Shown here: piece after piece, positions 1 through 64,000 of the stretch
How the letters are laid out: each line of letters starts with the position of its first letter
How positions within the stretch are numbered: position 1 is the stretch's first letter
Assembly: GCA_964550795.1 (NCBI GenBank)
Contig: CAZKBH010000020.1
Location: forward strand, 8,111-72,110
Direction of reading: 5' to 3'
Source of the DNA: an uncultured Saprospiraceae bacterium
GTDB lineage: Bacteria; Bacteroidota; Bacteroidia; Chitinophagales; Saprospiraceae
DNA: 64,000 bases
The notes under the pieces: model-generated
Database searches by the model: none
Seen by the model: the letters and a program-made list of their open reading frames with translations, nothing else
Told to the model about the DNA's origin: nothing
Position numbers and translations under genes: made by a program

Positions 1-1530
1 TTGGGTTGGGACAATGCCGAACAAATCCGCCAACTCGATGAAGAACTTCGCCAACTGCAAGGCGAGATCCAACGCTTGCAGGAACGTACACAAACCATTG
101 AAAATGAAATCAGCCAATTGAATGGAAAATTAGCCAATACGCAGCGTTTGGCCGATTTTCCAGACTTTAAAACCATTGATTTTGACAATATTCAACTCCA
201 AATTGAAGAGCTGACCAAGTATATTGAAAAATTGAGCCAGGCATCCTCGCAGATAAAAGTGCTGGAGCAACAGTTGCGACAGGTGGAAGGCAAGATCAAA
301 ACCGCCGAGTCGCGCAAAAGTGAATGGCTGCGTTCTGAAGGCCAGATGAATACCCAACTCGGCCAACTCCGTACCAAACTGGATTTCAAAAAAACAGATG
401 CCGCCGAATACGAGGCGCATCCAATCCAAACTCCGCATTTTGAGGCATTTCTGAACAGCGTACCCGATTTGGACCTTCCAACGATAGACAAAACGGAGCA
501 GATTCAAAAAAGTCAATTGGCCGAAAAAATCAGGGCCGCACAAAAAGTCGAATTCGACCTCCGCATGGAATCCGAGCGCCTGATGAAGGATTTTAAGCAG
601 CCCACCAAGGCACTGCTCGACCAATTTCCTTCCTGGCCCAACGATACCGACGAATTGGGCAACCCAACCATCGAAAACATCGGCGATTACCTCAGCCTGC
701 TCGAACGCATCCAATCCAACCAATTACCCGAACTCCGCGAGCGCTACCAGGCACGCGCCAGCAAAGACATCGGCAATGCCATGCAAGCCTTTCAGCGGCG
801 TCTGGAGGACCAACTCATCGACCACCGCGACAATATCCGCAACATCAACCAGTCACTGCGCGCCCTGTCGTACTCGCACGACACGTATTTGCAAGTGGTG
901 ACCGAGGAAAACCAACGCAGAAGCCGAATTGGTGAATTTTTTCAATTGCTCCAATCTTGGGACTACGACCGCGCTGCTTTTTTGGCCGCTTCAGGGCCTG
1001 AAAAATTGGAGATTTGGAAAGAAACCGTACGAAAAATTGGAGATATTATCCGGCGTTTGGAAGACAATGACCTATGGCGCAAGGAAGTTACCGATGTGCG
1101 CAATTGGCTCAATTTCAAAACCCAGCAGTATTACAGCACTAATAACGAGGTAGTGCGTGGTACTTTACTAGACAGCACAGGCGGCAAATCGGGTGGGGAA
1201 CAAGCCAAAATCACCTATACCATACTTGCGGCAGCCCTTACTTACCAGTTCAACATCAGTGCCGACGAGCGCAATGCCCGCTCCTTCCGCTTTATCGTGG
1301 TGGACGAAGCATTTAGCAAATTGGATCCTGAAAACAGCGCTTATTTGCTCGATTTATTGACCGCCCTCAAATTTCAAATGCTCATTATCACGCCAAATAC
1401 TGGCATCGCGACAGGCGAAAAATACATGAGCCATTTGATTTTTGTAAAAAAGGAATCGGAATCGCCGCCCCGATCCGTAGCCTACTGTTATTCGATCAAA
1501 GAGGTGAAAAAATTCATGGTAGCTCAATGA
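1..1530 (+). CDS. jetC: SMC/ABC-type ATPase, C-terminal part (JetC-like, Wadjet); 5' end lies outside the window
   Basis: Long coiled-coil-like region is followed by the ABC signature-like 'GGKSGGEQ' and Walker B/D-loop 'FRFIVVDEAFSKLD'. The stop overlaps (ATGA, 1527-1530) the start of a JetD-like gene. Confidence 0.6.
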   Translation: MGWDNAEQIRQLDEELRQLQGEIQRLQERTQTIENEISQLNGKLANTQRLADFPDFKTIDFDNIQLQIEELTKYIEKLSQASSQIKVLEQQLRQVEGKIKTAESRKSEWLRSEGQMNTQLGQLRTKLDFKKTDAAEYEAHPIQTPHFEAFLNSVPDLDLPTIDKTEQIQKSQLAEKIRAAQKVEFDLRMESERLMKDFKQPTKALLDQFPSWPNDTDELGNPTIENIGDYLSLLERIQSNQLPELRERYQARASKDIGNAMQAFQRRLEDQLIDHRDNIRNINQSLRALSYSHDTYLQVVTEENQRRSRIGEFFQLLQSWDYDRAAFLAASGPEKLEIWKETVRKIGDIIRRLEDNDLWRKEVTDVRNWLNFKTQQYYSTNNEVVRGTLLDSTGGKSGGEQAKITYTILAAALTYQFNISADERNARSFRFIVVDEAFSKLDPENSAYLLDLLTALKFQMLIITPNTGIATGEKYMSHLIFVKKESESPPRSVAYCYSIKEVKKFMVAQ

Positions 1531-2654
1531 TTACGACAGCAGATATTCGCAAAAGGGCAGAGGCTCATTATCGCCAATGGTTGACGGCTATTGCCCAAGG
1601 GAATCCTGCGTATGAACCGCTTACGATCAAGCGCACTGGCGACCAAAAAAAGGCAGAGGAACGTTGGGAGGCCTTGAGTGAACTCGTCAATCAAAGCAAG
1701 GAAAAAACGGGATTGGGCTATCGAATTGAGCTGGAAGCGCCCCCGCCCAACAGCAAAAACAAACAAAGCCGCCTTCGGGCTATTGTATTTGACACCGCAG
1801 GCGATTTGCTTCAGTTTATCGAAAAAACGCCCGAATTAGACAATTTTAAACGCAATTTCGCCCTGATTAACGGAACACCCGAACTTGCATCCTGGTGCGC
1901 TGCACATGTCCGCGAGGTTGTGCAATACGATGCGGTTTGGCCCCAATTGCTCGCCGTGGTACGTTTCTTTCAGGAAGATCCAGCACCTGCGCTGCCCATT
2001 CGTTTATTGCCCATCGAAGGGGTTGACACCAAGTTTATTGAGCAATACAATGGCGTTTTGTGTCAATTGTTAGATAATATCCTGCCTAAAGCGGCCATTT
2101 ATACCGCACATAAAAATTTTTCAAAGCGATACGGGTTGCCGGAACAAGCACCGCTCGTGGAGTGCGCCTGGAACGACCCGACCCTAGTAGCGCAGTACGG
2201 TGGATTCAATCGCCTTGCGTTTCCGGCAGACCAGTTGGGGCAAATTCCGCTTGCTGCTTCGCGTATTTTAGTGGTCGAAAACAAAAATAGTATGCTTCAG
2301 GCACTACAAGAGCCTTTTTCTGATGGCATGGTCATTTTCGGCGGCGGTTATGGAATATCGCTGCTCAAAGACTGCCAATGGCTGCATCAAAAAGTCCTTT
2401 ACTATTGGGGCGATCTGGACGCCCATGGATTGGCCATCTTGAGCCGCTTTCGCGACTTTTTTCCGAATATTCGAGCCCTGATGATGGATGAAACGACTTT
2501 TGAAGCCTACCCGCATGCGTGGGTGGAGGGCAAGCCTTACTATGGCGCAGTTCCAGAAAATTTGAGTGCCGAAGAACGGCAATTATTCGAGCGACTCAAC
2601 AGCAAATTGCTCCGATTGGAGCAAGAAAGAGTGCAATATCGGATGCGTCACTAG
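1527..2654 (+). CDS. jetD: JetD-like protein (DUF3322 + DUF2220/Toprim-like domain) of a Wadjet/MksBEFG-type system
   Basis: The C-terminal motifs 'VVENKNS' and 'YWGDLDAHGLAILSRFR' are typical of the Toprim-like DUF2220 domain. The gene is translationally coupled to the upstream SMC-like ATPase. Confidence 0.6.
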   Translation: MITTADIRKRAEAHYRQWLTAIAQGNPAYEPLTIKRTGDQKKAEERWEALSELVNQSKEKTGLGYRIELEAPPPNSKNKQSRLRAIVFDTAGDLLQFIEKTPELDNFKRNFALINGTPELASWCAAHVREVVQYDAVWPQLLAVVRFFQEDPAPALPIRLLPIEGVDTKFIEQYNGVLCQLLDNILPKAAIYTAHKNFSKRYGLPEQAPLVECAWNDPTLVAQYGGFNRLAFPADQLGQIPLAASRILVVENKNSMLQALQEPFSDGMVIFGGGYGISLLKDCQWLHQKVLYYWGDLDAHGLAILSRFRDFFPNIRALMMDETTFEAYPHAWVEGKPYYGAVPENLSAEERQLFERLNSKLLRLEQERVQYRMRH

Positions 2655-2715
2655 AATTTTCTCGCTTTTGATTCCAACTAAATTCCTGAACACGCTCTTA
2701 ATTACATATTTTGCA

Positions 2716-2742
2716 TCAAGCTAACCGAGATGGTTAGCTTGA
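2716..2742. promoter_or_regulatory. Perfect 11-bp stem / 5-nt loop hairpin between jetD and kaiC
   Basis: tcaagctaacc-gagat-ggttagcttga, with no following T-run. It could be a jetD transcript end or an operator upstream of kaiC. Confidence 0.3.
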
Positions 2743-2866
2743 CACAACTAGTAAATGTAGAACAAATATGTTTTCACCCAATAAGGGCTATTTAGAGGAA
2801 GGTGACGGCCCGGGTTAGACACCAAAAAGAAATCCGTTTGGTGAAACTTAACAGTATCTTTATGGA

Positions 2867-4318
2867 ATGAAACCAAGCATACAAACCAATTTAACCAAAA
2901 CCCCTACTGGCATTGCTGGATTAGACGAAGTGACAGGAGGTGGTTTTCCGAAAGGCAGACCAACATTGCTGTGTGGCAGCGCAGGTTGCGGTAAAACCTT
3001 GTTCGGCATTCAGTTTCTTACCAGTGGCATTACAGCCTACAACGAGCCGGGAGTGTTCATGAGTTTTGAAGAAACCAAAGGCGATTTGGTAGCGAATGTA
3101 AAATCACTTGGCATTGATTTAGAAGAAATGATTGCCAACAACAAACTCCGCATTGACCATGTGAGAGTGGAACGATCCGAAATTGAAGAAACAGGCGAGT
3201 ATGATTTGGAGGGATTATTCATCCGCCTCAACTATGCCATAGAGAGTATTGGTGCCAAGCGAGTGGTGCTCGATACCATTGAATCCCTTTTTAGCGGCAT
3301 TACCAACACCGCTGTGTTGCGCTCAGAAATTCGCAGATTATTTAGCTGGCTGAAAGAAAAAGGCATTACAGCAGTTATTACAGGGGAACGTGGCGATAAA
3401 ACTTTTACCCGCCAGGGTTTGGAGGAATATGTTTCAGATTGTGTAATCCTGCTTGATTTCCGCGTGATTGACCAGATAGCCACCCGGAGGTTACGCATTG
3501 TAAAATACCGCGGCAGTACACACGGCACCAATGAATATCCTTTTCTGATTGACGAAAAAGGGATTTCTGTTTTACCCATTACTTCGCTTAAACTGAATCA
3601 TCAGATTTCTGATGAAATCATCTCAACCGGTCTGCCTTCCCTGGACAAACTGTTTGTGAAAGGTGGCATTTACCGGGGTAGCAGTACGCTCCTAACCGGC
3701 TCGGCAGGCACAGCCAAAACAATTTTGGCTTCTTACTTTGCAGCGGAAAGTTGTAAGCGAAAGGAGAATACCATTTATTTTTCTTTTGAAGAATCGCCTG
3801 AACAATTAATACGCAATATGGCCTCGGTTGGCATTGACCTAAAGGCCTATATCAACTCAAAAAAGCTAATCATCCATTCTTCCCGCCCTTCTTTGTTAGG
3901 TTTGGAAATGCACCTGCTTGTATTACACCGGCTCATTGAAGAACATAAACCACAAACTATCATTGTTGACCCTATCAGCAGTTTAGTCACTGTTGGTAAT
4001 ACTGGCGAAGTACAGGAGATGCTCATTCGCCTGATGGATGTGCTTAAAAAAAATCTCATCAACGCATACTTTACCTCGCTTACCCATCAGAGCAGCGCCG
4101 CGCATGATATTACGATTGATTCCATTTCTTCTCTGGCAGACATTTGGATACAGGTAAACAACGAAGTGGAAAACGACAATCACGTGCGCGCTCTTCGCAT
4201 TGTAAAGGCCCGAGGTATGGGGCATCAAACAACCGTACAGCATTTTATCATCACCCATCAAGGCATCCAAATGCTCCATGTTGAAAATAAAAAACCTTCA
4301 AAGGACACCGCAGGATAA
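2867..4318 (+). CDS. kaiC: KaiC-family double-domain ATPase/autokinase
   Basis: N-terminus '[21 protein letters not shown]'. There are two RecA-like halves with Walker A 'GSAGCGKT' (CI) and 'GSAGTAKT' (CII). '[13 protein letters not shown]' aligns with the cyanobacterial phosphosite segment 'HISTITDTIILL'. Confidence 0.9.
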
Positions 4319-4362
4319 TAGTCATCAAAATAATAAGCATCACCGTACAACCTAAATTTTTT

Positions 4363-4665
4363 ATGGCACAGCAGGAAAAAATTGAATTGAGATTATACGT
4401 AGCAGGGCAAACATTGAAGTCGGTAACCGCCCTGGAAAATATTACCAGGTACTGCAATGAAAACTTAGATGGAAAATATTCCATTGAAGTAATTGACCTC
4501 TTAAAAAATCCGCAGCTTGCTGAAGGAGATCAAATATTTGCAATCCCGACCTTAGTGAGAAAAGTGCCCGAGCCTATCCGCAAAATAATTGGCGACCTTA
4601 GTAACGAAGAAAAGGTTTTAGTGGGATTGAACATCGTAAAGGTAAAAGTAGAAGAACAGTCATGA
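4363..4665 (+). CDS. kaiB: KaiB (thioredoxin-like clock protein)
   Basis: '[12 protein letters not shown]', '[46 protein letters not shown]' closely matches canonical KaiB. Confidence 0.9.
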
Positions 4666-4967
4666 AAATAAATAAAATACAACATATTCCCGAAGGGAAA
4701 CTACTCCTCCAACTCTATGTGGCAGGAATGTCGGCAAAATCAATGGAAGCCATTGAAAATATAAAACAACTGTGCGATGAATACCTGCAAGGCGCATTTG
4801 AACTGGAAATCATTGATTTGTACAAAAATCCGGAGGCAGCAAGCGAGCAACAAATACTTTTTAGTCCATCTTTAATCAAAACGTTTCCCTTGCCGAGAAA
4901 AATGCTCATCGGCACTTTTTCGGCCACTGAAAAAGTTGTCAAAGCATTAGGCATAACCATAAAATAA
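4662..4967 (+). CDS. Second, divergent KaiB-like protein
   Basis: '[19 protein letters not shown]', '[43 protein letters not shown]'. There is a 4-bp ATGA overlap with kaiB. Confidence 0.75.
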
Positions 4968-4968
4968 T

Positions 4969-7900
4969 ATGGAAACCCAAACACCTGCAATGCTTTTGTC
5001 TCAGATAGAAGCATTGCAAAATCGCCTCGCTGAATCGGAACAACTCATAGAGGCCATAAAGGCGGGTGAAGTGGATGCTTTTGCGATCACGACCAACAAC
5101 AAAGCCGAAGTATTCACCTTACAAAGTGGGGACTATGCGTATCGGGTGCTAATAGAAAATCTCAGTGAAGGTGCCCTGAATCTATCTGAAAATGGATTAA
5201 TTGTTTATACGAATATCGCTTTCTATGAAACCCTTAAACTCCCCTATGAAAAAGTTATCGGACAAAATATTATTCAATTTATACATCCTGACTCAGTAGA
5301 AACGTTCCAAAAACTTTTCAAAAAAGGATTAGCTGGACAAAGCAAAGGCGAAATAAATTTAATTGTCGAGAAAAAGTCCTGTCCGGTATATATTTCACTC
5401 ACCTCGCTTTCTCCTGCATTGCCCACCGTGGGCGTGATTGTAAGCAACCTTACCGAGAAAAAACAAGCCTTGAAAGAGCTTGAAGTGAAAAAGAGCTTAC
5501 AAAATATTTTTCAGAATGTTCCTGCGGCCACTGCTGTTTTTACAGGACCTAAACACAAACTTATTTTAGCAAACAAGGCTTACGAAAAATTATTCAATCG
5601 CAAAGCGAAAGATTTACTCGGCAAAAACATTCGTGAAGTTTTCCCTGAACTAATAGAGACAGGCGCTTTTGACCTGGTTGACTATGTTTTTAGAACGGGA
5701 GAATCATTTTATGCCCCTGAATATGCCTCAACCGTAAATCTCAACAATGGAGATGAGCGGCAGGGTTATTTTAATTTTTCTATGGAGCCATTGAAAAATG
5801 ATTCAGGAGAAATTTATGCAGTGATTGCGATGATTTATCCAATTACAGAGCAGGTGTATGGAAGAAAAAAGGTGGAAGAAAACGAGAAGCAGAAGGTGTT
5901 CCTGTTGAAGCTCAGCGATGTACTTCGTCCGCTCAGCGACCCGGTGGAGATTGAAGGAGCTGCTACCAAAATATCCTTGGATTTTATGGGCGCGGACAGG
6001 TGTTACTACAGTACCTTAGAAGAAGGGAATGCTATTGTGTTGCGTGATACTTTTCGGGAGGGTTTGACTTCCCTTTCCGGGGTTTATCCCATCAGCAATT
6101 TCCCCCTTTTTAAAGCCGTAATAGATGCAGGGCGTCCTTTTATAGTGGATGATGTGTACACCTCTGATATCATAGAAGAAGGGTTAAGACAGATTTGCGT
6201 GGAGGTGCAAGTAATTTCAATGATCAATGTACCAGTCATTAAAAACGGCAAATCGGTTGGCGTACTATCCCTTGTGCAAAGTAAGCCCAGGACATGGACA
6301 GGGGCAGAGGTGCAATTAACCATAGAAACAGCTGAGCGCACCTGGGCTGCAATAGAAAGAGCTAAAGTCGGAGAAGCCCTGCGCAAATCAGAAGAAAAGT
6401 ATCGCACTCTTTTCACGTCCATGGATCAGGGCTTTACCCTCTGCGAGCTGATTCGCGACAAAGAAGGTAAAGGAATTGACTTTTATATACTGGAGGTGAA
6501 TCCAACCTATGAAATACAGACAGGCGTAAGCAAAGAAATGGTAGTTGGAAAACCCCTCTTGGAGGTTTTTCCTTCACTCGACAAATTGATAGAAACCTAT
6601 GCTGCCGTGGTGGATAATCAGCACCCGGTCGAATTTGAGCAATACTTTGAAGACACGGACCGCTGGTTTGCAATCAAAGCTTATCCTGTTGAGAAGGAAC
6701 GGTTTGCCGTTTTGTTCAGCAATATCACCGAACGCAAACAAGCGGAAGAAATAATAAAAGAGAGCGAAAGTCGCTTTCGGGGTATGGCGGATGCCTCACC
6801 GGTGCTAATCTGGACCCTTGATGCGCTCGGGGGGGCGTCCTATTATAACAAAACGTTTCTTGATTTTATTGGGGCTTCCAAGGATGAGGATATCTCTGAC
6901 TGGGAAAAAATTGTTCATCCCGATGATTTCCAAGCTATGTTTGAGGCAATAAATAGGTCCATTGCAAAAAAAAGTGCTTACGCATCAGAACTCCGCCTGT
7001 TAAGAGCCGATGGGCAGTGGCGCTGGGTGATGGCGCAAGGTAGTCCACGCTTGGATACTAACAATGAGTTTCTGGGTTTTGTTGGTTCCTCTGTTGACAT
7101 TACCGAACGCAAACAGTTTGAATCTGAATTGATGGAAGCAAAGACAGCTGCAGAAAATGCCGCCAAGTCCCGGCAACAGTTTTTATCTAACATGAGCCAT
7201 GAAATCCGAACACCTTTGAATTCTATCTTAGGATTTACCAATGTGTTATTTAAAACTGAACTAGGCAAAGAACAAAAAGAATATGTACAAGCCATAAAAA
7301 CAAGTGGCAAGTCTTTAAACCTGCTCATCAACGACATACTTGATTTAGCAAAAGTGGATGCAGGTAAAATGACATTTGAAAAGCAGCCTTTTGAAATGCA
7401 AAAATCAGTATCTTCAATATTACATTCTTTCGATTTAAAATTAAAAGAAAAGAATTTAGTACTTGTAGAAGAATACGACAGCAAAATTCCATCTATGTTG
7501 TTGGGAGATTCGGTTAGATTAAATCAGATTCTTTTTAATCTTGTTGGAAACGCCATAAAATTTACCCACAAAGGAGAAATTATCTTAAAGGTGAAAGTAC
7601 TGTTCGAAGACGAAGAGGATGTGATCATTGAACTTACCGTTACCGATTCAGGAATTGGAATCCCCGCTGACAAATTAAACTCAATTTTTAATCTTTTTGA
7701 ACAGGCTGAACTTAGCACATCCACTTCTTATGGCGGAACAGGATTAGGGCTTGCTATTGTTAAAAAATTAGTGGAAGAACAAGGTGGGACTATCAGCGTA
7801 CAAAGTAAACCCGGGGAAGGTTCAACATTTAGTTTGGTCCTGCCGTTTGGAAAAACAGATATAACATCAGCACAAGAAATAGAGATGCCCACGCTGAAAG

Positions 7901-8280
7901 CAGAAAGTCAAAACCTGCGCGTATTGGTAGCCGAAGATGTTGCGCTAAATCAATTATTAATCAAAATTATTTTAAGCGATTTTGGGTTTGAATATGAATT
8001 AGTAGGCAATGGAAAACTAGCCATAGAAAAAATGAAAACCCATACCTTCGACATTATTTTGATGGATTTGCAAATGCCTGAAATGAATGGATATGAGGCA
8101 ACAGAATATATACGCAAAACATTGAAATCTCAAATTCCAATCGTTGCTTTAACGGCAGATGTAACTACAGCAGATGTTTCGAAATGCAAAGAATTTGGAA
8201 TGGACGATTATATTTCAAAGCCCATTTCCGAAAACTTATTGTACAGTAAAATAATGGAGTTGGTACAAAAGAAACGATAG
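4969..8280 (+). CDS. Hybrid sensor histidine kinase / response regulator with multiple PAS and GAF modules
   Basis: H-box 'SHEIRTPLNSILGF'; N/G boxes 'LVGNAIKFT', 'DSGIGI', 'GGTGLGLAIVKKLVE'; C-terminal receiver 'VLVAEDVALNQ...DIILMDLQMPEMNGYE...ALTAD...ISKP'. The gene starts 2 nt after the second kaiB. Confidence 0.9.
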   Translation: METQTPAMLLSQIEALQNRLAESEQLIEAIKAGEVDAFAITTNNKAEVFTLQSGDYAYRVLIENLSEGALNLSENGLIVYTNIAFYETLKLPYEKVIGQNIIQFIHPDSVETFQKLFKKGLAGQSKGEINLIVEKKSCPVYISLTSLSPALPTVGVIVSNLTEKKQALKELEVKKSLQNIFQNVPAATAVFTGPKHKLILANKAYEKLFNRKAKDLLGKNIREVFPELIETGAFDLVDYVFRTGESFYAPEYASTVNLNNGDERQGYFNFSMEPLKNDSGEIYAVIAMIYPITEQVYGRKKVEENEKQKVFLLKLSDVLRPLSDPVEIEGAATKISLDFMGADRCYYSTLEEGNAIVLRDTFREGLTSLSGVYPISNFPLFKAVIDAGRPFIVDDVYTSDIIEEGLRQICVEVQVISMINVPVIKNGKSVGVLSLVQSKPRTWTGAEVQLTIETAERTWAAIERAKVGEALRKSEEKYRTLFTSMDQGFTLCELIRDKEGKGIDFYILEVNPTYEIQTGVSKEMVVGKPLLEVFPSLDKLIETYAAVVDNQHPVEFEQYFEDTDRWFAIKAYPVEKERFAVLFSNITERKQAEEIIKESESRFRGMADASPVLIWTLDALGGASYYNKTFLDFIGASKDEDISDWEKIVHPDDFQAMFEAINRSIAKKSAYASELRLLRADGQWRWVMAQGSPRLDTNNEFLGFVGSSVDITERKQFESELMEAKTAAENAAKSRQQFLSNMSHEIRTPLNSILGFTNVLFKTELGKEQKEYVQAIKTSGKSLNLLINDILDLAKVDAGKMTFEKQPFEMQKSVSSILHSFDLKLKEKNLVLVEEYDSKIPSMLLGDSVRLNQILFNLVGNAIKFTHKGEIILKVKVLFEDEEDVIIELTVTDSGIGIPADKLNSIFNLFEQAELSTSTSYGGTGLGLAIVKKLVEEQGGTISVQSKPGEGSTFSLVLPFGKTDITSAQEIEMPTLKAESQNLRVLVAEDVALNQLLIKIILSDFGFEYELVGNGKLAIEKMKTHTFDIILMDLQMPEMNGYEATEYIRKTLKSQIPIVALTADVTTADVSKCKEFGMDDYISKPISENLLYSKIMELVQKKR

Positions 8281-8337
8281 CGCAGGCGGTTCGGCGCTCT
8301 CGGAGAAACATATCCTCGATATTCATTTATTTACCCA

Positions 8338-8446
8338 TCGCTATCTCATAACTCTTCTGGCTGGTATAACGCCTGCCAACACATCCGTGGCCTCCACTTC
8401 TATGAGATGTTTCCCTGCTGGAAGTTTGCTGGGGACTTTCGCATGA
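8338..8446 (-). pseudogene. Decayed, frameshifted copy of a gene 3' end (paralogous to 11257-11375)
   Basis: About 80% nucleotide identity by eye over about 110 nt to the 3' end of the 11257-11496 ORF, with a 1-nt deletion relative to it. No intact ORF is present. Confidence 0.5.
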
Positions 8447-8823
8447 AACCGAAGCCTCCTACCCGGAAACAACGCTTTTTTGGGTGCAATTCAGACTGTT
8501 CACATTCATTTCAAAGGCAAGTTCAAAATCGACTTCGCGCCTAAATCCAAGTTGGACGTGTTCGTGCGCGGCGACTGGATGACGGATTTCAAGGAGAGGT
8601 TTGGGAAGTATATAACGCCACTCATCCCTTTTTTCCTGGCACTCAGCACCAAACTTTTGTACGCAGTTATACAGCCCGTGCACTTTTGTTTTGTAAAAAA
8701 ACTGACATCAACAAAAGTTATGAGAACGAGATTTTTCTTCGCCCTGCGCGAGCACTACTAGCTGCTCGCAGGACACAAAAGATGGATTACTACATTTTTT
8801 CACACAATAACATTTTTAAGACT

Positions 8824-9516
8824 ATGAAAAACATTCTTTTGATGGCCCTCTGCGGCCTCAGCATCCTTTTGGCCACCTCCTGTGAAAAGGAAGCGGTAAC
8901 AGAAACCTTTTCGTTCAATTTTTCAGAACAGCAGCACGGCTGGGCGGTCGGGTTCGCCGATTACAGCGACGCCTACGAGCAATTGGAATTGGAAGGGAAA
9001 CTTGCTCCGCTGCCCCAACCGCTCAATCCATCGGGCAAAACGATGGGCTTGAAAGTGCAGGGAGACAACCGTCCGGACGACCTTTTCATGTTTGTCAAGC
9101 GCAAGGTGACGGGCTTGCAGCCCCTTCAAAATTATACACTGCGCATGGACATCCGGTTGGCCAGCGACGCACCCAAAGGTCAGATTGGTATCGGCGGCGC
9201 ACCAGGCGAGGCGGTCTTTCTCAAAGCAGGCGCGGTCACCGAAGAGCCTACAGTCAGAAAAAACGCTGCAGGCTACTACACCATCAACATAGACAAAGGC
9301 AACCAAGCACAGGGCGGCAAAGACATGAAAGTGGTTGGCGACGTCGCCAAACCCGATGACAAACCCGGTTACGCCAGTTTGATCCGCCAAATTGATAACC
9401 TCTCTGTAAAAACCAATGCCCAAGGTGAGTGCTGGCTCATTGTCGGCACCGATTCCGGCTACGAAGGCATGACCCGTCTGTATTACCAGACCATTATAGC
9501 GACCTTAAAAGAGTAG
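8824..9516 (+). CDS. Hypothetical lipoprotein
   Basis: An internal ATG gives 'MKNILLMALCGLSILLATSC', a lipobox-type signal. The longer upstream extension of the ORF is unlikely to be translated. Confidence 0.6.
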   Translation: MKNILLMALCGLSILLATSCEKEAVTETFSFNFSEQQHGWAVGFADYSDAYEQLELEGKLAPLPQPLNPSGKTMGLKVQGDNRPDDLFMFVKRKVTGLQPLQNYTLRMDIRLASDAPKGQIGIGGAPGEAVFLKAGAVTEEPTVRKNAAGYYTINIDKGNQAQGGKDMKVVGDVAKPDDKPGYASLIRQIDNLSVKTNAQGECWLIVGTDSGYEGMTRLYYQTIIATLKE

Positions 9517-9688
9517 CCATAACCCGCTCGTGTTTTCATGTGACCGCCGGGCGTTCAGCTCGGCGGTTTTCCCCTGTACGCCCCGGGATTACCCAACTTA
9601 TACGAGGTCAACCCCACCAAAGTAGATTTGGCTGCATTTCGCTCCAATTGAATGTTTTTTTGTACTTTTGTTACAAATTGTTTCGCAA

Positions 9689-10570
9689 ATGGCAAAGAAA
9701 TTAGTTCGGTTCGACTGGGCCATGAAGCGGCTGCTTCGCAATAAAGCCAATTTTGACATCTTGGAAGGCTTCCTTTCCGAGTTGCTCCACGAAGATTTCA
9801 AAATCAAGCAAATCCTTGAAAGTGAAGGGAATAAGGAGACCGAGGACGACAAGTTCAACCGGGTAGATATTCTTGTGCAGAATAAAACAGGCGAGTTAGT
9901 CATCGTTGAAATTCAAAATACCCGTGAAGCTGACTACTTTCAGCGGATGCTTTACGGAACCGCCAAGGTCATCGTCGAACATATCTCTGAGGGGCAGCCG
10001 TATTCCCAAGTCAAAAAAGTGTACTCTGTGAACATCGTTTATTTTGACCTCGGTCAAGGGGATGACTATGTGTATCACGGTACAACTACGTTTTTTGGCA
10101 TCCACAGCAACCATGAACTCGAACTGTCCGAAAAGCAAAAAGAACTTTTCAAAAAAACCTCCGTATCGAACTTGTACCCAGAGTATTATGTGATAAAAAC
10201 AAATCGGTTCAACGATGTCGCTATGGATACATTAGACGAGTGGATATATTTCCTGAAAAAGGCGGAAATTAAAGACGAATTCACCGCAAAAGGGCTGAAA
10301 TCAGCGAGCCAGAAACTTGATATCCTGAAATTAGATCCTGCTGAGCGCAAGGAATATGATAGATACATGGAAGCGCAACGGAGTGACGCCAGTTTTGTGG
10401 AGACAGTAAAACTAGAAATAGCGTCGGCGATAAAAAGCAGAGAGGAAGAAATTGCTGAGAGTGCCCTCATAGAAGGTGCATCCGCCGATTTTATTGTCAA
10501 AATCACCGGGCTGCCTATTGAGCAAGTCCGAGATATAGCTGAAAGGCTCAAATTGATAAAATTGAAGTGA
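9689..10570 (+). CDS. Rpn/YhgA-like PD-(D/E)XK nuclease family protein (recombination-promoting nuclease / putative transposase)
   Basis: 'FDWAMKRLLRNKAN', 'RVDILVQNKTGELVIVEIQN', 'YSVNIVYFDLG' fit the characteristic D...E.Q core and family layout. Confidence 0.7.
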   Translation: MAKKLVRFDWAMKRLLRNKANFDILEGFLSELLHEDFKIKQILESEGNKETEDDKFNRVDILVQNKTGELVIVEIQNTREADYFQRMLYGTAKVIVEHISEGQPYSQVKKVYSVNIVYFDLGQGDDYVYHGTTTFFGIHSNHELELSEKQKELFKKTSVSNLYPEYYVIKTNRFNDVAMDTLDEWIYFLKKAEIKDEFTAKGLKSASQKLDILKLDPAERKEYDRYMEAQRSDASFVETVKLEIASAIKSREEEIAESALIEGASADFIVKITGLPIEQVRDIAERLKLIKLK

Positions 10571-10572
10571 GA

Positions 10573-11031
10573 ATGAAGTGGTTAGCTTTGTTCTCATTTT
10601 GCATATTTTCGTTTGCACTGCCTTGTCAAAAGCAGGCATTGCCTCAACAAAGTCAAAATAGTTATACTTTGTGTGAGGACTACTTTAAGTTTATCAAAGA
10701 TAATTTTCGCCCTAATTCGCTTGGAATCTATGGCCATAACGATTTGTTTCCGCTCAAAAAAGAGGAACAAACAGCTAAATATCGAAACGAGATAATAAAT
10801 CAATGTCTGATCGGAAAAACAAAAGAAGAAATAATATCTATTTTTGGAAAGCCTTCTTTTTCATCGTTAAATCGACTTGATTATTACTTCAACGGCAACT
10901 GTTCAAAAAAAGGAGCTAACCCAAAGAGCCCAAGTATCCTTAGATGTGTTCGATTGAAAATTTATTTGAGCAATGAAGGAATAGTTACAGGAGTTCCTGC
11001 AATAATCAACGAGTCTGGACAAAAGCAATAA
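10573..11031 (+). CDS. Hypothetical secreted protein
   Basis: N-terminal signal-like 'MKWLALFSFCIFSFALPCQ'. No motif was recognised. Confidence 0.5.
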   Translation: MKWLALFSFCIFSFALPCQKQALPQQSQNSYTLCEDYFKFIKDNFRPNSLGIYGHNDLFPLKKEEQTAKYRNEIINQCLIGKTKEEIISIFGKPSFSSLNRLDYYFNGNCSKKGANPKSPSILRCVRLKIYLSNEGIVTGVPAIINESGQKQ

Positions 11032-11256
11032 ATAGTCTTATTTACACGGGGCTTGACCACGTACCAACTAAGGAATATCCAAATAGACTTGATTACTACA
11101 TGACAGCTAAATGCCAGGGAAAAGCCCGTGGGGATACGCCTAACATACCGGGATGTATTCGACTCCAAGTTTACTTTGATGAAAACAAAAAAGTAGTTGG
11201 CGTTGGGGGCATGACAAGAGAGTAGATATTTGGTGCTAACAATGCGTGGTCGATGC

Positions 11257-11496
11257 CTACTTCCCCACCACAATCTCATAACTCGTCTGGCTAGTATAAA
11301 TCCTGCCAAACATATCCGTGGCCTCCACTTCTATGGTATATTTCCCTGCTGGAAGCTTGTTAGGTATATTCGCTCTCCATAAGTGCTTGCATTTCTGCGG
11401 ATTAGAAGGGCGTTTCCCCTCCAAGAGTTCCGTCGTGGTATCCCACTCAAACATTTCCAGCAGATAGATAGGGTCATAATCCTCCATAAAGCGCAT
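11257..11496 (-). pseudogene. Orphan 3' fragment (79 codons) of a larger gene encoding an Ig-like C-terminal domain
   Basis: 'LPAGKYTIEVEATDMFGRIYTSQTSYEIVV' looks like the terminal beta-sandwich of a larger enzyme, with no room upstream for the rest of that gene. It is paralogous to the remnant at 8338-8446. Confidence 0.45.
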
Positions 11497-11726
11497 GTCC
11501 TGCCATTCTCCACCATCTATGCGGCAGCGCAGGGTGGATTTTTCATTGCTTATAAGTATGGATGCTGATTTGAATCGGCAAAGTAGGGCTGATCCCGGTC
11601 AGGCGGGTTAAGGCATACTTTAAATTTAAGAGAAGCTTTGGGGGGCGAGGGTTTTTATACAACTTCCGGCTGAAATGCCGTATTTTGTGTCTTGCTTCGT
11701 ACCGTGAATTATATAAACAATCATTT

Positions 11727-14700
11727 ATGAATTCAAACCTAGTTTCCAGTCGTATTTACCTATTTTTTCTGTTGACCCTGATTTGTGGTGGAAGCAATAT
11801 TTGGGGACAAGTTATTTCCGCCGAAGAATCCTTTTACAAGGAAGCCCTGAATTTGCGTGGGAAGGGAGATTTCCAATCGGCGTATGAAATGACCATTAGG
11901 TCTGACAGCTTGCTTCAATCCAATCCCCACGCGCCCAATCTCTTGAGGGCACAGGTAAAACACTTACAGGGCCTTATGTTGTACAACCTGAATTTGTTCC
12001 CTCAAGCCATTGGGGCACTCCAATCGGCGGACTCCATTTACGCTGTTTTGCAAGACTTCGGAGGAAGGGCGGATTGTTACCTTTTTATAGGGAATAGCAT
12101 TTGGTATCTGGAAGGGGCAGAAGCGGCTTTGAAGCAATTTGACCTGGCCATTCAATTCGCTCAACGGGACGATTTTAATACCCGGCAATACCGGGGTAAA
12201 TACTATCTTGACAAGGCCTATGCTTATGGAGAGTTGGGCAAGTTTAAAGAAAGTTTTTTGTGGTTGAATAAGGGCTTGGAAATGGATCGGGCGCACTTTG
12301 GCGAAACATCCAAGCAATATGCGGAGGCTCTCATGGTACAATCTGTGATGTTCAATTACCAAGGCGATTATTACAAATCGGCACAGGGCCTGGAATCCGC
12401 GTTGCAAATTCAACAAAATCTGAATTCGGGTGAGAATATACAGCATTTAGCACCTATTTATGGCAATCTGGCCGTTACTTATTTCTATTTAGGTGATCTG
12501 GATGAGGCAGAACGCTATAGTTTGAAAACTTTAGCTGCTTACCGTAGCATTTTGGAAGGCGAGCACAATCAATTTGGCATGATTTATCTACACTTAGGCG
12601 ATATCAATGTGAATCGGAACCAACCGGAGGAAGCCATGGAATGGTACCGAAAAGCAGATCTGGTTGCTGATACCAATGATATCAATCTCCAAATTGGGCT
12701 TCGATATGGATGGGGGTTGAGTTTGCATAATTTGGGTAGGTACGCTGAAGCGGACAGTATCTACAAAGTGTTACGGAAGTCATCGGAGGAGTTTTATGGA
12801 GCCGAGCATTCCAATGTGGCTGTTTACTATGAAAACTTTGCAAACAATTTGCTTGCGCTCGATAGTGTAGAAGCCAGTCTTCGCGCGTTGGATAAAGTTG
12901 CAGCAATTAACCGAGCGTTGTTCCCGCCCGGTCACATAACTGAGGCTCGGATATTGGCATTGAAAGCAAATGTATATTGGACGGCACGTTTTTATGAAAA
13001 AGCCATCGAAACCAGTGAAGCAGGTCTGCAAATATTTGAAGGGAAGCCCGATGCGCTGTTGATGGAACACCACAATATATACTACACTTTGCACCATTCT
13101 CGGGCCAGATCGTTTTTGCAAAAAAGCGGCCAGGATCCCTTGAAAGCCGTTCAAGCGTCGCTGGTGAGTTATCGAGCATTGGAAGCTATCTCGGATCGTA
13201 TCCTACGGGAAGAACGGAGTATGGATGCACGGCAACGCACCCTGTCCAACCGGGGAAATTTATATGAGGAAATGCTCCAAGCGCTGCATCAATTGTCCCG
13301 ATGGACCGTTCCCCAGAATGAAGAAATGTGGCGAATTGTAGAAAAAAGCAAGGCTATGATCCTTTTGGACGGCATCCGAAAGGTCCAAATGCCCATGGTG
13401 GAGTTGGTGCTGGATTCTATTCAAAGAACAACCGCCGCCTATAATTTTTATCAGAAAAAAATATTTGATGCGATGCAGCAACCCGGGACTGCGGATGAAG
13501 ATGCGGTGATACAGTGGCAATCGGCGGCTTTTGACTTAGAAACGCGTCGGCGCTTAATTTGGAAGGTCTTTAGGGAAGAGAACCCTGTGCTTAGCGATAA
13601 TTTTGAACCCGGGAAAAATATACGCTCGCTTCAATATGTACAAGACACCTTACTTCAATCCGATCAAGCCTTGCTCGAATATTTCGTCGGCGACAGCAGT
13701 ATTTTCCTCTTTGTTGTAAAGCCCGATACTTTCCTCGTTGAGGAGATACCATATAATTTCCCGCTTGAAGACTGCATTGAAGGACTTCGAAAAGGTCTAT
13801 ATGGCTATTACGCTGCTGGTAAAGAGGAGCGTTCCGATCCAGACCTCCAGAAAAATTCACGCAAGTTATACCTGGAAAACGCCCAATTCCTTTATGAAAA
13901 ACTCTTCGCCCCTGTGGCACAATTCCTCCCGGAAAAAGTCATCATTGTCCCGGATGGCCCTTTGGGGTACATTCCCTTTGATGCCTTGTTGGATCGAATG
14001 CCGGAGAACGAAATTGATTTTAAATCATATCCATATTTGCTAAAAAAATACCAGTTTAGCTACGTTTATTCGGCTACACTGCTGCGCGAGATGCGAGAAA
14101 AAAAACATCGCCAGGAGCCTAGGAATTCTTTATTGGGCTTTGCGCCATTCCTCTCCAGCGACACGACTAACCTTAAAAAAGAACGCCAAACAGTGTTGCA
14201 AAAAGGGTTTGATCCCTTGCCTTATAGTAAAATCGAACTTGAGCTGGCGCGCCAAAAAATGGGAGGCGACATCGTGACGGGCAGTAATGCCCTGTTATCT
14301 AGATTTTTGGCTGTTGCTGGCCAATACCGCATCCTTCACCTTGCCACCCACGGCGTAGCGGACAACCGCGTGGGCGACTACGCTTATCTGGTTTTTAACA
14401 AACACCCGGATAGCGCAGGGTACTCCTTATTATATGTCAAAGATCTCTACAACCTCTCCCTCAACGCGGATCTTGTGGTGCTTTCTGCTTGCGAAACCGG
14501 GATAGGTAAACTTCAGCGTGGAGAAGGGATCATTTCTCTGGCAAGGGCGTTTGCTTATGCGGGCGCCAAAAGCATACTCACCTCACTTTGGAGCGTGAGC
14601 AACAAAAGCACTTCGGAATTGATGGCTTTGTTTTACGAAGAGTTGAGTGCAGGCCGAGACAAAGATGCCGCCCTTAGAAAGGCAAGGCAACGCTATATCG

Positions 14701-14780
14701 AAAATGCTACGGTGCGCAATGCGCACCCGTTTTTTTGGGCAGCTTTTGTACCTGTTGGGGACATGCGGAGGGTGAAATAA
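11727..14780 (+). CDS. TPR-repeat CHAT-domain (caspase-like) protein, paralogue 1, with N-terminal signal/anchor
   Basis: N-terminus 'MNSNLVSSRIYLFFLLTLICGGSNIWGQ'; TPR-like repeats; CHAT dyad context 'ILHLATHGVADN' and 'LVVLSACETGIGK'; 'HPFFWAAFVPVGD' at the C-terminus. Confidence 0.85.
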   Translation: MNSNLVSSRIYLFFLLTLICGGSNIWGQVISAEESFYKEALNLRGKGDFQSAYEMTIRSDSLLQSNPHAPNLLRAQVKHLQGLMLYNLNLFPQAIGALQSADSIYAVLQDFGGRADCYLFIGNSIWYLEGAEAALKQFDLAIQFAQRDDFNTRQYRGKYYLDKAYAYGELGKFKESFLWLNKGLEMDRAHFGETSKQYAEALMVQSVMFNYQGDYYKSAQGLESALQIQQNLNSGENIQHLAPIYGNLAVTYFYLGDLDEAERYSLKTLAAYRSILEGEHNQFGMIYLHLGDINVNRNQPEEAMEWYRKADLVADTNDINLQIGLRYGWGLSLHNLGRYAEADSIYKVLRKSSEEFYGAEHSNVAVYYENFANNLLALDSVEASLRALDKVAAINRALFPPGHITEARILALKANVYWTARFYEKAIETSEAGLQIFEGKPDALLMEHHNIYYTLHHSRARSFLQKSGQDPLKAVQASLVSYRALEAISDRILREERSMDARQRTLSNRGNLYEEMLQALHQLSRWTVPQNEEMWRIVEKSKAMILLDGIRKVQMPMVELVLDSIQRTTAAYNFYQKKIFDAMQQPGTADEDAVIQWQSAAFDLETRRRLIWKVFREENPVLSDNFEPGKNIRSLQYVQDTLLQSDQALLEYFVGDSSIFLFVVKPDTFLVEEIPYNFPLEDCIEGLRKGLYGYYAAGKEERSDPDLQKNSRKLYLENAQFLYEKLFAPVAQFLPEKVIIVPDGPLGYIPFDALLDRMPENEIDFKSYPYLLKKYQFSYVYSATLLREMREKKHRQEPRNSLLGFAPFLSSDTTNLKKERQTVLQKGFDPLPYSKIELELARQKMGGDIVTGSNALLSRFLAVAGQYRILHLATHGVADNRVGDYAYLVFNKHPDSAGYSLLYVKDLYNLSLNADLVVLSACETGIGKLQRGEGIISLARAFAYAGAKSILTSLWSVSNKSTSELMALFYEELSAGRDKDAALRKARQRYIENATVRNAHPFFWAAFVPVGDMRRVK

Positions 14781-14868
14781 GTTTTTTGTCTTGCTAATCC
14801 GCTGGCCTCGCCACTCTTTGAGCGAAAGCGGTTTAGTTAAAATCATGCCCTAATCGGCATTGACTATA

Positions 14869-14915
14869 TGAAATGGCCCACGACGTTTACCGTGTCGTGG
14901 GCCATTTCATTTTAC
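14869..14915 (+). terminator. Rho-independent terminator after CHAT-1
   Basis: Perfect 16-bp stem (tgaaatggcccacgac / gtcgtgggccatttca), 9-nt loop, then a TTTT run. Confidence 0.75.
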
Positions 14916-15027
14916 GATGGAATCGGGATGTTTTATAAAACTTCAAATGAAACCTTACCCAGGAGCCCTTGGCGGCAAAAAGAAGTTGAATATAGACTGA
15001 ATCTTCAACATTTTAAATATAAAACAA

Positions 15028-18000
15028 ATGATCCAACGGTATTTCAATCTTCACAGACTCCTATCTGTGCTTGCGCTATTCGCAGCTACACAGCTACAAG
15101 CGCAAACAGTCGAACCCATGTTTTTCGATTCAGAAAAACAAATGGTTCAAGAAACTAAAACAGCTTTATTGCTGCAAAAAGCCCGGCGTGATAGTATAAA
15201 TTACCATGCTGAGCGCGAATCCGCGATTCAAATCGCAATCCGAAACAACTTGCCCATTGAAGGACTGCGCGAGAGTGGGAGTTTTTCACTGCAAGGATTC
15301 GACGGGTCAGGACTACTCAGCTACTATGCTTCCGACAACGCCGTATCAGCAGAAGTCCTGCGAACCTCGGAACTTCATCCTGGCGGAGACGCAGCCCTTT
15401 CCTTAACCGGCGCCGGGGGAACACTCGGTGTCTGGGAGATTGGTCGGCCGCGCCTGACGCATGTTGAATTCGGCGGACGTGTCATTCAAGGGGATAATTC
15501 AGGGGCTTCCATTGATAATCATGCCAACCATGTTTGCGGCACCATGGTAGCTTCTGGCATTAACGTTAATGCCAGAGGTATGGCTTATGAAGCCAATTTA
15601 CGTGCATACGATGCTAACAATGATGTGTCGGAAATGGCTGCGGCAGCAGCTGGTCCACTTTACCTTCGGGTATCCAACCACTCCTATGGCATGATCTGTG
15701 GTTGGGATTACGACGATTACCAAGGACAGCCCACCTGGTATTGGTGGGGGACACCAAGTATCAACTCAAACACAGAATATCGCTTTGGGCTTTATGACAG
15801 CAAGGCGCGTAACTTCGATGATGTGGTTTATGACGCACCTTTTTATTTACCCGTATTTGCAGCCGGTAACGATCGCGACGATTTTGGTCCTTCGCCTGGC
15901 GCTCAACATGTGGTAAGAAACGCCTCCAATCAGTGGGTGTCCAGCACTGCCATTCGCCAGCCGGATGGCGGCAATTTCGGGTATGATTGTATCCCCCCAG
16001 GTCAATGCGCAAAAAATGTGCTGTCGGTCGGTGCGGTCGAAGCAGAAGCATCCGGAGGTCTGGTCTTTTCAACAATGTCTGAATTCAGCAGTTGGGGCCC
16101 TACAGACGATGGGCGGATCAAACCGGATATCGTTGCTAGAGGCGTGGACGTATATTCCAGTGGCAGTAATAATAATTCGCACTATTACACCTCACGGGGC
16201 ACTTCCATGGCTGCCCCATCGGTGGCCGGTTCGCTTCAACTATTACTAGAGCATTATTCCACCCTGAATCCGGGATTTACGATTCGTGCTTCAGCGTTGA
16301 AAGGACTTGTGATTCATACTGCATCCGATGATTCCGGGCCTAATTATCAGGAAGGTTGGGGATTGATGAATACCCGTGCTGCGGCGGATTTAATGAGTAA
16401 TTCATTCAATGCCAGCAGTAAAGACCGGCTCGTATCCCGGGATTCATTGTCCAATGGCGGACAAAGGGAATATACATTTTACCATGATGGCACCGGGCCA
16501 TTGGTTGCAACAGTTGTGTGGACAGATCCGGCAGGACCCATTTCCACCAATACCTTGAACCCAACCCAACTCCGACTGGTCAATGATCTGGACATCCGGC
16601 TCGTCAGTGAAAATGACAATTCAGTCTATAGGCCATGGGTGCTCAATCCCGGCAACCCTTCCGCCAATGCTACCAAGGGTGATAATTTTCGCGACAATTT
16701 GGAGCAGATCTATGAAGAAAATCTGCCGCGGGGACGTTATTTTTTGCGCGTCACGCACAAAGGCTCTCTGAATGGTGGGGTACAGTTCTATTCCCTGATC
16801 CTATCCGGAAGATCCAATTTGTTGACAGCCTGTAGCGGCTCCATCTCCAATGGTAGTGGTGGAAACAATTACCTGAACAATACCAGCCATTCCTGGACCA
16901 TCAGTCCGCCCAATGCGGCATCGGTCACCCTGAATTTCACGTCGTTCAATACAGAATTAAATTATGATTTTGTAAAAGTATATAATGGGACCAGCGCCTT
17001 CGATCCGCTCCTCGGTGAATTCAGTGGTGCTTCTCTGCCACCCTCACTCACCGCCAGCAGCGGAAAAATGTTTATCGTGTTTGAGACGGATGGATCAGTG
17101 ACACGCCCGGGTTGGAGTGCCAATTACACTTGTTCCACGCCACAAATATCTGTAAGCGTAAACCAACTTTTTTCAGGATCTGGAGCCAACACGAACTCGT
17201 TTGATCTTGTGGCGAATTGTAATTGGACCATCTCAGGCATTCCTTCCTGGTTAACCGTGACTCCCTTATCAGGGAATTCCAATGCGCAGATCCAGGTGAA
17301 TTTTAGTGTCAACTCCTCCACTGCAACGCGTACTGCCAACCTGATAGTCACAGGTTGTGACGGCACGGTACTGACGATTGAGGTTACCCAGTTTGGGTGT
17401 TCCGCCCCATCAACGCCCAATATAGCGGCCAATGGCCCGACAAATCTTTGTCCAGGCGAAAATGTCACCTTGACAGCTTCTAATGTATGCTCCGGCTGTA
17501 CGGTCAGTTGGTCAAACGGACAAAGCGGAACCAGCATAAGCGTTTCGACCCCAGGAACTTATACGGCTTCGGTGCAAAATACCTGCGGCCCCAGTTCTGC
17601 ATCCAATGCTATTGCAGTCACAATGGGCAGCATGCCCAACGCGCCTACCATCGCTGCTGATGGCCCGACAAATCTTTGTCCAGGCGAAAGTGTGACTTTG
17701 ACGGCCAGCAATGTGTGTTCTGGCTGCACGGTCAGTTGGTCGAACGGACAAAGCGGAACCAGCATAAGCGTTTCAAATGCAGGCACTTATACGGCTTCTG
17801 TGATAAACAGCTGCGGTCCCAGTTCGGCGTCGAATGCCATTTCAATCACCATCGGAAACACGCCTCAAGCGCCTACGATTGCTGCAAGCGGATCCACCAG
17901 TTTGTGTCCCGGCGAAAGTGTCACCTTGACGGCTTCTAATGTATGTTCCGGCTGCACGGTCAGTTGGTCCAATGGACAAACTGGCGCCAGCATAAATGTG

Positions 18001-19266
18001 TCAAATGCAGACACTTACACGGCTTCCGTAATAAACACCTGTGGTCCCAGTTCGGCATCGAATGCCATTTCAATCACCACAGGAAACACATCTCAAGCAC
18101 CTACGATTGCTGCAAGCGGACCCACCAGTTTGTGTCCCGGCGAAAGCGTGACTTTGACGGCCAGCAATGTGTGTTCGGGCTGCACGGTCAGTTGGTCGAA
18201 CGGACAAAGCGGAGCCAGCATAAATGTTTCCAATGCAGGTATTTACACGGCTTCCGTAATAAACACCTGTGGTCCCAGTTCGGCATCGAATGCCATTTCA
18301 ATCACCACCGGAAACACACCTCAAGCACCTACGATTGCTGCAAGTGGACCCACCAGTCTGTGTCCCGGCGAAAGCGTCACCTTGACGGCAAGTAATGTAT
18401 GTTCTGGCTGCACGGTCAGTTGGTCGAACGGACAAAGTGGAGCCAGCATAAGCGTTTCAAATGCAGGCACTTATACGGCTTCTGTGATAAATATCTGCGG
18501 TCCGAGTTCTGCGTCCAATGCCATTTCAATCACAACAGGTAGCGTACCCATTGCGCCCACCATCACTGCCGAAGGCCCGACCAGTCTTTGTCCGGGGGAA
18601 AGTGTGACCTTGAGCGCTTCCAATGTATGTTCTGGTTGTACGGTCAGTTGGTCGAACGGACAAAGTGGCGCCAGCATCAATGTGTCCAATGCAGGCACTT
18701 ACACGGCTTCTGTGATAAATATCTGCGGTCCGAGTTCTGCGTCCAATGCCATTTCAATCACCGCCGCACCGCCATTTTTACCCACCATTCAGGTGAACAA
18801 TTCATGCCAGCTCGCTGCGCCAACCGGCAATAATTACCAGTGGTTTCTGAATGGCATGGCTATCAGTGGTGCGAACGGACAGTTCTGGTCTGCTCAGGCG
18901 ACCGGATACTATGGGGTCAGCATGACCAATTTGGCAGGTTGTGCGGGCACTTCCGACCCGGTGTTTGCAGAAGCTTGCATGAGCAACTTGGTGAATGTAT
19001 CCGAAAACCTTTCATTGGTTTTATACCCAAATCCTGCCAAGGATAAGATCACGATAGAAATGCGGTCTTTGGAGGATTTGAGGGATATCAGACTTGAATT
19101 GTACACTTTTGACGGGCGATCCATAGGCTCTGTATTCCAAATAGAAAGGCTTGCGGGAAATTCGAGTACAGAAATTCAATTGCCGGAATTACCTGCCGGG
19201 ATGTACCGATATCGGCTTTCGAGCAGCCAGGGTGATGCGCTGGGCAGTTTGATGATTGTGCGATGA
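15028..19266 (+). CDS. Giant secreted S8 (subtilisin-like) peptidase with CUB-like and BACON-like modules, six Cys-containing Ig-like repeats and a T9SS C-terminal sorting domain
   Basis: Signal 'LLSVLALFAATQLQAQ'; 'NHANHVCGTMVASG' (His), 'AAGND', 'GTSMAAPSVAG' (Ser); 'NYDFVKVYNGTS...GKMFIVFETDGSV' (CUB-like); 'NCNWTISGIPSWLTVTP' (BACON-like); 'LVLYPNPAKDKITIE...' (T9SS CTD). Confidence 0.85.
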   Translation: MIQRYFNLHRLLSVLALFAATQLQAQTVEPMFFDSEKQMVQETKTALLLQKARRDSINYHAERESAIQIAIRNNLPIEGLRESGSFSLQGFDGSGLLSYYASDNAVSAEVLRTSELHPGGDAALSLTGAGGTLGVWEIGRPRLTHVEFGGRVIQGDNSGASIDNHANHVCGTMVASGINVNARGMAYEANLRAYDANNDVSEMAAAAAGPLYLRVSNHSYGMICGWDYDDYQGQPTWYWWGTPSINSNTEYRFGLYDSKARNFDDVVYDAPFYLPVFAAGNDRDDFGPSPGAQHVVRNASNQWVSSTAIRQPDGGNFGYDCIPPGQCAKNVLSVGAVEAEASGGLVFSTMSEFSSWGPTDDGRIKPDIVARGVDVYSSGSNNNSHYYTSRGTSMAAPSVAGSLQLLLEHYSTLNPGFTIRASALKGLVIHTASDDSGPNYQEGWGLMNTRAAADLMSNSFNASSKDRLVSRDSLSNGGQREYTFYHDGTGPLVATVVWTDPAGPISTNTLNPTQLRLVNDLDIRLVSENDNSVYRPWVLNPGNPSANATKGDNFRDNLEQIYEENLPRGRYFLRVTHKGSLNGGVQFYSLILSGRSNLLTACSGSISNGSGGNNYLNNTSHSWTISPPNAASVTLNFTSFNTELNYDFVKVYNGTSAFDPLLGEFSGASLPPSLTASSGKMFIVFETDGSVTRPGWSANYTCSTPQISVSVNQLFSGSGANTNSFDLVANCNWTISGIPSWLTVTPLSGNSNAQIQVNFSVNSSTATRTANLIVTGCDGTVLTIEVTQFGCSAPSTPNIAANGPTNLCPGENVTLTASNVCSGCTVSWSNGQSGTSISVSTPGTYTASVQNTCGPSSASNAIAVTMGSMPNAPTIAADGPTNLCPGESVTLTASNVCSGCTVSWSNGQSGTSISVSNAGTYTASVINSCGPSSASNAISITIGNTPQAPTIAASGSTSLCPGESVTLTASNVCSGCTVSWSNGQTGASINVSNADTYTASVINTCGPSSASNAISITTGNTSQAPTIAASGPTSLCPGESVTLTASNVCSGCTVSWSNGQSGASINVSNAGIYTASVINTCGPSSASNAISITTGNTPQAPTIAASGPTSLCPGESVTLTASNVCSGCTVSWSNGQSGASISVSNAGTYTASVINICGPSSASNAISITTGSVPIAPTITAEGPTSLCPGESVTLSASNVCSGCTVSWSNGQSGASINVSNAGTYTASVINICGPSSASNAISITAAPPFLPTIQVNNSCQLAAPTGNNYQWFLNGMAISGANGQFWSAQATGYYGVSMTNLAGCAGTSDPVFAEACMSNLVNVSENLSLVLYPNPAKDKITIEMRSLEDLRDIRLELYTFDGRSIGSVFQIERLAGNSSTEIQLPELPAGMYRYRLSSSQGDALGSLMIVR
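17404..18780 (+). repeat. Six tandem 228-bp (76-aa) near-identical coding repeats inside the S8 peptidase gene
   Basis: The unit 'APTIAASGPTSLCPGESVTLTASNVCSGCTVSWSNGQSGASI.VSNAGTYTASVIN.CGPSSASNAISIT' recurs with phase boundaries at 17641, 17869, 18097, 18325 and 18553. Confidence 0.9.
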
Positions 19267-19520
19267 GGTTCTAATTGAAGCATTGGATTTTTTTGCGCCG
19301 GGTGGCCTCTTTTGGGGTCATCCGGTTTTTTGTTTGTAATAGCAAAATATTGATTATCAGTGGTTTGTGAGAAAATTTTTTAAATTTTTTAAAATTTATC
19401 AGTACACACCTTACCAGCTCAGTGGCCGTGGCAATAAGAAGTAAATTTACACTCACCACCTGTTTTACATTCAAAATCACCTGGGAATGTAAATCGAATC
19501 ATCAAACTTATTCATAAACA

Positions 19521-20063
19521 ATGAAAAATCTATCCAACTCCACCACCCCACACAATCTCCTGCTCAAATTGCATCTGGTATTGACCATGGCCTTGCTCAG
19601 CTTTTCCATGAGTTCCTGCGATCCCGCCGCCTGGGAGGCCCTGGCCGTTGCCATCGAGGAAAGTCAGGCCGCGACCGCGAGTACATCAGCGTCCAGCAAT
19701 GCTACCACCAGTGCTTACCAGTATACCAATACAACGGGTTGCAAAGAGCTGCGTGTCCGGAAAACATACCAGTTCATTGCCCGAAAAACGGTAAGCGGGG
19801 TGACTACCGTGAAGCGCTATGAAGCGCGAACGGAAAACTACCTCATGTATTTGGTAGAATTTGATGCGAATGGCAACATTTTGAAACGTATTGATGCCGG
19901 AGGGGCGCCCATGCCGCAGGGACTTGATTTCCGGGCTGAACTGCGGCAGGAAATGGACTATGTATATGGCTCTGACAATCGGCTGAAATTGGAACAACAA
20001 CATAAAATGGTGCCGCTGTTCTTTTATTGTCAGCCTTGGACGGTGCAGTTGGTGAGTAATTGA
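19521..20063 (+). CDS. Hypothetical lipoprotein
   Basis: 'LVLTMALLSFSMSSC' is a lipobox-like signal. No domain was recognised. Confidence 0.55.
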   Translation: MKNLSNSTTPHNLLLKLHLVLTMALLSFSMSSCDPAAWEALAVAIEESQAATASTSASSNATTSAYQYTNTTGCKELRVRKTYQFIARKTVSGVTTVKRYEARTENYLMYLVEFDANGNILKRIDAGGAPMPQGLDFRAELRQEMDYVYGSDNRLKLEQQHKMVPLFFYCQPWTVQLVSN

Positions 20064-20135
20064 AAATGCAGGAAATCCTCCAAATTTCAAAAACGTCGAA
20101 ATCAAAAACTCTCTAAATACACAATTCTCTAATTC

Positions 20136-21470
20136 ATGAAATTCAACATCATCTCAATCGCACTGACACTAATCCTTTCCTGGAACGGATTGATCGCACA
20201 AACAGAACCAACTTCAACAGCGAAACCGACATTTAGCGCCAATGCATCAGCCAATGCACTCTATGCCGGAAATGTGCCTTTAACCCTAACACAAAAGGCC
20301 GCCAACCGCAATGAGAACGAATTTAGATTAATCGCACAGCGCAATGATTTTTGGGTGTCAGGCCAATCATACTGGAAGGGAACTGACTCTATTTCAAACA
20401 CATACGACAGCCACAGTAACCTGATACAAAGTGTTACGAGGGCCTTTGATGGCTGGATTTGGGATGTAAAAACACGCATTTTAAGGCAGTACAATGTAGA
20501 TAATCGAATCATAGGATCCATTACCCAACAATGGGACGGCGTGGCCTGGGTCAATACCTACCAGAGTATCCTGGAATATGACGCCATCGGAAATCATACC
20601 CTTACTACAAATCAAAACTGGAATAACGGCTCCTGGTTAAATACAAGCAGAACCTCCTTTCAATATGATGGGAGCAACAACCTGACAATACAAACTAACC
20701 AGGTGTGGGAAGCCTCCAATTGGAAGACAACCGGGCGCACAATTTACGAGTACAATTCAAGTAACCAACGAACGCTTTACCTATCACAAAAACCTGTTGG
20801 CAGCAGTTGGGAAAACGAGTTCCAATACACCTATCAATATACAAATGGCGATCTAACGCTTCAAATTTCAAAAAAATGGGAAGGAAATACTTGGGTCAAT
20901 CAAAATCGTTGGGACCGAGAATATGATTCAAATCATAACCATATTTCGACTATACATCAAGATTGGGAAAATTCAGCTTGGGAAAATTCTCTACGGTTTA
21001 CCCTAGAGTATAATGCAAACAATGATCCTGTTGTGCGATCAATACAGGGTTGGTGGGATGCCCAATGGGTTAATTGGTTCCTCACTATTTACGAATACGA
21101 CGAAAATTTCAACCTAAAAACGGAACTTGCGCAGGAGTGGCACAGTGGTGTATTTGTAAACACTAACCGCTACATTTATTACTACGACAGTTTGGTTAGC
21201 ACCAGCGAATCCGGTTTAGAATCTCTTGATATTCAGGTATCCCCCAATCCCTCAAATGGCACTTTTTCCCTCAACGTCCAGGAATTAGAACAACAACCCT
21301 GTCAAGTTTTTCTGTACGACCAACTCGGCCGACAATGCTTCCATCAATCCTGTTCCGGTCTGGCATTGGAAGCAATTGACGGCAGTCATTTGCCCAGTGG
21401 GGTTTATATCCTGCGGGTTGTTGCTTCGGATGGGAAACAAGTGGTGAAGCAGATTCAAATTTCGAGGTAA
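20136..21470 (+). CDS. T9SS-sorted repeat protein (Trp-rich repeats of about 45 aa)
   Basis: Signal 'IALTLILSWNGLIAQ'; repeated 'W.N..R..YEYD..N' units; C-terminal 'VSPNPSNGTFSLNV...GVYILRVV' T9SS sorting domain. Confidence 0.7.
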   Translation: MKFNIISIALTLILSWNGLIAQTEPTSTAKPTFSANASANALYAGNVPLTLTQKAANRNENEFRLIAQRNDFWVSGQSYWKGTDSISNTYDSHSNLIQSVTRAFDGWIWDVKTRILRQYNVDNRIIGSITQQWDGVAWVNTYQSILEYDAIGNHTLTTNQNWNNGSWLNTSRTSFQYDGSNNLTIQTNQVWEASNWKTTGRTIYEYNSSNQRTLYLSQKPVGSSWENEFQYTYQYTNGDLTLQISKKWEGNTWVNQNRWDREYDSNHNHISTIHQDWENSAWENSLRFTLEYNANNDPVVRSIQGWWDAQWVNWFLTIYEYDENFNLKTELAQEWHSGVFVNTNRYIYYYDSLVSTSESGLESLDIQVSPNPSNGTFSLNVQELEQQPCQVFLYDQLGRQCFHQSCSGLALEAIDGSHLPSGVYILRVVASDGKQVVKQIQISR

Positions 21471-21694
21471 AATTTTCAGCCGATAAAAATTCAGCGGAAA
21501 TCAAAAGCTTGCATAGGATTTAACCCCAAAAAAAACGGGATTCTCGAAACGAGAGCAATCGCCTGAATGGTGGTTGCTTTTATTTGTGCGGGTGGAGTGT
21601 AAATTCGGTTGGATTTTTGTGGGCGGCTTGGCTGTTTGGGGGAAGGGGTTTTATCTTGCTGGCTTGTTATTCATCTTTTAAATATTTTTGGATT

Positions 21695-24600
21695 ATGCGT
21701 ACTGTAGTTTTAATTTTGGTGGGGTTTTTTATAATTTTAGGGAGTACTCTTGTGATGGGGCAGGTGGAAGGGGATACGCTGGGGCTGACGGGGACGATGG
21801 CGGACACGGTGGTGGCGAATCAGTTTTTGAATGAAGCGATTGAACTAAACAAGCAAGGGGGATATGAAGAGGCTTTTGTTAAGGCGGATAGTGCAGAGCA
21901 ATTATTTGTTTCTATAATAGGAACGGAGAGTAAAGAGGTGGCAGATGCGCTACACCAAAAAGGGACCTCCCTGTTTTTGAGCAGAAGGTATGAGGATGCA
22001 ATAGCTTCTTATTCGAAGTCTCTTTTAATTCGAACAAAAGTGACTGGAATATTAAACCCTGACGCAGCCGCATCCTATAATAATATTGGTATTTGCTACA
22101 GAAAAATTGGAAACTACAAAAGAGCGATAGAATCTCATAATGAGGCGCTAATCATCAGAACAAACACCCCCAAAATAGAAGAAAAGGATTTGTCTGCAAC
22201 TTATAATAATTTAGGGTTAACATATGTTGATATTTCAGAGTATGATACTGCTGTTGGTCTATTAAAAAAAGCTCTTGAAATCAATTTAAAAGTGTTTGGT
22301 TCAGAATCTAATGAGGTGTCAAACATATTCAATAATTTAGGATTGGCTTATAGTGGAATCGAGCAATATGATAATGCACTGGATTGTTTTAGTAAAGGAC
22401 TTAAAATACGCATAAAAATTTTAGGGCCAGAACACCAGAGCGTCGCCATGTCCTATAATAATATCGGAACCATATTCGGCGATAAAGGCGATTATAAATC
22501 AGCACTGTATTACCAGCAGAAATCTCTGGATATTCGCCTAAAAGTTTTAGGCCCCACACATTTAGATGTAGCAATGTCTTTTGGAAACATAGGGAATATA
22601 TACTATTCTATAAGAGAACTTGAAAAATCTCTTGAATATCAAAATAAGTCCTTAATGATTCTTTTGCAAAACCTTAATCCGGAACATCCTGAAATATCGA
22701 AGGTTCTAAACAATCTTGGTAATACATATGAAGAAATGGGCGATTACGAAAAATCATTATTCTGCCTCGAAAAGGCACTAAAAATAAAGCAAAATATTTT
22801 CGGGCCAGAGAGTCCAGATGTTGCTATAACGTTAGATAATTTAGGCGTTTTATATAGAGTAAAAGGTGAATCTGAGAAAGCTCTCCAATGTTTCGAGAAT
22901 GCTTTGAATATTCAGACAAAGGCCTTTGGACCAGACCACCCGGATAACGCTATGTCGATACATAATATGGCAAGCATTTATGATGATAGAAGAGAATATA
23001 GTAAGGCAATTGATTTGCATCTGAAGGCTCTAAATATTAATACTAGAACCAGAGGGAAAGACAACTCAGACATAGCATCTTCTTATCGAGATATTGGACT
23101 CGCTCTAAAAAAACAGGGTAAATATCTAGAAGCTATTAAATTTTATGAAATGACTCTATCCATCTGTAGGCCCGATCCAATTAACAATGAAAAAATATAC
23201 CCATTTGAACAATTTCTGAAGAGCATAATTGAATTAAGCGAGATATACAAAATACAGTTTATAGAGATAAAGAGCCCAAATCTACTTAACAAGAGTCTAA
23301 ATTATTGTGTAGATGGACTAAATGCCATTGTAAATGGTCGATATTTATTTGCCAGTGAAACATCAAAATCCTTTCACCTCTCCAAAAACTACCCCATCTA
23401 CGAACAAGCCATCTCTGTCTCCCTCCTAAAAGCCGAAGTAGACCATAACGACACCCTCCGCCAAAACACCTTCAGCTACGCCGAAAAAAGCAAAGCCTCC
23501 CTGCTCCAAGCCCAGATCAAAGCCGCCGACGCCATCAACTTTTCCGGCATCCCAGATTCCCTGCTCCAAAAGGAATACAAGCTCCGCGTCGACATCACCT
23601 GGCACGAAAAACAACGCCAATCCCTACTCGACCAAGGCCTCTCCGAAACCGATACCAACACCCTCCGCATCTCCAGCATCATTTTTGACCTAAAACGAAA
23701 CTACGAAACCCTCAAACAACGCTTCGAAACCGAGTATCCCGAATATTACCGCCTAAAATACGACCTCTCCACTGTCTCGCTCCAATACGTGCAAGACACC
23801 CTGCTCGAATCCCCAAACCAGGCCCTGCTCGAATACTTCGTCGGCGACAGCAGCATCTTCCTCTTTGTCGTCCGGCCGGATACCATGATCGTCGAGGAGG
23901 TCAAGCGCGATTTCCCGCTCGAAGACTGGATCCAAGGGCTGCGCCACGGGTTATACGGTTACTATACCGCTGAAAAATTGATTCAAACAGATTCCCTCAA
24001 GGCCGATGCACGAAGCAAATACCTGGAATTCGCCCCCAAACTCTACGAAAAACTCGTCGCCCCGGTAGCACAATACCTGCCCGAAAAAGTCATCCTGGTA
24101 CCCGATGGCCCGCTGGGATATGTGCCCTTCGATGCCTTGCTCACAGGCGCACCCGAGGACCTGAACAATTTCAAATCCTACCCCTATCTCCTTCAAAAAC
24201 ACCAGTTTAGCTATACTTATTCCGCCACGCTGCTGCGCGAAATGCGGGACAAAAAACACCGCCAGGAACCGGAAAAAGACTTCATTGCCTTTGCCCCTTT
24301 CTACAACGGCGATACCACACTGCTGGCCAGTATGTATGCCTACGACGAGCTGATGCGCAAGGACCTCCAGCCGCTCGCTTATTCCGGACCAGAAGTAGCA
24401 GCCGCGTCTAAACTCATGCGCGGTGAAACCATAGCTGGCGCTGCCGCCACGGAGGAAAGATTCATCAGCATGGCCAGTGATTACCGCATCATTCACCTCG
24501 CCACCCACGGCCGTGCCGACAATCGTGTGGGCGATTACGCTTTCCTCGCTTTCACCGAAATAAAGGACAGTATCGAAAACGAGCTGCTCTATGTCAAAGA

Positions 24601-24937
24601 CTTATACAACCTCTCCCTCAACGCCGACCTCGTGGTGCTCTCCGCCTGCGAAACCGGCATCGGCAAATTGCAGCGTGGAGAGGGCATTATCTCCCTCGCC
24701 CGGGCATTCGCCTACGCGGGCGCCAAGAGCATCGTGACCAGTTTGTGGAGCGTGAATGATAAAAGCACCTCTGAGTTGATGCGCTTTTTCTACCGGGAAT
24801 TGAAACGTGGAAAAGACAAAGACGAAGCCCTGCGTTTGGCGCGACTGCGCTTCTTGAAGGAGTCGTCGGTGCGGAATAGTCACCCGTTTTTCTGGGCGGC
24901 TTTTGTGCCGATAGGGGATATGCGGCCTGTAAAATAA
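21695..24937 (+). CDS. TPR-repeat CHAT-domain protein, paralogue 2
   Basis: Preferred start is ATG 21695 ('MRTVVLILVGFFIILGSTLVMGQ'). KLC-type TPR units 'YNNLG..Y...G.Y..A'. CHAT motifs 'IIHLATHGRADN' and 'LVVLSACETGIGK'. Confidence 0.85.
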   Translation: MRTVVLILVGFFIILGSTLVMGQVEGDTLGLTGTMADTVVANQFLNEAIELNKQGGYEEAFVKADSAEQLFVSIIGTESKEVADALHQKGTSLFLSRRYEDAIASYSKSLLIRTKVTGILNPDAAASYNNIGICYRKIGNYKRAIESHNEALIIRTNTPKIEEKDLSATYNNLGLTYVDISEYDTAVGLLKKALEINLKVFGSESNEVSNIFNNLGLAYSGIEQYDNALDCFSKGLKIRIKILGPEHQSVAMSYNNIGTIFGDKGDYKSALYYQQKSLDIRLKVLGPTHLDVAMSFGNIGNIYYSIRELEKSLEYQNKSLMILLQNLNPEHPEISKVLNNLGNTYEEMGDYEKSLFCLEKALKIKQNIFGPESPDVAITLDNLGVLYRVKGESEKALQCFENALNIQTKAFGPDHPDNAMSIHNMASIYDDRREYSKAIDLHLKALNINTRTRGKDNSDIASSYRDIGLALKKQGKYLEAIKFYEMTLSICRPDPINNEKIYPFEQFLKSIIELSEIYKIQFIEIKSPNLLNKSLNYCVDGLNAIVNGRYLFASETSKSFHLSKNYPIYEQAISVSLLKAEVDHNDTLRQNTFSYAEKSKASLLQAQIKAADAINFSGIPDSLLQKEYKLRVDITWHEKQRQSLLDQGLSETDTNTLRISSIIFDLKRNYETLKQRFETEYPEYYRLKYDLSTVSLQYVQDTLLESPNQALLEYFVGDSSIFLFVVRPDTMIVEEVKRDFPLEDWIQGLRHGLYGYYTAEKLIQTDSLKADARSKYLEFAPKLYEKLVAPVAQYLPEKVILVPDGPLGYVPFDALLTGAPEDLNNFKSYPYLLQKHQFSYTYSATLLREMRDKKHRQEPEKDFIAFAPFYNGDTTLLASMYAYDELMRKDLQPLAYSGPEVAAASKLMRGETIAGAAATEERFISMASDYRIIHLATHGRADNRVGDYAFLAFTEIKDSIENELLYVKDLYNLSLNADLVVLSACETGIGKLQRGEGIISLARAFAYAGAKSIVTSLWSVNDKSTSELMRFFYRELKRGKDKDEALRLARLRFLKESSVRNSHPFFWAAFVPIGDMRPVK

Positions 24938-25067
24938 AGGTTGATGGCACGCGGATAACGCGGATAACGCGGATAAATTTCAATTTCCCACAGAACAACC
25001 TTACCCCTCCATTCCGCCCGGCAATAACGGTTATCAATGCAATCTTTCACATCAAAAAAGAAACATC

Positions 25068-26702
25068 ATGACAACCGTATCGTCCAACACTCCTTTTATC
25101 AAAAAAGCTCGCCTTCTTTCCATTTTGGGGGCAGTATGTTTGGTTTTGAGTCTGCTTTCCTGTAAAAAAGACCCTATTTCTGAAGAAAATAACCCTTCCG
25201 GGCCTGGCACCGAAAACACGATGACAACCGGCTGGCTGGGCAATGAAAACAATGCTACCATTCCAAATGATCCCTTGTTTTTCAGTGGTGGCACAGCGTC
25301 GTACATTGACCTTTCGCCTTTTATGCCATTGGTTAGGGATCAGGGCCAAACCGGCACCTGTGTAGCCTGGGCTTGTGGTTATTATCAACGAACCGCGCTG
25401 CGCGCCATTGACAAAAATTACTCGCCCAGCCAGATCAATAGCACCAGCAGACAGTATAGTCCCAAAGATCTTTTTTGGGCGCTCCCTACCAAGGGCGATA
25501 ATTGCGATGGCGCCTTATTTGAGCATGCGCTGAACACCCTGCAACAAAGGGGCGTGGCCACAATGCAAACGGTCCCTTATCAAAATCTGGGTGATTGCAG
25601 CCAACAACCATTGGTATCCTGGACGGATGAGGCCGCTGCTGCTAAAATCAGTTATTTCCGTGATTTGCCCGTGACGGTGAGCGCCATGAAAGCTAAATTG
25701 TCTGAAAAACGTCCGCTTGTTTTTGGTGCCATGGTCACAACGGGTTTTCAGGCATGGAGAGGCAGCGGTATCATGCAGAAAAATGATTTGTACGGCGCCG
25801 GACTTGGGGGACACGCGATGACCATTGTGGGGTATGACGATGCCAAAGGGGCCTTCCGAATTGTCAATTCCTGGGGCGCTGACTGGGGGGATGAAGGGTA
25901 TGCCTGGATTGATTATGATCTTATGACCGATCCTCAGTTTAACAAATGTGTGTTCTCGGCTTATCTGGATCAGGACAACGAACCAGTTAATCCGCCTCCT
26001 TCCGGCAATACAGTAGATGTGGCGGTAAATAAACTGAGCGATGTAGATGACCCCGATTATACCAACCCGCTTAGGCGCATCATCCGTTACAATGTAAAAA
26101 ATAACGGCAGTAAAATCATTAAGTCCACCAAAGACTGGGATATTGCCTATTTGTACGTAAATGCCTACGATGTAACGGATTATCAGGTTATTGTACACCG
26201 CTATATCACAGATGATTATAGCGGCTTGGAAGGTGAACAAGGCCCCAATCCCAATGGAATTGGTCTCTCTTCCAACCGCTGGTACAATGCGTCTCTGGAA
26301 TCTGGTGAGACCTTGGCTGAGGCTATGTTTGATGCCAGCAGTACCAGCGTAATTAAAGCCTCCTTTACAATGCCAAACATCACAGGATACTACTATATGG
26401 TAATGATCGCGGATCCATTTGAAAAACTCGAGGATGCCAATTTGGCCAACAATACCTGGTTTCTGGTGGGTGCTGATGGCGGACCGATCTATTTCTCCAA
26501 TGGCGTGGGACAAGGATTTACTTCTGGCGAAGCAGAGGAGCGCAGTGCTGATTCCAACCCACATACCCCTGTAAATAAGCAACATCCGAACGCCTATCGT
26601 CCGAAGGAGATCCGTAAGTTTTTACAGCAGGAGTACCGCGCTGGTAAAATTCAAAAAGGACCCAATCAAGATACCGCTGCTGACCAGGTGAGTGGACAGT
26701 AA
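25068..26702 (+). CDS. C1 (papain-like) cysteine peptidase lipoprotein with C-terminal extension
   Basis: Lipobox 'LVLSLLSC'; catalytic contexts 'DQGQTGTCVAWACGYY' (Cys), 'GGHAMTIVGYDD' (His), 'RIVNSWGADWGDEGYAWI' (Asn/Trp). Confidence 0.8.
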   Translation: MTTVSSNTPFIKKARLLSILGAVCLVLSLLSCKKDPISEENNPSGPGTENTMTTGWLGNENNATIPNDPLFFSGGTASYIDLSPFMPLVRDQGQTGTCVAWACGYYQRTALRAIDKNYSPSQINSTSRQYSPKDLFWALPTKGDNCDGALFEHALNTLQQRGVATMQTVPYQNLGDCSQQPLVSWTDEAAAAKISYFRDLPVTVSAMKAKLSEKRPLVFGAMVTTGFQAWRGSGIMQKNDLYGAGLGGHAMTIVGYDDAKGAFRIVNSWGADWGDEGYAWIDYDLMTDPQFNKCVFSAYLDQDNEPVNPPPSGNTVDVAVNKLSDVDDPDYTNPLRRIIRYNVKNNGSKIIKSTKDWDIAYLYVNAYDVTDYQVIVHRYITDDYSGLEGEQGPNPNGIGLSSNRWYNASLESGETLAEAMFDASSTSVIKASFTMPNITGYYYMVMIADPFEKLEDANLANNTWFLVGADGGPIYFSNGVGQGFTSGEAEERSADSNPHTPVNKQHPNAYRPKEIRKFLQQEYRAGKIQKGPNQDTAADQVSGQ

Positions 26703-26763
26703 TTTTTTTCTAAAAATAATGCCCGCCTGCTTGGTTACGCCATGGGGCGGGTGTTATTTTTGA
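26703..26763 (+). terminator. Terminator-like hairpin element, copy 1 (repeated at 32398-32457)
   Basis: tttttttctaaaaataatGCCCGCCtgcttggttacgccatggGGCGGGtgttattttt: a GC stem followed by a T-run. It is nearly identical to the second copy. Confidence 0.6.
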
Positions 26764-26808
26764 GGATTCTAACTTTCCACTATTTCTTAAAGCTATCATT
26801 TTTCTTAA

Positions 26809-29800
26809 ATGCGAAACTTCCTTACTGCCGTTTTAATTAGTATTCTGACACTGCTACAGAATTATTCTGTCGGTCAAAATTCCGTCAACATGTCTCTGGC
26901 CGATTCAAGCTCGGTACAATTGGCCTTGCGATTTACGGACACACTGCTTCTTGGGGGCGATCATTCCAATGCCATAACATTGGCTCAACGTATCCTGGAT
27001 CATTGTCAAACCAACGCGGATACCACCGGACGAAACTATAAGGCAGGATTGGAAAAGATGGGGCTTGGTCACTATTATTTGGGGAATTACCCCTTAGCAG
27101 TCCAATTGTACCGGCATGCTTTAAGCTTATACAGCATAACAGAAAGGGAGGCGAATGCTGCTGCTTATGCTGCCACTCAATATCGGGTAGGCTTGGCGTA
27201 CCACTATCTTGGCCAAAATGATTCCGCTTTAGTCTGGCATATGGCGGCTTTGCACGGGCGCGAAGCAATTCAACCCATTGATTCTAATAGCCTTGCAAGT
27301 AGCTACAATGGTATTGGAATGGCGTTCGACGCAACGGACCAACCTGATCAAGCATTAGAGTGGTATGGAAAAGCCACGAAAACCTGGAAGTCGGTCAAGG
27401 GTTACTGGAATAGAAATACCGCTAATGGATACAATAATATTGGCATTACATACCATACCATAGGCCGCTACGAAGAGGCTTTGAAATACAAGTTAGAAGC
27501 ATTACGCATCCGCCAGAAGATCTTGGGGCCTGACGAATATGATACTGGCGCTTCGTGGTTAAATCTTGGGGCAACTTATCATGCAATCGGTCAGCTTGAT
27601 AAAAGTGCAAATGCTTTAGCCGAAGCGTATCGAATCTGGTCTCGGATTTTGCCTCCCGAGCATCCAAATCTCGCTTTATTAATGGATAATACAGGTATCA
27701 CATTGATGGATATGGGGGACTTTACAAACGCGGAAAAATGGTTAAAAGACGCCTTGAAATCGAGGCTGGATAATTATGGATATGATTCACCGGAAACCTG
27801 CAAACCCCTCACAAATTTAGGAGTGCTTGCCGGTAAAACGGCCGACTATTCTGCTGCCATTGACTATCAATTGAAAGCGACCTATCTATTCCAAAAATCA
27901 GCGGGAAATGAGTACGAGTTGATGGTGGCTTATAGCAACATCGGAGTCTTTTATTCTGATTTAGAGGAACATCAAAATGCTTTACTTTGGTTAGAAAAGG
28001 CCTTGGAATTGAGCAATAAAATCGAATCCGTCCGCAAAGATATGATTACAGACATTTACTACAACATGGGAATAGCTTTTCAAGGTTTACAACTTTTTGA
28101 CAAAGCGCTCGAATATAAACAAAGAGCTCATAATGAAGCATTAATCGCACTGGGGGATACCAATACACATTACATCAATTACACTGAAGGTCTTGGCCGT
28201 TACTATCGGGACACCAAAGATTACGATAAAGCATCAAACTATTTTGAAAAAGCACTCCAACTCCGTGCCAAACAGGCTGGATTAATGAGTATGAACTATG
28301 CAATGGTGATGCTTGAAATTGCTCAGGTTAAACTATTGGCGGACGAAATTGAACATATTTTACCGTTGTTACAACATGTAGAATATATTGTCCACTACCA
28401 TAATCCAAATGGAGCCTCCAGTGATTTGCGTACCTGGATGAGGATCAAGTATTTATACGCCCAATATTTTCAATCTCGATATGAGTTGGACAAGCGTCTG
28501 GAAGATTATGAACAGGCTGCTGTGCTATATAATGGCATGCGCGATACCTTTTTGCTCCACTTATCAGACATGAATGGTGTTGAGTCCTGGAGATACTGGA
28601 CAAACTTTATCTACCCAGCTTTTGGTGATGCTATCAAGCTTTATACAGAGCAATACCTGCACAACCACCAAAAAGAAAGTGTTGCTCAAGCATGGTTGTT
28701 TTCGGAATCTGCAAAATCTCTACTTCTCTTAAAAGCAATAAACGATGAAAAGGTCGTTAATTTTAACGGCATCCCTGATTCCATAATTACTCAAGAACGC
28801 CTGTATCGCGTACAAATCACTTTTTTAGAAAAATTAAGACAGGAGATGATTGCCTCTGGAAAAATTGAGCAGGACAGTCTGGTATTGTCCGTGTCAAGTC
28901 AAATTACAGATTATCGGCAAAAAGTAATCCAAGTGCGAGATCAACTCAACCAACATGCGTCGCAATATGTCAGCTTGCGTTACAACCTCAATCAAATCCC
29001 TCTGCTTCGGGTTAGCGAAACCTTGGTGGGGAAAAATCAGGCCCTCCTCGAATACTTCGTCGGCGACAGCAGCATTTTCCTATTCGTAGTCCGGCCAGAT
29101 ACCATGATCGTCCAAGAAGTCAAGCGTGACTTCCCACTCGAAGAATGGATTGAAGGGCTGCGTTACGGAATATACGGTCACTACGCTGCCGACAAAGCGA
29201 TCCAAACAGATTCGCTTAAAGCCGACGCCAAGCGCCATTACCTCGAATTTGCCCCTAAACTATACCAAAAACTCGTCGCCCCGGTGGCACAACACCTACC
29301 CGAAAAAGTCATTCTGGTACCCGATGGGCCACTGGGTTATGTACCCTTTGATGCCTTGCTTGAAAGTCTCCCTCAATACGAAGACGATTTTAAAAGCTAT
29401 CCCTATTTGCTCAAAAAATATCAGTTCAGTTATACCTATTCTGCCACCCTTCTGCGGGAAATGAACAACAAAAAGCACCGCCAAGCACCGCCAAAGCCTT
29501 TCCTTGGCTTCGCACCTTTCTTTACAGGCGATCAGCTCGCTTTTGAGCAAGAATATGGCGACGTATTGCGAAAAGGATTTGCCCCTTTGCCATACACCAG
29601 GGAAGAAGTTGGCCTAGCACGCAAAAAAATGGGCGGCGATGTTGTTGTTGGCCAAAGTGCCACCGAAGAACAATTCTTAGAAATTGCCAGCCAGTATAGC
29701 ATTATCCACTTGGCTACACATGGCGTAGCCGACAATCGCGTGGGTGATTACGCTTATCTCGTTTTTGGCGATCATCCAGACAGCTTTGGGTATGAGTTGC

Positions 29801-30150
29801 TTTATATTAAAGACTTGTACAACCTCTCCCTCAACGCTGACCTCGTGGTGCTTTCTGCTTGTGAGACCGGAATCGGCAAACTTCAGCGCGGTGAAGGGAT
29901 CATATCTCTAGCACGCGCATTCGCCTATGCGGGGGCTAAGAGCATGGTCACCTCGCTTTGGAGCGTCAGCAATAAAAGCACTTCGGAACTTATGGCCTTG
30001 TTTTATGATGAATTAGCCCTAGGCAAAGAAAAAGATGCCGCCCTGCGGGAGGCAAGGCTGCGCTATATTAAAAATGCCTCAGTTAAGAATAGTCACCCGT
30101 TTTTCTGGGCGGCCTTTGTGCCGATAGGAGATATGCGGCCGGTACGATAG
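26809..30150 (+). CDS. TPR-repeat CHAT-domain protein, paralogue 3
   Basis: N-terminus 'MRNFLTAVLISILTLLQNYSVGQ'; TPR units; 'IIHLATHGVADN', 'LVVLSACETGIGK', 'HPFFWAAFVPIGD'. Confidence 0.85.
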   Translation: MRNFLTAVLISILTLLQNYSVGQNSVNMSLADSSSVQLALRFTDTLLLGGDHSNAITLAQRILDHCQTNADTTGRNYKAGLEKMGLGHYYLGNYPLAVQLYRHALSLYSITEREANAAAYAATQYRVGLAYHYLGQNDSALVWHMAALHGREAIQPIDSNSLASSYNGIGMAFDATDQPDQALEWYGKATKTWKSVKGYWNRNTANGYNNIGITYHTIGRYEEALKYKLEALRIRQKILGPDEYDTGASWLNLGATYHAIGQLDKSANALAEAYRIWSRILPPEHPNLALLMDNTGITLMDMGDFTNAEKWLKDALKSRLDNYGYDSPETCKPLTNLGVLAGKTADYSAAIDYQLKATYLFQKSAGNEYELMVAYSNIGVFYSDLEEHQNALLWLEKALELSNKIESVRKDMITDIYYNMGIAFQGLQLFDKALEYKQRAHNEALIALGDTNTHYINYTEGLGRYYRDTKDYDKASNYFEKALQLRAKQAGLMSMNYAMVMLEIAQVKLLADEIEHILPLLQHVEYIVHYHNPNGASSDLRTWMRIKYLYAQYFQSRYELDKRLEDYEQAAVLYNGMRDTFLLHLSDMNGVESWRYWTNFIYPAFGDAIKLYTEQYLHNHQKESVAQAWLFSESAKSLLLLKAINDEKVVNFNGIPDSIITQERLYRVQITFLEKLRQEMIASGKIEQDSLVLSVSSQITDYRQKVIQVRDQLNQHASQYVSLRYNLNQIPLLRVSETLVGKNQALLEYFVGDSSIFLFVVRPDTMIVQEVKRDFPLEEWIEGLRYGIYGHYAADKAIQTDSLKADAKRHYLEFAPKLYQKLVAPVAQHLPEKVILVPDGPLGYVPFDALLESLPQYEDDFKSYPYLLKKYQFSYTYSATLLREMNNKKHRQAPPKPFLGFAPFFTGDQLAFEQEYGDVLRKGFAPLPYTREEVGLARKKMGGDVVVGQSATEEQFLEIASQYSIIHLATHGVADNRVGDYAYLVFGDHPDSFGYELLYIKDLYNLSLNADLVVLSACETGIGKLQRGEGIISLARAFAYAGAKSMVTSLWSVSNKSTSELMALFYDELALGKEKDAALREARLRYIKNASVKNSHPFFWAAFVPIGDMRPVR

Positions 30151-30333
30151 CCCGCATTGAACCGATGAATTATTGAAACGCCTGCTGTGCTTGATGCATG
30201 GTGGGCGTTTTAATTTGTTGGTTATCAATGGTTTTGAAAAATTTATTATTGGTTTTTTTGAAACAACCTTACTAGGTCAAAGATTGCGGCAATAAGTGGT
30301 AGAATCTTTTCACTCACACTTAAAATTGAAGAA

Positions 30334-30603
30334 ATGGAACCAATTACAATCACCATCGCTGGAATTAAATTTATCGGCATTGCTGCAGTAAAACTCAAAC
30401 TTTTGGTTTTTTACTGGAAAGTCAAAAGTCTAATTGCTGCTGCTGGAATTAGTGCGGAAACTTTATCTATCGCCGCAGTCGGCGCTATGTTAACTGCTGC
30501 GGTTGAGGGGAAATCTGCTGATAACATACTTAAAACCGGACTAAAAAACGGGTTGTCCGATAGCCTTTCAAGATTTATCACTTATGAAGTAATAAGAGTT
30601 TAA
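30334..30603 (+). CDS. Small hydrophobic/membrane protein (89 aa)
   Basis: Two Ala/Gly/Ile-rich hydrophobic stretches. No motif was recognised. Confidence 0.45.
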   Translation: MEPITITIAGIKFIGIAAVKLKLLVFYWKVKSLIAAAGISAETLSIAAVGAMLTAAVEGKSADNILKTGLKNGLSDSLSRFITYEVIRV

Positions 30604-30666
30604 ATGGGGCTGAAGCAATAATGTATGTAAATCAACCAAATTCATTCACCTAACAAAAACAATATC

Positions 30667-31026
30667 ATGCGAACTAAATCAGAAGCGCGGCTTAAAGCCG
30701 AGAACATCGTATCAAATTGGGTTGCAGGCGCTGCCCTTACGGGTTGGATTCCTGGAAGCACTATCTTTTTGGCAGGGGCCAACATGGTCATGATTCGGAA
30801 AGTAGCGGATACATTCGGAGTTGGCTTTTTCGATGAGGCTGCTGTTAAAGCCCATTTGGGCGGAGTGGCTGGAGCTGCCTTTGGAGGGAGTGTTGCTGGA
30901 GAAGCCTTGGTGTTAATTCCTCTTGTAGGTCCAGTACTGAAGGCAGGTGCTCTGGCAGGAACAGCCAAGTTAATTGGTACTGCCGTCATTGAATACTTCC
31001 ATGACGAAAGCCCACTCCCGGATTAG
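30667..31026 (+). CDS. Small Gly/Ala-rich membrane protein, DUF697/YcjF-like pattern
   Basis: 'GWIPGSTIFLAGANMVMIRKVADTFGV' resembles the DUF697 core, followed by the glycine-zipper-like 'GGVAGAAFGGSVAGEALVLIPLVGPVLKAGALAG'. Confidence 0.45.
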   Translation: MRTKSEARLKAENIVSNWVAGAALTGWIPGSTIFLAGANMVMIRKVADTFGVGFFDEAAVKAHLGGVAGAAFGGSVAGEALVLIPLVGPVLKAGALAGTAKLIGTAVIEYFHDESPLPD

Positions 31027-31117
31027 TCTAACAGAAGTTCATACCCGGTTGTCTATTCTTGAATAGGCAACCGGGTACATTCAACATCATTTTTTCACCC
31101 TATCATTTTTAGACATT

Positions 31118-31414
31118 ATGAGCAAGTTAGCAGATGATCTCGAACTCCACTACAATGAGGCGTACTATCGCCATGATCTTAAAGCTGGAATTAAATTAAT
31201 TGCTGAAATAGCTGGCGCTGTTTCATTAGGCAGCCTGTTATTATCCATTTTGTTTGTCTGGTTGCCTGGTATTGGTATTCCCATTACCGCAGCTGTGGCG
31301 GTAAAAGTTTTCAAAGCTGCCGCCGAAGGTTATACGAATCTGGATGCTGAAGATCGCAAAAAGGTTCGTGCTGTTGTGAGATGGACTCAAGGTGGTATCC
31401 GGTTATTGGATTAA
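31118..31414 (+). CDS. Small membrane protein (98 aa)
   Basis: Central hydrophobic hairpin 'AGAVSLGSLLLSILFVWLPGIGIPITAAVAV'. Confidence 0.45.
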   Translation: MSKLADDLELHYNEAYYRHDLKAGIKLIAEIAGAVSLGSLLLSILFVWLPGIGIPITAAVAVKVFKAAAEGYTNLDAEDRKKVRAVVRWTQGGIRLLD

Positions 31415-31438
31415 TTCATGTAAAAATTACGCAAATCA

Positions 31439-31737
31439 TGTTCACCATCACCATCCTCATTGACAATCAAAGTACTGCCGTCAATATTCACCCGAATCAT
31501 ACGGCTCGGCAAATCCTGGACTACTTGCAGCAAAACCGTCTGATTTCGCGGTTTCAAGCCAACGTTCATCTCTTTTTTAACGGAGGCTTATTGCCTCTCA
31601 ACCAGCCTGTATCGCACTTCGGCATAGGGCCGAATGCAGTACTGAATGTTGTTTCAAACAATGGTCCCGGCTTTGGCGGTGGCGGCAAAGAAACCCTTTT
31701 AGTTGCCTTGCTAAAGGCATTCGCTAAACTGAAATAG
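31439..31737 (+). CDS. Ubiquitin-like (beta-grasp) small protein with Gly-rich linker and short C-terminal amphipathic helix
   Basis: Starting at ATG 31439, 'FTITILIDNQSTAVNIHPNHTARQILDYL...VHLFFNGGLLPLNQPVSHFGIGPNAVLNVV' follows the ubiquitin beta1-beta2-alpha1...'[13 protein letters not shown].I...STLHLV' pattern. It is followed by 'GPGFGGGG' and 'KETLLVALLKAFAKLK'. Confidence 0.45.
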
Positions 31738-31739
31738 CC

Positions 31740-32348
31740 ATGAACGCATTAATTGAATTCTTTCAACCAGCTTGGAACGGCTGGGGACAATCGGTCGTTT
31801 TTCTAGGCGGTGCCGTGGTCGTCTGGCTGCTGGGAAGGGCACAATCCATTGGGGAAATCCGTAAGCTCCAGGCAGAATTGGTTTCGTTGCGCGTCAACCA
31901 GTTTGAGAAGATTATCACCTTGGACGAGAAGCTACGTAGCGTGACAGAACGGGTATACGAACAATTGTACGCACTGCTCCATGCCACTCAAAACGCGGAT
32001 GCAGAAGGAGCAAAAACTGCCCGGGAAGCGACCCAAAAAATCTTTTTGCTGGAGTATATCGGGGCTTATTTTCACTACACCAGTGTTGGTCGCTGGGTAT
32101 TCCCGGAAGTCCGGTACGAATTGGTGGATGATGAGATCATACCCTTTCTAAAAACTTCGGCAATGCTGCTCGAAGCGCTCAACCAAGCTACGGTACTTTC
32201 ATTGACCCAGCAGCAAGTCTTAGTAATGAGCGACATAGATTTCAACTTCGCGCTCCGTTTTGCCAGAAAACACACGCGGTTTTGGGAGTTTGAACGTCGG
32301 AAAAGTTTAGTCGAGCTTGAAAAAAGACTGCTGAAACAGGCAGCATGA
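31740..32348 (+). CDS. Hypothetical N-terminally anchored helical protein (202 aa)
   Basis: TM-like 'GQSVVFLGGAVVVWLLG'. The start is 3 nt after the Ubl stop. No motif was recognised. Confidence 0.5.
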   Translation: MNALIEFFQPAWNGWGQSVVFLGGAVVVWLLGRAQSIGEIRKLQAELVSLRVNQFEKIITLDEKLRSVTERVYEQLYALLHATQNADAEGAKTAREATQKIFLLEYIGAYFHYTSVGRWVFPEVRYELVDDEIIPFLKTSAMLLEALNQATVLSLTQQQVLVMSDIDFNFALRFARKHTRFWEFERRKSLVELEKRLLKQAA

Positions 32349-32397
32349 CTGGATGATGCCGGGAAAGGTGTGTTTGTGTTTTCAGATACCCGCCTCT

Positions 32398-32457
32398 TTT
32401 TTTCTAAAAATAATGCCCGCCTACTTGGTTACACCAAGGGGCGGGTGTTATTTTTGG
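32398..32457 (+). terminator. Terminator-like hairpin element, copy 2
   Basis: tttttttctaaaaataatGCCCGCCtacttggttacaccaaggGGCGGGtgttattttt differs from 26703-26763 only within the hairpin loop (about 4 of about 60 nt). Confidence 0.6.
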
Positions 32458-32486
32458 GCTTTATTCACTTGGTAAATTTTTATATT

Positions 32487-35400
32487 ATGCGTGGTTTTTT
32501 TGTTTTTGTTTTAGGGGTGTTTTTTGTATTTCTTGGTAAGCCTTCCTTTGGGCAGAGCATGGGAGATACTTTGGGGTTGACGGGGACGGTGGCGGATACG
32601 GTGGTGGCGAATCGGTTGTTTGAAGAGATGAAAGGGTTGATAAAGGAGCGGAAATGGGAAGAGGCGGAAGGGAAAGGAGAACAAGCAAAAGTTGTATATA
32701 CGAGGCTATTTGGGGAAGAAAGCAGGCAGGTGGCTGATGTTTGGCATCAGAGGGGATTCATTTGTTATGGCCAGGTAGACTACAATATGGCATCACATAG
32801 TTGGGAAAAATCCTTAAACATTCGATTGAAAATATTGGGAGAAGAACATTTTGACGTGGCTAAGTCATGCAACAACCTCGGCATTACCTACGAATCAAAG
32901 GGGGAGTATGATAAAGCAACTGAATATCATCAAAAATCCTTAAATATCGGATTGAAAATATTTGGAGAAGAACACCAGTATGTGGCCACTTCTTACAACA
33001 ACCTTGGCGCTGCCTACCAATCAAAGGGAGAGTATGATAAATCATTAGAATATCAACAAAAAGGATTAAATATAAAATTGAAAATGTTGGGAGAAGAACA
33101 CCCGGAGGTGGCCACGTCATATAACAATCTTGGCAATAGTTACGAATCAAAGGGGGAATATGATAAAGCATTAGAACATTATCAAAAGGCCTTAATTATC
33201 TTATTGAAAATATTTGGAGAAGAGGATGCTGACGTGGCTAAGATATATAACAACCTTGGCAGTGCCTACGATTTAAAGAGAGAGTATGATAAAGCATTAG
33301 AATATCATCAAAAATCCATAAATATCAAATTGAAAATATTTGGAGAAGAACACCCAGAGGTGGCCACGTCATACAACAATCTTGGCATTACTTACCAATT
33401 AAAGGGAGAGTACGATAAAGCATTAGAACATCATCAAAAGGCCTTAAATATTCTATTGAAAATATTTGGGGAAGAGCACCCAGATGTGGCTGATGCATAT
33501 CTCAATCTTGGCGGCACCTACCAATCAAAGGGAGATGATAGAGCATTTGAATACAAACATAAAGCCTTAAATATTTTATTGAAAATATTTGGAGAAGAGC
33601 ACAGTTCTGTAGCTCTGCTATATAATAATCTTGGCATTACCTACATATCAAAGAGGGAGTATGATAAAGCAATAGAATATTATCAAAAATCTTTAAATAT
33701 CCGGTTGAAAATATTTGGCGAAGAGCACCCGGATTTGGGTCAATCATATAATAATCTTGGCGCAGCCTACAAATCAAAAGGGGAATATGATAAAGCAGTT
33801 AGTTTTTATAAAAAATCTATCCATGCTTGCGGTTATATTGAATATGATTTTTCGAAAGTTAATTCAGTGGAAAATTTAGTTGAGGGACTATACAACATTG
33901 GGCGGATGCTACATAGTAATTATACACTAACCAATGTTCCACAATTTATGAATCAAACATTTGACTATTCAAGCCAAACTATCTCAGCAGTCAATTACCA
34001 ACAATCAACCTTCACAGAAGAGTCCTCCAAGTCCCTCCACCTCTCCAAAAACTACCCCATCTACGAACAAGCCATCTCCATCTCCCTCCTAAAAGCCGAA
34101 GTAGATAAAAACGACACCCTCCGACACAACACCTTCACCTACGCCGAAAAAAGCAAAGCCTCACTCCTCCAGGCTCAGATCAAAGCCTCCGACGCCATCA
34201 ATTTTTCCGGCATCCCCGATACCCTCCTTCAAAAAGAACACGATCTCCGAATAGACATCACCTGGCGCGAAAAACAACGCCAAGCCCTCCTTGACAAAGG
34301 TCTCTCCGAAACCGATACCAACACCCTCCGCATTTCCAGCATCATTTTCGACCTTAAACGCGACTACGAAACCCTCAAAAAACGCTTCGAAACCGATTAC
34401 CCAGAATATTACCGCCTAAAATACGATCTCAGCACCGTCTCCCTCCAATACGTCCAGAACACCCTGCTCCAACCCAAAAACCAGGCCCTGCTCGAATACT
34501 TCGTCGGCGACAGCAGCATCTTCCTGTTTGTGGTCCGGCCGGATACCATGATCGTCCAGGAAGTCAAGCGCGATTTCCCGCGCGAAGATTGGGTCGAAGG
34601 ACTGCGCCAAGGAATATACGGTTACTACGCCGCCGACAAAGCGTTGCAAACGGATTCACTAAAAGCCGATGCTAGAAGTAAATACCTCGAATGCGCCCCA
34701 AAACTTTACCAAAAACTCGTCGCCCCGGTAGCGCAATACCTGCCCGAAAAGATTATCCTGGTGCCTGATGGCCCGCTGGGATATGTTCCCTTCGATGCCT
34801 TGCTCACAAGTGCACCCGAGGACCTGAACAATTTTAAATCCTACCCCTATCTTCTTCACAAACATCAGTTTAGCTATACCTACTCCGCGACGCTGCTCCG
34901 CGAAATGCGAGACAAAAAACACCGACAAGAACCGAAAAATGACTTTCTAGCCTTCGCACCTTTTTACAATGGTGATACCACGTTACTGGCCAGTATGTAT
35001 GCCTACGACGAGTTAATGCGAAAGGACCTACAGCCGCTTACTTATTCTGGCCCGGAAGTAGCCGCTGCGGCCAAGCTTATGCGCGGTGAAGCCATAATAG
35101 GTACTGCCGCGACGGAAGAAAGATTCACCAGCATGGCCAGTGATTACCGAATCATTCACCTCGCCACCCACGGCCGCGCTGACAACCGCGTGGGCGATTA
35201 CGCCTTCCTCGCTTTTACCGAAATAAAGGACAGTATCGAAAATGAGCTGCTCTATGTCAAGGACTTATACAACCTCTCCCTCAATGCCGACCTCGTGGTA
35301 CTCTCCGCCTGCGAAACCGGCATCGGCAAATTGCAACGTGGAGAGGGCATCATCTCCCTCGCCCGGGCATTCGCATACGCGGGCGCAAAGAGCATCGTGA

Positions 35401-35600
35401 CCAGTCTGTGGAGCGTGACCGACAAAAGCACCTCGGAACTCATGCGTTTGTTTTACCGGGAATTGAAGCGTGGAAAAGACAAGGATGAAGCTTTGCGATT
35501 GGCTCGATTGCGCTTCTTGAAGGAGTCGTCGGTGCGAAATGGACACCCGTTTTTCTGGGCGGCCTTTGTGCCGATTGGGGATATGCGGCCTGTGAAGTAA
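32487..35600 (+). CDS. TPR-repeat CHAT-domain protein, paralogue 4
   Basis: Preferred start is ATG 32487 ('MRGFFVFVLGVFFVFLGKPSFGQ'). Eight very regular 42-aa TPR units. 'IIHLATHGRADN', 'LVVLSACETGIGK'. Confidence 0.85.
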   Translation: MRGFFVFVLGVFFVFLGKPSFGQSMGDTLGLTGTVADTVVANRLFEEMKGLIKERKWEEAEGKGEQAKVVYTRLFGEESRQVADVWHQRGFICYGQVDYNMASHSWEKSLNIRLKILGEEHFDVAKSCNNLGITYESKGEYDKATEYHQKSLNIGLKIFGEEHQYVATSYNNLGAAYQSKGEYDKSLEYQQKGLNIKLKMLGEEHPEVATSYNNLGNSYESKGEYDKALEHYQKALIILLKIFGEEDADVAKIYNNLGSAYDLKREYDKALEYHQKSINIKLKIFGEEHPEVATSYNNLGITYQLKGEYDKALEHHQKALNILLKIFGEEHPDVADAYLNLGGTYQSKGDDRAFEYKHKALNILLKIFGEEHSSVALLYNNLGITYISKREYDKAIEYYQKSLNIRLKIFGEEHPDLGQSYNNLGAAYKSKGEYDKAVSFYKKSIHACGYIEYDFSKVNSVENLVEGLYNIGRMLHSNYTLTNVPQFMNQTFDYSSQTISAVNYQQSTFTEESSKSLHLSKNYPIYEQAISISLLKAEVDKNDTLRHNTFTYAEKSKASLLQAQIKASDAINFSGIPDTLLQKEHDLRIDITWREKQRQALLDKGLSETDTNTLRISSIIFDLKRDYETLKKRFETDYPEYYRLKYDLSTVSLQYVQNTLLQPKNQALLEYFVGDSSIFLFVVRPDTMIVQEVKRDFPREDWVEGLRQGIYGYYAADKALQTDSLKADARSKYLECAPKLYQKLVAPVAQYLPEKIILVPDGPLGYVPFDALLTSAPEDLNNFKSYPYLLHKHQFSYTYSATLLREMRDKKHRQEPKNDFLAFAPFYNGDTTLLASMYAYDELMRKDLQPLTYSGPEVAAAAKLMRGEAIIGTAATEERFTSMASDYRIIHLATHGRADNRVGDYAFLAFTEIKDSIENELLYVKDLYNLSLNADLVVLSACETGIGKLQRGEGIISLARAFAYAGAKSIVTSLWSVTDKSTSELMRLFYRELKRGKDKDEALRLARLRFLKESSVRNGHPFFWAAFVPIGDMRPVK
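32806..33813 (+). repeat. Eight tandem 126-bp TPR-coding units in CHAT-4
   Basis: The unit 'K.LNI.LKIFGEEHP.VA.SYNNLG..Y.SKGEYDKALEY.Q' recurs every 42 aa. Confidence 0.8.
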
Positions 35601-35624
35601 GAGGCAAGCGGATAATGGTACGAA

Positions 35625-36584
35625 TTATTTCTTCTGCAGCGCCAATTCCAAAGTTTTGGCACGGTCAAAATAAGGGTGCTTTGGATTGGCCGTGATTTCT
35701 TTCAATAGGGCATCCAGGCGAGTACGAGAATCAGGGAGTTGTCTGGTCATGCAAAAAACCTCGCACCAAAGCGCATCTAGCTTTCGATCAGAATCAAAGT
35801 CCCGAAATTTGTGGAAGTCTGCTTCAGCTTTTGCGTACTGACCTAAGTGGTAGTAAGTATATCCGCGCAGATAAAGAGATTCTTGTTCCCGGTTTTTGTC
35901 CGGCTTTTCAAGCAATTTCAACGCATCCCGGTATTCTAGATCCACATAAAACCTGACGGCTTGATCATAAAGCAACTGCGACTCTTCTTTTTCTTCTCCC
36001 ATCAGCGTTTGGCTGAAATCTTCATCTATATAACTATTGTCCGCTATGGCAGCAAAGTCTTGGTCTATCTTTGGATTTTGAACCTTTTGATTTTGAACCT
36101 TTGGTTTTTCAACCTTCGGTGTCTGAACCGGAGGGGCTTTTTTTTCAGCTATAGGTGGGTTTTGACTAACTGGTGCCGTGGAAGTGGTATCTTTTTCTGC
36201 GGATGGAGATATGGGATTGGAATCCTTGACTTCTTCAGGTTTAAACCCGTTTAAGTTCTCGACTAGTACAAACAGACCCCCTGACAAAACAACCAAAATA
36301 GCAACAATTCGCCAATTACGATAGAGAAACGACCCCTTCCTGCCATTGGAGGGAGTATCTGTTTTTTTTTCAGCTTCCGCATCATTGCTCCAATCATCCA
36401 ATTGCGCCAACAGATGCTCGTTCCGCAGCATACGCAACACTTTAGATTCTGATCGAAGGGCTTCCACACGCCGTATCAAATCGGCATCCGATTGGAGTGC
36501 ATCCTCAAAGGCCACCCGGTCTGACACACTCATCCGATCATGGATGTAGTCGTCAATATCTTCAAATTCGTATAGCGGATTCAT
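35625..36584 (-). CDS. Anti-sigma-factor-like single-pass membrane protein with Pro/Lys-rich linker and TPR-like C-terminal domain
   Basis: 4-bp overlap with the upstream sigma gene. N-terminal helical region, TM 'WRIVAILVVLSGGLFVLV', 'PKVEKPKVQNQKVQNPK' linker, C-terminal 'YLRGYTYYHLGQYAKAEADF'. Confidence 0.6.
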   Translation of the reverse strand: MNPLYEFEDIDDYIHDRMSVSDRVAFEDALQSDADLIRRVEALRSESKVLRMLRNEHLLAQLDDWSNDAEAEKKTDTPSNGRKGSFLYRNWRIVAILVVLSGGLFVLVENLNGFKPEEVKDSNPISPSAEKDTTSTAPVSQNPPIAEKKAPPVQTPKVEKPKVQNQKVQNPKIDQDFAAIADNSYIDEDFSQTLMGEEKEESQLLYDQAVRFYVDLEYRDALKLLEKPDKNREQESLYLRGYTYYHLGQYAKAEADFHKFRDFDSDRKLDALWCEVFCMTRQLPDSRTRLDALLKEITANPKHPYFDRAKTLELALQKK

Positions 36585-37189
36585 ATTTCGCGTAGTTCTT
36601 CAAGCAATTCAGGGCGTTCAGACAAAATTGTGTTGAGCTTTTTTCTGCAATCACGAACAGCCATTTTGGCCGAATCATGGCTTTTATAGTCAAATTTTTC
36701 GGCAATCTCCCCCATGGAATAACCGTGACTATACCATTGGAGCAGTGTTCGACATTTCGCTCCGGTCGAAATCAGTAATTTGTCTAACAACTCCCTTTGA
36801 TGCTGTAGGTTAAATTCAAATTCGGGATTGGTCACAATGTCAACATTCCCATCATCCATTGCTCGATCATGCATTGCTACCCGCCGATGTTCCGAGCGCC
36901 GCTTTGTGTAATACATCTGCGTAGCTATTTTGACAATATAGGTGGAAATGGCGCTTCTTGTAGGGTCATACTTACCCTCCTCTACATGATTCAAAAAAGC
37001 CACCAATGCCTGGTTTAGCACATCCTTTGCATCGTTTTCGTCACCCCCCAAAATCCTTACCTGCTGCCTGACAGCCCCCTTAAGTTTGTCGTTAAGACAG
37101 AGGTGTCGCATAGCTGCATTGATTTGAAGGTTCACATTGCTTCGCAATGCCTCGAGAATAGATTGATCGTCTTTGAATGGATTGTTCAT
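36581..37189 (-). CDS. Sigma-70 family (ECF-like) RNA polymerase sigma factor
   Basis: About 200 aa. Region 2-like 'DVLNQALVAFLNHVEEGKYDP..SAISTYIVKIATQMYY' and region 4 HTH-like 'GYSMGEIAEKFDYKSHDSAKMAVRDCRKKL'. Confidence 0.7.
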   Translation of the reverse strand: MNNPFKDDQSILEALRSNVNLQINAAMRHLCLNDKLKGAVRQQVRILGGDENDAKDVLNQALVAFLNHVEEGKYDPTRSAISTYIVKIATQMYYTKRRSEHRRVAMHDRAMDDGNVDIVTNPEFEFNLQHQRELLDKLLISTGAKCRTLLQWYSHGYSMGEIAEKFDYKSHDSAKMAVRDCRKKLNTILSERPELLEELREI

Positions 37190-37327
37190 TCCTTATTGCC
37201 GGGAGTCAAACAAAGGTAAGGAGCATACTAGAAATTTTTACAGTTTGCCGTCATCGGCATTGTTTGGAGCAAAAAAGGCCAATATTGCTGGATGGTAACG
37301 ACACAGTTCCACTGTCAAGTCCACGAC

Positions 37328-37972
37328 TTACCTTCCTTTTTTTACCCAAATACCAGGTGGCTTGCGTGGTAATTTTTTGATAGCCTCCACTTTTTGGCGT
37401 AAATTTTGAATATTTTTATGCTTTGGATTACTGTGGCTTGCTTCTAAGAAATAGATAAATTGGTCTGCCAATTCAATTTTGCCGCTGTAGAGATAATATT
37501 CTGCTGCGGTCAGGTAGTACGATAGCACCTCGTGTTCTGCAAATTTGGCTCGGCCGGCGTAGGCGACAATGTTCCAGCCGCGCATCAAAACAGGCAGTTT
37601 TTCGCGGTCGGCATCCGATTTTATCCAAAGCATGGATTGCATGACGCCATTGTAAAAATAGTCGGGCTGCGCTTCAAGGCACTCGTTAATAACTTGTTGC
37701 GCCGCTTCCAGCCTGCTCGACTGATAATAAAACACGAACAAATGGTTTTTTAACATCGGCACCTGTGGATACTGCTGGATTAATTGCCGAATTTTCTGTT
37801 CCGACGAGTGCTCAAGAGTAAAGTCGTTCATCGCTTTTGCAGAAAGCTCTAATGCTTTCTCGATGTCAGGCGTAATAATAAGGCCCATCGGGTTCCAGTT
37901 GCGGTCTTCTCCAACTACTTCGAAGCTGATTGAATGGAGCACCGGAGGAATACGTTTCCAGTTTATAGTCAT
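37328..37972 (-). CDS. Hypothetical protein (helical, TPR-like)
   Basis: Intact 214-codon ORF. No motif was recognised. Confidence 0.45.
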   Translation of the reverse strand: MTINWKRIPPVLHSISFEVVGEDRNWNPMGLIITPDIEKALELSAKAMNDFTLEHSSEQKIRQLIQQYPQVPMLKNHLFVFYYQSSRLEAAQQVINECLEAQPDYFYNGVMQSMLWIKSDADREKLPVLMRGWNIVAYAGRAKFAEHEVLSYYLTAAEYYLYSGKIELADQFIYFLEASHSNPKHKNIQNLRQKVEAIKKLPRKPPGIWVKKGR

Positions 37973-38002
37973 GTGTGTTGATTTTGATTTGTGAGCCTCC
38001 CC

Positions 38003-38662
38003 TTACCCCTCCCAATACCTTGCCAAACCATGCTCCTTTGCCAACCTTGCCGTAGGCGGAAACTCCCAGATAAATTCAAGCAGTTCTTGCGCATCGCGGC
38101 GGAACTCTATGAAATAATCCTCGTGGAGCTTCTCGGCTTTTTTCAAAATAGTAGCGGTTCGTTTTACCACATAGGGAGCCAGCGTATCACTTCGGCGATC
38201 GGGAAATTTACGCAGGATATTCTGATGCGTCCGAAACCCTTCCGCGAGCATGAACAAGGTGAGAGACACCTCCCCGGATTTGTCTTTGGTTGCCTGCACG
38301 TGCTCCGTGATGCGAGCGTTCCAGTGGCGCAGGTCAATCAATAGATACCCGGGTGTGGCGTGGGTATAGGTAGCGGATTTGGCGAGGGCTTTTTCAATAT
38401 CCTCGCGGAGTGCTGCGGCGCGATCGTCGCGGGTTTCACCTCCTTCCAGAAGTTCAAAAACGAGGCGGCGCACCAGTTTTTCGTCTTTGGCTACCAGACG
38501 GAGCAGCAGTTTATCCTTTTCGGCCACCGGCATCCGGGCGATGGCGGCTTTGAGTTGTTCGTCAAGTTTGGGCATGGCTATAATTTCGAAGGGCGAAAGT
38601 TCGGAATTTTTACCTTTGCGCCGCTCTTCCCTAACCACAAGACTGTTTTTATTACTTTTCAA
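38003..38662 (-). CDS. Hypothetical protein
   Basis: Intact 219-codon ORF. No motif was recognised. Confidence 0.45.
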   Translation of the reverse strand: MKSNKNSLVVREERRKGKNSELSPFEIIAMPKLDEQLKAAIARMPVAEKDKLLLRLVAKDEKLVRRLVFELLEGGETRDDRAAALREDIEKALAKSATYTHATPGYLLIDLRHWNARITEHVQATKDKSGEVSLTLFMLAEGFRTHQNILRKFPDRRSDTLAPYVVKRTATILKKAEKLHEDYFIEFRRDAQELLEFIWEFPPTARLAKEHGLARYWEG

Positions 38663-38711
38663 TGGCCCGTAACGCCAATGAACAAACCTTTCTGTGTAAA
38701 AAACATTTTAC

Positions 38712-38780
38712 GTTACCCGCCGCAGCCTTGGCGAAGGAGGGTAAACCACTCACCCTCCTTCGCTAAAGCTACGGCGGGTA
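38712..38780. repeat. Nested palindrome in a divergent intergenic region
   Basis: The outer arms ttacccgccg/cggcgggtaa enclose the inner arms gcgaaggagggt/accctccttcgc. Confidence 0.7.
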
Positions 38781-38842
38781 AACCAATCCCCACTCCATCA
38801 ATCACCAATCCCCAATCCACCAATCCCCAATCCACCAATCAC
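38781..38842. repeat. CCAAT-type simple repeat tract just upstream of the HMG-CoA synthase start
   Basis: accaatccccactccatcaatcaccaatccccaatccaccaatccccaatccaccaatcacc. Confidence 0.8.
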
Positions 38843-38852
38843 CCCCCCCACC

Positions 38853-40229
38853 ATGCCCATCGGAATTGACGATATGGCGTTTTACGCCCCAAAACTTTAC
38901 CTCGACCTCCGCAGTTTGGCGGATAAACGCGAGATCCCTTACGAGAAACTTGCCCAAGGGCTTGGGTTGCAAAAAATGGCCGTTTGTGATGTTCACGAAG
39001 ATGCTGCCACGCTTGCAGCGGAAGCCATCGCTGAATTGATTGAGCGCAACCACCTCGATCCGCGCCAGATCGGACGGATTTACCTGGGAACTGAAAGTGC
39101 ACTTGATATGGCCAAACCCACCGGAACCTACGCGGTGGAAATGCTGGCGCAACGTTTCGGCGCAACTTTTGGGGCTGATTGTTTTCGCCATTGCGATGTG
39201 TTGGATATGACTTTTGCGTGCATCGGTGCCGTGGATGCTTTGCAAAACACGCTCGATTGGGTTGCGGCGGATCGAACGCGCATCGGCATCGTAGTGGCGA
39301 GTGATATTGCCAAATACGAACTCAAAAGCACAGGCGAGTACACCCAGGGCGCCGGAGCTGTGGCCATGTTGGTCAAACACGCACCGCGTTTGCTGGCGAT
39401 CCGACCGCTGTTTGGGGTAGCCATGGAGAGTGTGCACGATTTTTTCAAACCCCGCCGCGAGCGATTCTCAGAAACGCCGGTGTTCGACGGACAATTTTCC
39501 AACCTGTGCTATCAAAACCGTATGTCGGAAGCACTGCTTGATTTTCGTCGCCGGGCGGTGAGGGCCAGGTTGTTTCGCGAGGATCAGTTTTTGGCCTTGT
39601 CGGAACGTTGGTCGAGGATGATTTTTCACCTGCCCTATGCTTTCCACGCCAAACGGATGTTTGTGGAGGAGTTTGTGGAAGAACGCAAACGCAAGGGAGT
39701 CTGGGCCAATGATGTGGCTAAGTTTGACTTCACGGAGCCTTCCGCCGAGCAATTTCCCGATGCAAAATCCTTGGGCAAAGCGCAGGCTGTTTTTTTTAAA
39801 ACAGTTTCAGAATCAACCCCTTACCGACGTTTTGTGCAAGAAAAACTCGAACGCGCCCAACGAGCCAGCCAGGAAACCGGCAATCTGTACACGGCTTCGA
39901 TTTTCCTCGCCCTGATGAGTTCTTTGGAATCGGATGCGCAGGAACGATCCCGTTTGGCGGGCAAACGCATCGGGTTTGTGGCGTACGGCAGCGGCTCCAA
40001 GGCTAAGGTTTTTGAAGCAGTGGTGCAAAAAGGATGGCAGGAACAGGCAAGCCGATTTGGAGTGTTTGAAAAATTAAAAAACCGACAAGCCATTGATTAC
40101 GACCAATATGAATTGTTGCACACCGGCGCTCAGGTGGGCCCGATATTAAAAGAAGCCAAACGTTGGGGACTGGATCGGGTAGGGCAGGAGGGCGTGACGC
40201 TTGGGGCGCGGTATTATGCGCAGCATTGA
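38853..40229 (+). CDS. Hydroxymethylglutaryl-CoA synthase (mevalonate pathway)
   Basis: 'MPIGIDDMAFYAPKLYLDL' is an HMGS-type N-terminus. 'GTESALDMAKP', a Cys context 'DMTFACIGAVDAL', and 'NLYTASIFLAL' are also present. Confidence 0.75.
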   Translation: MPIGIDDMAFYAPKLYLDLRSLADKREIPYEKLAQGLGLQKMAVCDVHEDAATLAAEAIAELIERNHLDPRQIGRIYLGTESALDMAKPTGTYAVEMLAQRFGATFGADCFRHCDVLDMTFACIGAVDALQNTLDWVAADRTRIGIVVASDIAKYELKSTGEYTQGAGAVAMLVKHAPRLLAIRPLFGVAMESVHDFFKPRRERFSETPVFDGQFSNLCYQNRMSEALLDFRRRAVRARLFREDQFLALSERWSRMIFHLPYAFHAKRMFVEEFVEERKRKGVWANDVAKFDFTEPSAEQFPDAKSLGKAQAVFFKTVSESTPYRRFVQEKLERAQRASQETGNLYTASIFLALMSSLESDAQERSRLAGKRIGFVAYGSGSKAKVFEAVVQKGWQEQASRFGVFEKLKNRQAIDYDQYELLHTGAQVGPILKEAKRWGLDRVGQEGVTLGARYYAQH

Positions 40230-40239
40230 CGCGTAAAAA

Positions 40240-40383
40240 TTAGCGGGTGTCTTAAGCGGTGGTATGGCCTTCAGGCCGTCGGGAAGCGCGCCGTTTACGG
40301 CGCAGAAGAATACTTTAGGGGCGTAAACGCCCCTTGTCCCGACGGACTAAAGTCCATACCACCACTCAAAAGACACCCGCTCA
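40240..40383. repeat. Long compound palindrome (about 60-bp imperfect arms with internal mini-hairpins) between convergent genes
   Basis: agcgggtgtctt...ggtggtatgg...ccgtcggga pairs with tcccgacgg...ccataccacc...aagacacccgct. The inner hairpins are gcgccgtttacggcgc and ggggcgtaaacgcccc. Confidence 0.8.
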
Positions 40384-40412
40384 ACTATCTAATTACAAGA
40401 CAGATACCAGAT

Positions 40413-41063
40413 TTAGGCTTTCCCAGCATCCAGTTCGTCCTGCCATTTTTTAAGCTCGTCCCATTGACCTGCTGCGGCCATTTCGGCTTGTTTCGGCCAG
40501 GTGCCAGGATCATGAATCTGGAAACTTGGACCGGCAGCGCCCAGGATTTCTTTGAGCATGTCCACAGAGGTATTCGCCAAGTCATTCCAGGTTTTGATAC
40601 CTGCCTGGTGACAAAGCTCCTCGATTTTTGGCCCGATGCCTTCTACAATTTTCAGATCATCCCATTTCCATTTTTTGTCGGCAAACATGATAGTGGCCGG
40701 GTTTGCGGCTTTTTTACTGGCACCAGCGGCGATACCGATACCCGCACTGGCGGCGGCAGCTTGTTCCCGAAGCGCCATCCGTTCACCTTCGCACATCATC
40801 AGATCACTTTTTAGTTTGCGAATTTGTTCGGCTTTGGCTTCGCTGTCCGCTTCAGCTTGTGAAAGTTTTACCCGCAGATCCGTTCCTTCTTCGGTGAGGG
40901 CGCTGACGCGGCCAGTTAACTCGGCTATTTGATCGCGCAGCCAGCCTACCTTATAATAGGCACGAGCGGCGAGCCAGCCGAGGAGAAATGGGATGAGGCA
41001 AAGGGCAAGTGCAGTGGGCAGATTGTCCCAGATGCTGCAATTCAAGAGGATATGTGAAAGCAT
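40413..41063 (-). CDS. Membrane-anchored coiled-coil protein with C-terminal helix-hairpin-helix (DUF4332-like) domain
   Basis: N-terminal TM 'ALALCLIPFLLGWLAA', a coiled coil, and 'LKIVEGIGPKIEELCHQAGIKTWNDLA'. Confidence 0.55.
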   Translation of the reverse strand: MLSHILLNCSIWDNLPTALALCLIPFLLGWLAARAYYKVGWLRDQIAELTGRVSALTEEGTDLRVKLSQAEADSEAKAEQIRKLKSDLMMCEGERMALREQAAAASAGIGIAAGASKKAANPATIMFADKKWKWDDLKIVEGIGPKIEELCHQAGIKTWNDLANTSVDMLKEILGAAGPSFQIHDPGTWPKQAEMAAAGQWDELKKWQDELDAGKA

Positions 41064-41084
41064 GGCTAGTTTTGTTTTGAATGT

Positions 41085-41888
41085 TTAACGGTTGACGGTA
41101 ATGACGACCCGGCGATTTTGGTGGCGACCCGCTTCGGTATCGTTGGGGGCCACTGGTTCGCTTTCGCCCTTGGAGTTGGTAGTAATGCGTGCGGCTGCGA
41201 TGCCGTTGGCCATCAGGATTTTCGCCACCGATTTGGCCCGGGCGGCACCAAATGCCATATTGCTCTCGTCGGAACCCACCTCATCGGTATGGCCGACCAC
41301 GGAGAAGGTGGTATTGTTGGTTTTGTGTTTGTCGCAGAGTTCTTTCAGGTAGGCATCCACTTTCGGATCGCGTTCTTTCTCGGTGGAGTTGTAGGGGAAG
41401 AGCAGAATCACGTCCTTATCCGATTCGATGATGGCGCTGTCTTCGTTTTTGAGCACCATTTTGAGCCAGGAGAAATCGGTGCTCTCCTTGGGACTGCTGC
41501 CATCGGCCAGACCATCGTCCACGAGTTTTGTGGCGATTTTCACCCGGTTGGCGGGGAACTCAGGTGCCAGCATATCGCGGATGGAGGCGGCGCGCGCCAG
41601 GGCGAGTTTTTCGCCGTTGGCCTCATTGGCGCGGTAATAGCCTGTGATCATCAAGGTATCCCCTTGTCCACCACCTTTTAGAAGCGTTTTCTTCCAGTCA
41701 GGGAATTTTGGGTCGTCCACGGGTTTGTCGGCGTTCCAGTTGAAGAGCGGGACGCCGGAAGTTTCCGTGGCGGTCGTCGCAGCGGAGGTGCCTTCACAAC
41801 ATTGGCATACGTTGCAATGCCAGTAGTTGATGCACCAGGCTGTGTAGCCTGCAAAAAGCAGCCCGATGAGCCATAAAGGAATTTTCAT
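41085..41888 (-). CDS. OmpA-family protein
   Basis: C-terminal 'VVGHTDEVGSDESNMAFGAARAKSVAKILMANGI...RHQNRRVVITV' is an OmpA-like peptidoglycan-binding domain. ATG 41888 is preferred over the TTG-extended start. Confidence 0.8.
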   Translation of the reverse strand: MKIPLWLIGLLFAGYTAWCINYWHCNVCQCCEGTSAATTATETSGVPLFNWNADKPVDDPKFPDWKKTLLKGGGQGDTLMITGYYRANEANGEKLALARAASIRDMLAPEFPANRVKIATKLVDDGLADGSSPKESTDFSWLKMVLKNEDSAIIESDKDVILLFPYNSTEKERDPKVDAYLKELCDKHKTNNTTFSVVGHTDEVGSDESNMAFGAARAKSVAKILMANGIAAARITTNSKGESEPVAPNDTEAGRHQNRRVVITVNR

Positions 41889-42012
41889 GTGAATCAAATT
41901 TTACGTTTTGTACTGTTTTGTTTTGACAAAAGTCTGAAACAAAAAACAATACTTGTTCAATTTGCGAAAAAACTTTTCAATGAATTCACATCGGCGTAAA
42001 ATCACCTGATTC

Positions 42013-42178
42013 ATAAGACTTGTTGCGATGGGGGCGCTCGAGCGAAATGGGTGCAAATTTTATTTTAGACAAGGCAAATTTTGCAGTCGAATGCGGGCGA
42101 TTCGGCGAAAAATTTAACGTAGTATAAAATCAAATTTGCCCATTCCGCTCGAGCAGTACCCCATCGCAACAAGTCTAT
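42013..42178. repeat. Long inverted repeat (about 45-bp arms, about 70-nt structured loop) upstream of ompA
   Basis: ataagacttgttgcgatgggg..gctcgagcg.aatggg.gcaaattt pairs with aaatttgcccattccgctcgagc..ccccatcgcaacaagtctat. Confidence 0.8.
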
Positions 42179-42180
42179 AG

Positions 42181-42219
42181 TAAAAAAGCCCTCCCGAATC
42201 CAGCGATTCGGGAGGGCTT
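42181..42219 (-). terminator. Rho-independent terminator of the Lrp/AsnC gene
   Basis: gccctcccgaatc-cagc-gattcgggagggc, followed on the minus strand by TTTTTT. Confidence 0.8.
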
Positions 42220-42246
42220 AGGTAATTGGACGAAATACAGGGAGGC

Positions 42247-42726
42247 TTACTTCTCGTCGTAGTTGAAAGGCAGCAATTTGGCGTCTTTCACCGTAGAGAG
42301 CGTCATCAGGGTTTTTAGCCGTTCAATTTCTTCGATTTGGCTAATGGTCTTGAAGAGCAGTTGCTCGTAGGTTGGGATGTCTTTGCAGATGATTTTCATC
42401 AGAAAATCAGCTTCGCCGGTGATGATGTAGCATTCGGTGACTTCATCAATCTGACCAATTTTTTCCAGAAAGCTGTTCAGGGCGTTTTCACGCTTCCAGG
42501 CCAAGGATACCAAAACGAAGGTTTTGACATTCAGCCCCATTTGCGTGGGGTTCACGTGGGCGTGGTAGCTCTGGATAATATCGCTCTGCTCCAGCTTTTT
42601 TACGCGTTCCAGCGTTGGGGCAGGGGAGAGGCCAATTTTTTTGGAAAGGTCTAGGTTGGTGATCTTGCTGTTCTCTTGCAGGATTTTTAGGATCTTCAAA
42701 TCAATTTTATCCAATTTCTCAGACAT
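42247..42726 (-). CDS. Lrp/AsnC-family transcriptional regulator
   Basis: 'LDKIDLKILKILQENSKITNLDLSKKIGLSPAPTLERVKKLE' is an HTH followed by a RAM-type C-terminal domain. Confidence 0.85.
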   Translation of the reverse strand: MSEKLDKIDLKILKILQENSKITNLDLSKKIGLSPAPTLERVKKLEQSDIIQSYHAHVNPTQMGLNVKTFVLVSLAWKRENALNSFLEKIGQIDEVTECYIITGEADFLMKIICKDIPTYEQLLFKTISQIEEIERLKTLMTLSTVKDAKLLPFNYDEK

Positions 42727-43160
42727 AGCGCGTAGTTTGGTAGTGAAATTTTATTTCGGCTCAAAAAGTTGGGCAAAGGTACAGTGCGACAAAATCATTT
42801 GCAAGAGATTGATAGACAAACCTCCGTAAGTTTTGTTAATAAAGCGTTTTTGTCGTGTACTGGCTTGAAAACGAAAGGGTTCGGTGGTCGGAATCGGGTG
42901 TTTTGCCAATAATTATTTCCCCAAATGGGCGATTGCAGACAATTTGAAGGAAGAATAGCCAGTCGTTCGGCCCCTTGCTTAAATCTGCCAAATAAAAGGA
43001 AGGGTGTGGTCGGTTTGGGGTGGAGGATAGGTGGTCGGGCGGTTGAATCAAGGGCATGCAACAGATTTCCACGCTCTGCCACTCCACAATGTCGAATCAG
43101 CATAAATGCCCAAAACAGCTCCGGAGAGGCCCAACGATTGTAACAATATATGGTGTATGT

Positions 43161-43220
43161 ATCCCGACCTCGGAGAGGTCGAGCGCCACCAACGTTCGAC
43201 CTCTCCGAGGTCATCCCGAC
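43161..43220. repeat. Small palindromic element flanked by an 8-bp direct repeat
   Basis: ATCCCGAC-ctcggagaggtcga..tcgacctctccgag-gtc-ATCCCGAC. Confidence 0.6.
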
Positions 43221-43367
43221 AGGAATAACACGATGTATTTAAAAATGTGTACCCGCTTAAAGTCCCAAAACCATGCTTCTGAGCACCATTTCACGGTTTA
43301 GTTCCCCCCGTCAAAACTTTTTTCAGAAAATTTTCAAACCTATTTGGAAATTAGACTCAGGTGGTTC

Positions 43368-43375
43368 TACCTTTG
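43368..43375 (+). promoter_or_regulatory. Candidate Bacteroidota -7 promoter box (TAnnTTTG) for the S10 operon
   Basis: 'tacctttg' lies about 92 nt upstream of the rpsJ ATG. This is a motif match only. Confidence 0.25.
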
Positions 43376-43466
43376 CCGCCGCTTAAGGAAAGAGGGTATC
43401 AAAATTAAGTTTTGTTTACCCTTTCCAAAAAGGCTCAATTTGAAATTTTAAAGTACTTACGAGGTA

Positions 43467-43775
43467 ATGAATCAGAAAATTCGCATCAAACTCCGGTCAT
43501 ACGATTACAACTTAGTGGACAAGTCCACTGAGAAAATCGTGAAGACTGTGCGTGCGAGTGGAGCCGTTGTAACTGGCCCGATTCCGCTGCCCACCGAGAA
43601 AGAAGTATTCACTGTTTTGCGCTCGCCGCACGTGAATAAAAAAGCTCGGGAGCAGTTCCAGTTACGCACCCACAAGCGCTTGATTGAGATATATACACCG
43701 ACACAGAAGACGGTGGACGCACTCTCCAAGTTGGAACTCCCGAGTGGCGTTGATATCCAAGTCAAGCTCACGTAA
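43467..43775 (+). CDS. rpsJ: 30S ribosomal protein S10
   Basis: '[10 protein letters not shown]...LD', 'GPIPLPT', '[18 protein letters not shown]'-type motifs, and position at the head of the S10 operon. Confidence 0.95.
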
Positions 43776-44060
43776 TCGTTTTAACCGCCATAGCCCTTTA
43801 GGGCGAAGGAGGTCCATTCGCAACAGCTGATTTTAGAGAAGGGGATTTTTCTCCGCAACGTCTAGCTTAAGTTTAAGCGACCTTTTTGATTCAAATGTTT
43901 GTGGTTTCCGGTAAGTGGTCAAAGTGTTCCGGGTTATTCCGAATAACTGCCATTTCCGCAAGCGGTTCCGTTTAACGGAAAATCGCTTTCCGTGTATCTG
44001 CACGACTGGGAACCACGCCAACGAAACGCAACGTCGTTCAACCAATAAATTCTTCAGAAA

Positions 44061-44684
44061 GTGAACGGTCTGATTGGCAAAAAACTGGGAATGACCAGCA
44101 TCTACGACAACAACGGCAAAAACGTTGCAGTCACTATCATAGAAGCTGGTCCATGCACTGTAACCCAAGTGCGCACCGAAGACAATGATGGCTACAAAGC
44201 CCTCCAATTGGCTTACGGGGAACGTAAAATTAAAAACACTCCTAAACCCCTGATGGGTCACTTCAAAGCCGCTGGCTTGGAAGAACCACTGCACAAAGTG
44301 CTCGAATTCAGGGACATGAATGTTACTAAAAATCTCGGAGACGAGGTGACCGTAACCGATGTGTTCCAGGAAGGCGACAAAGTGAGCGTGGTTGGCACCT
44401 CTAAGGGTAAAGGCTTCCAAGGTGTTGTGAAACGGCACGGCTTCGGCGGTGTCATGCAGCAAACACACGGTCAGCACAACAGGCTCCGTGCACCAGGTTC
44501 TTTGGGTAACTCTTCAACGGGTGCCAAAGTAATGAAAGGAATGAGAATGGGTGGCCACATGGGGGTTGATCGCGTGAAAGTGCGTCGCCTTCAAGTCATC
44601 AAAATCTTCCCGGATCAAAACCTGATCTTGGTAAAGGGTGCCGTACCCGGCCATAAGGGCGCGTACGTGATCATTGAAAAATAA
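44061..44684 (+). CDS. rplC: 50S ribosomal protein L3
   Basis: GTG start; '[14 protein letters not shown]', '[13 protein letters not shown]'. Confidence 0.95.
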
Positions 44685-44711
44685 CTTTTGACCTTTTAAT
44701 TTCCAGAGGAA

Positions 44712-45338
44712 ATGAAAGTTTCAGTCTATAACACAAAAGGCGAAGATACTGGCCGTCAGGTTGAGTTACCCGCAGAGGTGTTCGGTGTAGAACCGCACCA
44801 ACATAGCGTTTGGCTCGATGTGAAGCGATACCTCGCTGCACAACGTCAGGGCACGCACAAATCAAAAGAGCGCAGCGAGATGAGCGGCTCCACCCGTAAA
44901 CTGCACAAGCAAAAAGGCACAGGCGGTTCACGTAAGGGCGACATCAACAACCCGCTTTACCGTGGTGGCGGTCGTGTATTCGGCCCACGCCCACGCAACT
45001 ACGATATAGATGTGAACGCAAAGGTTCGTCGTCTGGCTCGTCGCAGCGTACTCTCGGCAAAAGCAGCGGAAGGCAACATCTTTGTCATCGAAGATTTTTC
45101 TTTCGACGCGCCAAAAACGCAGGAATTTGTAAACATCCTGCGCAGTCTTAAGGTAGAAGGCAAAAAGCCCCTCACGGTGCTCGCAGCTTACGACCAAATT
45201 TTGTACAAATCCTGCCGCAATATTGATCGGGCATCCATTGCTCCGGCCAGCGATTTGAACACCTATCAGATACTCAATGCTGGCGCACTCGTCATTGCCG
45301 AAAGTGCCATCGTGAAAATCAAAGAAAATTGCGAATAA
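44712..45338 (+). CDS. rplD: 50S ribosomal protein L4
   Basis: 'KQKGTGGSRKGDINNPLYRGGGRVFGPRPR'. Confidence 0.95.
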   Translation: MKVSVYNTKGEDTGRQVELPAEVFGVEPHQHSVWLDVKRYLAAQRQGTHKSKERSEMSGSTRKLHKQKGTGGSRKGDINNPLYRGGGRVFGPRPRNYDIDVNAKVRRLARRSVLSAKAAEGNIFVIEDFSFDAPKTQEFVNILRSLKVEGKKPLTVLAAYDQILYKSCRNIDRASIAPASDLNTYQILNAGALVIAESAIVKIKENCE

Positions 45339-45416
45339 TGGGTTGTTTGGAGCTTGGATGACTGGATTTTAAATCACCAGTTCCCAATCACCATCAAACC
45401 AATCACCATCAAAGTC

Positions 45417-45719
45417 ATGGCTAAGCAAATTTTGATAAAGCCCGTTATCACGGAAAAGTCTACCAAACTCGCGGATACGCGGGATACTTACTCCTTCGTG
45501 GTAAACAGAGGTGCGAATAAGATTGAAATCGGTGCTGCCGTTGAAAAAATGTTCAACGTTAGCGTAAAGCGGGTAAACACCGCGGTAATTCCGGGCAAAC
45601 CTAAATCGCGCAGTAGTAAAACAGCCATCGTCCGTGGCACGAAGTCCTCTTACAAAAAGGCTTTCGTAACACTTGCTCCAGGAGAAACGATTGATTTCTT
45701 CGGCGGCGACGAAAACTAA
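45417..45719 (+). CDS. rplW: 50S ribosomal protein L23
   Basis: 'ILIKPVITEKST' starts at internal ATG 45417. The upstream ORF extension is encoded by a simple repeat. Confidence 0.9.
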   Translation: MAKQILIKPVITEKSTKLADTRDTYSFVVNRGANKIEIGAAVEKMFNVSVKRVNTAVIPGKPKSRSSKTAIVRGTKSSYKKAFVTLAPGETIDFFGGDEN

Positions 45720-45799
45720 GAATGAACGAGTTAATGAGGGTCTTGGCCTATGCCTTTTTCCTCTCTATCACTGACAATACGCTAACGCTGACATAAGAA

Positions 45800-46624
45800 A
45801 TGGCAGTCAAGAAATTTAACCCGCTAACGCCAGGCCAACGCTTTCGCGTAGCGGTATCAAGAGACGAACTAACGAAGGGTGCAAAACCTGAACGCTCGCT
45901 GATGGCTTCTGCCAGCAGCAACGGAGGTCGTAACTCGGACGGTCGTCGTACCATGCGCTACCGTGGCGGTGGGCACAAGCGTCGCTATCGTATCATTGAT
46001 TTCAAACGCGACAAGCAAGGTGCTGCAACGGTAGAGTCTATTCAGTACGACCCTTTCCGCACTGCGTACATTGCACTCGTGGCCTATGCTGACGGTGAAA
46101 AAGCCTATGTTCTTGCCCCAAAAGGCTTGGAAGTTGGCACCACCATCGAATCAGGTCGCGGAGTTGCTCCGGAAACGGGCAACTGCCTTTATCTCGCAGA
46201 AGTACCCCTGGGTGCCATGATGCACAACATCGAAATGCAACCCGGACAGGGCGGTAAATTGGTGCGAAGCGCTGGTGTAGGAGCTGTGATGATGGGTCGT
46301 GAAGATCGTTTCGCAGTAGTCCGTATGCCATCCGGGGAAGTTCGGCGGATTTTGCTCACATGCCGTGCCACTATTGGTACCGTGGGCAATCCTGACCACA
46401 ACCTCGAAATCATGGGTAAAGCGGGTCGTAATCGTTGGAAAGGCCGTCGCCCACGTGTTCGTCCAGTAGTGATGAACCCAGTGGATCACCCAATGGGTGG
46501 TGGTGAAGGTCGCGCATCCGGTGGTCACCCACGTACCCGTAAAGGCTTCAAATCCAAAGGTGCTAAGACTCGGAGCAAAACAAAAGCTTCCAACGCGCTT
46601 ATCATCAGCCGCAAAACGAAGTAA
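45800..46624 (+). CDS. rplB: 50S ribosomal protein L2
   Basis: '[14 protein letters not shown]', '[15 protein letters not shown]', '[13 protein letters not shown]'. Confidence 0.97.
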
Positions 46625-46726
46625 ATTTTTTCTTGATCTGAAAAAGTGTTGGCTCGAAATTAGTAATGGAGTGCTTTCACAGTCAAGTCAACAAATCAAC
46701 TATATCAACGCATCAACAATAATTGT

Positions 46727-46993
46727 ATGCCGCGTTCACTGAAAAAAGGCCCTTACATCCATCACTCGTTGTTGGAAAAGGTAGAAAAAGCAAAACAGAG
46801 CAACCGCAAACAGGTAATCAAAACCTGGAGCCGCTCTTCGATGATTATCCCTACCATGGTAGGTGAAACCATCGCGGTACACAATGGCAAAACTTTTGTA
46901 CCGGTTTTAGTAACCGAGAACATGGTAGGTCACAAACTTGGGGAATTTTCGCCAACGCGTAACTTCCGTGGTCACGGTGGAAACAGGAAATAA
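46727..46993 (+). CDS. rpsS: 30S ribosomal protein S19
   Basis: '[10 protein letters not shown]', '[23 protein letters not shown]'. Confidence 0.97.
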
Positions 46994-46997
46994 TTGT

Positions 46998-47203
46998 TAA
47001 TGTGGTCAATGGGATTAATGTGGTCAATGAGATGAATGTGGCCAATGTGATCAATAAGATGAATGAGACCAATGTGGTCAATAAGATGAATATGGTCAAT
47101 GTGACCAATGTCGAACATCCGGAGATCATAAGCACATTGACCACATTAAACACATTGACCACATTACCTTCATTACCCACATTAAATACATTTTTACACA
47201 TTT
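46998..47203 (+). repeat. Intergenic hairpin element, ATGTGGTCAAT family, copy 1 (rpsS-rplV spacer)
   Basis: About 8 degenerate 'aatgtggtcaat' units are followed by their reverse complement 'cacattgaccacatt' x2-3. Confidence 0.9.
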
Positions 47204-47209
47204 AGTAAA

Positions 47210-47578
47210 ATGGAAGCAGTAGCAAAATTGAGAAACGTCCCGATGTCACCGCGCAAAATGCGCTTGGTAGTGGATAATATTCGCGGCAAAAAAGTAGTGG
47301 ATGCCCTTGGCATTCTCCGCTATACCAACAAAGAAGCCGCTATGTGGCTTGAGAAATTGGTGCTTTCTGCCGTCAGCAACTGGGAACAGAAATACGACCA
47401 GGTGGGTGGTGCGGATGAATTCGACCTCGTTATCAAAACAGCGTTCGTTGATCCAGGCACAATCATCTATCGTTTTCTTCCTGCGCCGCAAGGCCGCGCT
47501 TATCGCGTCCGCAAACGTCGCAATCACATTACCATCGTCGTCGAGAATCGCGTGGCGTTGGATAATGAAAAAGCTTAA
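47210..47578 (+). CDS. rplV: 50S ribosomal protein L22
   Basis: '[24 protein letters not shown]' and operon order. Confidence 0.95.
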
Positions 47579-47628
47579 ACCGCTCTGAAAATCACACATT
47601 CGTACCATCTTTCATTCAGTTAAGAATA

Positions 47629-48534
47629 ATGGGTCAAAAAGCAAATCCGATTGGTAACCGTCTTGGCATCATCCGTGGTTGGGATTCCAACTGGTACGCC
47701 GACAAAGATTACGGTCTCAAAGTAGTTGAGGATGAAAAAATCCGTACCTACCTTCGCGCTCGTCGTCCAAAAACGGCCACGGCAGATCCGCGTGATCGGA
47801 ACAAACCAGTGCAGAACGGCATCAGCCGTATTGCTATCGAGCGTACCATGCGCCGAGTTACCGTCACCATCCACACCAGCCGCCCAGGTATCATCATTGG
47901 CAAAGGTGGCAAGGAAGTTGACCTGATCAAAGAAGAATTAAAAGTCCTCACTGGCAAAGAAGTTCAAATCAATATTTTTGAAATTCGCAAACCAGAGTTG
48001 GATGCAAATATTGTCGGCGAACAAATCGCTAAACAAATCGAAGCCCGGATCAACTACCGTCGTGCAATCAAAGGTGCCATTCAAGGTACCATGCGTGCCG
48101 GCGGCGAAGGAATCAAGGTCCGCATTAGCGGTCGTGTGGGCGGTGCCGAGATTGCGCGTTCTGAAGAATACAAGGAAGGGCGTACGCCACTCCATACTTT
48201 CCGCGCCGACATTGATTACGCATTGGTAGAAGCTCAAACGGTGTACGGTAAAATCGGCATCAAAGTGTGGCTCTTCAAAGGCGAAGTACTCCAAAAACGT
48301 GAACTTACGCCGTTCGCAGCAGCAGAAGGAACCGGTGGAGATCGCCGCGATGATCGTCGTGACGACCGTGGAGGCAGAGGAGGAGATGACCGCAGAGGTG
48401 GTGGTGGAGATCGCAGAGGTGGTGGCGGTGGTGACCGCAACAGAGGTGGCGGCGGTGGCGGCGGAGATCGCAGAGGCGGTGGCGGCGGTGGTGGTGACCG
48501 CAGAGGCGGCGGTGGTGGCGGAGGTCGCCGATAA
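47629..48534 (+). CDS. rpsC: 30S ribosomal protein S3 with a roughly 65-aa Gly/Arg/Asp-rich C-terminal tail
   Basis: '[23 protein letters not shown]', a KH domain, and 'GRIGGAEIAR'-type '[12 protein letters not shown]'. The tail is '[33 protein letters not shown]...'. Confidence 0.95.
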
Positions 48535-48621
48535 GTAAAAGACATTTGGCAGTAAGTATCTATAAGTTGCTGCCATCCATTCACAAACATTGATTGACAG
48601 GCTTTCTAAATCATTCAGACG

Positions 48622-49041
48622 ATGTTACAGCCCAAGCGTCAGAAATATCGCAAACAGCACAAAGGCCGCAACCGTGGCTTGGCTTTTAAAGGCAGTTCAA
48701 TTTCCTTCGGATCTTTCGCATTGAAATCCCTGGAATTCGGACGCTTAACGAGCCGCCAAATTGAGGCAGCACGTATCGCGCTCACTCGTAACATGAAACG
48801 TGAGGGTAAAGTGTGGATCCGTGTATTCCCAGACAAACCACTTACTTCTAAGCCCGCTGAGGTGCGTATGGGTAAAGGTAAAGGTGCCGTTGACCACTAT
48901 GTTGCAGAAGTGCAGCCAGGTCGTATCATCTTTGAAATTGAAGGGGTTAGCCCTGAAATTGCACTTGCTTCGCTTCGTTTGGGGGCTCAAAAACTCCCAA
49001 TGCTTTGCAAGACCGTGACACGCCACGATTACGAAGGATAA
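48622..49041 (+). CDS. rplP: 50S ribosomal protein L16
   Basis: '[16 protein letters not shown]', '[12 protein letters not shown]'. Confidence 0.97.
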
Positions 49042-49140
49042 ATGATCAATGTGGTCAATGTGGAAAATAAGACCAATATGGTCAATTTTTCCACAGCTTG
49101 AAAAGACCACTTTGACCAAATTGACAACATTAGCACATTA
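49042..49140 (+). repeat. Intergenic hairpin element, ATGTGGTCAAT family, copy 2 (rplP-rpmC spacer)
   Basis: atcaatgtggtcaatgtgg...ccactttgaccaaattgacaacatt. Confidence 0.8.
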
Positions 49141-49146
49141 AATACA

Positions 49147-49407
49147 ATGGCAAAGGAAAAATTGAACCTCGTTGATATGAATGATGACGAACTGCGCAGT
49201 CAACTTGCCAGTGCAGAACAAGAGTATCAGCAATTGAAGTTCGACCATGCGGCTAAAGGCATTGCCAATCCCATGGAAATTCGTGAGCTGCGACGCAATG
49301 TTGCCCGCATTCTTACGGAAGGTCGTCGTCGCGAAATCGCTGCAATGAGTCCTGATGAACTCGCAACGCGTACCAAACTTCGCGCCCGCCGCCGCAGAAC
49401 ACGTTAA
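49147..49407 (+). CDS. rpmC: 50S ribosomal protein L29 (with basic C-terminal extension)
   Basis: 'LRSQLASAEQEYQQLKFDHA', 'IRELRRNVARILT', and operon order. Confidence 0.9.
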   Translation: MAKEKLNLVDMNDDELRSQLASAEQEYQQLKFDHAAKGIANPMEIRELRRNVARILTEGRRREIAAMSPDELATRTKLRARRRRTR

Positions 49408-49484
49408 GTACCGAAAGCGACCCAATTGGATCGTTCAGACGACTTAACCTTATTAACAAAGTTGAACTAATTACATCTCGATAG

Positions 49485-49748
49485 ATGGAAGCAGTAGTAA
49501 GAAAACTTCGCAAAACAAAAACAGGGGTAGTGGTTTCCACCAAAATGGATAAAACCATCTCTGTAAAGGTCGAACGCCGACTGATGCACCCGCTTTACGG
49601 TAAATTCGTAAAACGCTCCAATAAATTCTTCGCACACGACGAAGAGAATACCTGTAATGCAGGTGATTTGGTGCGCATCATGGAAACCCGCCCGCTCAGT
49701 AAAATGAAACGCTGGCGCCTGGTAGAAGTCCTTGAAAGAGCGAAATGA
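49485..49748 (+). CDS. rpsQ: 30S ribosomal protein S17
   Basis: '[19 protein letters not shown]...HPLYGK', 'KFFAHDE.N....GD.V.I.E.RPLSK.K.W'. Confidence 0.95.
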
Positions 49749-49751
49749 TTT

Positions 49752-49803
49752 CTAGTTATGAGTTACAGTTAACTCATACTCATAACTCATAACTCATAAC
49801 TTA
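49752..49803 (+). repeat. Intergenic hairpin of ACTCATA/TATGAGT simple repeats (rpsQ-rplN spacer)
   Basis: agttatgagttacagttaactcatactcataactcataactcataact. Confidence 0.8.
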
Positions 49804-49811
49804 ATAAAGTC

Positions 49812-50180
49812 ATGATTCAGCAAGAGTCCCGTTTGAATGTGGCCGATAACTCCGGCGCGAAAGAAGTGCTTTGTATTCGTGTGCTGGGCCACACCCGCCA
49901 ACGCTACGCAGGTGTTGGTGACAAGATTGTGGTGACCGTGAAGGATGCTACCTCCAGTGGTGGTATCAAAAAAGGCACTGTTTCTAAAGCCGTCATCGTA
50001 CGTACCCGTAAAGAAATCCGCCGTAAAGACGGTTCCTATATTCGTTTCGACGATAACGCGGTAGTACTCCTCAATGCTTCCGACGAACCACGCGGAACCC
50101 GTATTTTCGGCCCAGTGGCACGTGAACTTCGCGATAAGGATTACATGCGTATCGTGTCACTTGCACCAGAAGTACTTTAA
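49812..50180 (+). CDS. rplN: 50S ribosomal protein L14
   Basis: '[24 protein letters not shown]'. Confidence 0.97.
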
Positions 50181-50368
50181 AATGTGTGAAAATGTGGTCA
50201 ATGAGATAAATGTGGTCAATGTGAAAAATGTGGTCAATGAGATAAATGTGGTCAAAGTGCCATCATCTCAGCAAAAATGACTCATTAACCACATTAGCAA
50301 ATCAACCACATTGACCACATTAACCACATTGACCACATTAGTAATTAGCAATTTAGCACATTCAATAA
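50181..50368 (+). repeat. Intergenic hairpin element, ATGTGGTCAAT family, copy 3 (rplN-rplX spacer)
   Basis: Four 'aaatgtggtcaa(t/a)g' units, a loop, then 'aaccacattgaccacatt' x2-3. Confidence 0.9.
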
Positions 50369-50369
50369 A

Positions 50370-50717
50370 ATGGCTACGAAGAAAAATACAGTTAAACGCT
50401 TTGCCCCAAAACTTCACGTCCGTAAGGGCGATAAAGTGGTTGTCATTTCTGGCGACGACAAAGGAAAGACGGGCGATGTGCTACAAGTTTTCCCGGATAA
50501 AAACCGCGCAATCGTGGAAGGTATCCGAATCGTGAAAAAGCACGTAAAAGCAACCCAAACGGAATCTGGTGGCATTCAGGAAATGGAAGCAAGTATTCAT
50601 CTTTCCAACCTTGCCCACCTAGATCCAAAAAGCGGCGAAGCAACGCGCATTGGCCGTCGTGAAGAAAACGGTGTGCGCGTACGCTATTCTAAAAAATCTG
50701 GTAACGTCATCAAGTAA
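50370..50717 (+). CDS. rplX: 50S ribosomal protein L24
   Basis: '[25 protein letters not shown]' is a KOW motif. Confidence 0.95.
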
Positions 50718-51268
50718 TGAACTACGTACCTCGTCTCAAGACAAAATATCAGAAGGAAGTGGCTCCTGTACTCATGCAGCAGTTCAACTACTCCTCTGTG
50801 ATGCAAGTACCACGCATCGAAAAAGTGTGTATCAACCAAGGCATCGGTGCTGCTACTGGTGATAAGAAATTAGTGGACAATGCTGCCACTGAGCTCTCTA
50901 TCATCGTAGGCCAGAAAGCGGTTTCCACAAAGGCAAAGAAGTCGGTTTCGAACTTCAAACTCCGCGAGGGGATGCCAATTGGAGTACGGGTAACGCTGCG
51001 CGGTGATCGGATGTATGAATTTCTGGATCGTTTCCTGAACATCTCCCTCCCACGCGTTCGCGACTTCCGCGGTGTGAACGATAAGTCTTTCGATGGACAT
51101 GGTAACTACACAATGGGTATCACGGAACAGATCATATTTCCAGAAATTGACATCGAAAAGGTGAGCAAAATCATGGGTATGGACATTACCATCGTAACGA
51201 CTGCCAAAACGGATGCGGAGGCTTATGCCTTGCTGAAGGAAATTGGAATGCCGTTCGTAAAAAAATAA
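50717..51268 (+). CDS. rplE: 50S ribosomal protein L5
   Basis: 'PRLK..Y..EV...L...F.Y.SVMQVPR..K...N.G', 'FRGV....FDG.GNY..G..EQ..FPEI'. Confidence 0.97.
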
Positions 51269-51301
51269 CTCAGAATCTCATTTTCAACGACATAAAGCAA
51301 T

Positions 51302-51571
51302 ATGGCAAAGAAATCCGTCATTGCCCGCGAAAATAAGCGCAAACGCATGGTAGCCAAGTACGCTGAGCTTCGCAAGAAACTCAAAGAGGCTGGAGACTAT
51401 GATGCGCTCGACAAACTCCCGCGCAACTCAAATCCTATCCGCTTGCACAACCGTTGCTTGCTGACAGGCCGTCCGAAAGGCTACATGCGTAAGTTCGGCA
51501 TCTGCCGTGTCAAATTCCGCGAAATGGCTTTGTTCGGCAAAATTCCAGGTGTAACTAAAGCCTCCTGGTAA
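51302..51571 (+). CDS. rpsN: 30S ribosomal protein S14
   Basis: 'MAKKS.IARE.KR......Y...R..LK', 'R..NRC..TGRP.GY.RKFG.CR..FRE.A..G..PGV.KASW'. Confidence 0.95.
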
Positions 51572-51676
51572 TAAATGTTGTTCGCCGGCAGTGTTTCATT
51601 CAAGGTCTGAATTACAAACAACGCCTTCAAAATCGAGCAACCAACAACCAACAACTATCAACTATTTTTTGATAAA

Positions 51677-52087
51677 ATGCACGTCACCGACCCGATAGCA
51701 GACTATCTCACCCGCATCCGCAATGCGCAAATGGCGGGGCATCGCATCGTCGAGATTCCGGCATCGCGCATCAAGAAATCCATGACGGAAATCTTGTACG
51801 ATCAGGGGTATATTCTCAAGTACACCTTTGAAGAAAAAACGCCGGAGAACAAGCAGGGTCTAATCAAAATCGCCCTGAAGTACGATACGGTAACCAAAAA
51901 ACCGGTCATCCGCGAACTTGTCCGTGTAAGCCGTCCAGGCCTGCGCAAGTTTTCCGGTGCCGGCGATATTCCACGCATCATCAATGGCTTGGGTATCATG
52001 ATTGTGTCCACGTCCAAAGGGGTGATGACCGACAAAAATGCCCGCGACCTCAATGTAGGTGGTGAGCTGCTTTGCTACATAAGTTGA
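51677..52087 (+). CDS. rpsH: 30S ribosomal protein S8
   Basis: 'TDPIADYLTRIRNA', 'GLGIMIVSTSKGVMTDK.AR...VGGE.LCY'. Confidence 0.97.
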   Translation: MHVTDPIADYLTRIRNAQMAGHRIVEIPASRIKKSMTEILYDQGYILKYTFEEKTPENKQGLIKIALKYDTVTKKPVIRELVRVSRPGLRKFSGAGDIPRIINGLGIMIVSTSKGVMTDKNARDLNVGGELLCYIS

Positions 52088-52175
52088 TGAAGGTTGATTA
52101 AAAGTTTATGAGCGTGAGATAATCTCCCATAAACCATCATCAACCCTCATGAACCTTTATCAACAATTAATAAAG
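52084..52175 (+). repeat. Imperfect hairpin of GATGA/TCATC-rich repeats (rpsH-rplF spacer)
   Basis: ttgatgaaggttgattaaaagtttatgag...cccataaaccatcatcaaccctcatgaacctttatcaac. Confidence 0.6.
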
Positions 52176-52188
52176 AACACACTGCGAT

Positions 52189-52749
52189 ATGTCACGCATT
52201 GGAAAATTGCCGATAAGCCTTCCTGCTAAAGTGGAAATCACGGTTGCAACCGATAACACGGTCACCGTGAAAGGCCCCAAAGGCTCGCTTAGCCAAAAGG
52301 TTGACCCTGATATCACGGTTAGCGTCGAAGATGGTACACTCACCGTGAATCGTCCAACCGATCAGAAGCGCCACCGCTCTATGCACGGCCTTTACCGCGC
52401 CCTCATCCACAACATGGTTGTTGGGGTAAGTGAAGGGTACACTCGGGAGATGGAAGTCATCGGGGTAGGTTTTCGTGTGGAAAACCAAGGCAACCTTGTT
52501 ACCTTTACCATTGGTTACTCTCACCCGGTAATCTTTTACGTTCCTTCCGAAATCAAAGTGACCACCGCCATGGAAAAAGGCCAGGCGCCACTCATTCGTT
52601 TGGAAGGGATTGATAAGGAATTGCTTGGACAAGTTTGCGCTAAAATGCGCGGCTTCCGTAAGCCAGAGCCTTACAAAGGAAAGGGTATCATGTTCAAAGG
52701 CGAACAGATTCGTCGCAAAGCGGGCAAAACCGCTGGTGGCAAGAAATAA
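52189..52749 (+). CDS. rplF: 50S ribosomal protein L6
   Basis: 'MSRIGK.PI..P..V......N.V.VKGPKG.L', 'EPYKGKGI'. Confidence 0.97.
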   Translation: MSRIGKLPISLPAKVEITVATDNTVTVKGPKGSLSQKVDPDITVSVEDGTLTVNRPTDQKRHRSMHGLYRALIHNMVVGVSEGYTREMEVIGVGFRVENQGNLVTFTIGYSHPVIFYVPSEIKVTTAMEKGQAPLIRLEGIDKELLGQVCAKMRGFRKPEPYKGKGIMFKGEQIRRKAGKTAGGKK

Positions 52750-52755
52750 ACTGGT

Positions 52756-52840
52756 CGATGGTGATTGGTATATTGGGGATTGGTGGAAACAAATTACCAC
52801 TCCACCGATTAACAAATCACCAATATACCAATCACCAACA
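52756..52840 (+). repeat. Intergenic hairpin of ATTGG/CCAAT-type repeats (rplF-rplR spacer)
   Basis: ggtgattggtatattggggattggtgg...ccaccgattaacaaatcaccaatataccaatcacc. Confidence 0.85.
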
Positions 52841-52895
52841 ACAAATCAATGCCTTCCCGGTCAGTAATCGGGATCGCCTTAATTGATATTAAAAT

Positions 52896-53237
52896 ATGAA
52901 ACGCACAAAAGAGCAAAGTCGTAAACGCATTCACATGCGTGTCCGCAAAAAAGTAAATGGTACGGCAGAGCGCCCACGTCTAAGTGTTTACCGCTCCAAC
53001 AAAGCAATTTACTGCCAGGTAATCAACGATTTGGCTGGACAGACCTTGGCTTCGGCTACTTCTTTGGGAATGACTGGTAACAATGTTACACAAGCTACTG
53101 AGGTTGGCAAATTGATTGCTGAACGCGCAAAAGCAGCAGGTATTCAAAGTGTGGTTTTTGACCGCGGTGGATATCTTTATCACGGCCGAGTAAAGGCCTT
53201 GGCTGATGGTGCTCGTGAAGGAGGTCTTCAATTCTAA
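52896..53237 (+). CDS. rplR: 50S ribosomal protein L18
   Basis: '[29 protein letters not shown]', '[26 protein letters not shown]'. Confidence 0.97.
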
Positions 53238-53324
53238 AATGGTTATTCGAGGGTTTGTTGATTCGGTTTTATGAATGACCTTATCCACAAATCACCAAAT
53301 CCACAAATAAACAAGCTTAGCAAA

Positions 53325-53852
53325 ATGGCAAGGCAAGAAAGAGAAAAAGAAGTTTCTCGCACCAGCGAGGAATCCGGTCTCAAAGAAAAACTCGTATCGC
53401 TCAACCGCGTAGCTAAGGTTACGAAAGGTGGTCGTACGTTCACCTTCGCTGCAGTTGTAGTGGTAGGGGATGGCAAAGGCACCATCGGTCAGGGGCTTGG
53501 CAAAGCTCGCGAGGTTTCCGAAGCTATTTCCAAAGCTGTGAAAGACGCGGAAAAAAATCTCGTGAAAGTGCCTATTCTGAACGGTACTATCCCGCACGAA
53601 GCGTACGGCAAGTTTGATGCCGGACGTGTACTCATCAAGCCTGCTGCACACGGAACAGGTGTGATCGCGGGTGGAGCTATGCGCGCGGTGTTGGAGTCAG
53701 TAGGTGTTCACGACTGTCTGGCCAAATCACAGGGTTCTGCCAATCCGCACAACGTTGTGAAAGCTACCATCGCAGCACTTGCAAGCCTTCGCAGCCCTTC
53801 TGAAGTGGCGCGTCAGCGTGGCATTTCGATGGAAAAACTCTTCAAAGGATAA
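53325..53852 (+). CDS. rpsE: 30S ribosomal protein S5
   Basis: Internal ATG 53325. '[35 protein letters not shown]'. Confidence 0.93.
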
Positions 53853-53924
53853 TACGTTGTTTGAACTTTGGCGCAACATTTGTTTGCGTCGAATACCAAA
53901 CGGCGCTCAACGAATACCTAAACA

Positions 53925-54104
53925 ATGAGCAAAGTAAACATCACGCTGCTGAGAAGCCCTATTGACAAGCCAAAGCGTCAAAAGCTTACCCTCACGGCAC
54001 TAGGCTTTCGCAAAATGAACCAAACTGTTCAACACGAAGCTACCCCCCAAATTGAAGGGATGCTCCGCGTGGTAGCACATTTGGTTAAAGTCGAAAATGC
54101 CTAA
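53925..54104 (+). CDS. rpmD: 50S ribosomal protein L30 (59 aa, below the ORF-track cutoff)
   Basis: Hand translation gives MSKVNITLLRSPIDKPKRQKLTLTALGFRKMNQTVQHEATPQIEGMLRVVAHLVKVENA*. The gene lies between rpsE and rplO. Confidence 0.9.
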   Translation: MSKVNITLLRSPIDKPKRQKLTLTALGFRKMNQTVQHEATPQIEGMLRVVAHLVKVENA

Positions 54105-54184
54105 GCATTTTCAACACAAGTAATTGAAATTCAATACAAATCTTGTGGCACTTCTTGGGTGCTGCATTGAAATAAAGATAAGCA

Positions 54185-54631
54185 ATGGATCTCTCTAATC
54201 TCCGTCCGGCAGAAGGTGCTACCAAAAATGGTAAACGCATCGGTCGTGGCACAGGTTCTGGCCGCGGCGGCACTTCTACCCGTGGTCACAAAGGCGACAA
54301 GGCCCGTAGCGGTGCAAAGCAAAAGCGTCACTTTGAAGGTGGCCAAACGCCTATGCAGCGTCGTTTGCCTAAGCGTGGCTTCAAGAACGTGAACCGCGTG
54401 GAGTTTGTGCCCCTTAATCTGGGTGCATTGGAAGCTCTGGTTCAAAAGACTGGCGTCAATACGTTTGATGTCGCTTCATTGGTTGCTGCTGGCGTTTCTC
54501 GTGCTTCTGACAAAATCAAAGTATTGGGAACTGGCAAGTTGGCCTCCAAAGTTACCATTAAAGTGCACGCAGCCTCGGCATCTGCCAAAGCAGCCATCGA
54601 AGCTCTCGGTGGTAGCATCGAACTCGTTTAA
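54185..54631 (+). CDS. rplO: 50S ribosomal protein L15
   Basis: 'L.NL.PAEGA.KN.KR.GRG.GSG.GGTS.RGHKG...RSG', 'FEGGQ.P...RLPKRGF'. Confidence 0.97.
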   Translation: MDLSNLRPAEGATKNGKRIGRGTGSGRGGTSTRGHKGDKARSGAKQKRHFEGGQTPMQRRLPKRGFKNVNRVEFVPLNLGALEALVQKTGVNTFDVASLVAAGVSRASDKIKVLGTGKLASKVTIKVHAASASAKAAIEALGGSIELV

Positions 54632-54645
54632 ATCTACTCCCGGTA

Positions 54646-56010
54646 ATGAAATTTTTTACCGTACTTAAAAATATCTGGAGCATCAAGGAGCTCCGCGAGC
54701 GCATTCTCTTCACGCTTGCTCTCTTGTTGATTTACCGCGTTGGTACGTTCATCGTATTGCCAGGGGTGGTGCCTGCTGCGCTCGACAAAGCAGCCCAAAA
54801 CCGCGGCGGTAATGACCTGCTCGGGTTGATCAACATCTTTACGGGTGGCGCTTTTGACAATGCCGCGATTTTTGCCTTGGGGGTAATGCCCTACATTACG
54901 GCATCCATCATTGTGCAGTTGTTGGGCTTCGCTGTGCCGTATTTCCAGCGCCTGCAAACTAAAGAAGGTGAAAGTGGTCGTAAACGTTTGAACCAAATCA
55001 CCCGACTGCTTACCGTAGCGATTTCTTTGGTTCAAGGCGGAGGTTACTTGCAACTTATGCGCAGTACTCCAGGGGCTGTTTCTCCGGATGTACCGGAAGG
55101 GTTGTTCTGGTTCGCTAATATCGTTATTCTGACTGCAGGTACAATCTTCTGTATGTGGCTTGGCGAACGGATTACAGATAAAGGGATCGGCAACGGGGTT
55201 TCTTTGATTATCATGTCTGGTATCATCGCACGACTGCCTTACGCATTCTCCTTTGAATTTGTAAAACTTTTCGGCGAGAACAAACTGTTGCTTTTCTTCG
55301 TAGAGTTGGCCTTCTTCTTTGTGATTGTCCTGGCTACTATTTTGGTCATACAGGGTGTCCGACGAATACCGATTCAGTTTGCCAAAAGAATGGTTGGCCG
55401 CACAGGTGGCACCATGCCACAGGCGAGTGCACGGGATTATCTTCCATTAAAAATCAACTCGGCTGGGGTTATGCCGATCATCTTTGCGCAAGCATTGATG
55501 TTCCTGCCTGCCACCGCCATGCAATATTTTTCAGACTCAGGTGCCACTGGTGGCGGTATTCCAATGTTTAGTGACATCTACTCTTTTGGGTACAATGCAC
55601 TGTTCTTTACCCTCATCGTAGTGTTCACGTATGTTTACACGGCCCTGATGATCAACCCTACCAACTACGCGGAGTACTTAAAGCGCAACAACGCCTTTAT
55701 ACCCGGTATAAAACCTGGGGAAGCTACTTCGGAGTACATTGACAACATCATGACACGCATCACACTCCCGGGCTCTATTTTCTTGGGTTTGTTGGGTATC
55801 CTGCCTTCGATTGCTGCAACCATGGGTGTCAACCAACAGTTCGCACTGTTCTTCGGCGGAACCACACTTCTTATCATGGTAGGGGTTGCACTCGATACAC
55901 TCCAGGTAATTGAAAGTTACCTTTTGACAAAAAAATACGATGGTCTGATCAAATCAGGCCGCATTCAAGGCCGCTCATCTTCGGGTATCCAAGTTGGTCA
56001 GCCTCAATAA
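54646..56010 (+). CDS. secY: Preprotein translocase subunit SecY
   Basis: 'LR.RILFTL.LL..YR.G..I.LPG', 'GV.PYI.ASII.QLL', 'GISLII..GI', and ten hydrophobic segments. Confidence 0.97.
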   Translation: MKFFTVLKNIWSIKELRERILFTLALLLIYRVGTFIVLPGVVPAALDKAAQNRGGNDLLGLINIFTGGAFDNAAIFALGVMPYITASIIVQLLGFAVPYFQRLQTKEGESGRKRLNQITRLLTVAISLVQGGGYLQLMRSTPGAVSPDVPEGLFWFANIVILTAGTIFCMWLGERITDKGIGNGVSLIIMSGIIARLPYAFSFEFVKLFGENKLLLFFVELAFFFVIVLATILVIQGVRRIPIQFAKRMVGRTGGTMPQASARDYLPLKINSAGVMPIIFAQALMFLPATAMQYFSDSGATGGGIPMFSDIYSFGYNALFFTLIVVFTYVYTALMINPTNYAEYLKRNNAFIPGIKPGEATSEYIDNIMTRITLPGSIFLGLLGILPSIAATMGVNQQFALFFGGTTLLIMVGVALDTLQVIESYLLTKKYDGLIKSGRIQGRSSSGIQVGQPQ

Positions 56011-56013
56011 ATT

Positions 56014-56868
56014 ATGGGCTTATTCGCTACAGCCAACGATGGCAAGCGGCTTTTTTATAAAACTGCCGTAGAGATTGAATTGATGCGGAATGCAAATTTG
56101 GTTGTTTCAAAAGCCTTGGCACACGTCGCCGGGATGTTGAAACCAGGGATTACCGGTGCAGAGATTGATAAAGCGGCAGAAGAATTCATCCGGGATCATG
56201 GTGGCCGACCAGCATTTAAAGGGTACGGCTCCCCTGAAAATCCATTTCCAGGATCTCTTTGTGTTTCTTACAATGATATCGTGGTGCATGGGATCCCAAG
56301 TAAAAGAGAATTTAAAGAAGATGATATTGTTTCGGTGGATTGTGGGGTAGAATTAGAAGGGTTTTATGGGGATGCAGCATTCACTTTTGCTTTTCAAAAA
56401 GTAGCCGAACCCACCATGGAATTGCTTCGAGTTACGTACGCTTCACTTTATCTGGGCATCGAACAAGCCATCCATGGAAAAAGAATCGGGGATATTTCTT
56501 CAGCGATTCAAGAGTACTGCGAACGGAAACATGGATACGGGGTGGTACGAGATTTAGTAGGGCATGGCGTAGGACGTTCCTTGCATGAAGACCCGGAAGT
56601 ACCCAACTATGGAAAGCGAGGCAAAGGCCCACTAATCATGGAAGGTTTGGCCCTGGCGATAGAACCAATGGTCAATTTAGGAAAAAAAGATGTGCTCCAA
56701 ACAGAAGACGGATGGACCATTCATACCCGCGACAGATCACCCAGTGCACACTATGAACATTCAGTTGTAGTGAAAAAAGGTAAGGCTGACATACTCTCTG
56801 ACCATACCTATTTACTGGAAGAAATAAAAAATAACCCTAACTTGCAGGAAATCCAACCTAAAAGTTAG
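56014..56868 (+). CDS. map: Type I methionine aminopeptidase
   Basis: 'P.FKGY......FP.SLC.S.N..VVHGIP', 'D.V..D.G......YGD.A.TF', 'VRD..GHG.G...HE.P.V.NY', 'LAIEPM'. Confidence 0.93.
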   Translation: MGLFATANDGKRLFYKTAVEIELMRNANLVVSKALAHVAGMLKPGITGAEIDKAAEEFIRDHGGRPAFKGYGSPENPFPGSLCVSYNDIVVHGIPSKREFKEDDIVSVDCGVELEGFYGDAAFTFAFQKVAEPTMELLRVTYASLYLGIEQAIHGKRIGDISSAIQEYCERKHGYGVVRDLVGHGVGRSLHEDPEVPNYGKRGKGPLIMEGLALAIEPMVNLGKKDVLQTEDGWTIHTRDRSPSAHYEHSVVVKKGKADILSDHTYLLEEIKNNPNLQEIQPKS

Positions 56869-56904
56869 ACATTTGCACCCCGAAATCCAAAGAGGCCGAT
56901 TTTT

Positions 56905-57123
56905 ATGGCAAAAGAAGATATTATCAAACAAGATGGCGTGGTTTCCGAAGCCCTTTCCAACGCGAACTTCAAAGTTCAACTGGAAAATGGCCACGTAATC
57001 TTAGCGACCATCTCAGGCAAAATGCGGATGCACTACATCCGGATTCTGCCAGGCGACAAAGTCTCTGTCGAGATGTCGCCATACGACCTGACAAGAGGGC
57101 GCATCATTTACCGCTACAAGTAA
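56905..57123 (+). CDS. infA: Translation initiation factor IF-1
   Basis: '[24 protein letters not shown]...[33 protein letters not shown]'. Confidence 0.97.
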
Positions 57124-57179
57124 CTTGTTGATTGACAAGTTCTTAAATTACTTTTTGCAAACCGACAACTCGTCACGAT

Positions 57180-57296
57180 ATGAAAGTCAGACCGTCCATC
57201 AAAAAGCGTTCTGTTGATTGCAAGATTGTTCGCCGGAAAGGCAAACTCTACGTCATCAACAAAAAGAACCCTAAATTCAAACAACGTCAAGGCTAA
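57180..57296 (+). CDS. rpmJ: 50S ribosomal protein L36 (38 aa, below the ORF-track cutoff)
   Basis: Hand translation gives [38 protein letters not shown]. Confidence 0.92.
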
Positions 57297-57372
57297 TTGG
57301 CTGCTGGTTTGATCATCGGTAGGTATAGCCCACCAAAATCGAATCATCTGTTCAACAAATCAACAAAGAAAT

Positions 57373-57750
57373 ATGGCACGTATTGCAGGTGTGGATTTGC
57401 CCCGCCACAAAAGAGGAATTATCAGCCTCACCTATATTTACGGCATTGGGCCGTCTTCCGCAAAAGCTATCCTTGAAAAGGCTGGCATTAGCGAAGATAC
57501 CAAGACCGAAGAATGGACGGATGACAACATCAAAGTCATTTCTCGGGTGCTTGCCGACGAATACAAGACGGAAGGCCAACTTCGTAGTGAGGTTCAATTG
57601 AACATCAAACGTTTGATGGACATCGGCTGCTATCGCGGACTCCGTCACCGTAAAGGATTACCACTTCGTGGCCAACGTACCCGTACCAACGCCCGTACTC
57701 GTAAGGGTAAGCGTAAGACGGTAGCCGGCAAGAAGAAAGTAACGAAGTAA
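57373..57750 (+). CDS. rpsM: 30S ribosomal protein S13
   Basis: '[22 protein letters not shown]', '[22 protein letters not shown]'. Confidence 0.97.
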
Positions 57751-57751
57751 T

Positions 57752-57915
57752 TTGTTTAATGTGGTCAATAAAGCAATGTGGTCAATGTGTTTAATCTGGT
57801 CAATGTGTTTGGCCTTATCACATTGACCACATTAAACACATTGACCACATTCAAAATTGCCCACATTGACCACATTCGAAAATTGACCACATTAATTCTG
57901 ACCACATTCTCATAC
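57752..57915 (+). repeat. Intergenic hairpin element, ATGTGGTCAAT family, copy 4 (rpsM-rpsK spacer)
   Basis: taatgtggtcaat / gcaatgtggtcaatgtg / taatctggtcaatgtg, then cacattgaccacatt x4-5. Confidence 0.9.
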
Positions 57916-57916
57916 A

Positions 57917-58309
57917 ATGGCAAAAGGAGCAGCAAAAAAGGTTGTTAAGCGGAAAGTGAAGATTACCCCTGAGGGAATCGTTTTTATCCAGGCCAGCTTT
58001 AACAACATCATTATTTCCATCACCAACAAGCAAGGTGAGGTAGTGTCTTGGGCATCTGCTGGTAAAGCAGGTTTCCGCGGCTCAAAGAAAAACACCCCTT
58101 ATGCAGCGCAAGTTGCCGCGAGTGATGCTGCTAAAACAGCACATGAAGCTGGCATTCGTTCCGCAGAGGTGTTTGTGAAAGGCCCAGGCTCCGGTCGTGA
58201 ATCTGCCATCCGTGCTATTGACCAATCTGGCATTAAAGTACTCGTTATCAACGACGTAACTCCAATGCCGCATAACGGGTGCCGCCCTCCAAAGCGCCGC
58301 CGCGTATAA
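57917..58309 (+). CDS. rpsK: 30S ribosomal protein S11
   Basis: 'G...I.ASFNN..ISIT...G.V..W.SAG..GF.GSKK.TP.AAQ.AA', 'D.TP.PHNGCRP.K.RRV'. Confidence 0.97.
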
Positions 58310-58458
58310 TTGAATGTGGTCAATGAGATCAATGTGGTCAATGTGCCACATTAACCACATTAACCACATTGGCCACATTAACCAAATTGGCCACATTGAC
58401 CACATTGGCCACATTAACCAAATTGGCCACATTCATTAAATTGACCACATTAGAATAA
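58310..58458 (+). repeat. Intergenic hairpin element, ATGTGGTCAAT family, copy 5 (rpsK-rpsD spacer)
   Basis: The short left arm (gaatgtggtcaatgagatcaatgtggtcaatgtg) is followed by a long array of about 10 units of 'ccacatt(a/g)(a/g)cc'. Confidence 0.9.
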
Positions 58459-58459
58459 G

Positions 58460-59074
58460 ATGGCTCGTTATACTGGACCAACCACAAAAAAAGCCCGCTC
58501 GTTCGGCGAACCAATTTTTGGTTTTGACAAAGCGTTCGAACGCCGCAAATACGGGCCAGGCCAGCACGGCCTGACGCGCAAAAAAAAGCAGCCTTCCAAC
58601 TATGCAGGGCAGCTTAAAGAAAAGCAAAAAGCAAAATACACTTACGGTGTTTTGGAGCGTCAGTTCCGTAAAACCTTTGTAAGCGCAACCCGTCGTCACG
58701 GGGTTACAGGCGAGGTTTTGCTTCAACTTTTGGAAGCTCGCTTGGACAACACGGTGTACCGTCTGGGGATTTCCCCAACCCGCCGTGGTGCCCGCCAATT
58801 GGTTGGTCACCGCCACGTAACCGTTAATGGCAAAGTGGTGAATATTCCTTCTTACTCATGCAAACCAGGGGATGTTATCTCTGTGCGCGGTAAATCGAAA
58901 GGTTTGGAAATCGTAACGACGCATGTTGGCGCTAAAACCAACAATGTACGTCAGTTCGGTTGGCTTGAGTGGAACGTTGATAAGATGCAAGGTGTGTTCC
59001 TTGCGTACCCACAACGCGATCAGATTCCAGAAAATATCAACGAACAGTTGATCGTCGAGTTGTACTCGAAATAA
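58460..59074 (+). CDS. rpsD: 30S ribosomal protein S4
   Basis: 'MARYTGP..K..R..G', 'QLLE.RLDN.VYR.G....R..ARQLV.H.H..VNG..VNIPSY'. Confidence 0.97.
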
Positions 59075-59199
59075 TACACAGCAAACTCGGAACGGTTGGC
59101 CTTCTTTTGGAGGGCCAACCATTTTCGCGTTTCCCCCCTTACCTCTGCCGTCGAAAACAAACTAGTTTTTCCCACCAACACTCTCGGAGCATTCCACAT

Positions 59200-60198
59200 A
59201 TGAGTATTCTCAATTTCCAGAAGCCTGACAAAATCCTGTTGCAAAAAGCAACTGAGTTTGAAGGCACTTTCGAGTTCAAACCATTGGAGCCGGGTTTCGG
59301 TCAAACGGTTGGCAACTCGCTTCGCCGCGTTCTCCTCTCCTCACTCGAAGGCTATGCCATCAACGCCGTGCGCATTGGTGGTGTTGACCATGAGTTTGCG
59401 ACGATTAAGGGTGTGGTTGAAGACGTGGTGGACATTGTGCTTAACCTCAAGCAAGTGCGTATCAAACCTGTGGTTCAAGACGAAAAGAACACACAGGAGA
59501 AAATCTACCTCACCATCAGTGGTAAGGAAGAGTTTCGCGCCAGCGACATCGAGGATTTTACCAACGTGTTCAAAATCATGAATCCCGATCTCCTGCTTTG
59601 CCGCATGGAGCCATCGGTTACGCTTGAACTTGAGCTTACGATCAGCAAAGGCCGTGGTTATCAGCCCGCTGAAGACGGCGCACCAAAGGATGCAGCAATC
59701 GGGGTAATTCCAATTGATGCCATCTACACGCCCATCAAAAACGTCGCCTACCGTGTAGAAAGCACCCGTGTAGGTCAACGTACGGACTACGAAAAACTCA
59801 CCATTGACATCAGAACGGACGGAACCATCCATCCAGAAGATGCGATCCGGGAGGCAAGCAGAATCCTGATCCAGCATTTGATGCTGATTACGGACGAAAA
59901 TATTACTTTCGATACCCCAACAAATCGGGAAGAAAGTGTAGTGGACGAGCATATCCTCCACATGCGCAAATTGCTCAAAACTTCTCTCGAAGACCTGGAT
60001 CTCAGCGTTCGTGCATACAACTGCCTCAAGGCCGCCAAAATCAACACTTTGGCCGAATTGGTGCGCTACGATACCCATGAACTCCTCAAATTCCGCAATT
60101 TCGGTAAGAAATCGTTGGTAGAAATCGAGGAGCTGCTGCAAGACAAAAATCTGACCTTCGGCATGGACCTGGCGAAGTATAAGTTGGACGAAGAATAG
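59200..60198 (+). CDS. rpoA: DNA-directed RNA polymerase alpha subunit
   Basis: Internal ATG 59200 gives 332 aa. 'GNSLRRVLLSSLEGYAI', and the C-terminal domain 'LDLSVRAYNCLKAAKINTL.ELV......L.K.RNFGKKSL.EI'. Confidence 0.95.
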   Translation: MSILNFQKPDKILLQKATEFEGTFEFKPLEPGFGQTVGNSLRRVLLSSLEGYAINAVRIGGVDHEFATIKGVVEDVVDIVLNLKQVRIKPVVQDEKNTQEKIYLTISGKEEFRASDIEDFTNVFKIMNPDLLLCRMEPSVTLELELTISKGRGYQPAEDGAPKDAAIGVIPIDAIYTPIKNVAYRVESTRVGQRTDYEKLTIDIRTDGTIHPEDAIREASRILIQHLMLITDENITFDTPTNREESVVDEHILHMRKLLKTSLEDLDLSVRAYNCLKAAKINTLAELVRYDTHELLKFRNFGKKSLVEIEELLQDKNLTFGMDLAKYKLDEE

Positions 60199-60202
60199 TT
60201 AT

Positions 60203-60382
<180 letters not shown>

Positions 60383-60433
60383 AATTCCCCCTCTTGCTCC
60401 GGTGCCGCCACCTAAACAAAAGGTACTCTTTCA

Positions 60434-61093
60434 ATGAGACACGGAGACAAAATTAACAACCTCGGGCGTACAGAATCACACCGCCGCGCCCTGCTCGCAA
60501 ACCTGGCAATCGCCCTTGTTGAGCACAAACGAATCACCACTACACTTGCAAAGGCCAAGGCACTGCGTCGTTACGCAGAACCTTTGATTACCAAAGCAAA
60601 AGACAATTCTACCCACTCTCGCCGGATCGTGTTCGGCTACTTGCAGAATAAAGAAGCGGTAAAAGAGCTTTTTGGCAGCGTAGCAGAGAAAATTGGGGAT
60701 CGCCCAGGTGGCTACCTCCGCATCATCAAACTTGGCTTCCGTCGTGGTGACGGTGCAGAAACTGCCATGATTGAGTTTGTGGATTTCAACGAAACCTACG
60801 CTCCAAATGCAGGCAAGGTTCGCCAAGCGAAGAAAACCCGTCGTGGTGGTCGCAAAGCAGCCGTAGCCCAGGAGACAGCAGCGCCAGAAGTGGCAGAAGA
60901 AGCTGTAGTGGCTGAACCAGTGGCTGAAGTGGCAGAAGAAGTAGCTGCGCCAGTGGAAGCAGCAGTTGAAGAAGTAGTTGCTCCAGTAGAAACACCTGCT
61001 GAAGTAGTCGCTGAAGTTAGTGAAGCAGCACCAGCTGCGGAAGAGGCTGCACCAGAAGCACCTGCTGCGGAGGACAAAAAAGAAGATGCATAA
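60434..61093 (+). CDS. rplQ: 50S ribosomal protein L17 with Ala/Glu/Val/Pro-rich acidic C-terminal tail
   Basis: 'MRHG.K...LGR...HR.A.L.N....L..H..I.TT..KAK.LR...E.LIT.AK', 'GGY.RI.K...R.GD.A.MA.IE.V'. The tail is '[25 protein letters not shown]...'. Confidence 0.95.
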
Positions 61094-61125
61094 GCACGCG
61101 CCCAACAGCGCGCTTGAAATACAAA

Positions 61126-61158
61126 GGCGACACCCCTAAACCGGGTGTCGCCTTTTTT
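61126..61158 (+). terminator. Rho-independent terminator at the end of the ribosomal super-operon
   Basis: ggcgacaccc-ctaaacc-gggtgtcgcc, followed by TTTTTT. Confidence 0.85.
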
Positions 61159-61330
61159 GCAATATGTAAAATAATAGCGTAATCCCATATTTAACATACC
61201 GGGTTAGAAAAATCAAAAACTTATCAATATTTTTGCTAATTATTTGTAGTCCAGGCCTGGACAATGAATAGAAAAACGTACTCAATTTTTCATCTCTAAA
61301 TCATTTTTATTATGAAACAATCCTTTCAAA

Positions 61331-63223
<1,893 letters not shown>

Positions 63224-63241
63224 TTGAGTCAATAAACCTTA

Positions 63242-63280
63242 CAGGGAACATGGGATGCCACCCATGTTCCCTGCTTTGTA
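63242..63280 (+). terminator. Rho-independent terminator
   Basis: Perfect 13-bp stem cagggaacatggg / cccatgttccctg, 6-nt loop, and a T-rich tail. Confidence 0.75.
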
Positions 63281-63303
63281 TTTCAAGTCAAACACCTCGC
63301 ATC

Positions 63304-64000
63304 ATGCAAAAGTACCTTCTCCCGCTGATTTTATATTTCGTCCTGGTGGGGACTTCCTTGAACGCGCAGTCCATTTATTATGTGCGACCCAATAGCTACC
63401 AAATAGACGACAACAAGTATTATTTTGGGGTCATAGATGTTTCTACTTGCCAAGACTCCACCATCTTTTTGATAAATAATACTAGCAACATCGCCGGAAT
63501 CTATGATGTAGCCGTATGTCCAGACGGTACTTTTTATTTTGTTTGTGGGAATGAAACTTTTCCGTATGAAATGGTTGGGCGGCTCAATTTTCAAGACAGC
63601 TCGATTGTTCCCATAGCCAATGTATTGCTTGGTAATTCTTTGACTTGCGATGGAAATGGTGTGCTTTGGGGAGGCGGAGTTGATTTATATTCTTATGACC
63701 CCTCTTTTGGTACATACATTAACTACGGTGATATTGGCTATGGATTAGCAGGCGACCTCACATTTCGAAATGGAAAACTATATGGGACTACCATAACCAA
63801 CGACTTCATTGAGATTGACCCATATAACCTTCCAGTTACTAATATTACTTACAACTACCCAGTAAATGAGTTTACATTTGGCGTAGTAAGCGTGGCGAAT
63901 TCCTGCGACTCTACAACTACCTATATTAGTGTTACGAATTCGCTTTCGCTTCCTCAACCCGATACAATCAATCGGATATATGCCATAGACCCAATATTAC
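63304..64000 (+). CDS. Hypothetical secreted protein; 3' end outside the window (not in the ORF track)
   Basis: Hand translation from ATG 63304 is open to the window end. 'MQKYLLPLILYFVLVGTSLNAQ' is a signal peptide, followed by beta-propeller-like 'DGTFYF', 'NGKLYGTT' segments. Confidence 0.6.
   Translation, partial: MQKYLLPLILYFVLVGTSLNAQSIYYVRPNSYQIDDNKYYFGVIDVSTCQDSTIFLINNTSNIAGIYDVAVCPDGTFYFVCGNETFPYEMVGRLNFQDSSIVPIANVLLGNSLTCDGNGVLWGGGVDLYSYDPSFGTYINYGDIGYGLAGDLTFRNGKLYGTTITNDFIEIDPYNLPVTNITYNYPVNEFTFGVVSVANSCDSTTTYISVTNSLSLPQPDTINRIYAIDPIL

Follow-up and report, generated by a model that had tools for sequence, protein, structure and literature searches.

A KaiA-free kaiC-kaiB-kaiB-kinase operon with a coil-less KaiC in a Saprospiraceae bacterium

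We examined a 64,000-nucleotide stretch of an uncultured Saprospiraceae genome (hereafter the window), which carries genes for a double-domain KaiC, two different KaiB proteins, and a sensor kinase. Judged by its sequence, this locus is a real, intact KaiA-free operon of the purple-bacterial type. From its gene content, motifs, and conservation we infer that this horizontally acquired four-gene unit probably encodes a KaiA-independent, KaiC2-type phospho-switch that is read out by a two-component kinase and works as an hourglass or energy-state timer, not as a free-running clock. What is new is a large undescribed KaiC branch lacking the coil, together with its released network residues, as well as a CII P-loop with no Gly before Lys and a distinct, constrained KaiB2 paralogue in the same short clade. 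The earlier note on this DNA called function in Bacteroidota essentially unexplored. The searchable literature on the kaiC-kaiB-kaiB-kinase arrangement in this phylum agrees, with one exception, an in vitro test of Flavobacterium johnsoniae KaiC described in one report (PMC12081879).

Operon layout, host genome, and distribution

The ORF listing places four co-directional genes with intact reading frames at 2867–8280 on the + strand (Table 1). The positions claimed earlier for kaiC-kaiB-kaiB-kinase proved exact, as did the ATGA overlap of the two kaiB genes (4662–4665) and the 2-nt offset before the kinase. The kinase starts 2 nt past the last kaiB2 base, which leaves a 1-nt spacer, and the intergenic spacers along the operon are thus 44, −4, and 1 nt. 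Within the region upstream of kaiC we found a perfect 9-bp inverted repeat, AAGCTAACC-GAGAT-GGTTAGCTT, at 2718–2740; this region is near-identical in the relative locus L090 up to about position 2800. A sigma-70 consensus promoter scan and a terminator scan gave no informative signal.

Table 1. Features of the kai operon, in window coordinates
Feature	Position	Strand	Description	Basis
Presumed promoter region	2655..2866	+	Intergenic, upstream of kaiC	Read from sequence
kaiC	2867..4318	+	483 aa, double-domain, KaiC2 / R. sphaeroides type by similarity, without C-terminal coiled-coil tail	
CII Walker A	3698..3721	+	GSAGTAKT, Ala283 instead of consensus Gly before Lys284	
Ser421-Ser422	4127..4132	+	Predicted autophosphorylation sites	Alignment
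kaiB1	4363..4665	+	100 aa, canonical, extremely conserved KaiB	Pfam KaiB
kaiB2	4662..4967	+	101 aa, divergent KaiB paralogue	Pfam KaiB
Hybrid histidine kinase	4969..8280	+	1103 aa	Pfam, NCBIfam
Kinase N-module	4969..5493	+	Residues 1-175, Kai-operon-specific: helix, GEVDA segment, first PAS	
Added sensory block	5494..7131	+	Residues 176-721, PAS-GAF-PAS-PAS	Pfam, NCBIfam
Kinase core	7168..7848	+	HisKA (H744) and HATPase_c	Pfam, 77.8 and 103 bits
Fused receiver (REC)	7921..8253	+	Phospho-acceptor D1033	Pfam Response_reg, 89.8 bits

A search for KaiA (PF07688) in the window's own genome, scored 100% complete, returned no match at E ≤ 1, and the proposed absence of kaiA stands genome-wide. The same genome has a single gene for a double-domain KaiC, and its KaiB genes number exactly two. 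For each of the four operon genes, the nearest relatives are Bacteroidota, in keeping with the affinity first proposed. Compared with L090, dN/dS is 0.13 for kaiC, 0.03 for kaiB1, 0.13 for kaiB2, and 0.155 for the kinase, values that point to purifying selection on all four genes.

Tandem kaiB genes are the norm among Bacteroidota and no local oddity; the order kaiC-kaiB-kaiB-kinase is found in 59 of 63 related loci, the remaining 4 being cut by contig ends, and most loci of other phyla have kaiC-kaiB-kinase. Carriage is patchy (45 of 401 Bacteroidota genomes), and within this genus the operon is accessory, with no copy found in 18 genus-mates. Its GC content is 41.2% versus 48.8% for the genome (1.2th percentile), and its flanks hold jetC/jetD (Wadjet) and an Rpn-like nuclease patch bracketed by repeats. 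The low GC content, the absence from genus-mates, and these flanks could mean that the operon is decaying or without function, carried along on a variable island, or that it takes part in anti-phage defence together with the adjacent Wadjet genes. We regard this as exceedingly improbable, as none of the four reading frames is broken, dN/dS is 0.03–0.16, the same four-gene unit recurs in many unrelated contexts, PADLOC returned no meaningful defence match, and the short-KaiC clade contains at least 119 intact metagenomic clusters.

KaiC motifs and the loss of the coiled coil

KaiC has two Pfam KaiC/ATPase matches (380 bits) and scores 660.8 bits against NCBIfam NF006799 "circadian clock protein KaiC" (cut-off 408); against the cyanobacterial equivalog TIGR02655 it scores 328 bits, under the cut-off of 546. 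Its best PDB matches are 8DB3/8DBA (540 bits, residues 9–470), with S. elongatus KaiC at about 303 bits. These scores assign the protein to the Rhodobacter sphaeroides type (KaiC2, "group IV"). The Walker A motifs span residues 37–44 and 278–285, with catalytic Glu pairs at E68/E69 and E308/E309. Gly before the P-loop Lys of CII occurs in 0 of 119 metagenomic short-clade clusters; with Ala283 at this site, nucleotide binding by CII may be altered or weakened.

A Ser-Ser pair had been claimed at the position of cyanobacterial S431/T432, and alignment bears this out. Ser421 and Ser422 line up both with the cyanobacterial-type S/T pair and with the Ser-Ser of R. sphaeroides KaiC, which is Glu-Glu in the phosphomimetic structure 8FWI, and the pair is kept in 81 of 81 aligned KaiC relatives. 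Likewise supported is the earlier reading of the locus as a non-cyanobacterial type of KaiBC module that lacks KaiA and has a two-component kinase linked to it.

A C-terminal coiled coil, characteristic of most KaiC2 subgroup members, is missing here: about 13 residues follow the end of CII, compared with 82–125 in tailed relatives. The loss is secondary: the short clade, itself well supported (SH-aLRT 99), sits inside the tailed KaiCs in our tree. Residues that couple the coil to the phosphosite have also been released from conservation in this clade. The R450 equivalent is present in 70 of 70 tailed KaiCs, 0 of 11 short-clade members, and 8 of 119 metagenomic clusters, and the Y436 equivalent, Y or F in 69 of 70 tailed KaiCs, is scrambled in the short clade. 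In the KaiC described here, the positions of R450, Y436, and V421 hold Gln, Arg, and Gln, respectively.

In R. sphaeroides KaiC, the tail helix joins two rings into a dodecamer and resets the timer; an engineered coil-less form is a hexamer that phosphorylates at a near wild-type rate and hardly dephosphorylates (PMC10076222). If the coil is needed for dephosphorylation here as it is there, this KaiC might stay phosphorylated and time nothing. The operon might be a stress-response or metabolic-state ATPase system without timekeeping, a role already suggested for the KaiBC of Legionella and for KaiC-like proteins of Pseudomonas, with KaiC phosphorylation as a static switch feeding the kinase. 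Besides the lost coil, which drives fast dephosphorylation in R. sphaeroides, the non-canonical CII P-loop, the accessory distribution and location among defence and accessory genes, and a large multi-sensor kinase suggestive of environmental signal integration are consistent with such a system. We nevertheless consider it rather unlikely, as the phosphosites, both catalytic Glu pairs, and a near-invariant, fold-switch-type KaiB1 under strong purifying selection are what a cycling phospho-timer needs; the difference between a static switch and an hourglass lies in kinetics, beyond what sequence can settle. In the hourglass or energy-state timer that we favor, KaiC would form a single hexamer, unlike the tail-linked dodecamer of R. 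sphaeroides, and would autophosphorylate Ser421/Ser422 whenever ATP is plentiful because no A-loop or tail restrains it. With the coil and its allosteric network gone, dephosphorylation and reset would have to differ from the R. sphaeroides model.

Two KaiB proteins and a Kai-linked hybrid kinase

Both KaiBs have R. sphaeroides KaiB as their best PDB match (8FWJ_M for KaiB1). KaiB1 scores 96.8 bits against Pfam KaiB (threshold 27), its orthologues are near-invariant in alignment, and its AF2 model (pLDDT 76.6) has a TM score of 0.92 to the ground-state KaiB 1VGL of T. elongatus. The second KaiB had been described as divergent, which agrees with its lower Pfam score (74.8 bits, same threshold) and with the long stem of the monophyletic short-clade KaiB2 group (SH-aLRT 98). 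The tree places it as the orthologue of the second kaiB in other Bacteroidota; it carries the clade-specific motifs FSPSLIK..PLPKK.LIG(T/N)F and KALG, and 28 columns are invariant among 9 aligned sequences. Short-clade KaiB2 is a distinct, constrained paralogue.

At three S. elongatus fold-switch positions KaiB2 shows K57Q, G88A, and D90G. Its AF2 model, of low confidence (pLDDT 66; 52–64 in the C-terminal half), ends in a helix in place of the ground-state strand, so that the prediction for KaiB2 departs from the KaiB ground-state fold; a fold search on the same low-confidence model did not tell the folds apart. The KaiB2 profile weakly reached the SasA N-domains 1T4Y and 6X61 (E about 1e-4, about 25 bits), which the KaiB1 profile did not reach at E ≤ 10.

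The kinase has the size and domain order claimed for it, PAS-PAS-GAF-PAS-PAS-HisKA-HATPase-REC. The earlier note had also called its sensory region unrelated, and here it was mistaken: the N-terminal ~175 residues are a conserved signature of Kai-linked kinases, common to Bacteroidota, Acidobacteriota, Pseudomonadota, Gemmatimonadota, and Planctomycetota. Across 401 Bacteroidota genomes this module gave 23 full-length matches (146–228 bits), all in KaiC-positive genomes, and of the 22 besides the window's own, 21 come immediately after kaiC; below these, matches reach at most 68 bits and cover the PAS core alone. About half of the sampled KaiC-positive Bacteroidota genomes have no strong full-length match. 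The module is specific to Kai loci, and the only true additions to the kinase are the middle PAS-GAF-PAS-PAS block, missing from ~420-aa minimal Kai-linked kinases, and the fused receiver. The protein keeps its H-box, N, G1, and G2 motifs, as well as D1033 and K1084 of the receiver, which shares only 21% identity with the separate receiver gene of locus L012. A domain search found neither an output domain nor an Hpt domain in the kinase, and no Hpt protein or output-domain response regulator is linked to it; the genome's three Hpt matches lie on other contigs.

Together, KaiB2 and the kinase might do the job of a single cyanobacterial SasA; KaiB2, as a fold-locked, thioredoxin-like paralogue, would bind the CI ring of KaiC and use the N-module to recruit the PAS kinase. 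The kaiB2-kinase spacing, 1 nt here and tight or overlapping in nearly all loci, argues for this, as do the SasA matches found with the KaiB2 and not the KaiB1 profile, the helical end of the KaiB2 model, and the G88A-type change at a known fold-switch position. However, the SasA matches are weak, the model is unreliable, and loci of Acidobacteriota, Gemmatimonadota, and most Pseudomonadota pair the same N-module with a single KaiB, so KaiB2 is not generally needed for kinase coupling. We therefore find this division of labor doubtful. Every complete Bacteroidota locus encodes a third Kai-family protein, conserved and constrained, and the loss of the coil would call for another KaiC reset route; both could also suggest that KaiC, KaiB1, and KaiB2 form a self-sustained post-translational circadian oscillator with KaiB2 in KaiA's place. 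That is highly improbable, given that the nearest system studied so far works as an hourglass (PMC10076222), that the operon is accessory and patchy, and that its host is a non-phototroph. Moreover, F. johnsoniae UW101 KaiC, which belongs to the sister tailed clade, showed no rhythm in vitro, and oscillation was reported for 0% of group IV KaiCs (Mukaiyama et al. 2025, PMC12081879).

We thus return to the hourglass or energy-state timer. In this mechanism, KaiB1 would switch fold and bind the CI ring of phosphorylated KaiC, and as ATP/ADP falls it would favor the return of KaiC to the unphosphorylated state. The kinase may dock through its Kai-specific N-terminal helix-PAS module onto KaiC or the KaiB-KaiC complex, and would therefore report the state of KaiC through its autokinase activity and through phosphotransfer to D1033 in its own receiver, while the extra PAS and GAF domains could bring in other inputs. 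KaiB2 would be a Bacteroidota-specific second regulator that probably favors the thioredoxin-like fold or is locked in it, and it would modulate KaiB1 binding or kinase docking.

Comparison with known Kai systems

Like the KaiABC-SasA-CikA system of Synechococcus elongatus, the operon combines a double-domain KaiC with the same catalytic motifs and a histidine kinase output, and the fold predicted for KaiB1 is the ground-state fold of T. elongatus KaiB. Unlike that system, it has no KaiA, no A-loop, and no KaiA-binding tail, and its KaiC falls below the TIGR02655 cut-off. We rejected the kinase as a SasA because it lacks the KaiB-like N-domain, and as a CikA because its receiver retains the phospho-acceptor Asp and is not a pseudo-receiver.

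Legionella pneumophila also has a KaiA-less KaiBC in a non-phototroph, and the crystal structure of its KaiB (Lpp1115, PDB 4KUN) has the thioredoxin-like fold. With the KaiB2 profile, 4KUN scores about as well as cyanobacterial KaiBs (71 versus 72–76 bits), whereas with the KaiB1 profile it scores far lower (63 versus 104–108 bits). Identity to the genes described here is much lower, and Legionella is not known to carry a linked Kai-type PAS kinase or a tandem kaiB.

The F. johnsoniae locus is of the same kaiC-kaiB-kaiB-kinase type, and its KaiC belongs to the same larger clade and has a non-Gly CII P-loop. Flavobacterium-type KaiCs, however, retain a tail of about 85–95 residues and an invariant HSNQVREF motif, and Flavobacterium KaiB2 differs in type from the one described here, having Ile in place of Ala at the G88 position.

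A kaiC-kaiB-PAS/HK operon has already been described in Rhodopseudomonas palustris and R. sphaeroides (Ma et al. 2016, PMC4794148). R. palustris shares the gene order, with the PAS histidine kinase last, and at the level of MAGs the N-module is common to Kai-linked kinases of Pseudomonadota; that organism is a phototroph with one KaiB, whereas two KaiBs occur here in a heterotrophic Bacteroidota. The closest likeness is to the KaiBC hourglass of Rhodobacter (Cereibacter) sphaeroides (KaiC-RS/KaiB-RS; PDB 8DBA, 8DB3, 8FWI, and 8FWJ; Pitsawong et al. 2023, PMC10076222), the best match for KaiC and both KaiBs, which likewise has Ser-Ser phosphosites, no KaiA, and kaiC followed by kaiB and a PAS kinase. 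The KaiC described here differs in having no coil, with an even earlier end than the delta-coil construct engineered by a cut at E490, in its unconserved coil-coupled network residues, and in the Ala for Gly in its CII P-loop, and it is accompanied by a second KaiB and a hybrid kinase of 1103 aa.

The operon and its tail-less KaiC

The window encodes members of the KaiC and KaiB families, arranged in an operon of the KaiA-less KaiC2 type. All four open reading frames of the kaiC–kaiB–kaiB–hybrid kinase module described in the earlier note were recovered in place. The spacer between kaiC and kaiB1 is 44 nt, the two kaiB genes overlap by 4 nt (ATGA), as had been read, and a single nucleotide separates kaiB2 from the kinase gene. 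The claim that kaiA is missing also holds, as no KaiA match at E ≤ 1 was found in the window's genome (4.95 Mb, 124 contigs, scored 100% complete), which encodes one double-domain KaiC and exactly two KaiB genes. A promoter scan with the sigma-70 consensus returned a number of sites near the shuffled expectation, and Bacteroidota promoters are not of this consensus type. A terminator scan found none on the + strand 3′ of the kinase gene, and an Rfam scan of window positions 1–12000 found nothing. The region on the 5′ side of kaiC holds an inverted repeat whose 9-bp arms match perfectly around a 5-nt loop (2718–2740, AAGCTAACC GAGAT GGTTAGCTT). No T-run follows it, and it may be an operator or mark where the Wadjet transcript ends.

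Features of the kai operon and its surroundings (positions in the window)
Feature	Position	Strand	Description
jetC 3′ part and complete jetD	1–2654		SbcC_Walker_B; DUF3322 + JetD_C; Wadjet anti-plasmid system
kaiC	2867–4318	+	483 aa
CII Walker A of KaiC	3698–3721	+	residues 278–285, GSAGTAKT; Ala283 instead of the P-loop consensus Gly ahead of Lys
kaiB1	4363–4665	+	100 aa
kaiB2	4662–4967	+	101 aa
Hybrid kinase	4969–8280	+	1103 aa
Direct repeat, ∼115 nt	8328–8442 and 11258–11373		copies 83–85% identical; first copy begins 48 nt past the stop codon of the kinase gene
TPR-CHAT protein	11685–14780		1031 aa; downstream of the accessory patch
Large S8 peptidase	15028–19266		near-identical Cys-rich tandem modules; C-terminal sorting-type domain

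Window KaiC matches Pfam PF06745 in two stretches (380 bits) and NCBIfam NF006799 with 660.8 bits against a cut-off of 408; its score against the cyanobacterial equivalog TIGR02655, 328 bits, falls under the cut-off of 546. The best solved relatives are structures of Rhodobacter sphaeroides KaiC, hereafter KaiC-RS (8DB3, 8DBA, and 8FWI; ∼540 bits, E ∼ 1e-161, residues 9–470), and S. elongatus KaiC scores ∼303 bits. The CI domain contains the Walker A motif GSAGCGKT, E68/E69, and D136, and CII contains GSAGTAKT, E308/E309, and D368. Residues S421 and S422 align with the Ser-Ser pair of KaiC-RS, which is Glu-Glu in the phosphomimetic structure 8FWI, and with the S/T pair (S431/T432-equivalent) of cyanobacterial-type KaiC. 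The Ser-Ser assignment made from the sequence is thus borne out by alignment, the pair is kept in 81 of 81 relatives, and S421 and S422 are predicted autophosphorylation sites.

In alignment with R. sphaeroides KaiC (568 aa), similarity ends at residue ∼464 of the latter, and window KaiC stops 13 residues past the CII core, lacking the coiled-coil-forming C-terminal extension of ∼50 aa or more of the KaiC2 subgroup. An extension hidden in another frame is excluded because kaiB1 begins so soon after kaiC. Among 80 related loci gathered from species-representative genomes, the tail past the CII core measures 82–125 residues in all except 12 proteins (13 counting window KaiC). In a tree built from core columns only and rooted on Acidobacteriota/Binatia sequences, window KaiC falls within an 11-member clade of coil-less proteins (SH-aLRT 99), here called the short clade, whose members are MAGs of Chitinophagaceae, Agriterribacter, and Ferruginibacter, as well as unclassified Bacteroidota and Flavobacterium wongokense. 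It lies inside a 35-member clade (SH-aLRT 100) whose remaining members, mostly Flavobacterium, are tailed, and whose sister is a tailed clade of Mucilaginibacter, Chitinophagaceae, and Spirosoma. By this nesting among tailed proteins, the tail was lost a single time within the tailed KaiC2-type radiation. A large protein collection yielded at least 119 further short KaiC clusters (69–93% identity, all 470–498 aa), and the short KaiCs are a big natural clade rather than an assembly accident.

One locus labeled as a Janthinobacterium lividum MAG (L046) encodes a KaiC that nests within a Bacteroidota clade of Chitinophagaceae type. It has two kaiBs, its KaiC ends early (516 aa), and a 190-nt gap precedes kaiB. 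The likely explanation is a Bacteroidota contig placed in the wrong bin, with a KaiC tail that is frameshifted or truncated.

In KaiC-RS, the tail builds the dodecamer, and its removal has very little effect on nucleotide exchange or autophosphorylation and almost abolishes ADP-driven dephosphorylation (Pitsawong et al., PMC10076222). Residues S413, S414, W419, V421, Y436, L438, V449, and R450 form the network that couples the coil to the phosphosite (PMC10076222). The S413, S414, and W419 columns are invariant in tailed KaiCs and in the short clade. The R450 column is Arg in 70 of 70 tailed proteins and in 0 of 11 short-clade members (Gln in 7), and Arg survives there in only 8 of the 119 metagenomic short clusters. 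Tyr or Phe occupies the Y436 column in 69/70 tailed KaiCs, and the short clade has Leu, Arg, Val, Cys, or Tyr; the V449 column holds Val, Ile, or Leu in all tailed proteins and is scrambled in the short clade. Window KaiC carries R, V, and Q at the Y436, V449, and R450 columns, respectively, and has HQTTVQHF in place of the otherwise invariant motif HSNQVREF. This drift is the pattern that would be expected if coil-coupled allostery became irrelevant once the tail was lost. From its likeness to delta-coil, the engineered coil-less KaiC-RS construct (PMC10076222), window KaiC is predicted to be a hexamer.

The non-Gly CII P-loop is common to the whole 35-member clade, tailed Flavobacterium KaiCs included, and therefore predates the tail loss. 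Gly before Lys is present in 0 of the 119 metagenomic short clusters (Ala in 86, Ser in 26, Thr in 5, and others in 2), and GTAGTGKT is the CII Walker A motif in all other KaiC2-type proteins sampled.

Two distinct KaiBs

KaiB1 and KaiB2, the products of the first and second kaiB genes, match Pfam PF07689 with 96.8 and 74.8 bits, respectively (gathering cut-off 27), and both fall under the cyanobacterial equivalog cut-offs NF006798 and TIGR02654. The order kaiC–kaiB–kaiB–kinase is found in 59 of the 63 Bacteroidota-labeled loci, the other 4 being cut by contig ends; most loci from other phyla have one kaiB. The second kaiB is no local duplication. In the KaiB tree, the first-position KaiBs group together, as do those in second position from the main Bacteroidota clades (SH-aLRT 95), and KaiB2s from the short clade form a monophyletic group (SH-aLRT 98) with a long stem. 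This grouping by position, in a topology that mirrors the KaiC tree, points to a single old kaiB duplication followed by co-divergence with KaiC.

KaiB1 orthologues are almost invariant. Short-clade KaiB2s have 28 invariant columns (n = 9 sequences) and distinctive motifs, with FSPSLIK for AIPTLVR, LIG(T/N)F for IIGDLS, and KALG for VGLN. Residues K57, G88, and D90 of S. elongatus KaiB are implicated in fold switching by work cited in PMC5520375; KaiB2 has Q, A, and G at these positions, and KaiB1 retains the Gly.

We modeled both proteins with AlphaFold2 from matched 9-sequence clade alignments. The KaiB1 model adopts the ground-state KaiB fold (pLDDT 76.6; full-length TM of 0.92 to 1VGL), and its N-terminal half alone aligns with fold-switched structures; as a static prediction, it bears on the fold adopted and not on switching. 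In the KaiB2 model, the C-terminus is arranged as β-α and not as the ground-state α-β (pLDDT 66.4; 52–64 in the C-terminal half). This model is poor, with TM ∼0.4 to everything in a fold search and ground-state and fold-switched structures not separable, and our reading of the KaiB2 fold uses only the contrast with the KaiB1 model and the order of secondary-structure elements. A small independent hint comes from profile searches, in which the KaiB2 profile finds the SasA N-domains 1T4Y and 6X61 (E ∼ 1e-4) and rates the fold-locked Legionella KaiB on a par with the cyanobacterial KaiBs; neither holds for the KaiB1 profile. We take KaiB2 as a constrained paralogue with a probable bias toward the thioredoxin-like fold, and regard this as a lead and not as a result.

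A Kai-linked module in the hybrid kinase

The kinase contains the Pfam domains PAS, PAS, GAF, PAS, PAS, HisKA, HATPase_c, and Response_reg. Two parts are conserved across kai-locus kinases, residues ∼8–175 and the HisKA/HATPase core, and the minimal Kai-linked kinase is ∼420 aa. Residues 8–175 align with the N-termini of kinases in more than 70 kai loci across phyla, including loci from Acidobacteriota, Gemmatimonadota, Planctomycetota, and Pseudomonadota. The sensory region had been called unrelated; this description fails for its N-terminal ∼175 residues, here called the N-module (a helix, a GEVDA segment, and the first PAS domain), which are common to Kai-linked kinases across phyla.

An N-module profile built from a 25-sequence alignment was searched against 401 Bacteroidota genomes and gave 23 full-length matches (146–228 bits); everything below these scores ≤68 bits and covers the generic PAS core only. 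All 23 genomes with a full-length match were KaiC-positive in a parallel KaiC search, and, besides the window's own, 21 of 22 matches share the strand of kaiC and sit 0.4–0.9 kb downstream of it. Being confined to KaiC-positive genomes and located mostly just downstream of kaiC, the full-length N-module is therefore Kai-specific, and it is likely a Kai coupling domain. Strong N-module matches are missing from about half of the KaiC-positive genomes among the 401, so other partners exist. A PDB sequence search with the N-module returned generic PAS matches only (PERIOD, ARNT, and PYP; E ≥ 6e-4) and no solved relative. At three Bacteroidales loci (L058, L066, and L087), the gene after the two kaiBs encodes the N-terminal PAS module alone, about 235–240 aa with no kinase core. 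Their gene content shows the N-module as able to act as a separate protein.

Window kinase has two additions, a PAS-GAF-PAS-PAS block (residues 176–721) and a receiver (985–1095, with D1033 present). A single-domain receiver gene is often, not always, adjacent in relatives. An origin of the fused receiver by fusion with such a gene was rejected, as it is 21% identical to the separate receiver of the related locus L012. No Hpt or output domain is linked to the window operon; three Hpt matches occur elsewhere in the genome. The earlier note had suggested a SasA/CikA role for the kinase. Its linkage to the kai genes stands, and its architecture is that of neither protein. A SasA-type N-terminal KaiB-like thioredoxin domain is absent, the N-terminus being helix plus PAS. 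Like CikA, the kinase has a GAF domain and a kinase core, but its receiver keeps D1033 and K1084, unlike a pseudo-receiver.

Spread of the operon and comparison with known Kai systems

The operon has a GC content of 41.2% compared with 48.8% for the genome (1.2th percentile among windows of its size), and in tetranucleotide distance it ranks in the top 1.75%. KaiC was not detected in the 18 genus-mates and 12 other genomes of the order searched and was detected in 1 of 8 family-mates; it exceeds the curated cut-off in 45 of 401 sampled Bacteroidota genomes. The short clade itself mixes Chitinophagales-type MAGs with a Flavobacterium. Taken together, the low GC, the patchy distribution, and this mixture indicate horizontal spread of the kai operon within Bacteroidota.

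A metagenomic contig (L090) whose KaiC is 93% identical has the same jetABCD–kaiC–kaiB–kaiB–1103-aa-kinase synteny, with the full jetA–jetB–jetC–jetD set directly upstream of the kai operon. In the window, the Wadjet genes end 212 nt upstream of kaiC. Because dS was saturated against the nearest relatives in the genome collection, rates were taken against L090, where they are unsaturated. The dN/dS values are 0.13 for kaiC, 0.03 for kaiB1, 0.13 for kaiB2, and 0.155 for the kinase gene; by these rates, purifying selection acts on all four. Over window positions 600–2800, L090 is 98–100% identical; identity falls abruptly to 83–93% from ∼2800, ∼60 nt before kaiC, and recovers after ∼6600, such that the low-identity stretch spans kaiC, both kaiB genes, and the 5′ half of the kinase gene. 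Likewise, dS is 0.02 for jetD and 0.27–0.54 for kaiC and kaiB1. The sharpness of this change indicates a recombination breakpoint just upstream of kaiC, at the 5′ edge of the operon.

Downstream, the direct repeats bracket a patch of 2.8 kb, in which a small ORF accompanies genes for a lipoprotein and an Rpn-like PD-(D/E)XK protein (PDDEXK_2). The corresponding stretch of L090 has a different content: ahead of the CHAT gene come a 346-aa ORF, additional genes, and a metallophosphatase. The TPR-CHAT protein and the S8 peptidase that follow have no relation to the Kai module. A defense reading was rejected, as PADLOC on the four operon proteins gave trivial P-loop and HATPase similarity only.

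To our knowledge, R. sphaeroides is the sole mechanistic model of KaiA-free Kai timers, and the C-terminal coiled coil is central to it, with the coil building the dodecamer and a shift in coil register driving dephosphorylation. The window exemplifies a large natural clade that is common in environmental Bacteroidota and has retained every catalytic and phosphosite residue, discarded the coil, and let the coupled network drift, and that always carries a second, distinct KaiB. It is a natural experiment in how KaiBC resets without a coil, in the role of a widespread, undescribed second KaiB, and in the reading of Kai state by a conserved kinase N-module. We infer a mechanism for the window operon by analogy and from conservation. 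In the boldest reading, a long shot when taken as a whole, a fold-locked KaiB2 would have assumed the regulatory function of the lost tail in the coil-less clade, giving a three-protein KaiC–KaiB1–KaiB2 timer whose evolution was independent of KaiA. KaiB2 would then trigger KaiC dephosphorylation and reset, or nucleate KaiB1 binding in the manner of the cyanobacterial SasA N-domain, and the non-Gly CII P-loop would serve as a built-in nucleotide-exchange accelerator. If window KaiC simply stays phosphorylated, heterotroph Kai modules would be closer to energy-state switches than to clocks.

Bacteroidetes encode only KaiB2/KaiC2-like proteins (Schmelling 2017, PMC5520375), and F. johnsoniae KaiC is reported to be arrhythmic in vitro (PMC12081879). 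The searchable literature on Kai function in Bacteroidota gave only these two sources, in keeping with the view that it is essentially unexplored, and contained no description of the tandem kaiB, the kinase N-module, or a tail-less KaiC2 clade. Compared with the R. sphaeroides dodecameric hourglass, the window has in common the Ser-Ser phosphosites and the closest KaiC similarity (540 bits to 8DBA), and its KaiC lacks two features that define that hourglass, the coil tail and the coil-coupled network. The original observation is confirmed, and the interpretation given with it is upheld in part. The literature describes an operon of kaiC, kaiB, and a PAS histidine kinase in both R. palustris and R. 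sphaeroides (PMC4794148), and the window kinase agrees with such Kai-linked PAS histidine kinases in being the last gene of the operon and in its N-terminal helix-GEVDA-PAS module.

Follow-up and report, generated by a model that had tools for sequence, protein, structure and literature searches.

A Saprospiraceae-like gene cluster of exported TPR-CHAT proteins, secreted peptidases and an ECF-like sigma/anti-sigma pair that looks like one envelope signalling unit

Do four TPR-CHAT genes that alternate with a T9SS subtilase, a papain-like lipoprotein, two exported proteins and a five-gene cassette form a system, or are they common gene families that came to lie side by side? We addressed this question for a 25-kb Saprospiraceae-like cluster within the window, i.e. 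the whole 64-kb stretch of DNA analysed. Every gene that an initial annotation had claimed for the cluster was found in its place, and Pfam domains and open frames agreed with its S8 and C1 peptidases, two exported proteins and five small ORFs between the CHAT genes. The cluster looks like one envelope signalling unit; conserved synteny between sigma/anti-sigma and CHAT genes and a shared promoter-like motif indicate that its genes belong together as a system and do not adjoin by chance. Its features are:

11727..14780, plus strand: CHAT1, exported TPR-CHAT, 1017 aa (CHAT E 4.4e-61, TPR_12; signal end IWG/Q; dyad intact)
15028..19266, plus strand: S8 subtilase, T9SS-secreted, 1412 aa (Pfam Peptidase_S8, CUB, BACON, six Ig_7 and Por_Secre_tail)
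19297-19326: terminator-like hairpin 3' of the S8 gene
19521..20063, plus strand: 180-aa lipoprotein-like protein (lipoprotein-like N-terminus; no family match)
20136..21470, plus strand: exported protein, 444 aa, T9SS sorting domain at the C-terminus (Por_Secre_tail E 3.7e-9, TIGR04183)
21695..24937, plus strand: CHAT2, exported TPR-CHAT, 1080 aa (Pfam CHAT/TPR; signal end VMG/Q; dyad intact)
25068..26702, plus strand: C1 papain-like lipoprotein peptidase, 544 aa (Peptidase_C1 E 1.6e-19; LLSC lipobox)
26809..30150, plus strand: CHAT3, exported TPR-CHAT, 1113 aa (Pfam CHAT/TPR; signal end SVG/Q; dyad intact)
30172-30214: terminator-like hairpin 3' of CHAT3
30334..31414, plus strand: cassette genes 1-3 (89, 119 and 98 aa), small, hydrophobic or Gly/Ala-rich orphans
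31438..31737, plus strand: cassette gene 4, ubiquitin-fold protein, 99 aa (GGGG, then an amphipathic C-terminal helix)
31740..32348, plus strand: cassette gene 5, orphan, 202 aa (sequence suggests an N-terminal transmembrane helix, then a coiled coil)
32487..35600, plus strand: CHAT4, exported TPR-CHAT, 1037 aa, adjoining the sigma/anti-sigma pair (signal end SFG/Q; dyad intact)
35625..36584, minus strand: anti-sigma, single-pass, 319 aa (cytoplasmic N-domain; transmembrane helix 93-111; Pro/Lys-rich periplasmic linker; C-terminal TPR-like domain)
36581..37189, minus strand: ECF-like sigma-70 family factor, 202 aa (Sigma70_r2 E 2e-5; family profile)

TPR-CHAT proteins and their sigma/anti-sigma neighbours

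As initially annotated, all four paralogues carry a CHAT domain (PF12770, E 4e-61 to 2e-62) behind N-terminal TPR_12/TPR_10 arrays (Pfam), with the HLATHG and LSACETG contexts in 4/4 and the His and Cys of the dyad invariant across 28 aligned homologues. Their N-termini, already described as hydrophobic signals or anchors ending in GQ, show an n-region, an h-region and small-x-small before Q, and were read as Sec-type signal peptides by our own heuristic, not by SignalP. The same heuristic found an equivalent signal peptide in 91/108 listed CHAT homologues and in 65/75 full-length genomic ones, and the alignment shows the Gln at +1 of the cleavage site with a conservation of 90 % or more; neither a lipobox Cys nor a T9SS C-terminal domain is present in the four proteins. 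While the protease half is conserved among the paralogues, the TPR halves have strongly diverged, i.e. CHAT2 and CHAT4 are 88 % identical at the nucleotide level over the C-terminal ~520 aa and 51 % in the TPR part, and the TPR array of CHAT4 is a 126-bp tandem repeat (x7.9). The best Foldseek matches of the CHAT3 AlphaFold model (mean pLDDT 78) were separase, the craspase protein Csx29 (8eey_B, E 1e-13) and DdvA, all with E about 1e-13.

The sigma/anti-sigma pair, whose genes overlap by 4 nt, lies convergent with CHAT4 at the right end of the cluster, and the description of an ECF-like factor with an anti-sigma bearing a TPR-like ectodomain is upheld by the Sigma70_r2 match and the transmembrane helix. 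The sigma factor matches generic ECF models only, reaching 42.6 bits with TIGR02937 (cut-off 42.9); its family profile matches the ECF sigmas SigL, SigW and SigE in the PDB, and two invariant Cys stand on either side of the sigma-4 helix-turn-helix. Anti-sigma homologues adjoin sigma in 40 loci, and the topology of the family is conserved, including the long low-complexity periplasmic linker, with weak zf-HC2 matches in 6/29 N-termini.

In a locus sample skewed to Saprospiraceae through the search patterns used, sigma homologues were located at most 2 kb from a TPR-CHAT gene in 31/78 species-representative loci from other Bacteroidota species. Restricting the count to loci flanked by 2.5 kb or more on each side gave 24/40; about 40 % of the well-flanked CHAT loci lack a sigma next to them. 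The linked loci comprise 16 convergent, eight divergent and seven co-directional ones, their sigma factors being as little as about 21 % identical to that of the window; in other species the arrangement seen most often is the convergent one, CHAT / anti-sigma / sigma. Gaps of 9-28 nt separate anti-sigma from CHAT in the co-directional loci L061, L068 and L044, and L003 has the order sigma > anti-sigma > CHAT > CHAT. Sigma-seeded searches recover the triad too (L085, L087 and L089). Among distant sigma relatives, P0170 abuts a CHAT gene with no anti-sigma in between, and P0169 has no CHAT nearby. Sigma and anti-sigma are the only invariant neighbours of CHAT, the remaining ones being heterogeneous, and the position equivalent to the window peptidases is filled by S8, C1 or astacin, depending on the relative. 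Of the partners initially suggested for the CHAT genes, the sigma/anti-sigma pair is conserved; no such conservation as CHAT partners holds for S8, C1 or the cassette as such.

A shared promoter-like motif and the inferred regulon

A bipartite promoter-like motif, CCTTACC-N12-GCGGCAATAAG, has exactly five sites in the window, where 0.08 would be expected. All are intergenic and correctly oriented, and they precede sigma, S8, the 180/444-aa pair, C1 and the cassette; they are listed here together with a repeat next to the C1 site:

14953..14981, plus strand: CCTTAC-N15-GGCAAAAA, exact match, 47 nt 5' of the S8 ATG
19409..19437, plus strand: exact match 5' of the 180-aa/444-aa pair
24949..24976, plus strand: 9-bp tandem repeat ACGCGGATA (x3.1), abutting the C1 promoter box on its upstream side
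24999..25027, plus strand: exact match, 41 nt before the C1 ATG
30267..30295, plus strand: exact match, 39 nt before the cassette
37193..37221, minus strand: motif ending 3 nt before the sigma ATG, a putative autoregulated, leaderless promoter

In 1.35 Mb of examined DNA there were 24 exact sites, compared with none in shuffles, and conservation is confined to the two boxes while the spacers vary. The block upstream of sigma is found at the same position in L006, L007, L048, L020, L085, L087 and L089; the motif precedes sigma exactly in seven loci and with one mismatch in L020. It further lies before S8 (L007 and L090), an S8-like T9SS protein (L006), the C1 orthologue (L020), an astacin peptidase (L085 and L089), T9SS cargo (L016 and L089) and cassette variants (L007, L089 and L090). 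Directly before a CHAT gene it was never found, either in the window or in relatives. Since the motif is limited to the clade with a sigma at least about 43 % identical to that of the window, the regulon inference is valid for that clade only. Repeats of GATGACGCG, similar to the repeat upstream of C1, sit upstream of sigma in L006, L007 and L048, and L016 has a 186-aa gene 3' of the motif, in a place similar to that of the 180-aa gene.

We take the motif to be what this sigma factor recognises as its promoter, though it could be bound by some other regulator. The initial annotation had envisaged a proteolytic cascade including the S8 and C1 peptidases; the shared motif suggests instead that S8, C1 and the cassette are outputs of sigma. 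In the S8 subtilase, alignment to subtilisin BPN' places Glu where the catalytic Asp is expected; in the C1 peptidase, the contexts of the catalytic Cys, His and Asn are visible.

All five ORFs of the cassette are genuine open frames and have no family match in Pfam, NCBIfam or PADLOC, apart from a weak match of gene 4 to Rad60-SLD (E 2e-3). Judged by sequence, genes 1-3 probably encode membrane proteins, and the 89-aa protein has a single homologue, adjoining sigma in L024. The AlphaFold model of gene 4 (pLDDT 80) aligns with ubiquitin at TM 0.84 and rmsd 2.0 Å, its family counting only nine representatives among 1.84 billion proteins. The 202-aa protein has 14 homologues, each at least 59 % identical, and its gene is always 3' of the ubiquitin-like gene and 5' of a CHAT gene where the contig reaches; the L090 contig stops at this gene. 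The cassette is restricted to a narrow clade.

A proposed sensor function and its alternatives

On balance we hold it probable, if only by a little, that periplasmic TPR-CHAT sensors act on the anti-sigma, after which sigma turns on the secreted peptidases. The core module would consist of the ECF-like sigma, a single-pass anti-sigma whose periplasmic linker is disordered and whose TPR-like ectodomain is small, and a free periplasmic TPR-CHAT protein, the component that has expanded to four paralogues in this cluster. A ligand, probably a protein or peptide, would be bound by the TPR array in the periplasm; CHAT, once activated, would cut the anti-sigma linker in a site-1 cleavage analogous to that considered for DdvA, and an intramembrane protease would complete the degradation of the anti-sigma. 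The freed sigma would then recognise the motif before its own operon and before four other units, which would be its outputs: the T9SS subtilase, the exported 180/444-aa pair, the papain-like lipoprotein and the cassette of five membrane and ubiquitin-like genes. The enrichment of T9SS cargo close to CHAT blocks (13/106 ORFs near versus 5/123 far, p = 0.027) speaks for this reading. That CHAT proteins might be site-1 proteases for the anti-sigma ectodomain had been proposed from the outset, and by analogy this is the best-supported mechanism.

In Bacteroidota, polysaccharide utilisation loci are governed by trans-envelope signalling through an ECF sigma, an anti-sigma and a SusC-like transducer. 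The proposed unit shares this three-component logic, leading from an envelope sensor via the periplasmic domain of the anti-sigma to sigma and to secreted degradative enzymes for a nutrient polymer. In contrast, the sensor here would be a soluble caspase-fold TPR protease instead of a TonB-dependent transporter, the outputs peptidases instead of glycoside hydrolases, and the anti-sigma is not FecR-like. ECF240 is the group cited for such signalling in polysaccharide utilisation (PMC7826278).

The closest known system is Myxococcus DdvA/DdvS, and the cluster resembles a split version of it. In DdvA, anti-sigma and periplasmic TPR-CHAT domain form one fused protein, with the active site of the domain turned towards the linker, and removal of the domain allows cleavage by RseP; CHAT-dependent cleavage has so far been a proposal, dyad mutants having no phenotype under the tested conditions (PMC11506125). 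Both systems have an ECF-type sigma beside a single-pass anti-sigma, a periplasmic TPR-CHAT with an intact His/Cys dyad (its location predicted here), a long flexible periplasmic linker after the transmembrane helix and an extra cysteine peptidase gene, C25-type there and C1 here. They differ in that TPR-CHAT is here separate with its own signal peptide, the anti-sigma retaining only a ~120-aa TPR-like ectodomain, in the up to four CHAT paralogues per sigma/anti-sigma pair, and in the inferred regulon, i.e. secreted peptidases and an orphan cassette here versus CBASS/CRISPR there. The host is also different, fused DdvA-like proteins being reported only from Myxococcota and one Comamonas (PMC11506125) and the present cluster belonging to Bacteroidota. 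At the level of sequence there was no match to DdvA; the CHAT3 model matches it in Foldseek.

In the type III-E CRISPR craspase, the ECF sigma RpoE is under the control of Csx30, which is cleaved by the TPR-CHAT protein Csx29 (PMC10028731). The fold matches, and so would the coupling of a TPR-CHAT protease to sigma release via inhibitor cleavage; the craspase is, however, cytoplasmic, RNA-guided and Cas7-11-bound, whereas the CHAT proteins here are predicted to be exported and no cas genes were found in the cluster. The initial view of CHAT proteases as cytoplasmic, an exported battery having no described mechanism, is outdated. The actinobacterial ECF54 group was already noted for a context of CHAT, subtilase and carboxypeptidase genes (PMC8999054 section 3.3; PMC7826278). 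ECF54 is likewise tied to CHAT and subtilase genes, with proteolytic control proposed, but is described without an anti-sigma, which is present in the Bacteroidota cluster with its generic ECF matches.

A different wiring, which we think unlikely though worth weighing, would make the TPR-CHAT proteins outputs or accessory effectors, i.e. periplasmic processing or quality-control proteases by which the neighbouring T9SS cargo (S8 and the 444-aa protein), C1/astacin lipoproteins or other envelope proteins are matured or cleared, co-regulated by a sigma pair that answers a different signal. CHAT lies directly 3' of a motif-driven peptidase in L020 (C1 > CHAT) and L085 (astacin > CHAT), and also in L016, so read-through is possible; in the window a CHAT gene follows every motif-driven unit but S8, co-directional loci place CHAT in the sigma operon, and the T9SS cargo enrichment near CHAT blocks would fit here as well. 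However, terminator-like hairpins stand between C1 and CHAT3 and between the cassette and CHAT4 in the window, no CHAT gene has the motif, and a partner peptidase that changes between S8, C1, astacin and none is a poor fit to a dedicated maturase; sigma and anti-sigma alone are invariant neighbours, and hypervariable TPR arrays on a conserved protease resemble sensors more. It is still less probable that the sensor wiring serves defence, with TPR-CHAT detecting phage or competitor proteins entering the periplasm, a role already proposed for DdvA, and the regulon forming an anti-phage or anti-competitor response. DdvA/DdvS governs a CBASS and CRISPR island and gives phage resistance (PMC11506125), Wadjet JetC/JetD, a KaiC-like ATPase and a transposase border the cluster, sensor diversification by tandem-repeat turnover is typical of conflict systems, and the cassette is a fast-evolving orphan of small membrane proteins. 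Against this, PADLOC defence models gave only a generic TPR match among the cluster proteins, the ubiquitin-like protein is without E1, E2 or deubiquitinase partners, and the recurrent outputs, secreted peptidases and T9SS cargo, better fit protein foraging or predation in Saprospiraceae.

Chance juxtaposition of large expanded families (TPR-CHAT, ECF sigma and secreted peptidases) in a variable region appears very improbable. TPR-CHAT is indeed abundant in Bacteroidota (830 matches among scored candidates), a Bacteroidetes genome holds about 22 ECF sigmas on average (PMC7826278), and the neighbours other than sigma/anti-sigma are heterogeneous. This reading is contradicted by all five exact motif sites of the 64 kb lying inside the cluster and, in the neighbourhood comparison that the initial annotation had put forward as a test, by dozens of species in which CHAT genes adjoin members of this one sigma/anti-sigma family, with three different gene orders. 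A coherent envelope signalling and proteolysis unit is supported instead. The complete cluster architecture recurs in L089.

The TPR-CHAT paralogues and their surroundings

The cluster spans 11.7-37.2 kb and carries four TPR-CHAT genes (CHAT1 to CHAT4), interleaved with a subtilase, a papain-like peptidase, two exported proteins and five small ORFs and followed by a convergent sigma/anti-sigma pair, i.e. the arrangement described in the initial annotation. Because its left flank holds a Wadjet fragment, a KaiC-like ATPase and a transposase, the cluster abuts a defence and mobile-element region (window positions 1-10570), while a gene for HMG-CoA synthase lies downstream. The features are:

1-1530: JetC-like protein with SbcC Walker B (Wadjet fragment)
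1527-2654: JetD (Wadjet)
2867-4318: KaiC-like double ATPase
4969-8280: PAS/GAF hybrid histidine kinase
9668-10570: PD-(D/E)XK family transposase
from 11727, forward strand: CHAT1
15028-19266, forward strand: S8 subtilase, 1412 aa, with CUB, BACON, Ig_7 repeats and a T9SS sorting domain
17431-18762, coding: tandem repeat of the S8 Ig_7 unit, 228 bp x5.8, 84% matches
19521-21470, forward strand: pair of genes for a 180-aa and a 444-aa protein
from 21695, forward strand: CHAT2
25068-26702, forward strand: C1 (papain-like) lipoprotein peptidase
from 26809, forward strand: CHAT3
30334-32348, forward strand: cassette of five small ORFs
from 32487, forward strand: CHAT4
32806-33802, coding: tandem repeat of the CHAT4 TPR unit, 126 bp x7.9, 76% matches
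35625-36584, reverse strand: anti-sigma, 319 aa, single-pass, with a C-terminal TPR-like domain
36581-37189, reverse strand: sigma, 202 aa, sigma-70/ECF-like, regions 2 and 4 only

The same sequence is also found on metagenome contigs (JGI sample 3300020048 and ENA ERZ27262927), and its closest genomic relatives are Saprospiraceae and Chitinophagales MAGs.

Pfam searches confirmed a TPR_12/TPR_10 array followed by a CHAT domain (PF12770; E-values 4e-61 to 2e-62, full-length profile coverage) in each of the four proteins, the CHAT domain extending to the last residues, and the contexts of the His-Cys dyad, HLATHG and LSACETG, are intact in 4/4 paralogues, as the initial annotation had read them. 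Both dyad residues are invariant in an alignment of 28 sequences, i.e. the four paralogues and 24 homologues. The paralogues are putative proteases. The AlphaFold model of CHAT3 (mean pLDDT 78) consists of an all-helical TPR solenoid and an alpha/beta CHAT domain, and its top Foldseek matches in the PDB were human separase, craspase Csx29 (8eey_B) and DdvA of Myxococcus (8rw5, 8rot_A), with E-values of 5e-14 to 1e-12. For the predicted model, these matches settle the fold class, not which of the three is nearest. A PDB sequence search with the CHAT half reached neither DdvA nor craspase, which were found by fold comparison alone.

Export of the paralogues, also put forward earlier, is predicted by our own signal-peptide heuristic from sequence only, and the signal peptides are conserved across the family. 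In all four N-termini, a short charged n-region leads into a hydrophobic core and then a small-x-small|Q site (IWG|Q, VMG|Q, SVG|Q and SFG|Q). By the same heuristic, a hydrophobic core is present in 91 of the 108 CHAT homologues listed and in 65 of the 75 full-length genomic ones, and the |Q site in 59 and 52 of these, respectively; in the homologue alignment, the Gln following the cleavage site is at least 90% conserved. A Gln at position +1 of signal-peptidase-I substrates is a Bacteroidetes trait. Since these signal peptides come with neither a lipobox Cys nor a T9SS C-terminal domain (0/4 each), the four paralogues are predicted to be soluble periplasmic proteins. Directly after the cleavage site, CHAT2, CHAT4 and the orthologues of the related loci L006, L007 and L085 share the motif GDTLGLTGT(V/M)ADTVVAN, which shrinks to (A)DTxLA in distant homologues.

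The copies have diverged unevenly: their C-terminal ~380 residues are 50-100% identical, their TPR halves 10-45%. In nucleotide comparisons, CHAT2 and CHAT4 are 88% identical along the C-terminal ~520 codons vs 51% in the TPR part, and the remaining pairs 65-72% vs 36-40%. The sharp mosaic of CHAT2 and CHAT4 points to recombination or gene conversion, and the coding tandem repeats of CHAT4 and S8 suggest recent repeat expansion. The picture emerging from these comparisons is that of a conserved protease chassis bearing fast-changing TPR arrays.

Linkage to a sigma/anti-sigma pair

The sigma matches Sigma70_r2 (E 2e-5) and, borderline, TIGR02937 (42.6 bits, cut-off 42.9), and its family profile matches SigL, SigW and SigE in the PDB (E 4e-6 to 8e-6). 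According to the coordinates, its gene overlaps that of the anti-sigma by 4 nt. Two cysteines, C146 and C181, flank the sigma-4 helix-turn-helix. They are kept without exception in an alignment of 16 family members whose identity is otherwise 20-58%, and might make up a redox or metal site within the sigma itself. The anti-sigma belongs to a family (40 members adjoining a sigma) with a cytoplasmic stretch of ~80 residues, a single transmembrane helix around residues 75-125, followed in most members by a Pro/Glu/Lys/Thr-rich linker of 40-100 residues, and a terminal TPR-like domain of about 120 residues. The N-terminal domain (consensus KIExYLxGxLxxxExxAFE) resembles class I anti-sigma domains minus the zinc ligands, and weak zf-HC2 matches were obtained for 6/29 family members. 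A PDB sequence search with the anti-sigma and the N-terminal profile reached no anti-sigma domain and no DdvA.

The linkage of sigma, anti-sigma and TPR-CHAT genes (the triad) was first met in a metagenome locus, L003, and again in L085 and L087 when sigma relatives at 60-73% identity served as seeds. A scan with a narrower CHAT alignment, taking one genome per species, yielded 79 loci, mostly from Saprospiraceae and also from Lewinellaceae, Aureispira, Phaeodactylibacter, Flavilitoribacter nigricans DSM 23189, Dokdonia, Maribacter and Ignavibacteria. Using the window's proteins in tblastn and local jackhmmer searches, sigma homologues were found in 43 loci, adjoining a single-pass protein of ~250-350 aa. 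A TPR-CHAT gene is found no more than 2 kb from the sigma in 31/78 loci, and in 24/40 of those flanked by 2.5 kb or more on each side. As in the window, 16 loci show the convergent order CHAT> <anti-sigma <sigma; a further eight are divergent and seven co-directional (sigma> anti-sigma> CHAT>), the latter with anti-sigma-to-CHAT gaps as small as 9-28 nt. The linkage persists with sigma identity down to about 21%; two distant sigma relatives differ, one having no CHAT gene nearby and the other lying directly against a CHAT gene without an intervening anti-sigma. Several CHAT genes in tandem accompany one sigma/anti-sigma pair in L013, L039, L051, L077, L006, L007 and L089, the last with the order CHAT, T9SS protein, astacin, CHAT, cassette (141-aa, ubiquitin-like and 202-aa proteins), CHAT, and convergent anti-sigma and sigma.

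Of the partners that the initial annotation had proposed to test for co-occurrence with CHAT genes, the sigma/anti-sigma pair is thus borne out by these counts, but S8, C1 and the cassette are not general partners. Among the 106 ORFs lying up to 3 kb from CHAT blocks, Pfam showed no dominant partner family (S8 in 2/106 and C14 in 3/106 ORFs, C1 in three loci). T9SS sorting domains are modestly enriched, being found in 13/106 ORFs near CHAT vs 5/123 ORFs that are 5 kb or more from it (Fisher test, p = 0.027).

A promoter-like motif and the genes it precedes

Alignment of the DNA upstream of sigma from seven orthologous loci revealed a single conserved block directly before the ATG, and both of its boxes recur, equally spaced, before four further units in the window. 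Its reading as a Bacteroidetes housekeeping -7 box (TAnnTTTG) was dropped on account of this recurrence of both boxes at fixed spacing. The pattern CCTTAC-N15-GGCAANAA gave five matches in the 64-kb window with one mismatch allowed, all five exact, with 0.08 sites expected and five reached in 0/100 shuffles. All sites are intergenic and aimed at the next gene:

14953, forward strand: exact match before S8
19409, forward strand: exact match before the 180/444-aa pair
24999, forward strand: exact match before C1
30267, forward strand: exact match before the cassette
37221, reverse strand: exact match before sigma

In all DNA compared (1.35 Mb) there are 24 exact sites, none being found in shuffles, with the consensus CCTTACC-N12-GCGGCAATAAG. 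Since the spacers are unrelated, the motif reads as a cis-element and not as a repeated sequence. It precedes sigma in L006, L007, L048, L085, L087 and L089 and, with one mismatch, in L020; S8 and T9SS proteins in L007 and L090; an S8-like T9SS protein in L006; C1 in L020; astacin lipoproteins in L085 and L089; T9SS-domain proteins in L016 and L089; and cassette variants in L007, L089 and L090. The peptidase class is interchangeable, i.e. S8, C1 or astacin. L089, in which the whole architecture is repeated, has 4/4 expected sites. No CHAT gene is directly preceded by the motif: within 300 nt upstream, even the closest match to it has 5/13 specified bases wrong for each of these genes; a conserved hairpin and T-run precede CHAT3 and CHAT4.

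Sharing one motif between the sigma operon and units close by is typical of an autoregulated ECF sigma, and we infer that the motif found here is read by the sigma of the cluster. Because it ends 3 nt upstream of the sigma ATG in every orthologue, it would fit a leaderless sigma transcript. It was missing from the DNA ahead of sigma orthologues further removed, including that of L039, which limits it to the close clade. The C1 promoter box has a perfect 9-bp tandem repeat, ACGCGGATA x3.1 (24949-24976), 23 nt upstream of it, and related GATGACGCG repeats are found upstream of the sigma promoter in L006, L007 and L048; the 9-bp repeat could be the binding site of a second regulator or a repeat element.

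Among the motif-preceded genes, S8 and the 444-aa protein carry the T9SS C-terminal sorting domain (PF18962/TIGR04183), which was not found in C1, a papain-like protein with an LLSC lipobox; the 180-aa protein is lipoprotein-like. At residues ~128-133, S8 has a Glu where subtilisin BPN' has the catalytic Asp32 (LGVWEIG vs VAVIDSG), with canonical His and Ser motifs, and the 44%-identical Aureispira orthologue in L008 shares this Glu. The protein may represent a Glu-His-Ser subfamily of S8 or an inactive enzyme.

By sequence searches, the cassette is a narrow orphan. Its ORFs, like the 180-aa and 214-aa proteins, have no match in NCBIfam, PADLOC or Pfam; its 202-aa protein has 14 homologues, each at least 59% identical, and its 99-aa protein nine representatives among 1.84 billion proteins. 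For the latter a ubiquitin (beta-grasp) fold is predicted (core pLDDT about 90; TMt 0.84 and rmsd 2.0 A against ubiquitin for 73 residues). This ubiquitin-like protein (31438-31737) has a conserved GFGGGG in place of the C-terminal RGG of ubiquitin, followed by a conserved 15-residue amphipathic helix (KETLLxxLLKAFAKLK), so that the Gly-Gly is not C-terminally exposed. Pfam found no E1, E2, JAB or other deubiquitinase domains in the cluster genes. The ubiquitin-like protein invariably comes together with the 202-aa protein, for which a transmembrane helix and a coiled coil are suggested by sequence. The 119-aa Gly/Ala-rich protein (30667-31026; …WIPGSTIFLAGANMVMIRKVADTFGV…), which has no Pfam match at E <=0.1, may resemble DUF697/YcjF-type membrane-associated domains.

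Relation to DdvA and other known systems

The earlier view of exported CHAT proteins as being without precedent is outdated, given the periplasmic DdvA of Myxococcus xanthus (PMC11506125). DdvA is an anti-sigma that spans the membrane and consists, on its periplasmic side, of a ~900-residue TPR-CHAT domain, with the active site facing the flexible linker of the other protomer; its authors proposed signal-induced self-cleavage as the site-1 step ahead of RseP, and removal of the periplasmic domain permits RseP-dependent degradation, while dyad mutants had no effect under the conditions used (PMC11506125). As in DdvA, the TPR-CHAT module of our cluster is periplasmic according to the heuristic prediction, and the cognate ECF sigma is adjacent. 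In contrast to DdvA, which joins anti-sigma, transmembrane helix and TPR-CHAT in one polypeptide, the cluster encodes them in separate genes, the CHAT proteins having their own signal peptides. Moreover, DdvA controls a CBASS/CRISPR-Cas island, whereas the motif-driven genes here, for which PADLOC returned no matches, encode peptidases, T9SS cargo and the orphan cassette. The cluster shares the logic of DdvA and its sigma DdvS, and sets itself apart by a multiplied, separate protease, a Bacteroidota host and secreted-peptidase outputs. The DdvA authors detected fused homologues in Myxococcota and one Comamonas alone (PMC11506125).

Two further systems bear comparison. Craspase Csx29 cleaves Csx30, the controller of an ECF sigma (PMC10028731), but type III-E craspase is a cytoplasmic system with Cas7-11/gRAMP and Csx30, whereas the CHAT proteins of the cluster carry signal peptides; no cas domains were matched in the cluster genes and ten flanking ORFs, a scan extending to about 41 kb. 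In the actinobacterial ECF54 group, which lacks an anti-sigma, the neighbouring genes encode CHAT, subtilase and carboxypeptidase proteins (PMC8999054; PMC7826278). The cluster shares this gene content and differs by its anti-sigma and its Bacteroidota relatives, a distinction drawn independently of phylogenetic placement. In the literature searchable here, we came across no account of exported TPR-CHAT proteins from Bacteroidota or Saprospiraceae, or of such an arrangement.

The conserved triad and the shared motif are well supported. Of the ideas in the initial annotation, that of a signalling system has served well, and the protease cascade is less well supported than a sensor module plus a sigma regulon. 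By analogy with DdvA, we infer that CHAT cleaves the anti-sigma. It is tempting to go further, and we tentatively regard it as possible rather than probable that the cluster represents a widespread three-component pathway of Bacteroidota, in which a free periplasmic TPR-CHAT receptor array cleaves the linker of a shared anti-sigma in trans upon ligand binding. In each paralogue, the fast-evolving TPR superhelix would be specific for another periplasmic protein or peptide. Once this is bound, the conserved CHAT domain would become active and cut the disordered linker of the one small anti-sigma, and the pathway would switch on batteries of T9SS-secreted peptidases together with the orphan membrane/ubiquitin-like cassette. 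Candidate signals are protein or peptide nutrients, secretion stress and invaders.

If true, the CHAT proteins would be the first ligand-gated site-1 proteases of the caspase type to act as separate polypeptides, and the sole characterised periplasmic TPR-CHAT signalling device, DdvA of the Myxococcota, would gain a split, modular counterpart, common among Saprospiraceae and also present in other Bacteroidota. The motif and the predicted T9SS-peptidase regulon would also offer a candidate explanation of how secreted proteases are controlled in these protein-degrading or predatory bacteria. Because protease and presumed substrate are separate proteins, this natural split system would allow the DdvA hypothesis to be tested directly, the site-1-protease step being accessible in vitro and by genetics. 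Such experiments are feasible, since the triad is present in a cultured strain, Flavilitoribacter nigricans DSM 23189 (L039).

What the first reader, a model, noticed from the sequence alone, without database searches (positions are those of the whole stretch)
31439..31737. Ubiquitin-like beta-grasp protein with 'GPGFGGGG' tail followed by a 16-aa C-terminal helix
The sequence 'FTITILIDNQSTAVNIHPNHTARQILDYL...VHLFFNGGLLPLNQPVSHFGIGPNAVLNVV' follows the ubiquitin fold pattern. The second half parallels '[28 protein letters not shown]'.

Where ubiquitin has its RGG terminus, this protein has a poly-Gly run and then an extra amphipathic peptide, 'KETLLVALLKAFAKLK'. In known prokaryotic Ubl systems, residues after the Gly-Gly are removed by a peptidase before conjugation. 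Here no E1 or JAB gene is visible. Instead the neighbours are caspase-like CHAT proteins and a papain-like peptidase, and both clans include enzymes that cleave after Gly-Gly or in similar contexts. This could be a protease-processed Ubl tag or a membrane-tethered Ubl.
Basis: inference. Interest (0 to 1): 0.7.

Follow-up and report, generated by a model that had tools for sequence, protein, structure and literature searches.

The report
Tailed ubiquitin-fold protein, sigma-controlled membrane operon
A real, conserved 99-residue ubiquitin-fold protein with a glycine linker and a conserved C-terminal amphipathic helix sits in a small membrane-protein operon of Saprospiraceae that carries the promoter motif of the neighbouring alternative sigma factor; it looks like a tethered adaptor subunit, not a conjugated ubiquitin-like tag.

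Summary
The ORF (31438-31737, one base earlier than reported) encodes a 99-aa protein. Its AlphaFold model is a beta-grasp that superposes on ubiquitin (TM 0.82-0.89), and its sequence profile retrieves genuine ubiquitins.

The GFGGGG-KETLL..LLKAF.KLK tail is conserved across all ~14 known relatives, all from Saprospiraceae metagenomes. It is under stronger purifying selection than the fold itself.

The "protease-processed tag" reading is not supported:
- No E1, E2 or JAB gene occurs in the window or in nine related loci.
- The neighbouring proteases are exported, while the Ubl has no signal peptide.
- The hydrolase family changes from locus to locus (S8, C1, astacin).

What is conserved is a terminator-bracketed operon: variable small membrane proteins, then the Ubl, then a translationally coupled 200-aa membrane-anchored helical protein. 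It is preceded by the motif ACCTTACC-N13-CGGCAATAAG. That motif also precedes the adjacent ECF sigma gene and the exported hydrolase genes.

Best reading: a non-conjugated, membrane- or partner-tethered Ubl adaptor, working like YukD, in an ECF/TPR-CHAT envelope-signalling regulon. This mechanism is inferred, not shown. It is a new family and a new variant of a known kind, of moderate interest.

The parts
31438..31656 (+). Ubl gene, residues 1-73: ubiquitin-like beta-grasp domain, with no lysine in residues 1-83
   Evidence: AF2 model and Foldseek; profile hits to ubiquitins; Pfam Ub-clan hits; lysine count
31657..31686 (+). Ubl residues 74-83, NNGPGFGGGG: conserved flexible Gly-rich linker (F79 and G81 invariant, G78 nearly so)
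   Evidence: pLDDT <50 at residues 75-83; conservation; pN 0.22
31687..31737 (+). Ubl residues 84-99, KETLLVALLKAFAKLK, plus the stop codon: conserved cationic amphipathic C-terminal helix
   Evidence: Predicted helix 83-98; hydrophobic moment 0.37-0.55 in all but one member and charge +2/+3 across the family; pN 0.21 against 0.35 for the domain
31740..32348 (+). 202-aa partner: short N-out segment, one TM helix (about residues 17-33), a long stalk helix and an all-alpha cytoplasmic domain. Translationally coupled to the Ubl (2-nt gap here, 4-nt overlap in other loci).
   Evidence: Follows the Ubl in every locus whose contig extends past it. No fold or family match.
31118..31414 (+). 98-aa small membrane protein (hydrophobic hairpin, residues 24-65). 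Variable module; the same type occurs in L020.
30667..31026 (+). 119-aa Gly-rich protein that JGI names DUF697 family. Frequent but positionally variable in the cassette; its wider family stands alone in other phyla.
   Evidence: no Pfam hit
30334..30603 (+). 89-aa small hydrophobic protein, first gene of the operon
30267..30295 (+). ECF-type promoter motif CCTTAC-N16-GCAATAA, 38 nt upstream of the first cassette gene
   Evidence: 5 matches in the window against 0.04 expected. Equivalent sites lie before the cassette in all related loci examined.
30172..30214 (+). Terminator-like hairpin separating the upstream TPR-CHAT gene from the cassette
   Evidence: a similar hairpin is present in L001
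32431..32448 (+). Terminator-like hairpin after the 202-aa gene, closing the operon
36581..37189 (-). ECF sigma factor. Its own start codon lies 3 nt after a copy of the motif (37193-37221, minus strand), which suggests autoregulation.
35625..36584 (-). Putative anti-sigma factor: cytoplasmic N-terminal region, one TM helix, periplasmic TPR-containing region
   Evidence: The weak anti-sigma match (E=0.037) and the topology read from the sequence make this an inference.
26809..30150 (+). TPR-CHAT protease with an N-terminal signal peptide (one of four paralogues)
32487..35600 (+). TPR-CHAT protease with a signal peptide (likely true start at 32487)
21584..24937 (+). TPR-CHAT paralogue with a signal peptide (internal Met start)
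11685..14780 (+). TPR-CHAT paralogue
25068..26702 (+). Papain-family (C1) lipoprotein peptidase, preceded by the motif at 24999-25027
15028..19266 (+). S8 subtilase with CUB, BACON and T9SS sorting domains, preceded by the motif at 14953-14981
19521..20063 (+). 180-aa exported protein preceded by the motif at 19409-19437

Best explanation
The gene encodes a cytoplasmic, non-conjugated ubiquitin-fold adaptor. It is one subunit of a small inner-membrane complex.

Proposed working: the beta-grasp domain (residues 1-73) is held at the membrane by a flexible Gly linker (74-83) and a conserved cationic amphipathic helix (84-99). That helix docks either on the juxtamembrane stalk helix of the co-translated 200-aa membrane protein or on the inner leaflet itself. 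The fold then serves as a protein-protein interaction surface, in the way YukD or the EccD Ubl domain does in type VII secretion.

Proposed regulation: the operon belongs to the regulon of the adjacent ECF sigma factor. Periplasmic TPR-CHAT proteases are proposed to sense a signal and act on the TPR-bearing anti-sigma factor. The released sigma would then switch on its own gene, exported hydrolases and this cassette.

Shown here: the fold, tail conservation, synteny, the shared promoter motif, and the absence of conjugation genes nearby. Inferred: the tethering mode, complex formation, the CHAT-to-anti-sigma step, and the output function of the complex.
For: - Fold.
- The tail and linker are conserved in all members and are more constrained than the domain: pN 0.21 and 0.22 against 0.35, at similar pS.
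- Tail properties resemble membrane-targeting helices: hydrophobic moment 0.37-0.55 in all but one member, net charge +2/+3, and Lys or Arg at both ends.
- No signal peptide or TM segment in the Ubl, while all cassette partners are hydrophobic or membrane proteins.
- The Ubl is followed by the 200-aa gene, with a 2-nt gap or 4-nt overlap, in every locus whose contig extends past it.
- A Ubl-less paralogue of the 200-aa protein diverges specifically in the stalk, residues 44-80 (0.33-0.47 match where Ubl-linked copies conserve 0.83-0.88), yet keeps the C-terminal domain.
- The promoter motif occurs 5 times in the window against 0.04 expected. There are 26 instances in 9 loci, always upstream of sigma, exported hydrolases, small secreted proteins or the first cassette gene.
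- Terminator-like hairpins bracket the operon.
- No E1, E2 or JAB among the ORFs of at least 150 aa scanned across the window or in the called genes of related loci.
- Precedents: YukD is a non-conjugated Ubl in a membrane export cluster (PMC1779556); DdvA is a periplasmic TPR-CHAT coupled to ECF sigma release (PMC11506125).
Against: - No direct evidence exists for membrane binding or for a Ubl/200-aa complex.
- The tail helix has low model confidence (pLDDT 51-64).
- Amphipathicity is only marginally above shuffles for individual sequences (p about 0.03-0.2).
- The very specific conservation of G-F-G..G-K-E would also suit a protease recognition site.
- The stalk argument rests on a single paralogue.
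- All loci are from one family (Saprospiraceae), so part of the synteny may be inherited rather than selected.
- The complete genomes could not be searched for unlinked E1 or JAB genes.
Confidence: 0.5

Rival explanations
1. Processed Ubl precursor. A cytoplasmic peptidase encoded elsewhere cuts within or after the GFGGGG run, exposing a C-terminal glycine. The 83-residue Ubl is then conjugated to proteins or lipid by unlinked E1-like machinery, in the manner of ubiquitin, Atg8, or the bacterial Bil and Bub systems.
For: - It is closer to ubiquitin proper than to ThiS or MoaD.
- The aromatic-Gly plus Gly run is invariant or nearly so (F79, G81, G78, G83) and lies in a disordered segment accessible to a protease.
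- Eukaryotic ubiquitin precursors also carry functional C-terminal extensions. One hit, P0065, ends in a GG followed by a basic helix.
Against: - No E1, E2, JAB or other cytoplasmic peptidase in the window or in nine related loci.
- The Gly run sits 4-7 residues beyond the position of ubiquitin's GG.
- The tail is more conserved than the domain.
- The neighbouring proteases are exported and vary in family.
- One member (P0027) reads LFEGTG, with no Gly-Gly pair.
Confidence: 0.15
2. Protease-released membrane-active peptide, or a gasdermin-like switch. The Ubl domain acts as a carrier or inhibitor. Cleavage at the Gly run frees the cationic amphipathic 16-mer, or alternatively frees the Ubl, to perturb the membrane as an effector of the CHAT/ECF pathway.
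For: - The tail is cationic (+2/+3) and amphipathic, like lytic peptides.
- The cassette lies among caspase-like CHAT and other proteases.
- From my own knowledge: bacterial gasdermins are activated by neighbouring CHAT, caspase-like or subtilase proteases that remove a short C-terminal peptide.
- The upstream small-membrane-protein genes are swapped between near-identical loci, a pattern seen in conflict systems.
Against: - The compartments do not match: exported proteases against a cytoplasmic Ubl.
- A 16-residue tail with moderate hydrophobic moment is weak for a pore-former.
- No gasdermin fold.
- No PADLOC defence-family hit for any cassette protein.
- No phage association.
Confidence: 0.08
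3. Soluble beta-grasp adaptor with no membrane role. The tail helix folds back on the Ubl or mediates oligomerisation, and gene order with the membrane proteins merely reflects shared ancestry within one bacterial family.
For: - The family is confined to Saprospiraceae.
- No Ubl-membrane contact has been shown.
- Low pLDDT leaves the position of the tail open.
Against: - The start-stop gap or overlap with the 200-aa gene is kept at 48% protein identity.
- The Ubl-200aa pair stays constant while upstream genes are exchanged.
- The operon is bounded by a shared promoter and terminators.
Confidence: 0.15

Closest known systems
Ubiquitin and eukaryote-type Ubl domains (Pfam PF00240 ubiquitin, PF11976 Rad60-SLD)
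   Same: - Same beta-grasp topology and size.
- Best structural matches, at TM 0.82-0.89.
- Reciprocal profile similarity.
- The LxFxG..L....S.yGI....L.vV pattern in the second half.
   Different: - 18-19% identity, and below Pfam's curated cut-offs.
- No lysines in the fold.
- The Gly run is displaced 4-7 residues and followed by a conserved helix.
- No E1, E2, E3 or DUB partners.
- Bacterial and restricted to Saprospiraceae.
YukD and the EccD N-terminal Ubl of type VII secretion
   Same: A bacterial ubiquitin-fold protein encoded with membrane proteins (and, in actinobacteria, a subtilisin). It is not conjugated and is thought to be a structural or assembly subunit (PMC1779556).
   Different: - No sequence match to the YukD family.
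- No FtsK-like ATPase or WXG100 substrates nearby.
- This protein has the Gly linker and amphipathic tail, and its context is ECF/TPR-CHAT.
Atg8/LC3 and bacterial Bil/Bub Ubl precursors
   Same: A Ubl made with residues after an aromatic-Gly or Gly-Gly site, and a link to membranes for Atg8 (own knowledge).
   Different: - No Atg4-, Atg7- or Atg3-like, E1, E2 or JAB genes nearby.
- No N-terminal helical extension.
- The tail here is long, conserved and helical rather than short and variable.
C-terminal membrane-targeting amphipathic helices of MinD and FtsA
   Same: A terminal helix of 11-16 residues that is cationic and amphipathic, placed after a flexible linker. Hydrophobic moment and charge are comparable (reference sequences recalled from memory).
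   Different: - The cargo domain is unrelated.
- The tail sequence here is more strictly conserved (GKE[TS]LL..LL.[AS]F), which hints at a protein partner rather than lipid alone.
DdvA/DdvS (Myxococcus): TPR-CHAT anti-sigma factor with an ECF sigma
   Same: Periplasmic TPR-CHAT module coupled to an ECF sigma/anti-sigma pair that controls an island (PMC11506125).
   Different: - Here TPR-CHAT and the anti-sigma factor are separate proteins.
- There are four TPR-CHAT paralogues.
- The regulon contains exported hydrolases and the Ubl cassette, not CBASS or CRISPR.

Membership tests
Ubiquitin-like beta-grasp superfamily (Pfam clan CL0072) | beta-beta-alpha-beta-beta-(3-10)-beta grasp topology in about 70-75 residues | tested here: met
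   AF2 secondary structure; Foldseek TM 0.82-0.89 and rmsd 1.6-1.9 A to ubiquitin
Ubiquitin-like beta-grasp superfamily (Pfam clan CL0072) | Significant sequence-profile similarity to Ub-clan families | tested here: met
   The family profile hits ubiquitins at E 1e-27 to 1e-4. 10 of 13 members hit Rad60-SLD (best 2.8e-5), below Pfam's curated cut-off. hhalign E=0.001.
Conjugated Ubl systems (ubiquitin, SAMP, Bil, Bub, CBASS-Cap2 type) | E1-like adenylating enzyme (ThiF/MoeB fold) encoded with the Ubl | tested here: not met
   None among the ORFs of at least 150 aa scanned across the 64-kb window or in related loci. Whole genomes were not searchable.
Conjugated Ubl systems (ubiquitin, SAMP, Bil, Bub, CBASS-Cap2 type) | JAB/DUB-type processing peptidase in the same compartment | tested here: not met
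   The only peptidases nearby are exported CHAT, S8, C1 and astacin enzymes
Conjugated Ubl systems (ubiquitin, SAMP, Bil, Bub, CBASS-Cap2 type) | C-terminal Gly(-Gly), exposed or exposable, about 4-6 residues after strand beta-5 | tested here: inconclusive
   A Gly run is present but internal, 7-10 residues after beta-5, and followed by a conserved 16-aa helix. Processing could not be tested.
ThiS/MoaD sulfur carriers | Match to ThiS/MoaD profiles, a terminal GG, and ThiF/ThiG/MoaE neighbours | tested here: not met
   No ThiS or MoaD hit at E<=1 or E<=0.1 for other family members. The GG is not terminal. No such neighbours.
YukD family (PF08817) | Sequence match to YukD and a type VII secretion neighbourhood | tested here: not met
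   No YukD hit. No FtsK-like ATPase or WXG100 genes. The resemblance is functional only.
Atg8/LC3 family | Two N-terminal helices before the beta-grasp, with Atg4/Atg7/Atg3 partners | tested here: not met
   The model starts directly with strand beta-1. No such partners found.
Membrane-targeting amphipathic C-terminal helix (functional class, not a homology family) | Terminal cationic amphipathic helix after a flexible linker | tested here: met
Membrane-targeting amphipathic C-terminal helix (functional class, not a homology family) | Tail-dependent membrane binding | not testable with these tools
   Needs localisation or liposome assays
ECF sigma regulon member | The promoter motif found upstream of the sigma gene is also upstream of the operon | tested here: met
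   Dependence of transcription on the sigma factor was not tested.

The most novel reading that the evidence does not exclude
The GFGGGG site is a genuine cleavage site. On activation of the ECF/TPR-CHAT pathway, a still unidentified protease cuts the precursor, giving one of two outcomes:
- a ubiquitin-like protein with a free C-terminal glycine, conjugated by unlinked machinery to membrane proteins or lipid (a bacterial Atg8-like or ubiquitin-like membrane tag); or
- a released membrane-active peptide.

Either way this would be a protease-gated Ubl switch of a kind not described in bacteria.
Probability: 0.12. Interest if true: 0.8.

Novelty: new variant of a known kind. Interest (0 to 1): 0.45.

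Why it matters
Bacterial ubiquitin-fold proteins are being rediscovered as parts of defence and signalling systems, and almost all attention goes to the conjugated ones.

This family is unannotated: no Pfam, NCBIfam, PADLOC or PHROG model matches it at a curated threshold. It is closer to ubiquitin itself than to ThiS or MoaD, and it shows a different solution. The fold is carried on a glycine tether with a conserved amphipathic helix, inside a membrane-protein operon that shares its promoter motif with an ECF sigma factor flanked by multiple periplasmic caspase-like TPR-CHAT proteins.

It offers two things:
- a compact, testable case of a tethered Ubl adaptor;
- a defined regulon (motif ACCTTACC-N13-CGGCAATAAG) for a TPR-CHAT/ECF envelope pathway in Bacteroidota, whose outputs include secreted proteases.

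If the glycine site turned out to be cleaved, the case would become considerably more interesting.

Tried and rejected
- The 200-aa protein gave no informative result: Foldseek best E 0.065 with TM <0.4, PDB profile search E>0.3, and Pfam per-member scan with no consistent family. A faint ESCRT-III/CdvB resemblance (rank 24, E 0.78) was judged meaningless.
- PADLOC and PHROG scans of all cassette proteins found nothing.
- Viral-contig and metagenome scans found no viral relative and only a locus already known.
- Distant homologues of the 119-aa DUF697-like protein are solitary in unrelated contexts in other phyla, so they give no functional lead.
- I asked whether the N-terminal half of the Ubl co-varies with the type of upstream membrane gene. 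This was suggested by the recombination breakpoint, but similar N-halves occur with different upstream modules, so I dropped it.
- GlyGly-CTERM/rhombosortase and double-glycine leader (C39) analogies were considered and rejected. There is no signal peptide, the helix is too short and too polar to span a membrane, and the orientation is reversed.
- Literature searches for a Ubl linked to CHAT or to Saprospiraceae returned nothing relevant.

Full report
**1. The observation**

The ORF is real, but its ATG is at 31438, one base before the reported start. It runs 31438-31737 on the + strand and encodes 99 aa. The quoted strings are exact.

A search of 5.8 billion proteins found only nine relatives, at 48-97% identity. 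An exhaustive profile search added four more small full-length homologues. All genome-resolved copies are in Saprospiraceae MAGs. No viral relative was found.

Codon analysis of seven orthologues shows purifying selection: pN 0.21-0.35 against pS 0.64-0.79. This is an expressed-type coding gene, not a chance ORF.

**2. The fold**

- AlphaFold2 with the family alignment gives pLDDT 76.7. The model has strands 2-8, 11-17, 43-47 and 68-73, helix 23-32 and a short helix 58-61. This is the ubiquitin beta-grasp. It is followed by a disordered stretch at 75-83 and a helix at 83-98.
- All 50 Foldseek hits listed against the PDB are ubiquitin, ubiquitin-like proteins or engineered ubiquitin variants, including the Bacteroides fragilis ubiquitin homologue. 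E is about 4e-6 at best, TM 0.82-0.89 normalised on single-domain ubiquitin targets, and rmsd 1.6-1.9 A at 18-19% identity.
- The family profile retrieves genuine ubiquitin and polyubiquitin proteins from 1.8 billion representatives, at E 1e-27 to 1e-4.
- Ten of 13 members hit Pfam Rad60-SLD and seven hit PF00240, all below Pfam's curated cut-offs.
- hhalign against human ubiquitin aligns residues 10-72 with Ub 10-70 at E 0.001.
- No ThiS, MoaD or YukD match appears.

The window protein has no lysine in residues 1-83.

**3. The tail**

Every member keeps G-F-G-x-G-[KR]-[ED]-[TS]-x-L-x-x-[LI]-L-x-[AS]-[FLI]-x-K-x-K.

- The linker and helix are more constrained than the fold: pN 0.22 and 0.21 against 0.35, at comparable pS.
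- The two variable helix positions fall on the polar face. The hydrophobic positions and the terminal basic residues are kept.
- Hydrophobic moment is 0.37-0.55 in all but one member (P0026, 0.23), and net charge is +2 or +3. These values are in the range I computed for the MinD and FtsA membrane-targeting helices, whose sequences I recalled from memory.
- The Gly run lies 7-10 residues after strand beta-5, which is 4-7 residues beyond where ubiquitin's Gly-Gly would align.
- One member reads LFEGTG, with no Gly-Gly.

**4. Context**

In every related locus whose contig extends past the Ubl gene, it is followed by a roughly 200-aa gene, with a 2-nt gap or a 4-nt overlap.

That 200-aa protein has the following features:
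- One N-terminal TM helix, with positive residues after it, so its bulk is cytoplasmic.
- A long stalk helix and an all-alpha domain.
- No detectable relative outside this cluster.

Upstream lie small hydrophobic proteins that differ between loci:
- 70/71 aa plus 141/142 aa (most common)
- 119 aa plus 142 aa
- 119 aa (called DUF697 family by JGI) plus 98 aa, as in the window, where an 89-aa gene precedes them
- 82 aa (zinc ribbon plus TM) plus 137 aa
- 119 aa alone

Two loci that are 96% identical from Ubl codon ~47 onward are unrelated upstream of that point. A recombination breakpoint therefore sits inside the Ubl gene, and the 5' genes are exchangeable modules.

In L001 a second 119-aa/202-aa pair lacks a Ubl. 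That 202-aa paralogue has diverged specifically in stalk residues 44-80, which are highly conserved in Ubl-linked copies, while it keeps the C-terminal domain. I take this as a hint that the stalk is where the Ubl or its tail binds. It rests on a single case.

**5. Regulation**

Reading the intergenic regions revealed a shared motif. CCTTAC-N16-GCAAWAA occurs five times in the window against 0.04 expected. All five have identical spacing and all lie in the sense orientation just upstream of genes:
- the S8/T9SS protease (14953)
- a 180-aa exported protein (19409)
- the C1 lipoprotein peptidase (24999)
- the first gene of the Ubl cassette (30267)
- the ECF sigma factor gene itself (37221, minus strand)

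Across nine loci there are 26 instances, with consensus ACCTTACC-N13-CGGCAATAAG. They always precede the sigma gene, exported hydrolases, small secreted proteins or the first cassette gene. L001 has a three-mismatch variant before its cassette.

Terminator-like hairpins bracket the cassette at 30172-30214 and 32431-32448.

The TPR-CHAT genes lack the motif. Their products have signal peptides with a conserved xG|Q site and intact His and Cys motifs, read directly from the sequence.

The sigma gene is paired with a single-pass protein bearing periplasmic TPRs. I take this to be the anti-sigma factor, on a weak match and on its position.

A precedent for periplasmic TPR-CHAT control of ECF sigma release is DdvA/DdvS (PMC11506125).

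**6. What it is not**

No E1, E2 or JAB gene occurs among the ORFs of at least 150 aa scanned across the 64-kb window or in the related loci.

The proteases next to the cassette are exported, and their family varies between loci: S8, C1, astacin. They look like outputs of the regulon, not Ubl-processing enzymes. The compartment mismatch argues against CHAT or C1 cleavage of this cytoplasmic protein.

No defence-system or phage family matches any cassette protein.

**7. Best explanation and rivals**

I favour a non-conjugated, tethered ubiquitin-fold adaptor (confidence about 0.5). The Gly linker and amphipathic helix would hold the beta-grasp at the membrane, on the stalk of the 200-aa partner and/or on the inner leaflet. 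There it would act as an interaction module of a small complex produced when the ECF sigma factor is released.

It works like YukD or EccD-Ubl (PMC1779556), but it is not a member of that family.

Rivals:

| Reading | Confidence |
|---|---|
| Precursor processed at the Gly run and conjugated by unlinked enzymes | 0.15 |
| Protease-released membrane-active peptide, or gasdermin-like switch | 0.08 |
| Soluble adaptor whose synteny is merely inherited | 0.15 |

The remaining probability is reserved for something not yet imagined.

What the complex does (feedback on sigma signalling, support of export, or membrane remodelling) remains unknown. Only the anatomy, conservation and regulatory motif are shown.

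**8. Novelty and score**

The ubiquitin fold and non-conjugated bacterial Ubl subunits are known. The following appear undescribed:
- this family itself
- its conserved Gly-tether and helix
- its obligate pairing with an orphan membrane protein
- its place in a TPR-CHAT/ECF regulon

I found no matching model at a curated threshold and no relevant literature. I rate it a new variant of a known kind, with interest 0.45. The score is limited by the narrow taxonomic range and the lack of a demonstrated function.

Noticed in passing
window 14953-14981, 19409-19437, 24999-25027, 30267-30295 (+) and 37193-37221 (-); also L001, L003, L007, L018-L020, L022, L024: A conserved ECF-type promoter motif, ACCTTACC-N13-CGGCAATAAG, defines a regulon: the sigma gene itself (ATG only 3 nt downstream, so possibly a leaderless mRNA), T9SS or lipoprotein hydrolases, small secreted proteins, and the Ubl cassette.
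   Followed up: yes
window 11685-14780, 21584-24937, 26809-30150, 32487-35600: Four paralogous TPR-CHAT proteins with signal peptides. The three read in full (21584-24937, 26809-30150, 32487-35600) have near-identical C-terminal halves, with long shared strings such as ALLEYFVGDSSIFLFVVRPDTMIV, but divergent TPR arrays. This suggests gene conversion of the protease part and diversification of the sensor part.
   Followed up: partly
L018 10001-10306 versus L020 1037-1342: A recombination breakpoint lies inside the Ubl gene. The two loci are about 96% identical at nucleotide level from codon ~47 onward, through the 199-aa gene, but unrelated upstream, where different small-membrane-protein genes sit.
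   Followed up: partly
L001 10949-11948: A second 119-aa/202-aa gene pair with no Ubl between them. Its 202-aa paralogue has diverged only in the juxtamembrane stalk (residues 44-80).
   Followed up: partly
window 31045-31085: A 17-bp near-perfect hairpin (TACCCGGTTGTCTATTC..GAATAGGCAACCGGGTA) lies between the 119-aa and 98-aa genes, with a T-run only about 13 nt later. It may be an internal attenuator or an RNA-stability element within the operon.
   Followed up: no
window 1-4318: The window starts with an SbcC/SMC-like ATPase fragment and a JetD gene (Wadjet anti-plasmid system, 1527-2654), followed by a KaiC-like double ATPase (2867-4318).
   Followed up: no
window 24955-24985 and about 38690-38800: Short tandem repeats. 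(GCGGATAAC)x3 lies just upstream of the C1 peptidase promoter. GATTGGTGGATTGGG-type repeats lie between the 219-aa gene and the HMG-CoA synthase gene.
   Followed up: no
L001 933-2445; L019 2150-3744; L018 11112-12584: A conserved pair of motif-driven genes encodes a roughly 120-aa secreted protein (SAQNSAYWE...) and a 330-350-aa Gln-rich protein with a C-terminal TM segment. It accompanies the cassette in several loci but is absent from the window.
   Followed up: no
P0065: A polyubiquitin-like protein, probably eukaryotic, ends with GG followed by a basic amphipathic helix (EDTKGIQKLIKLFKKLRKKRNL). It aligned to the family profile through position 98. This is a convergent Ub plus basic-helix precursor architecture.
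   Followed up: no
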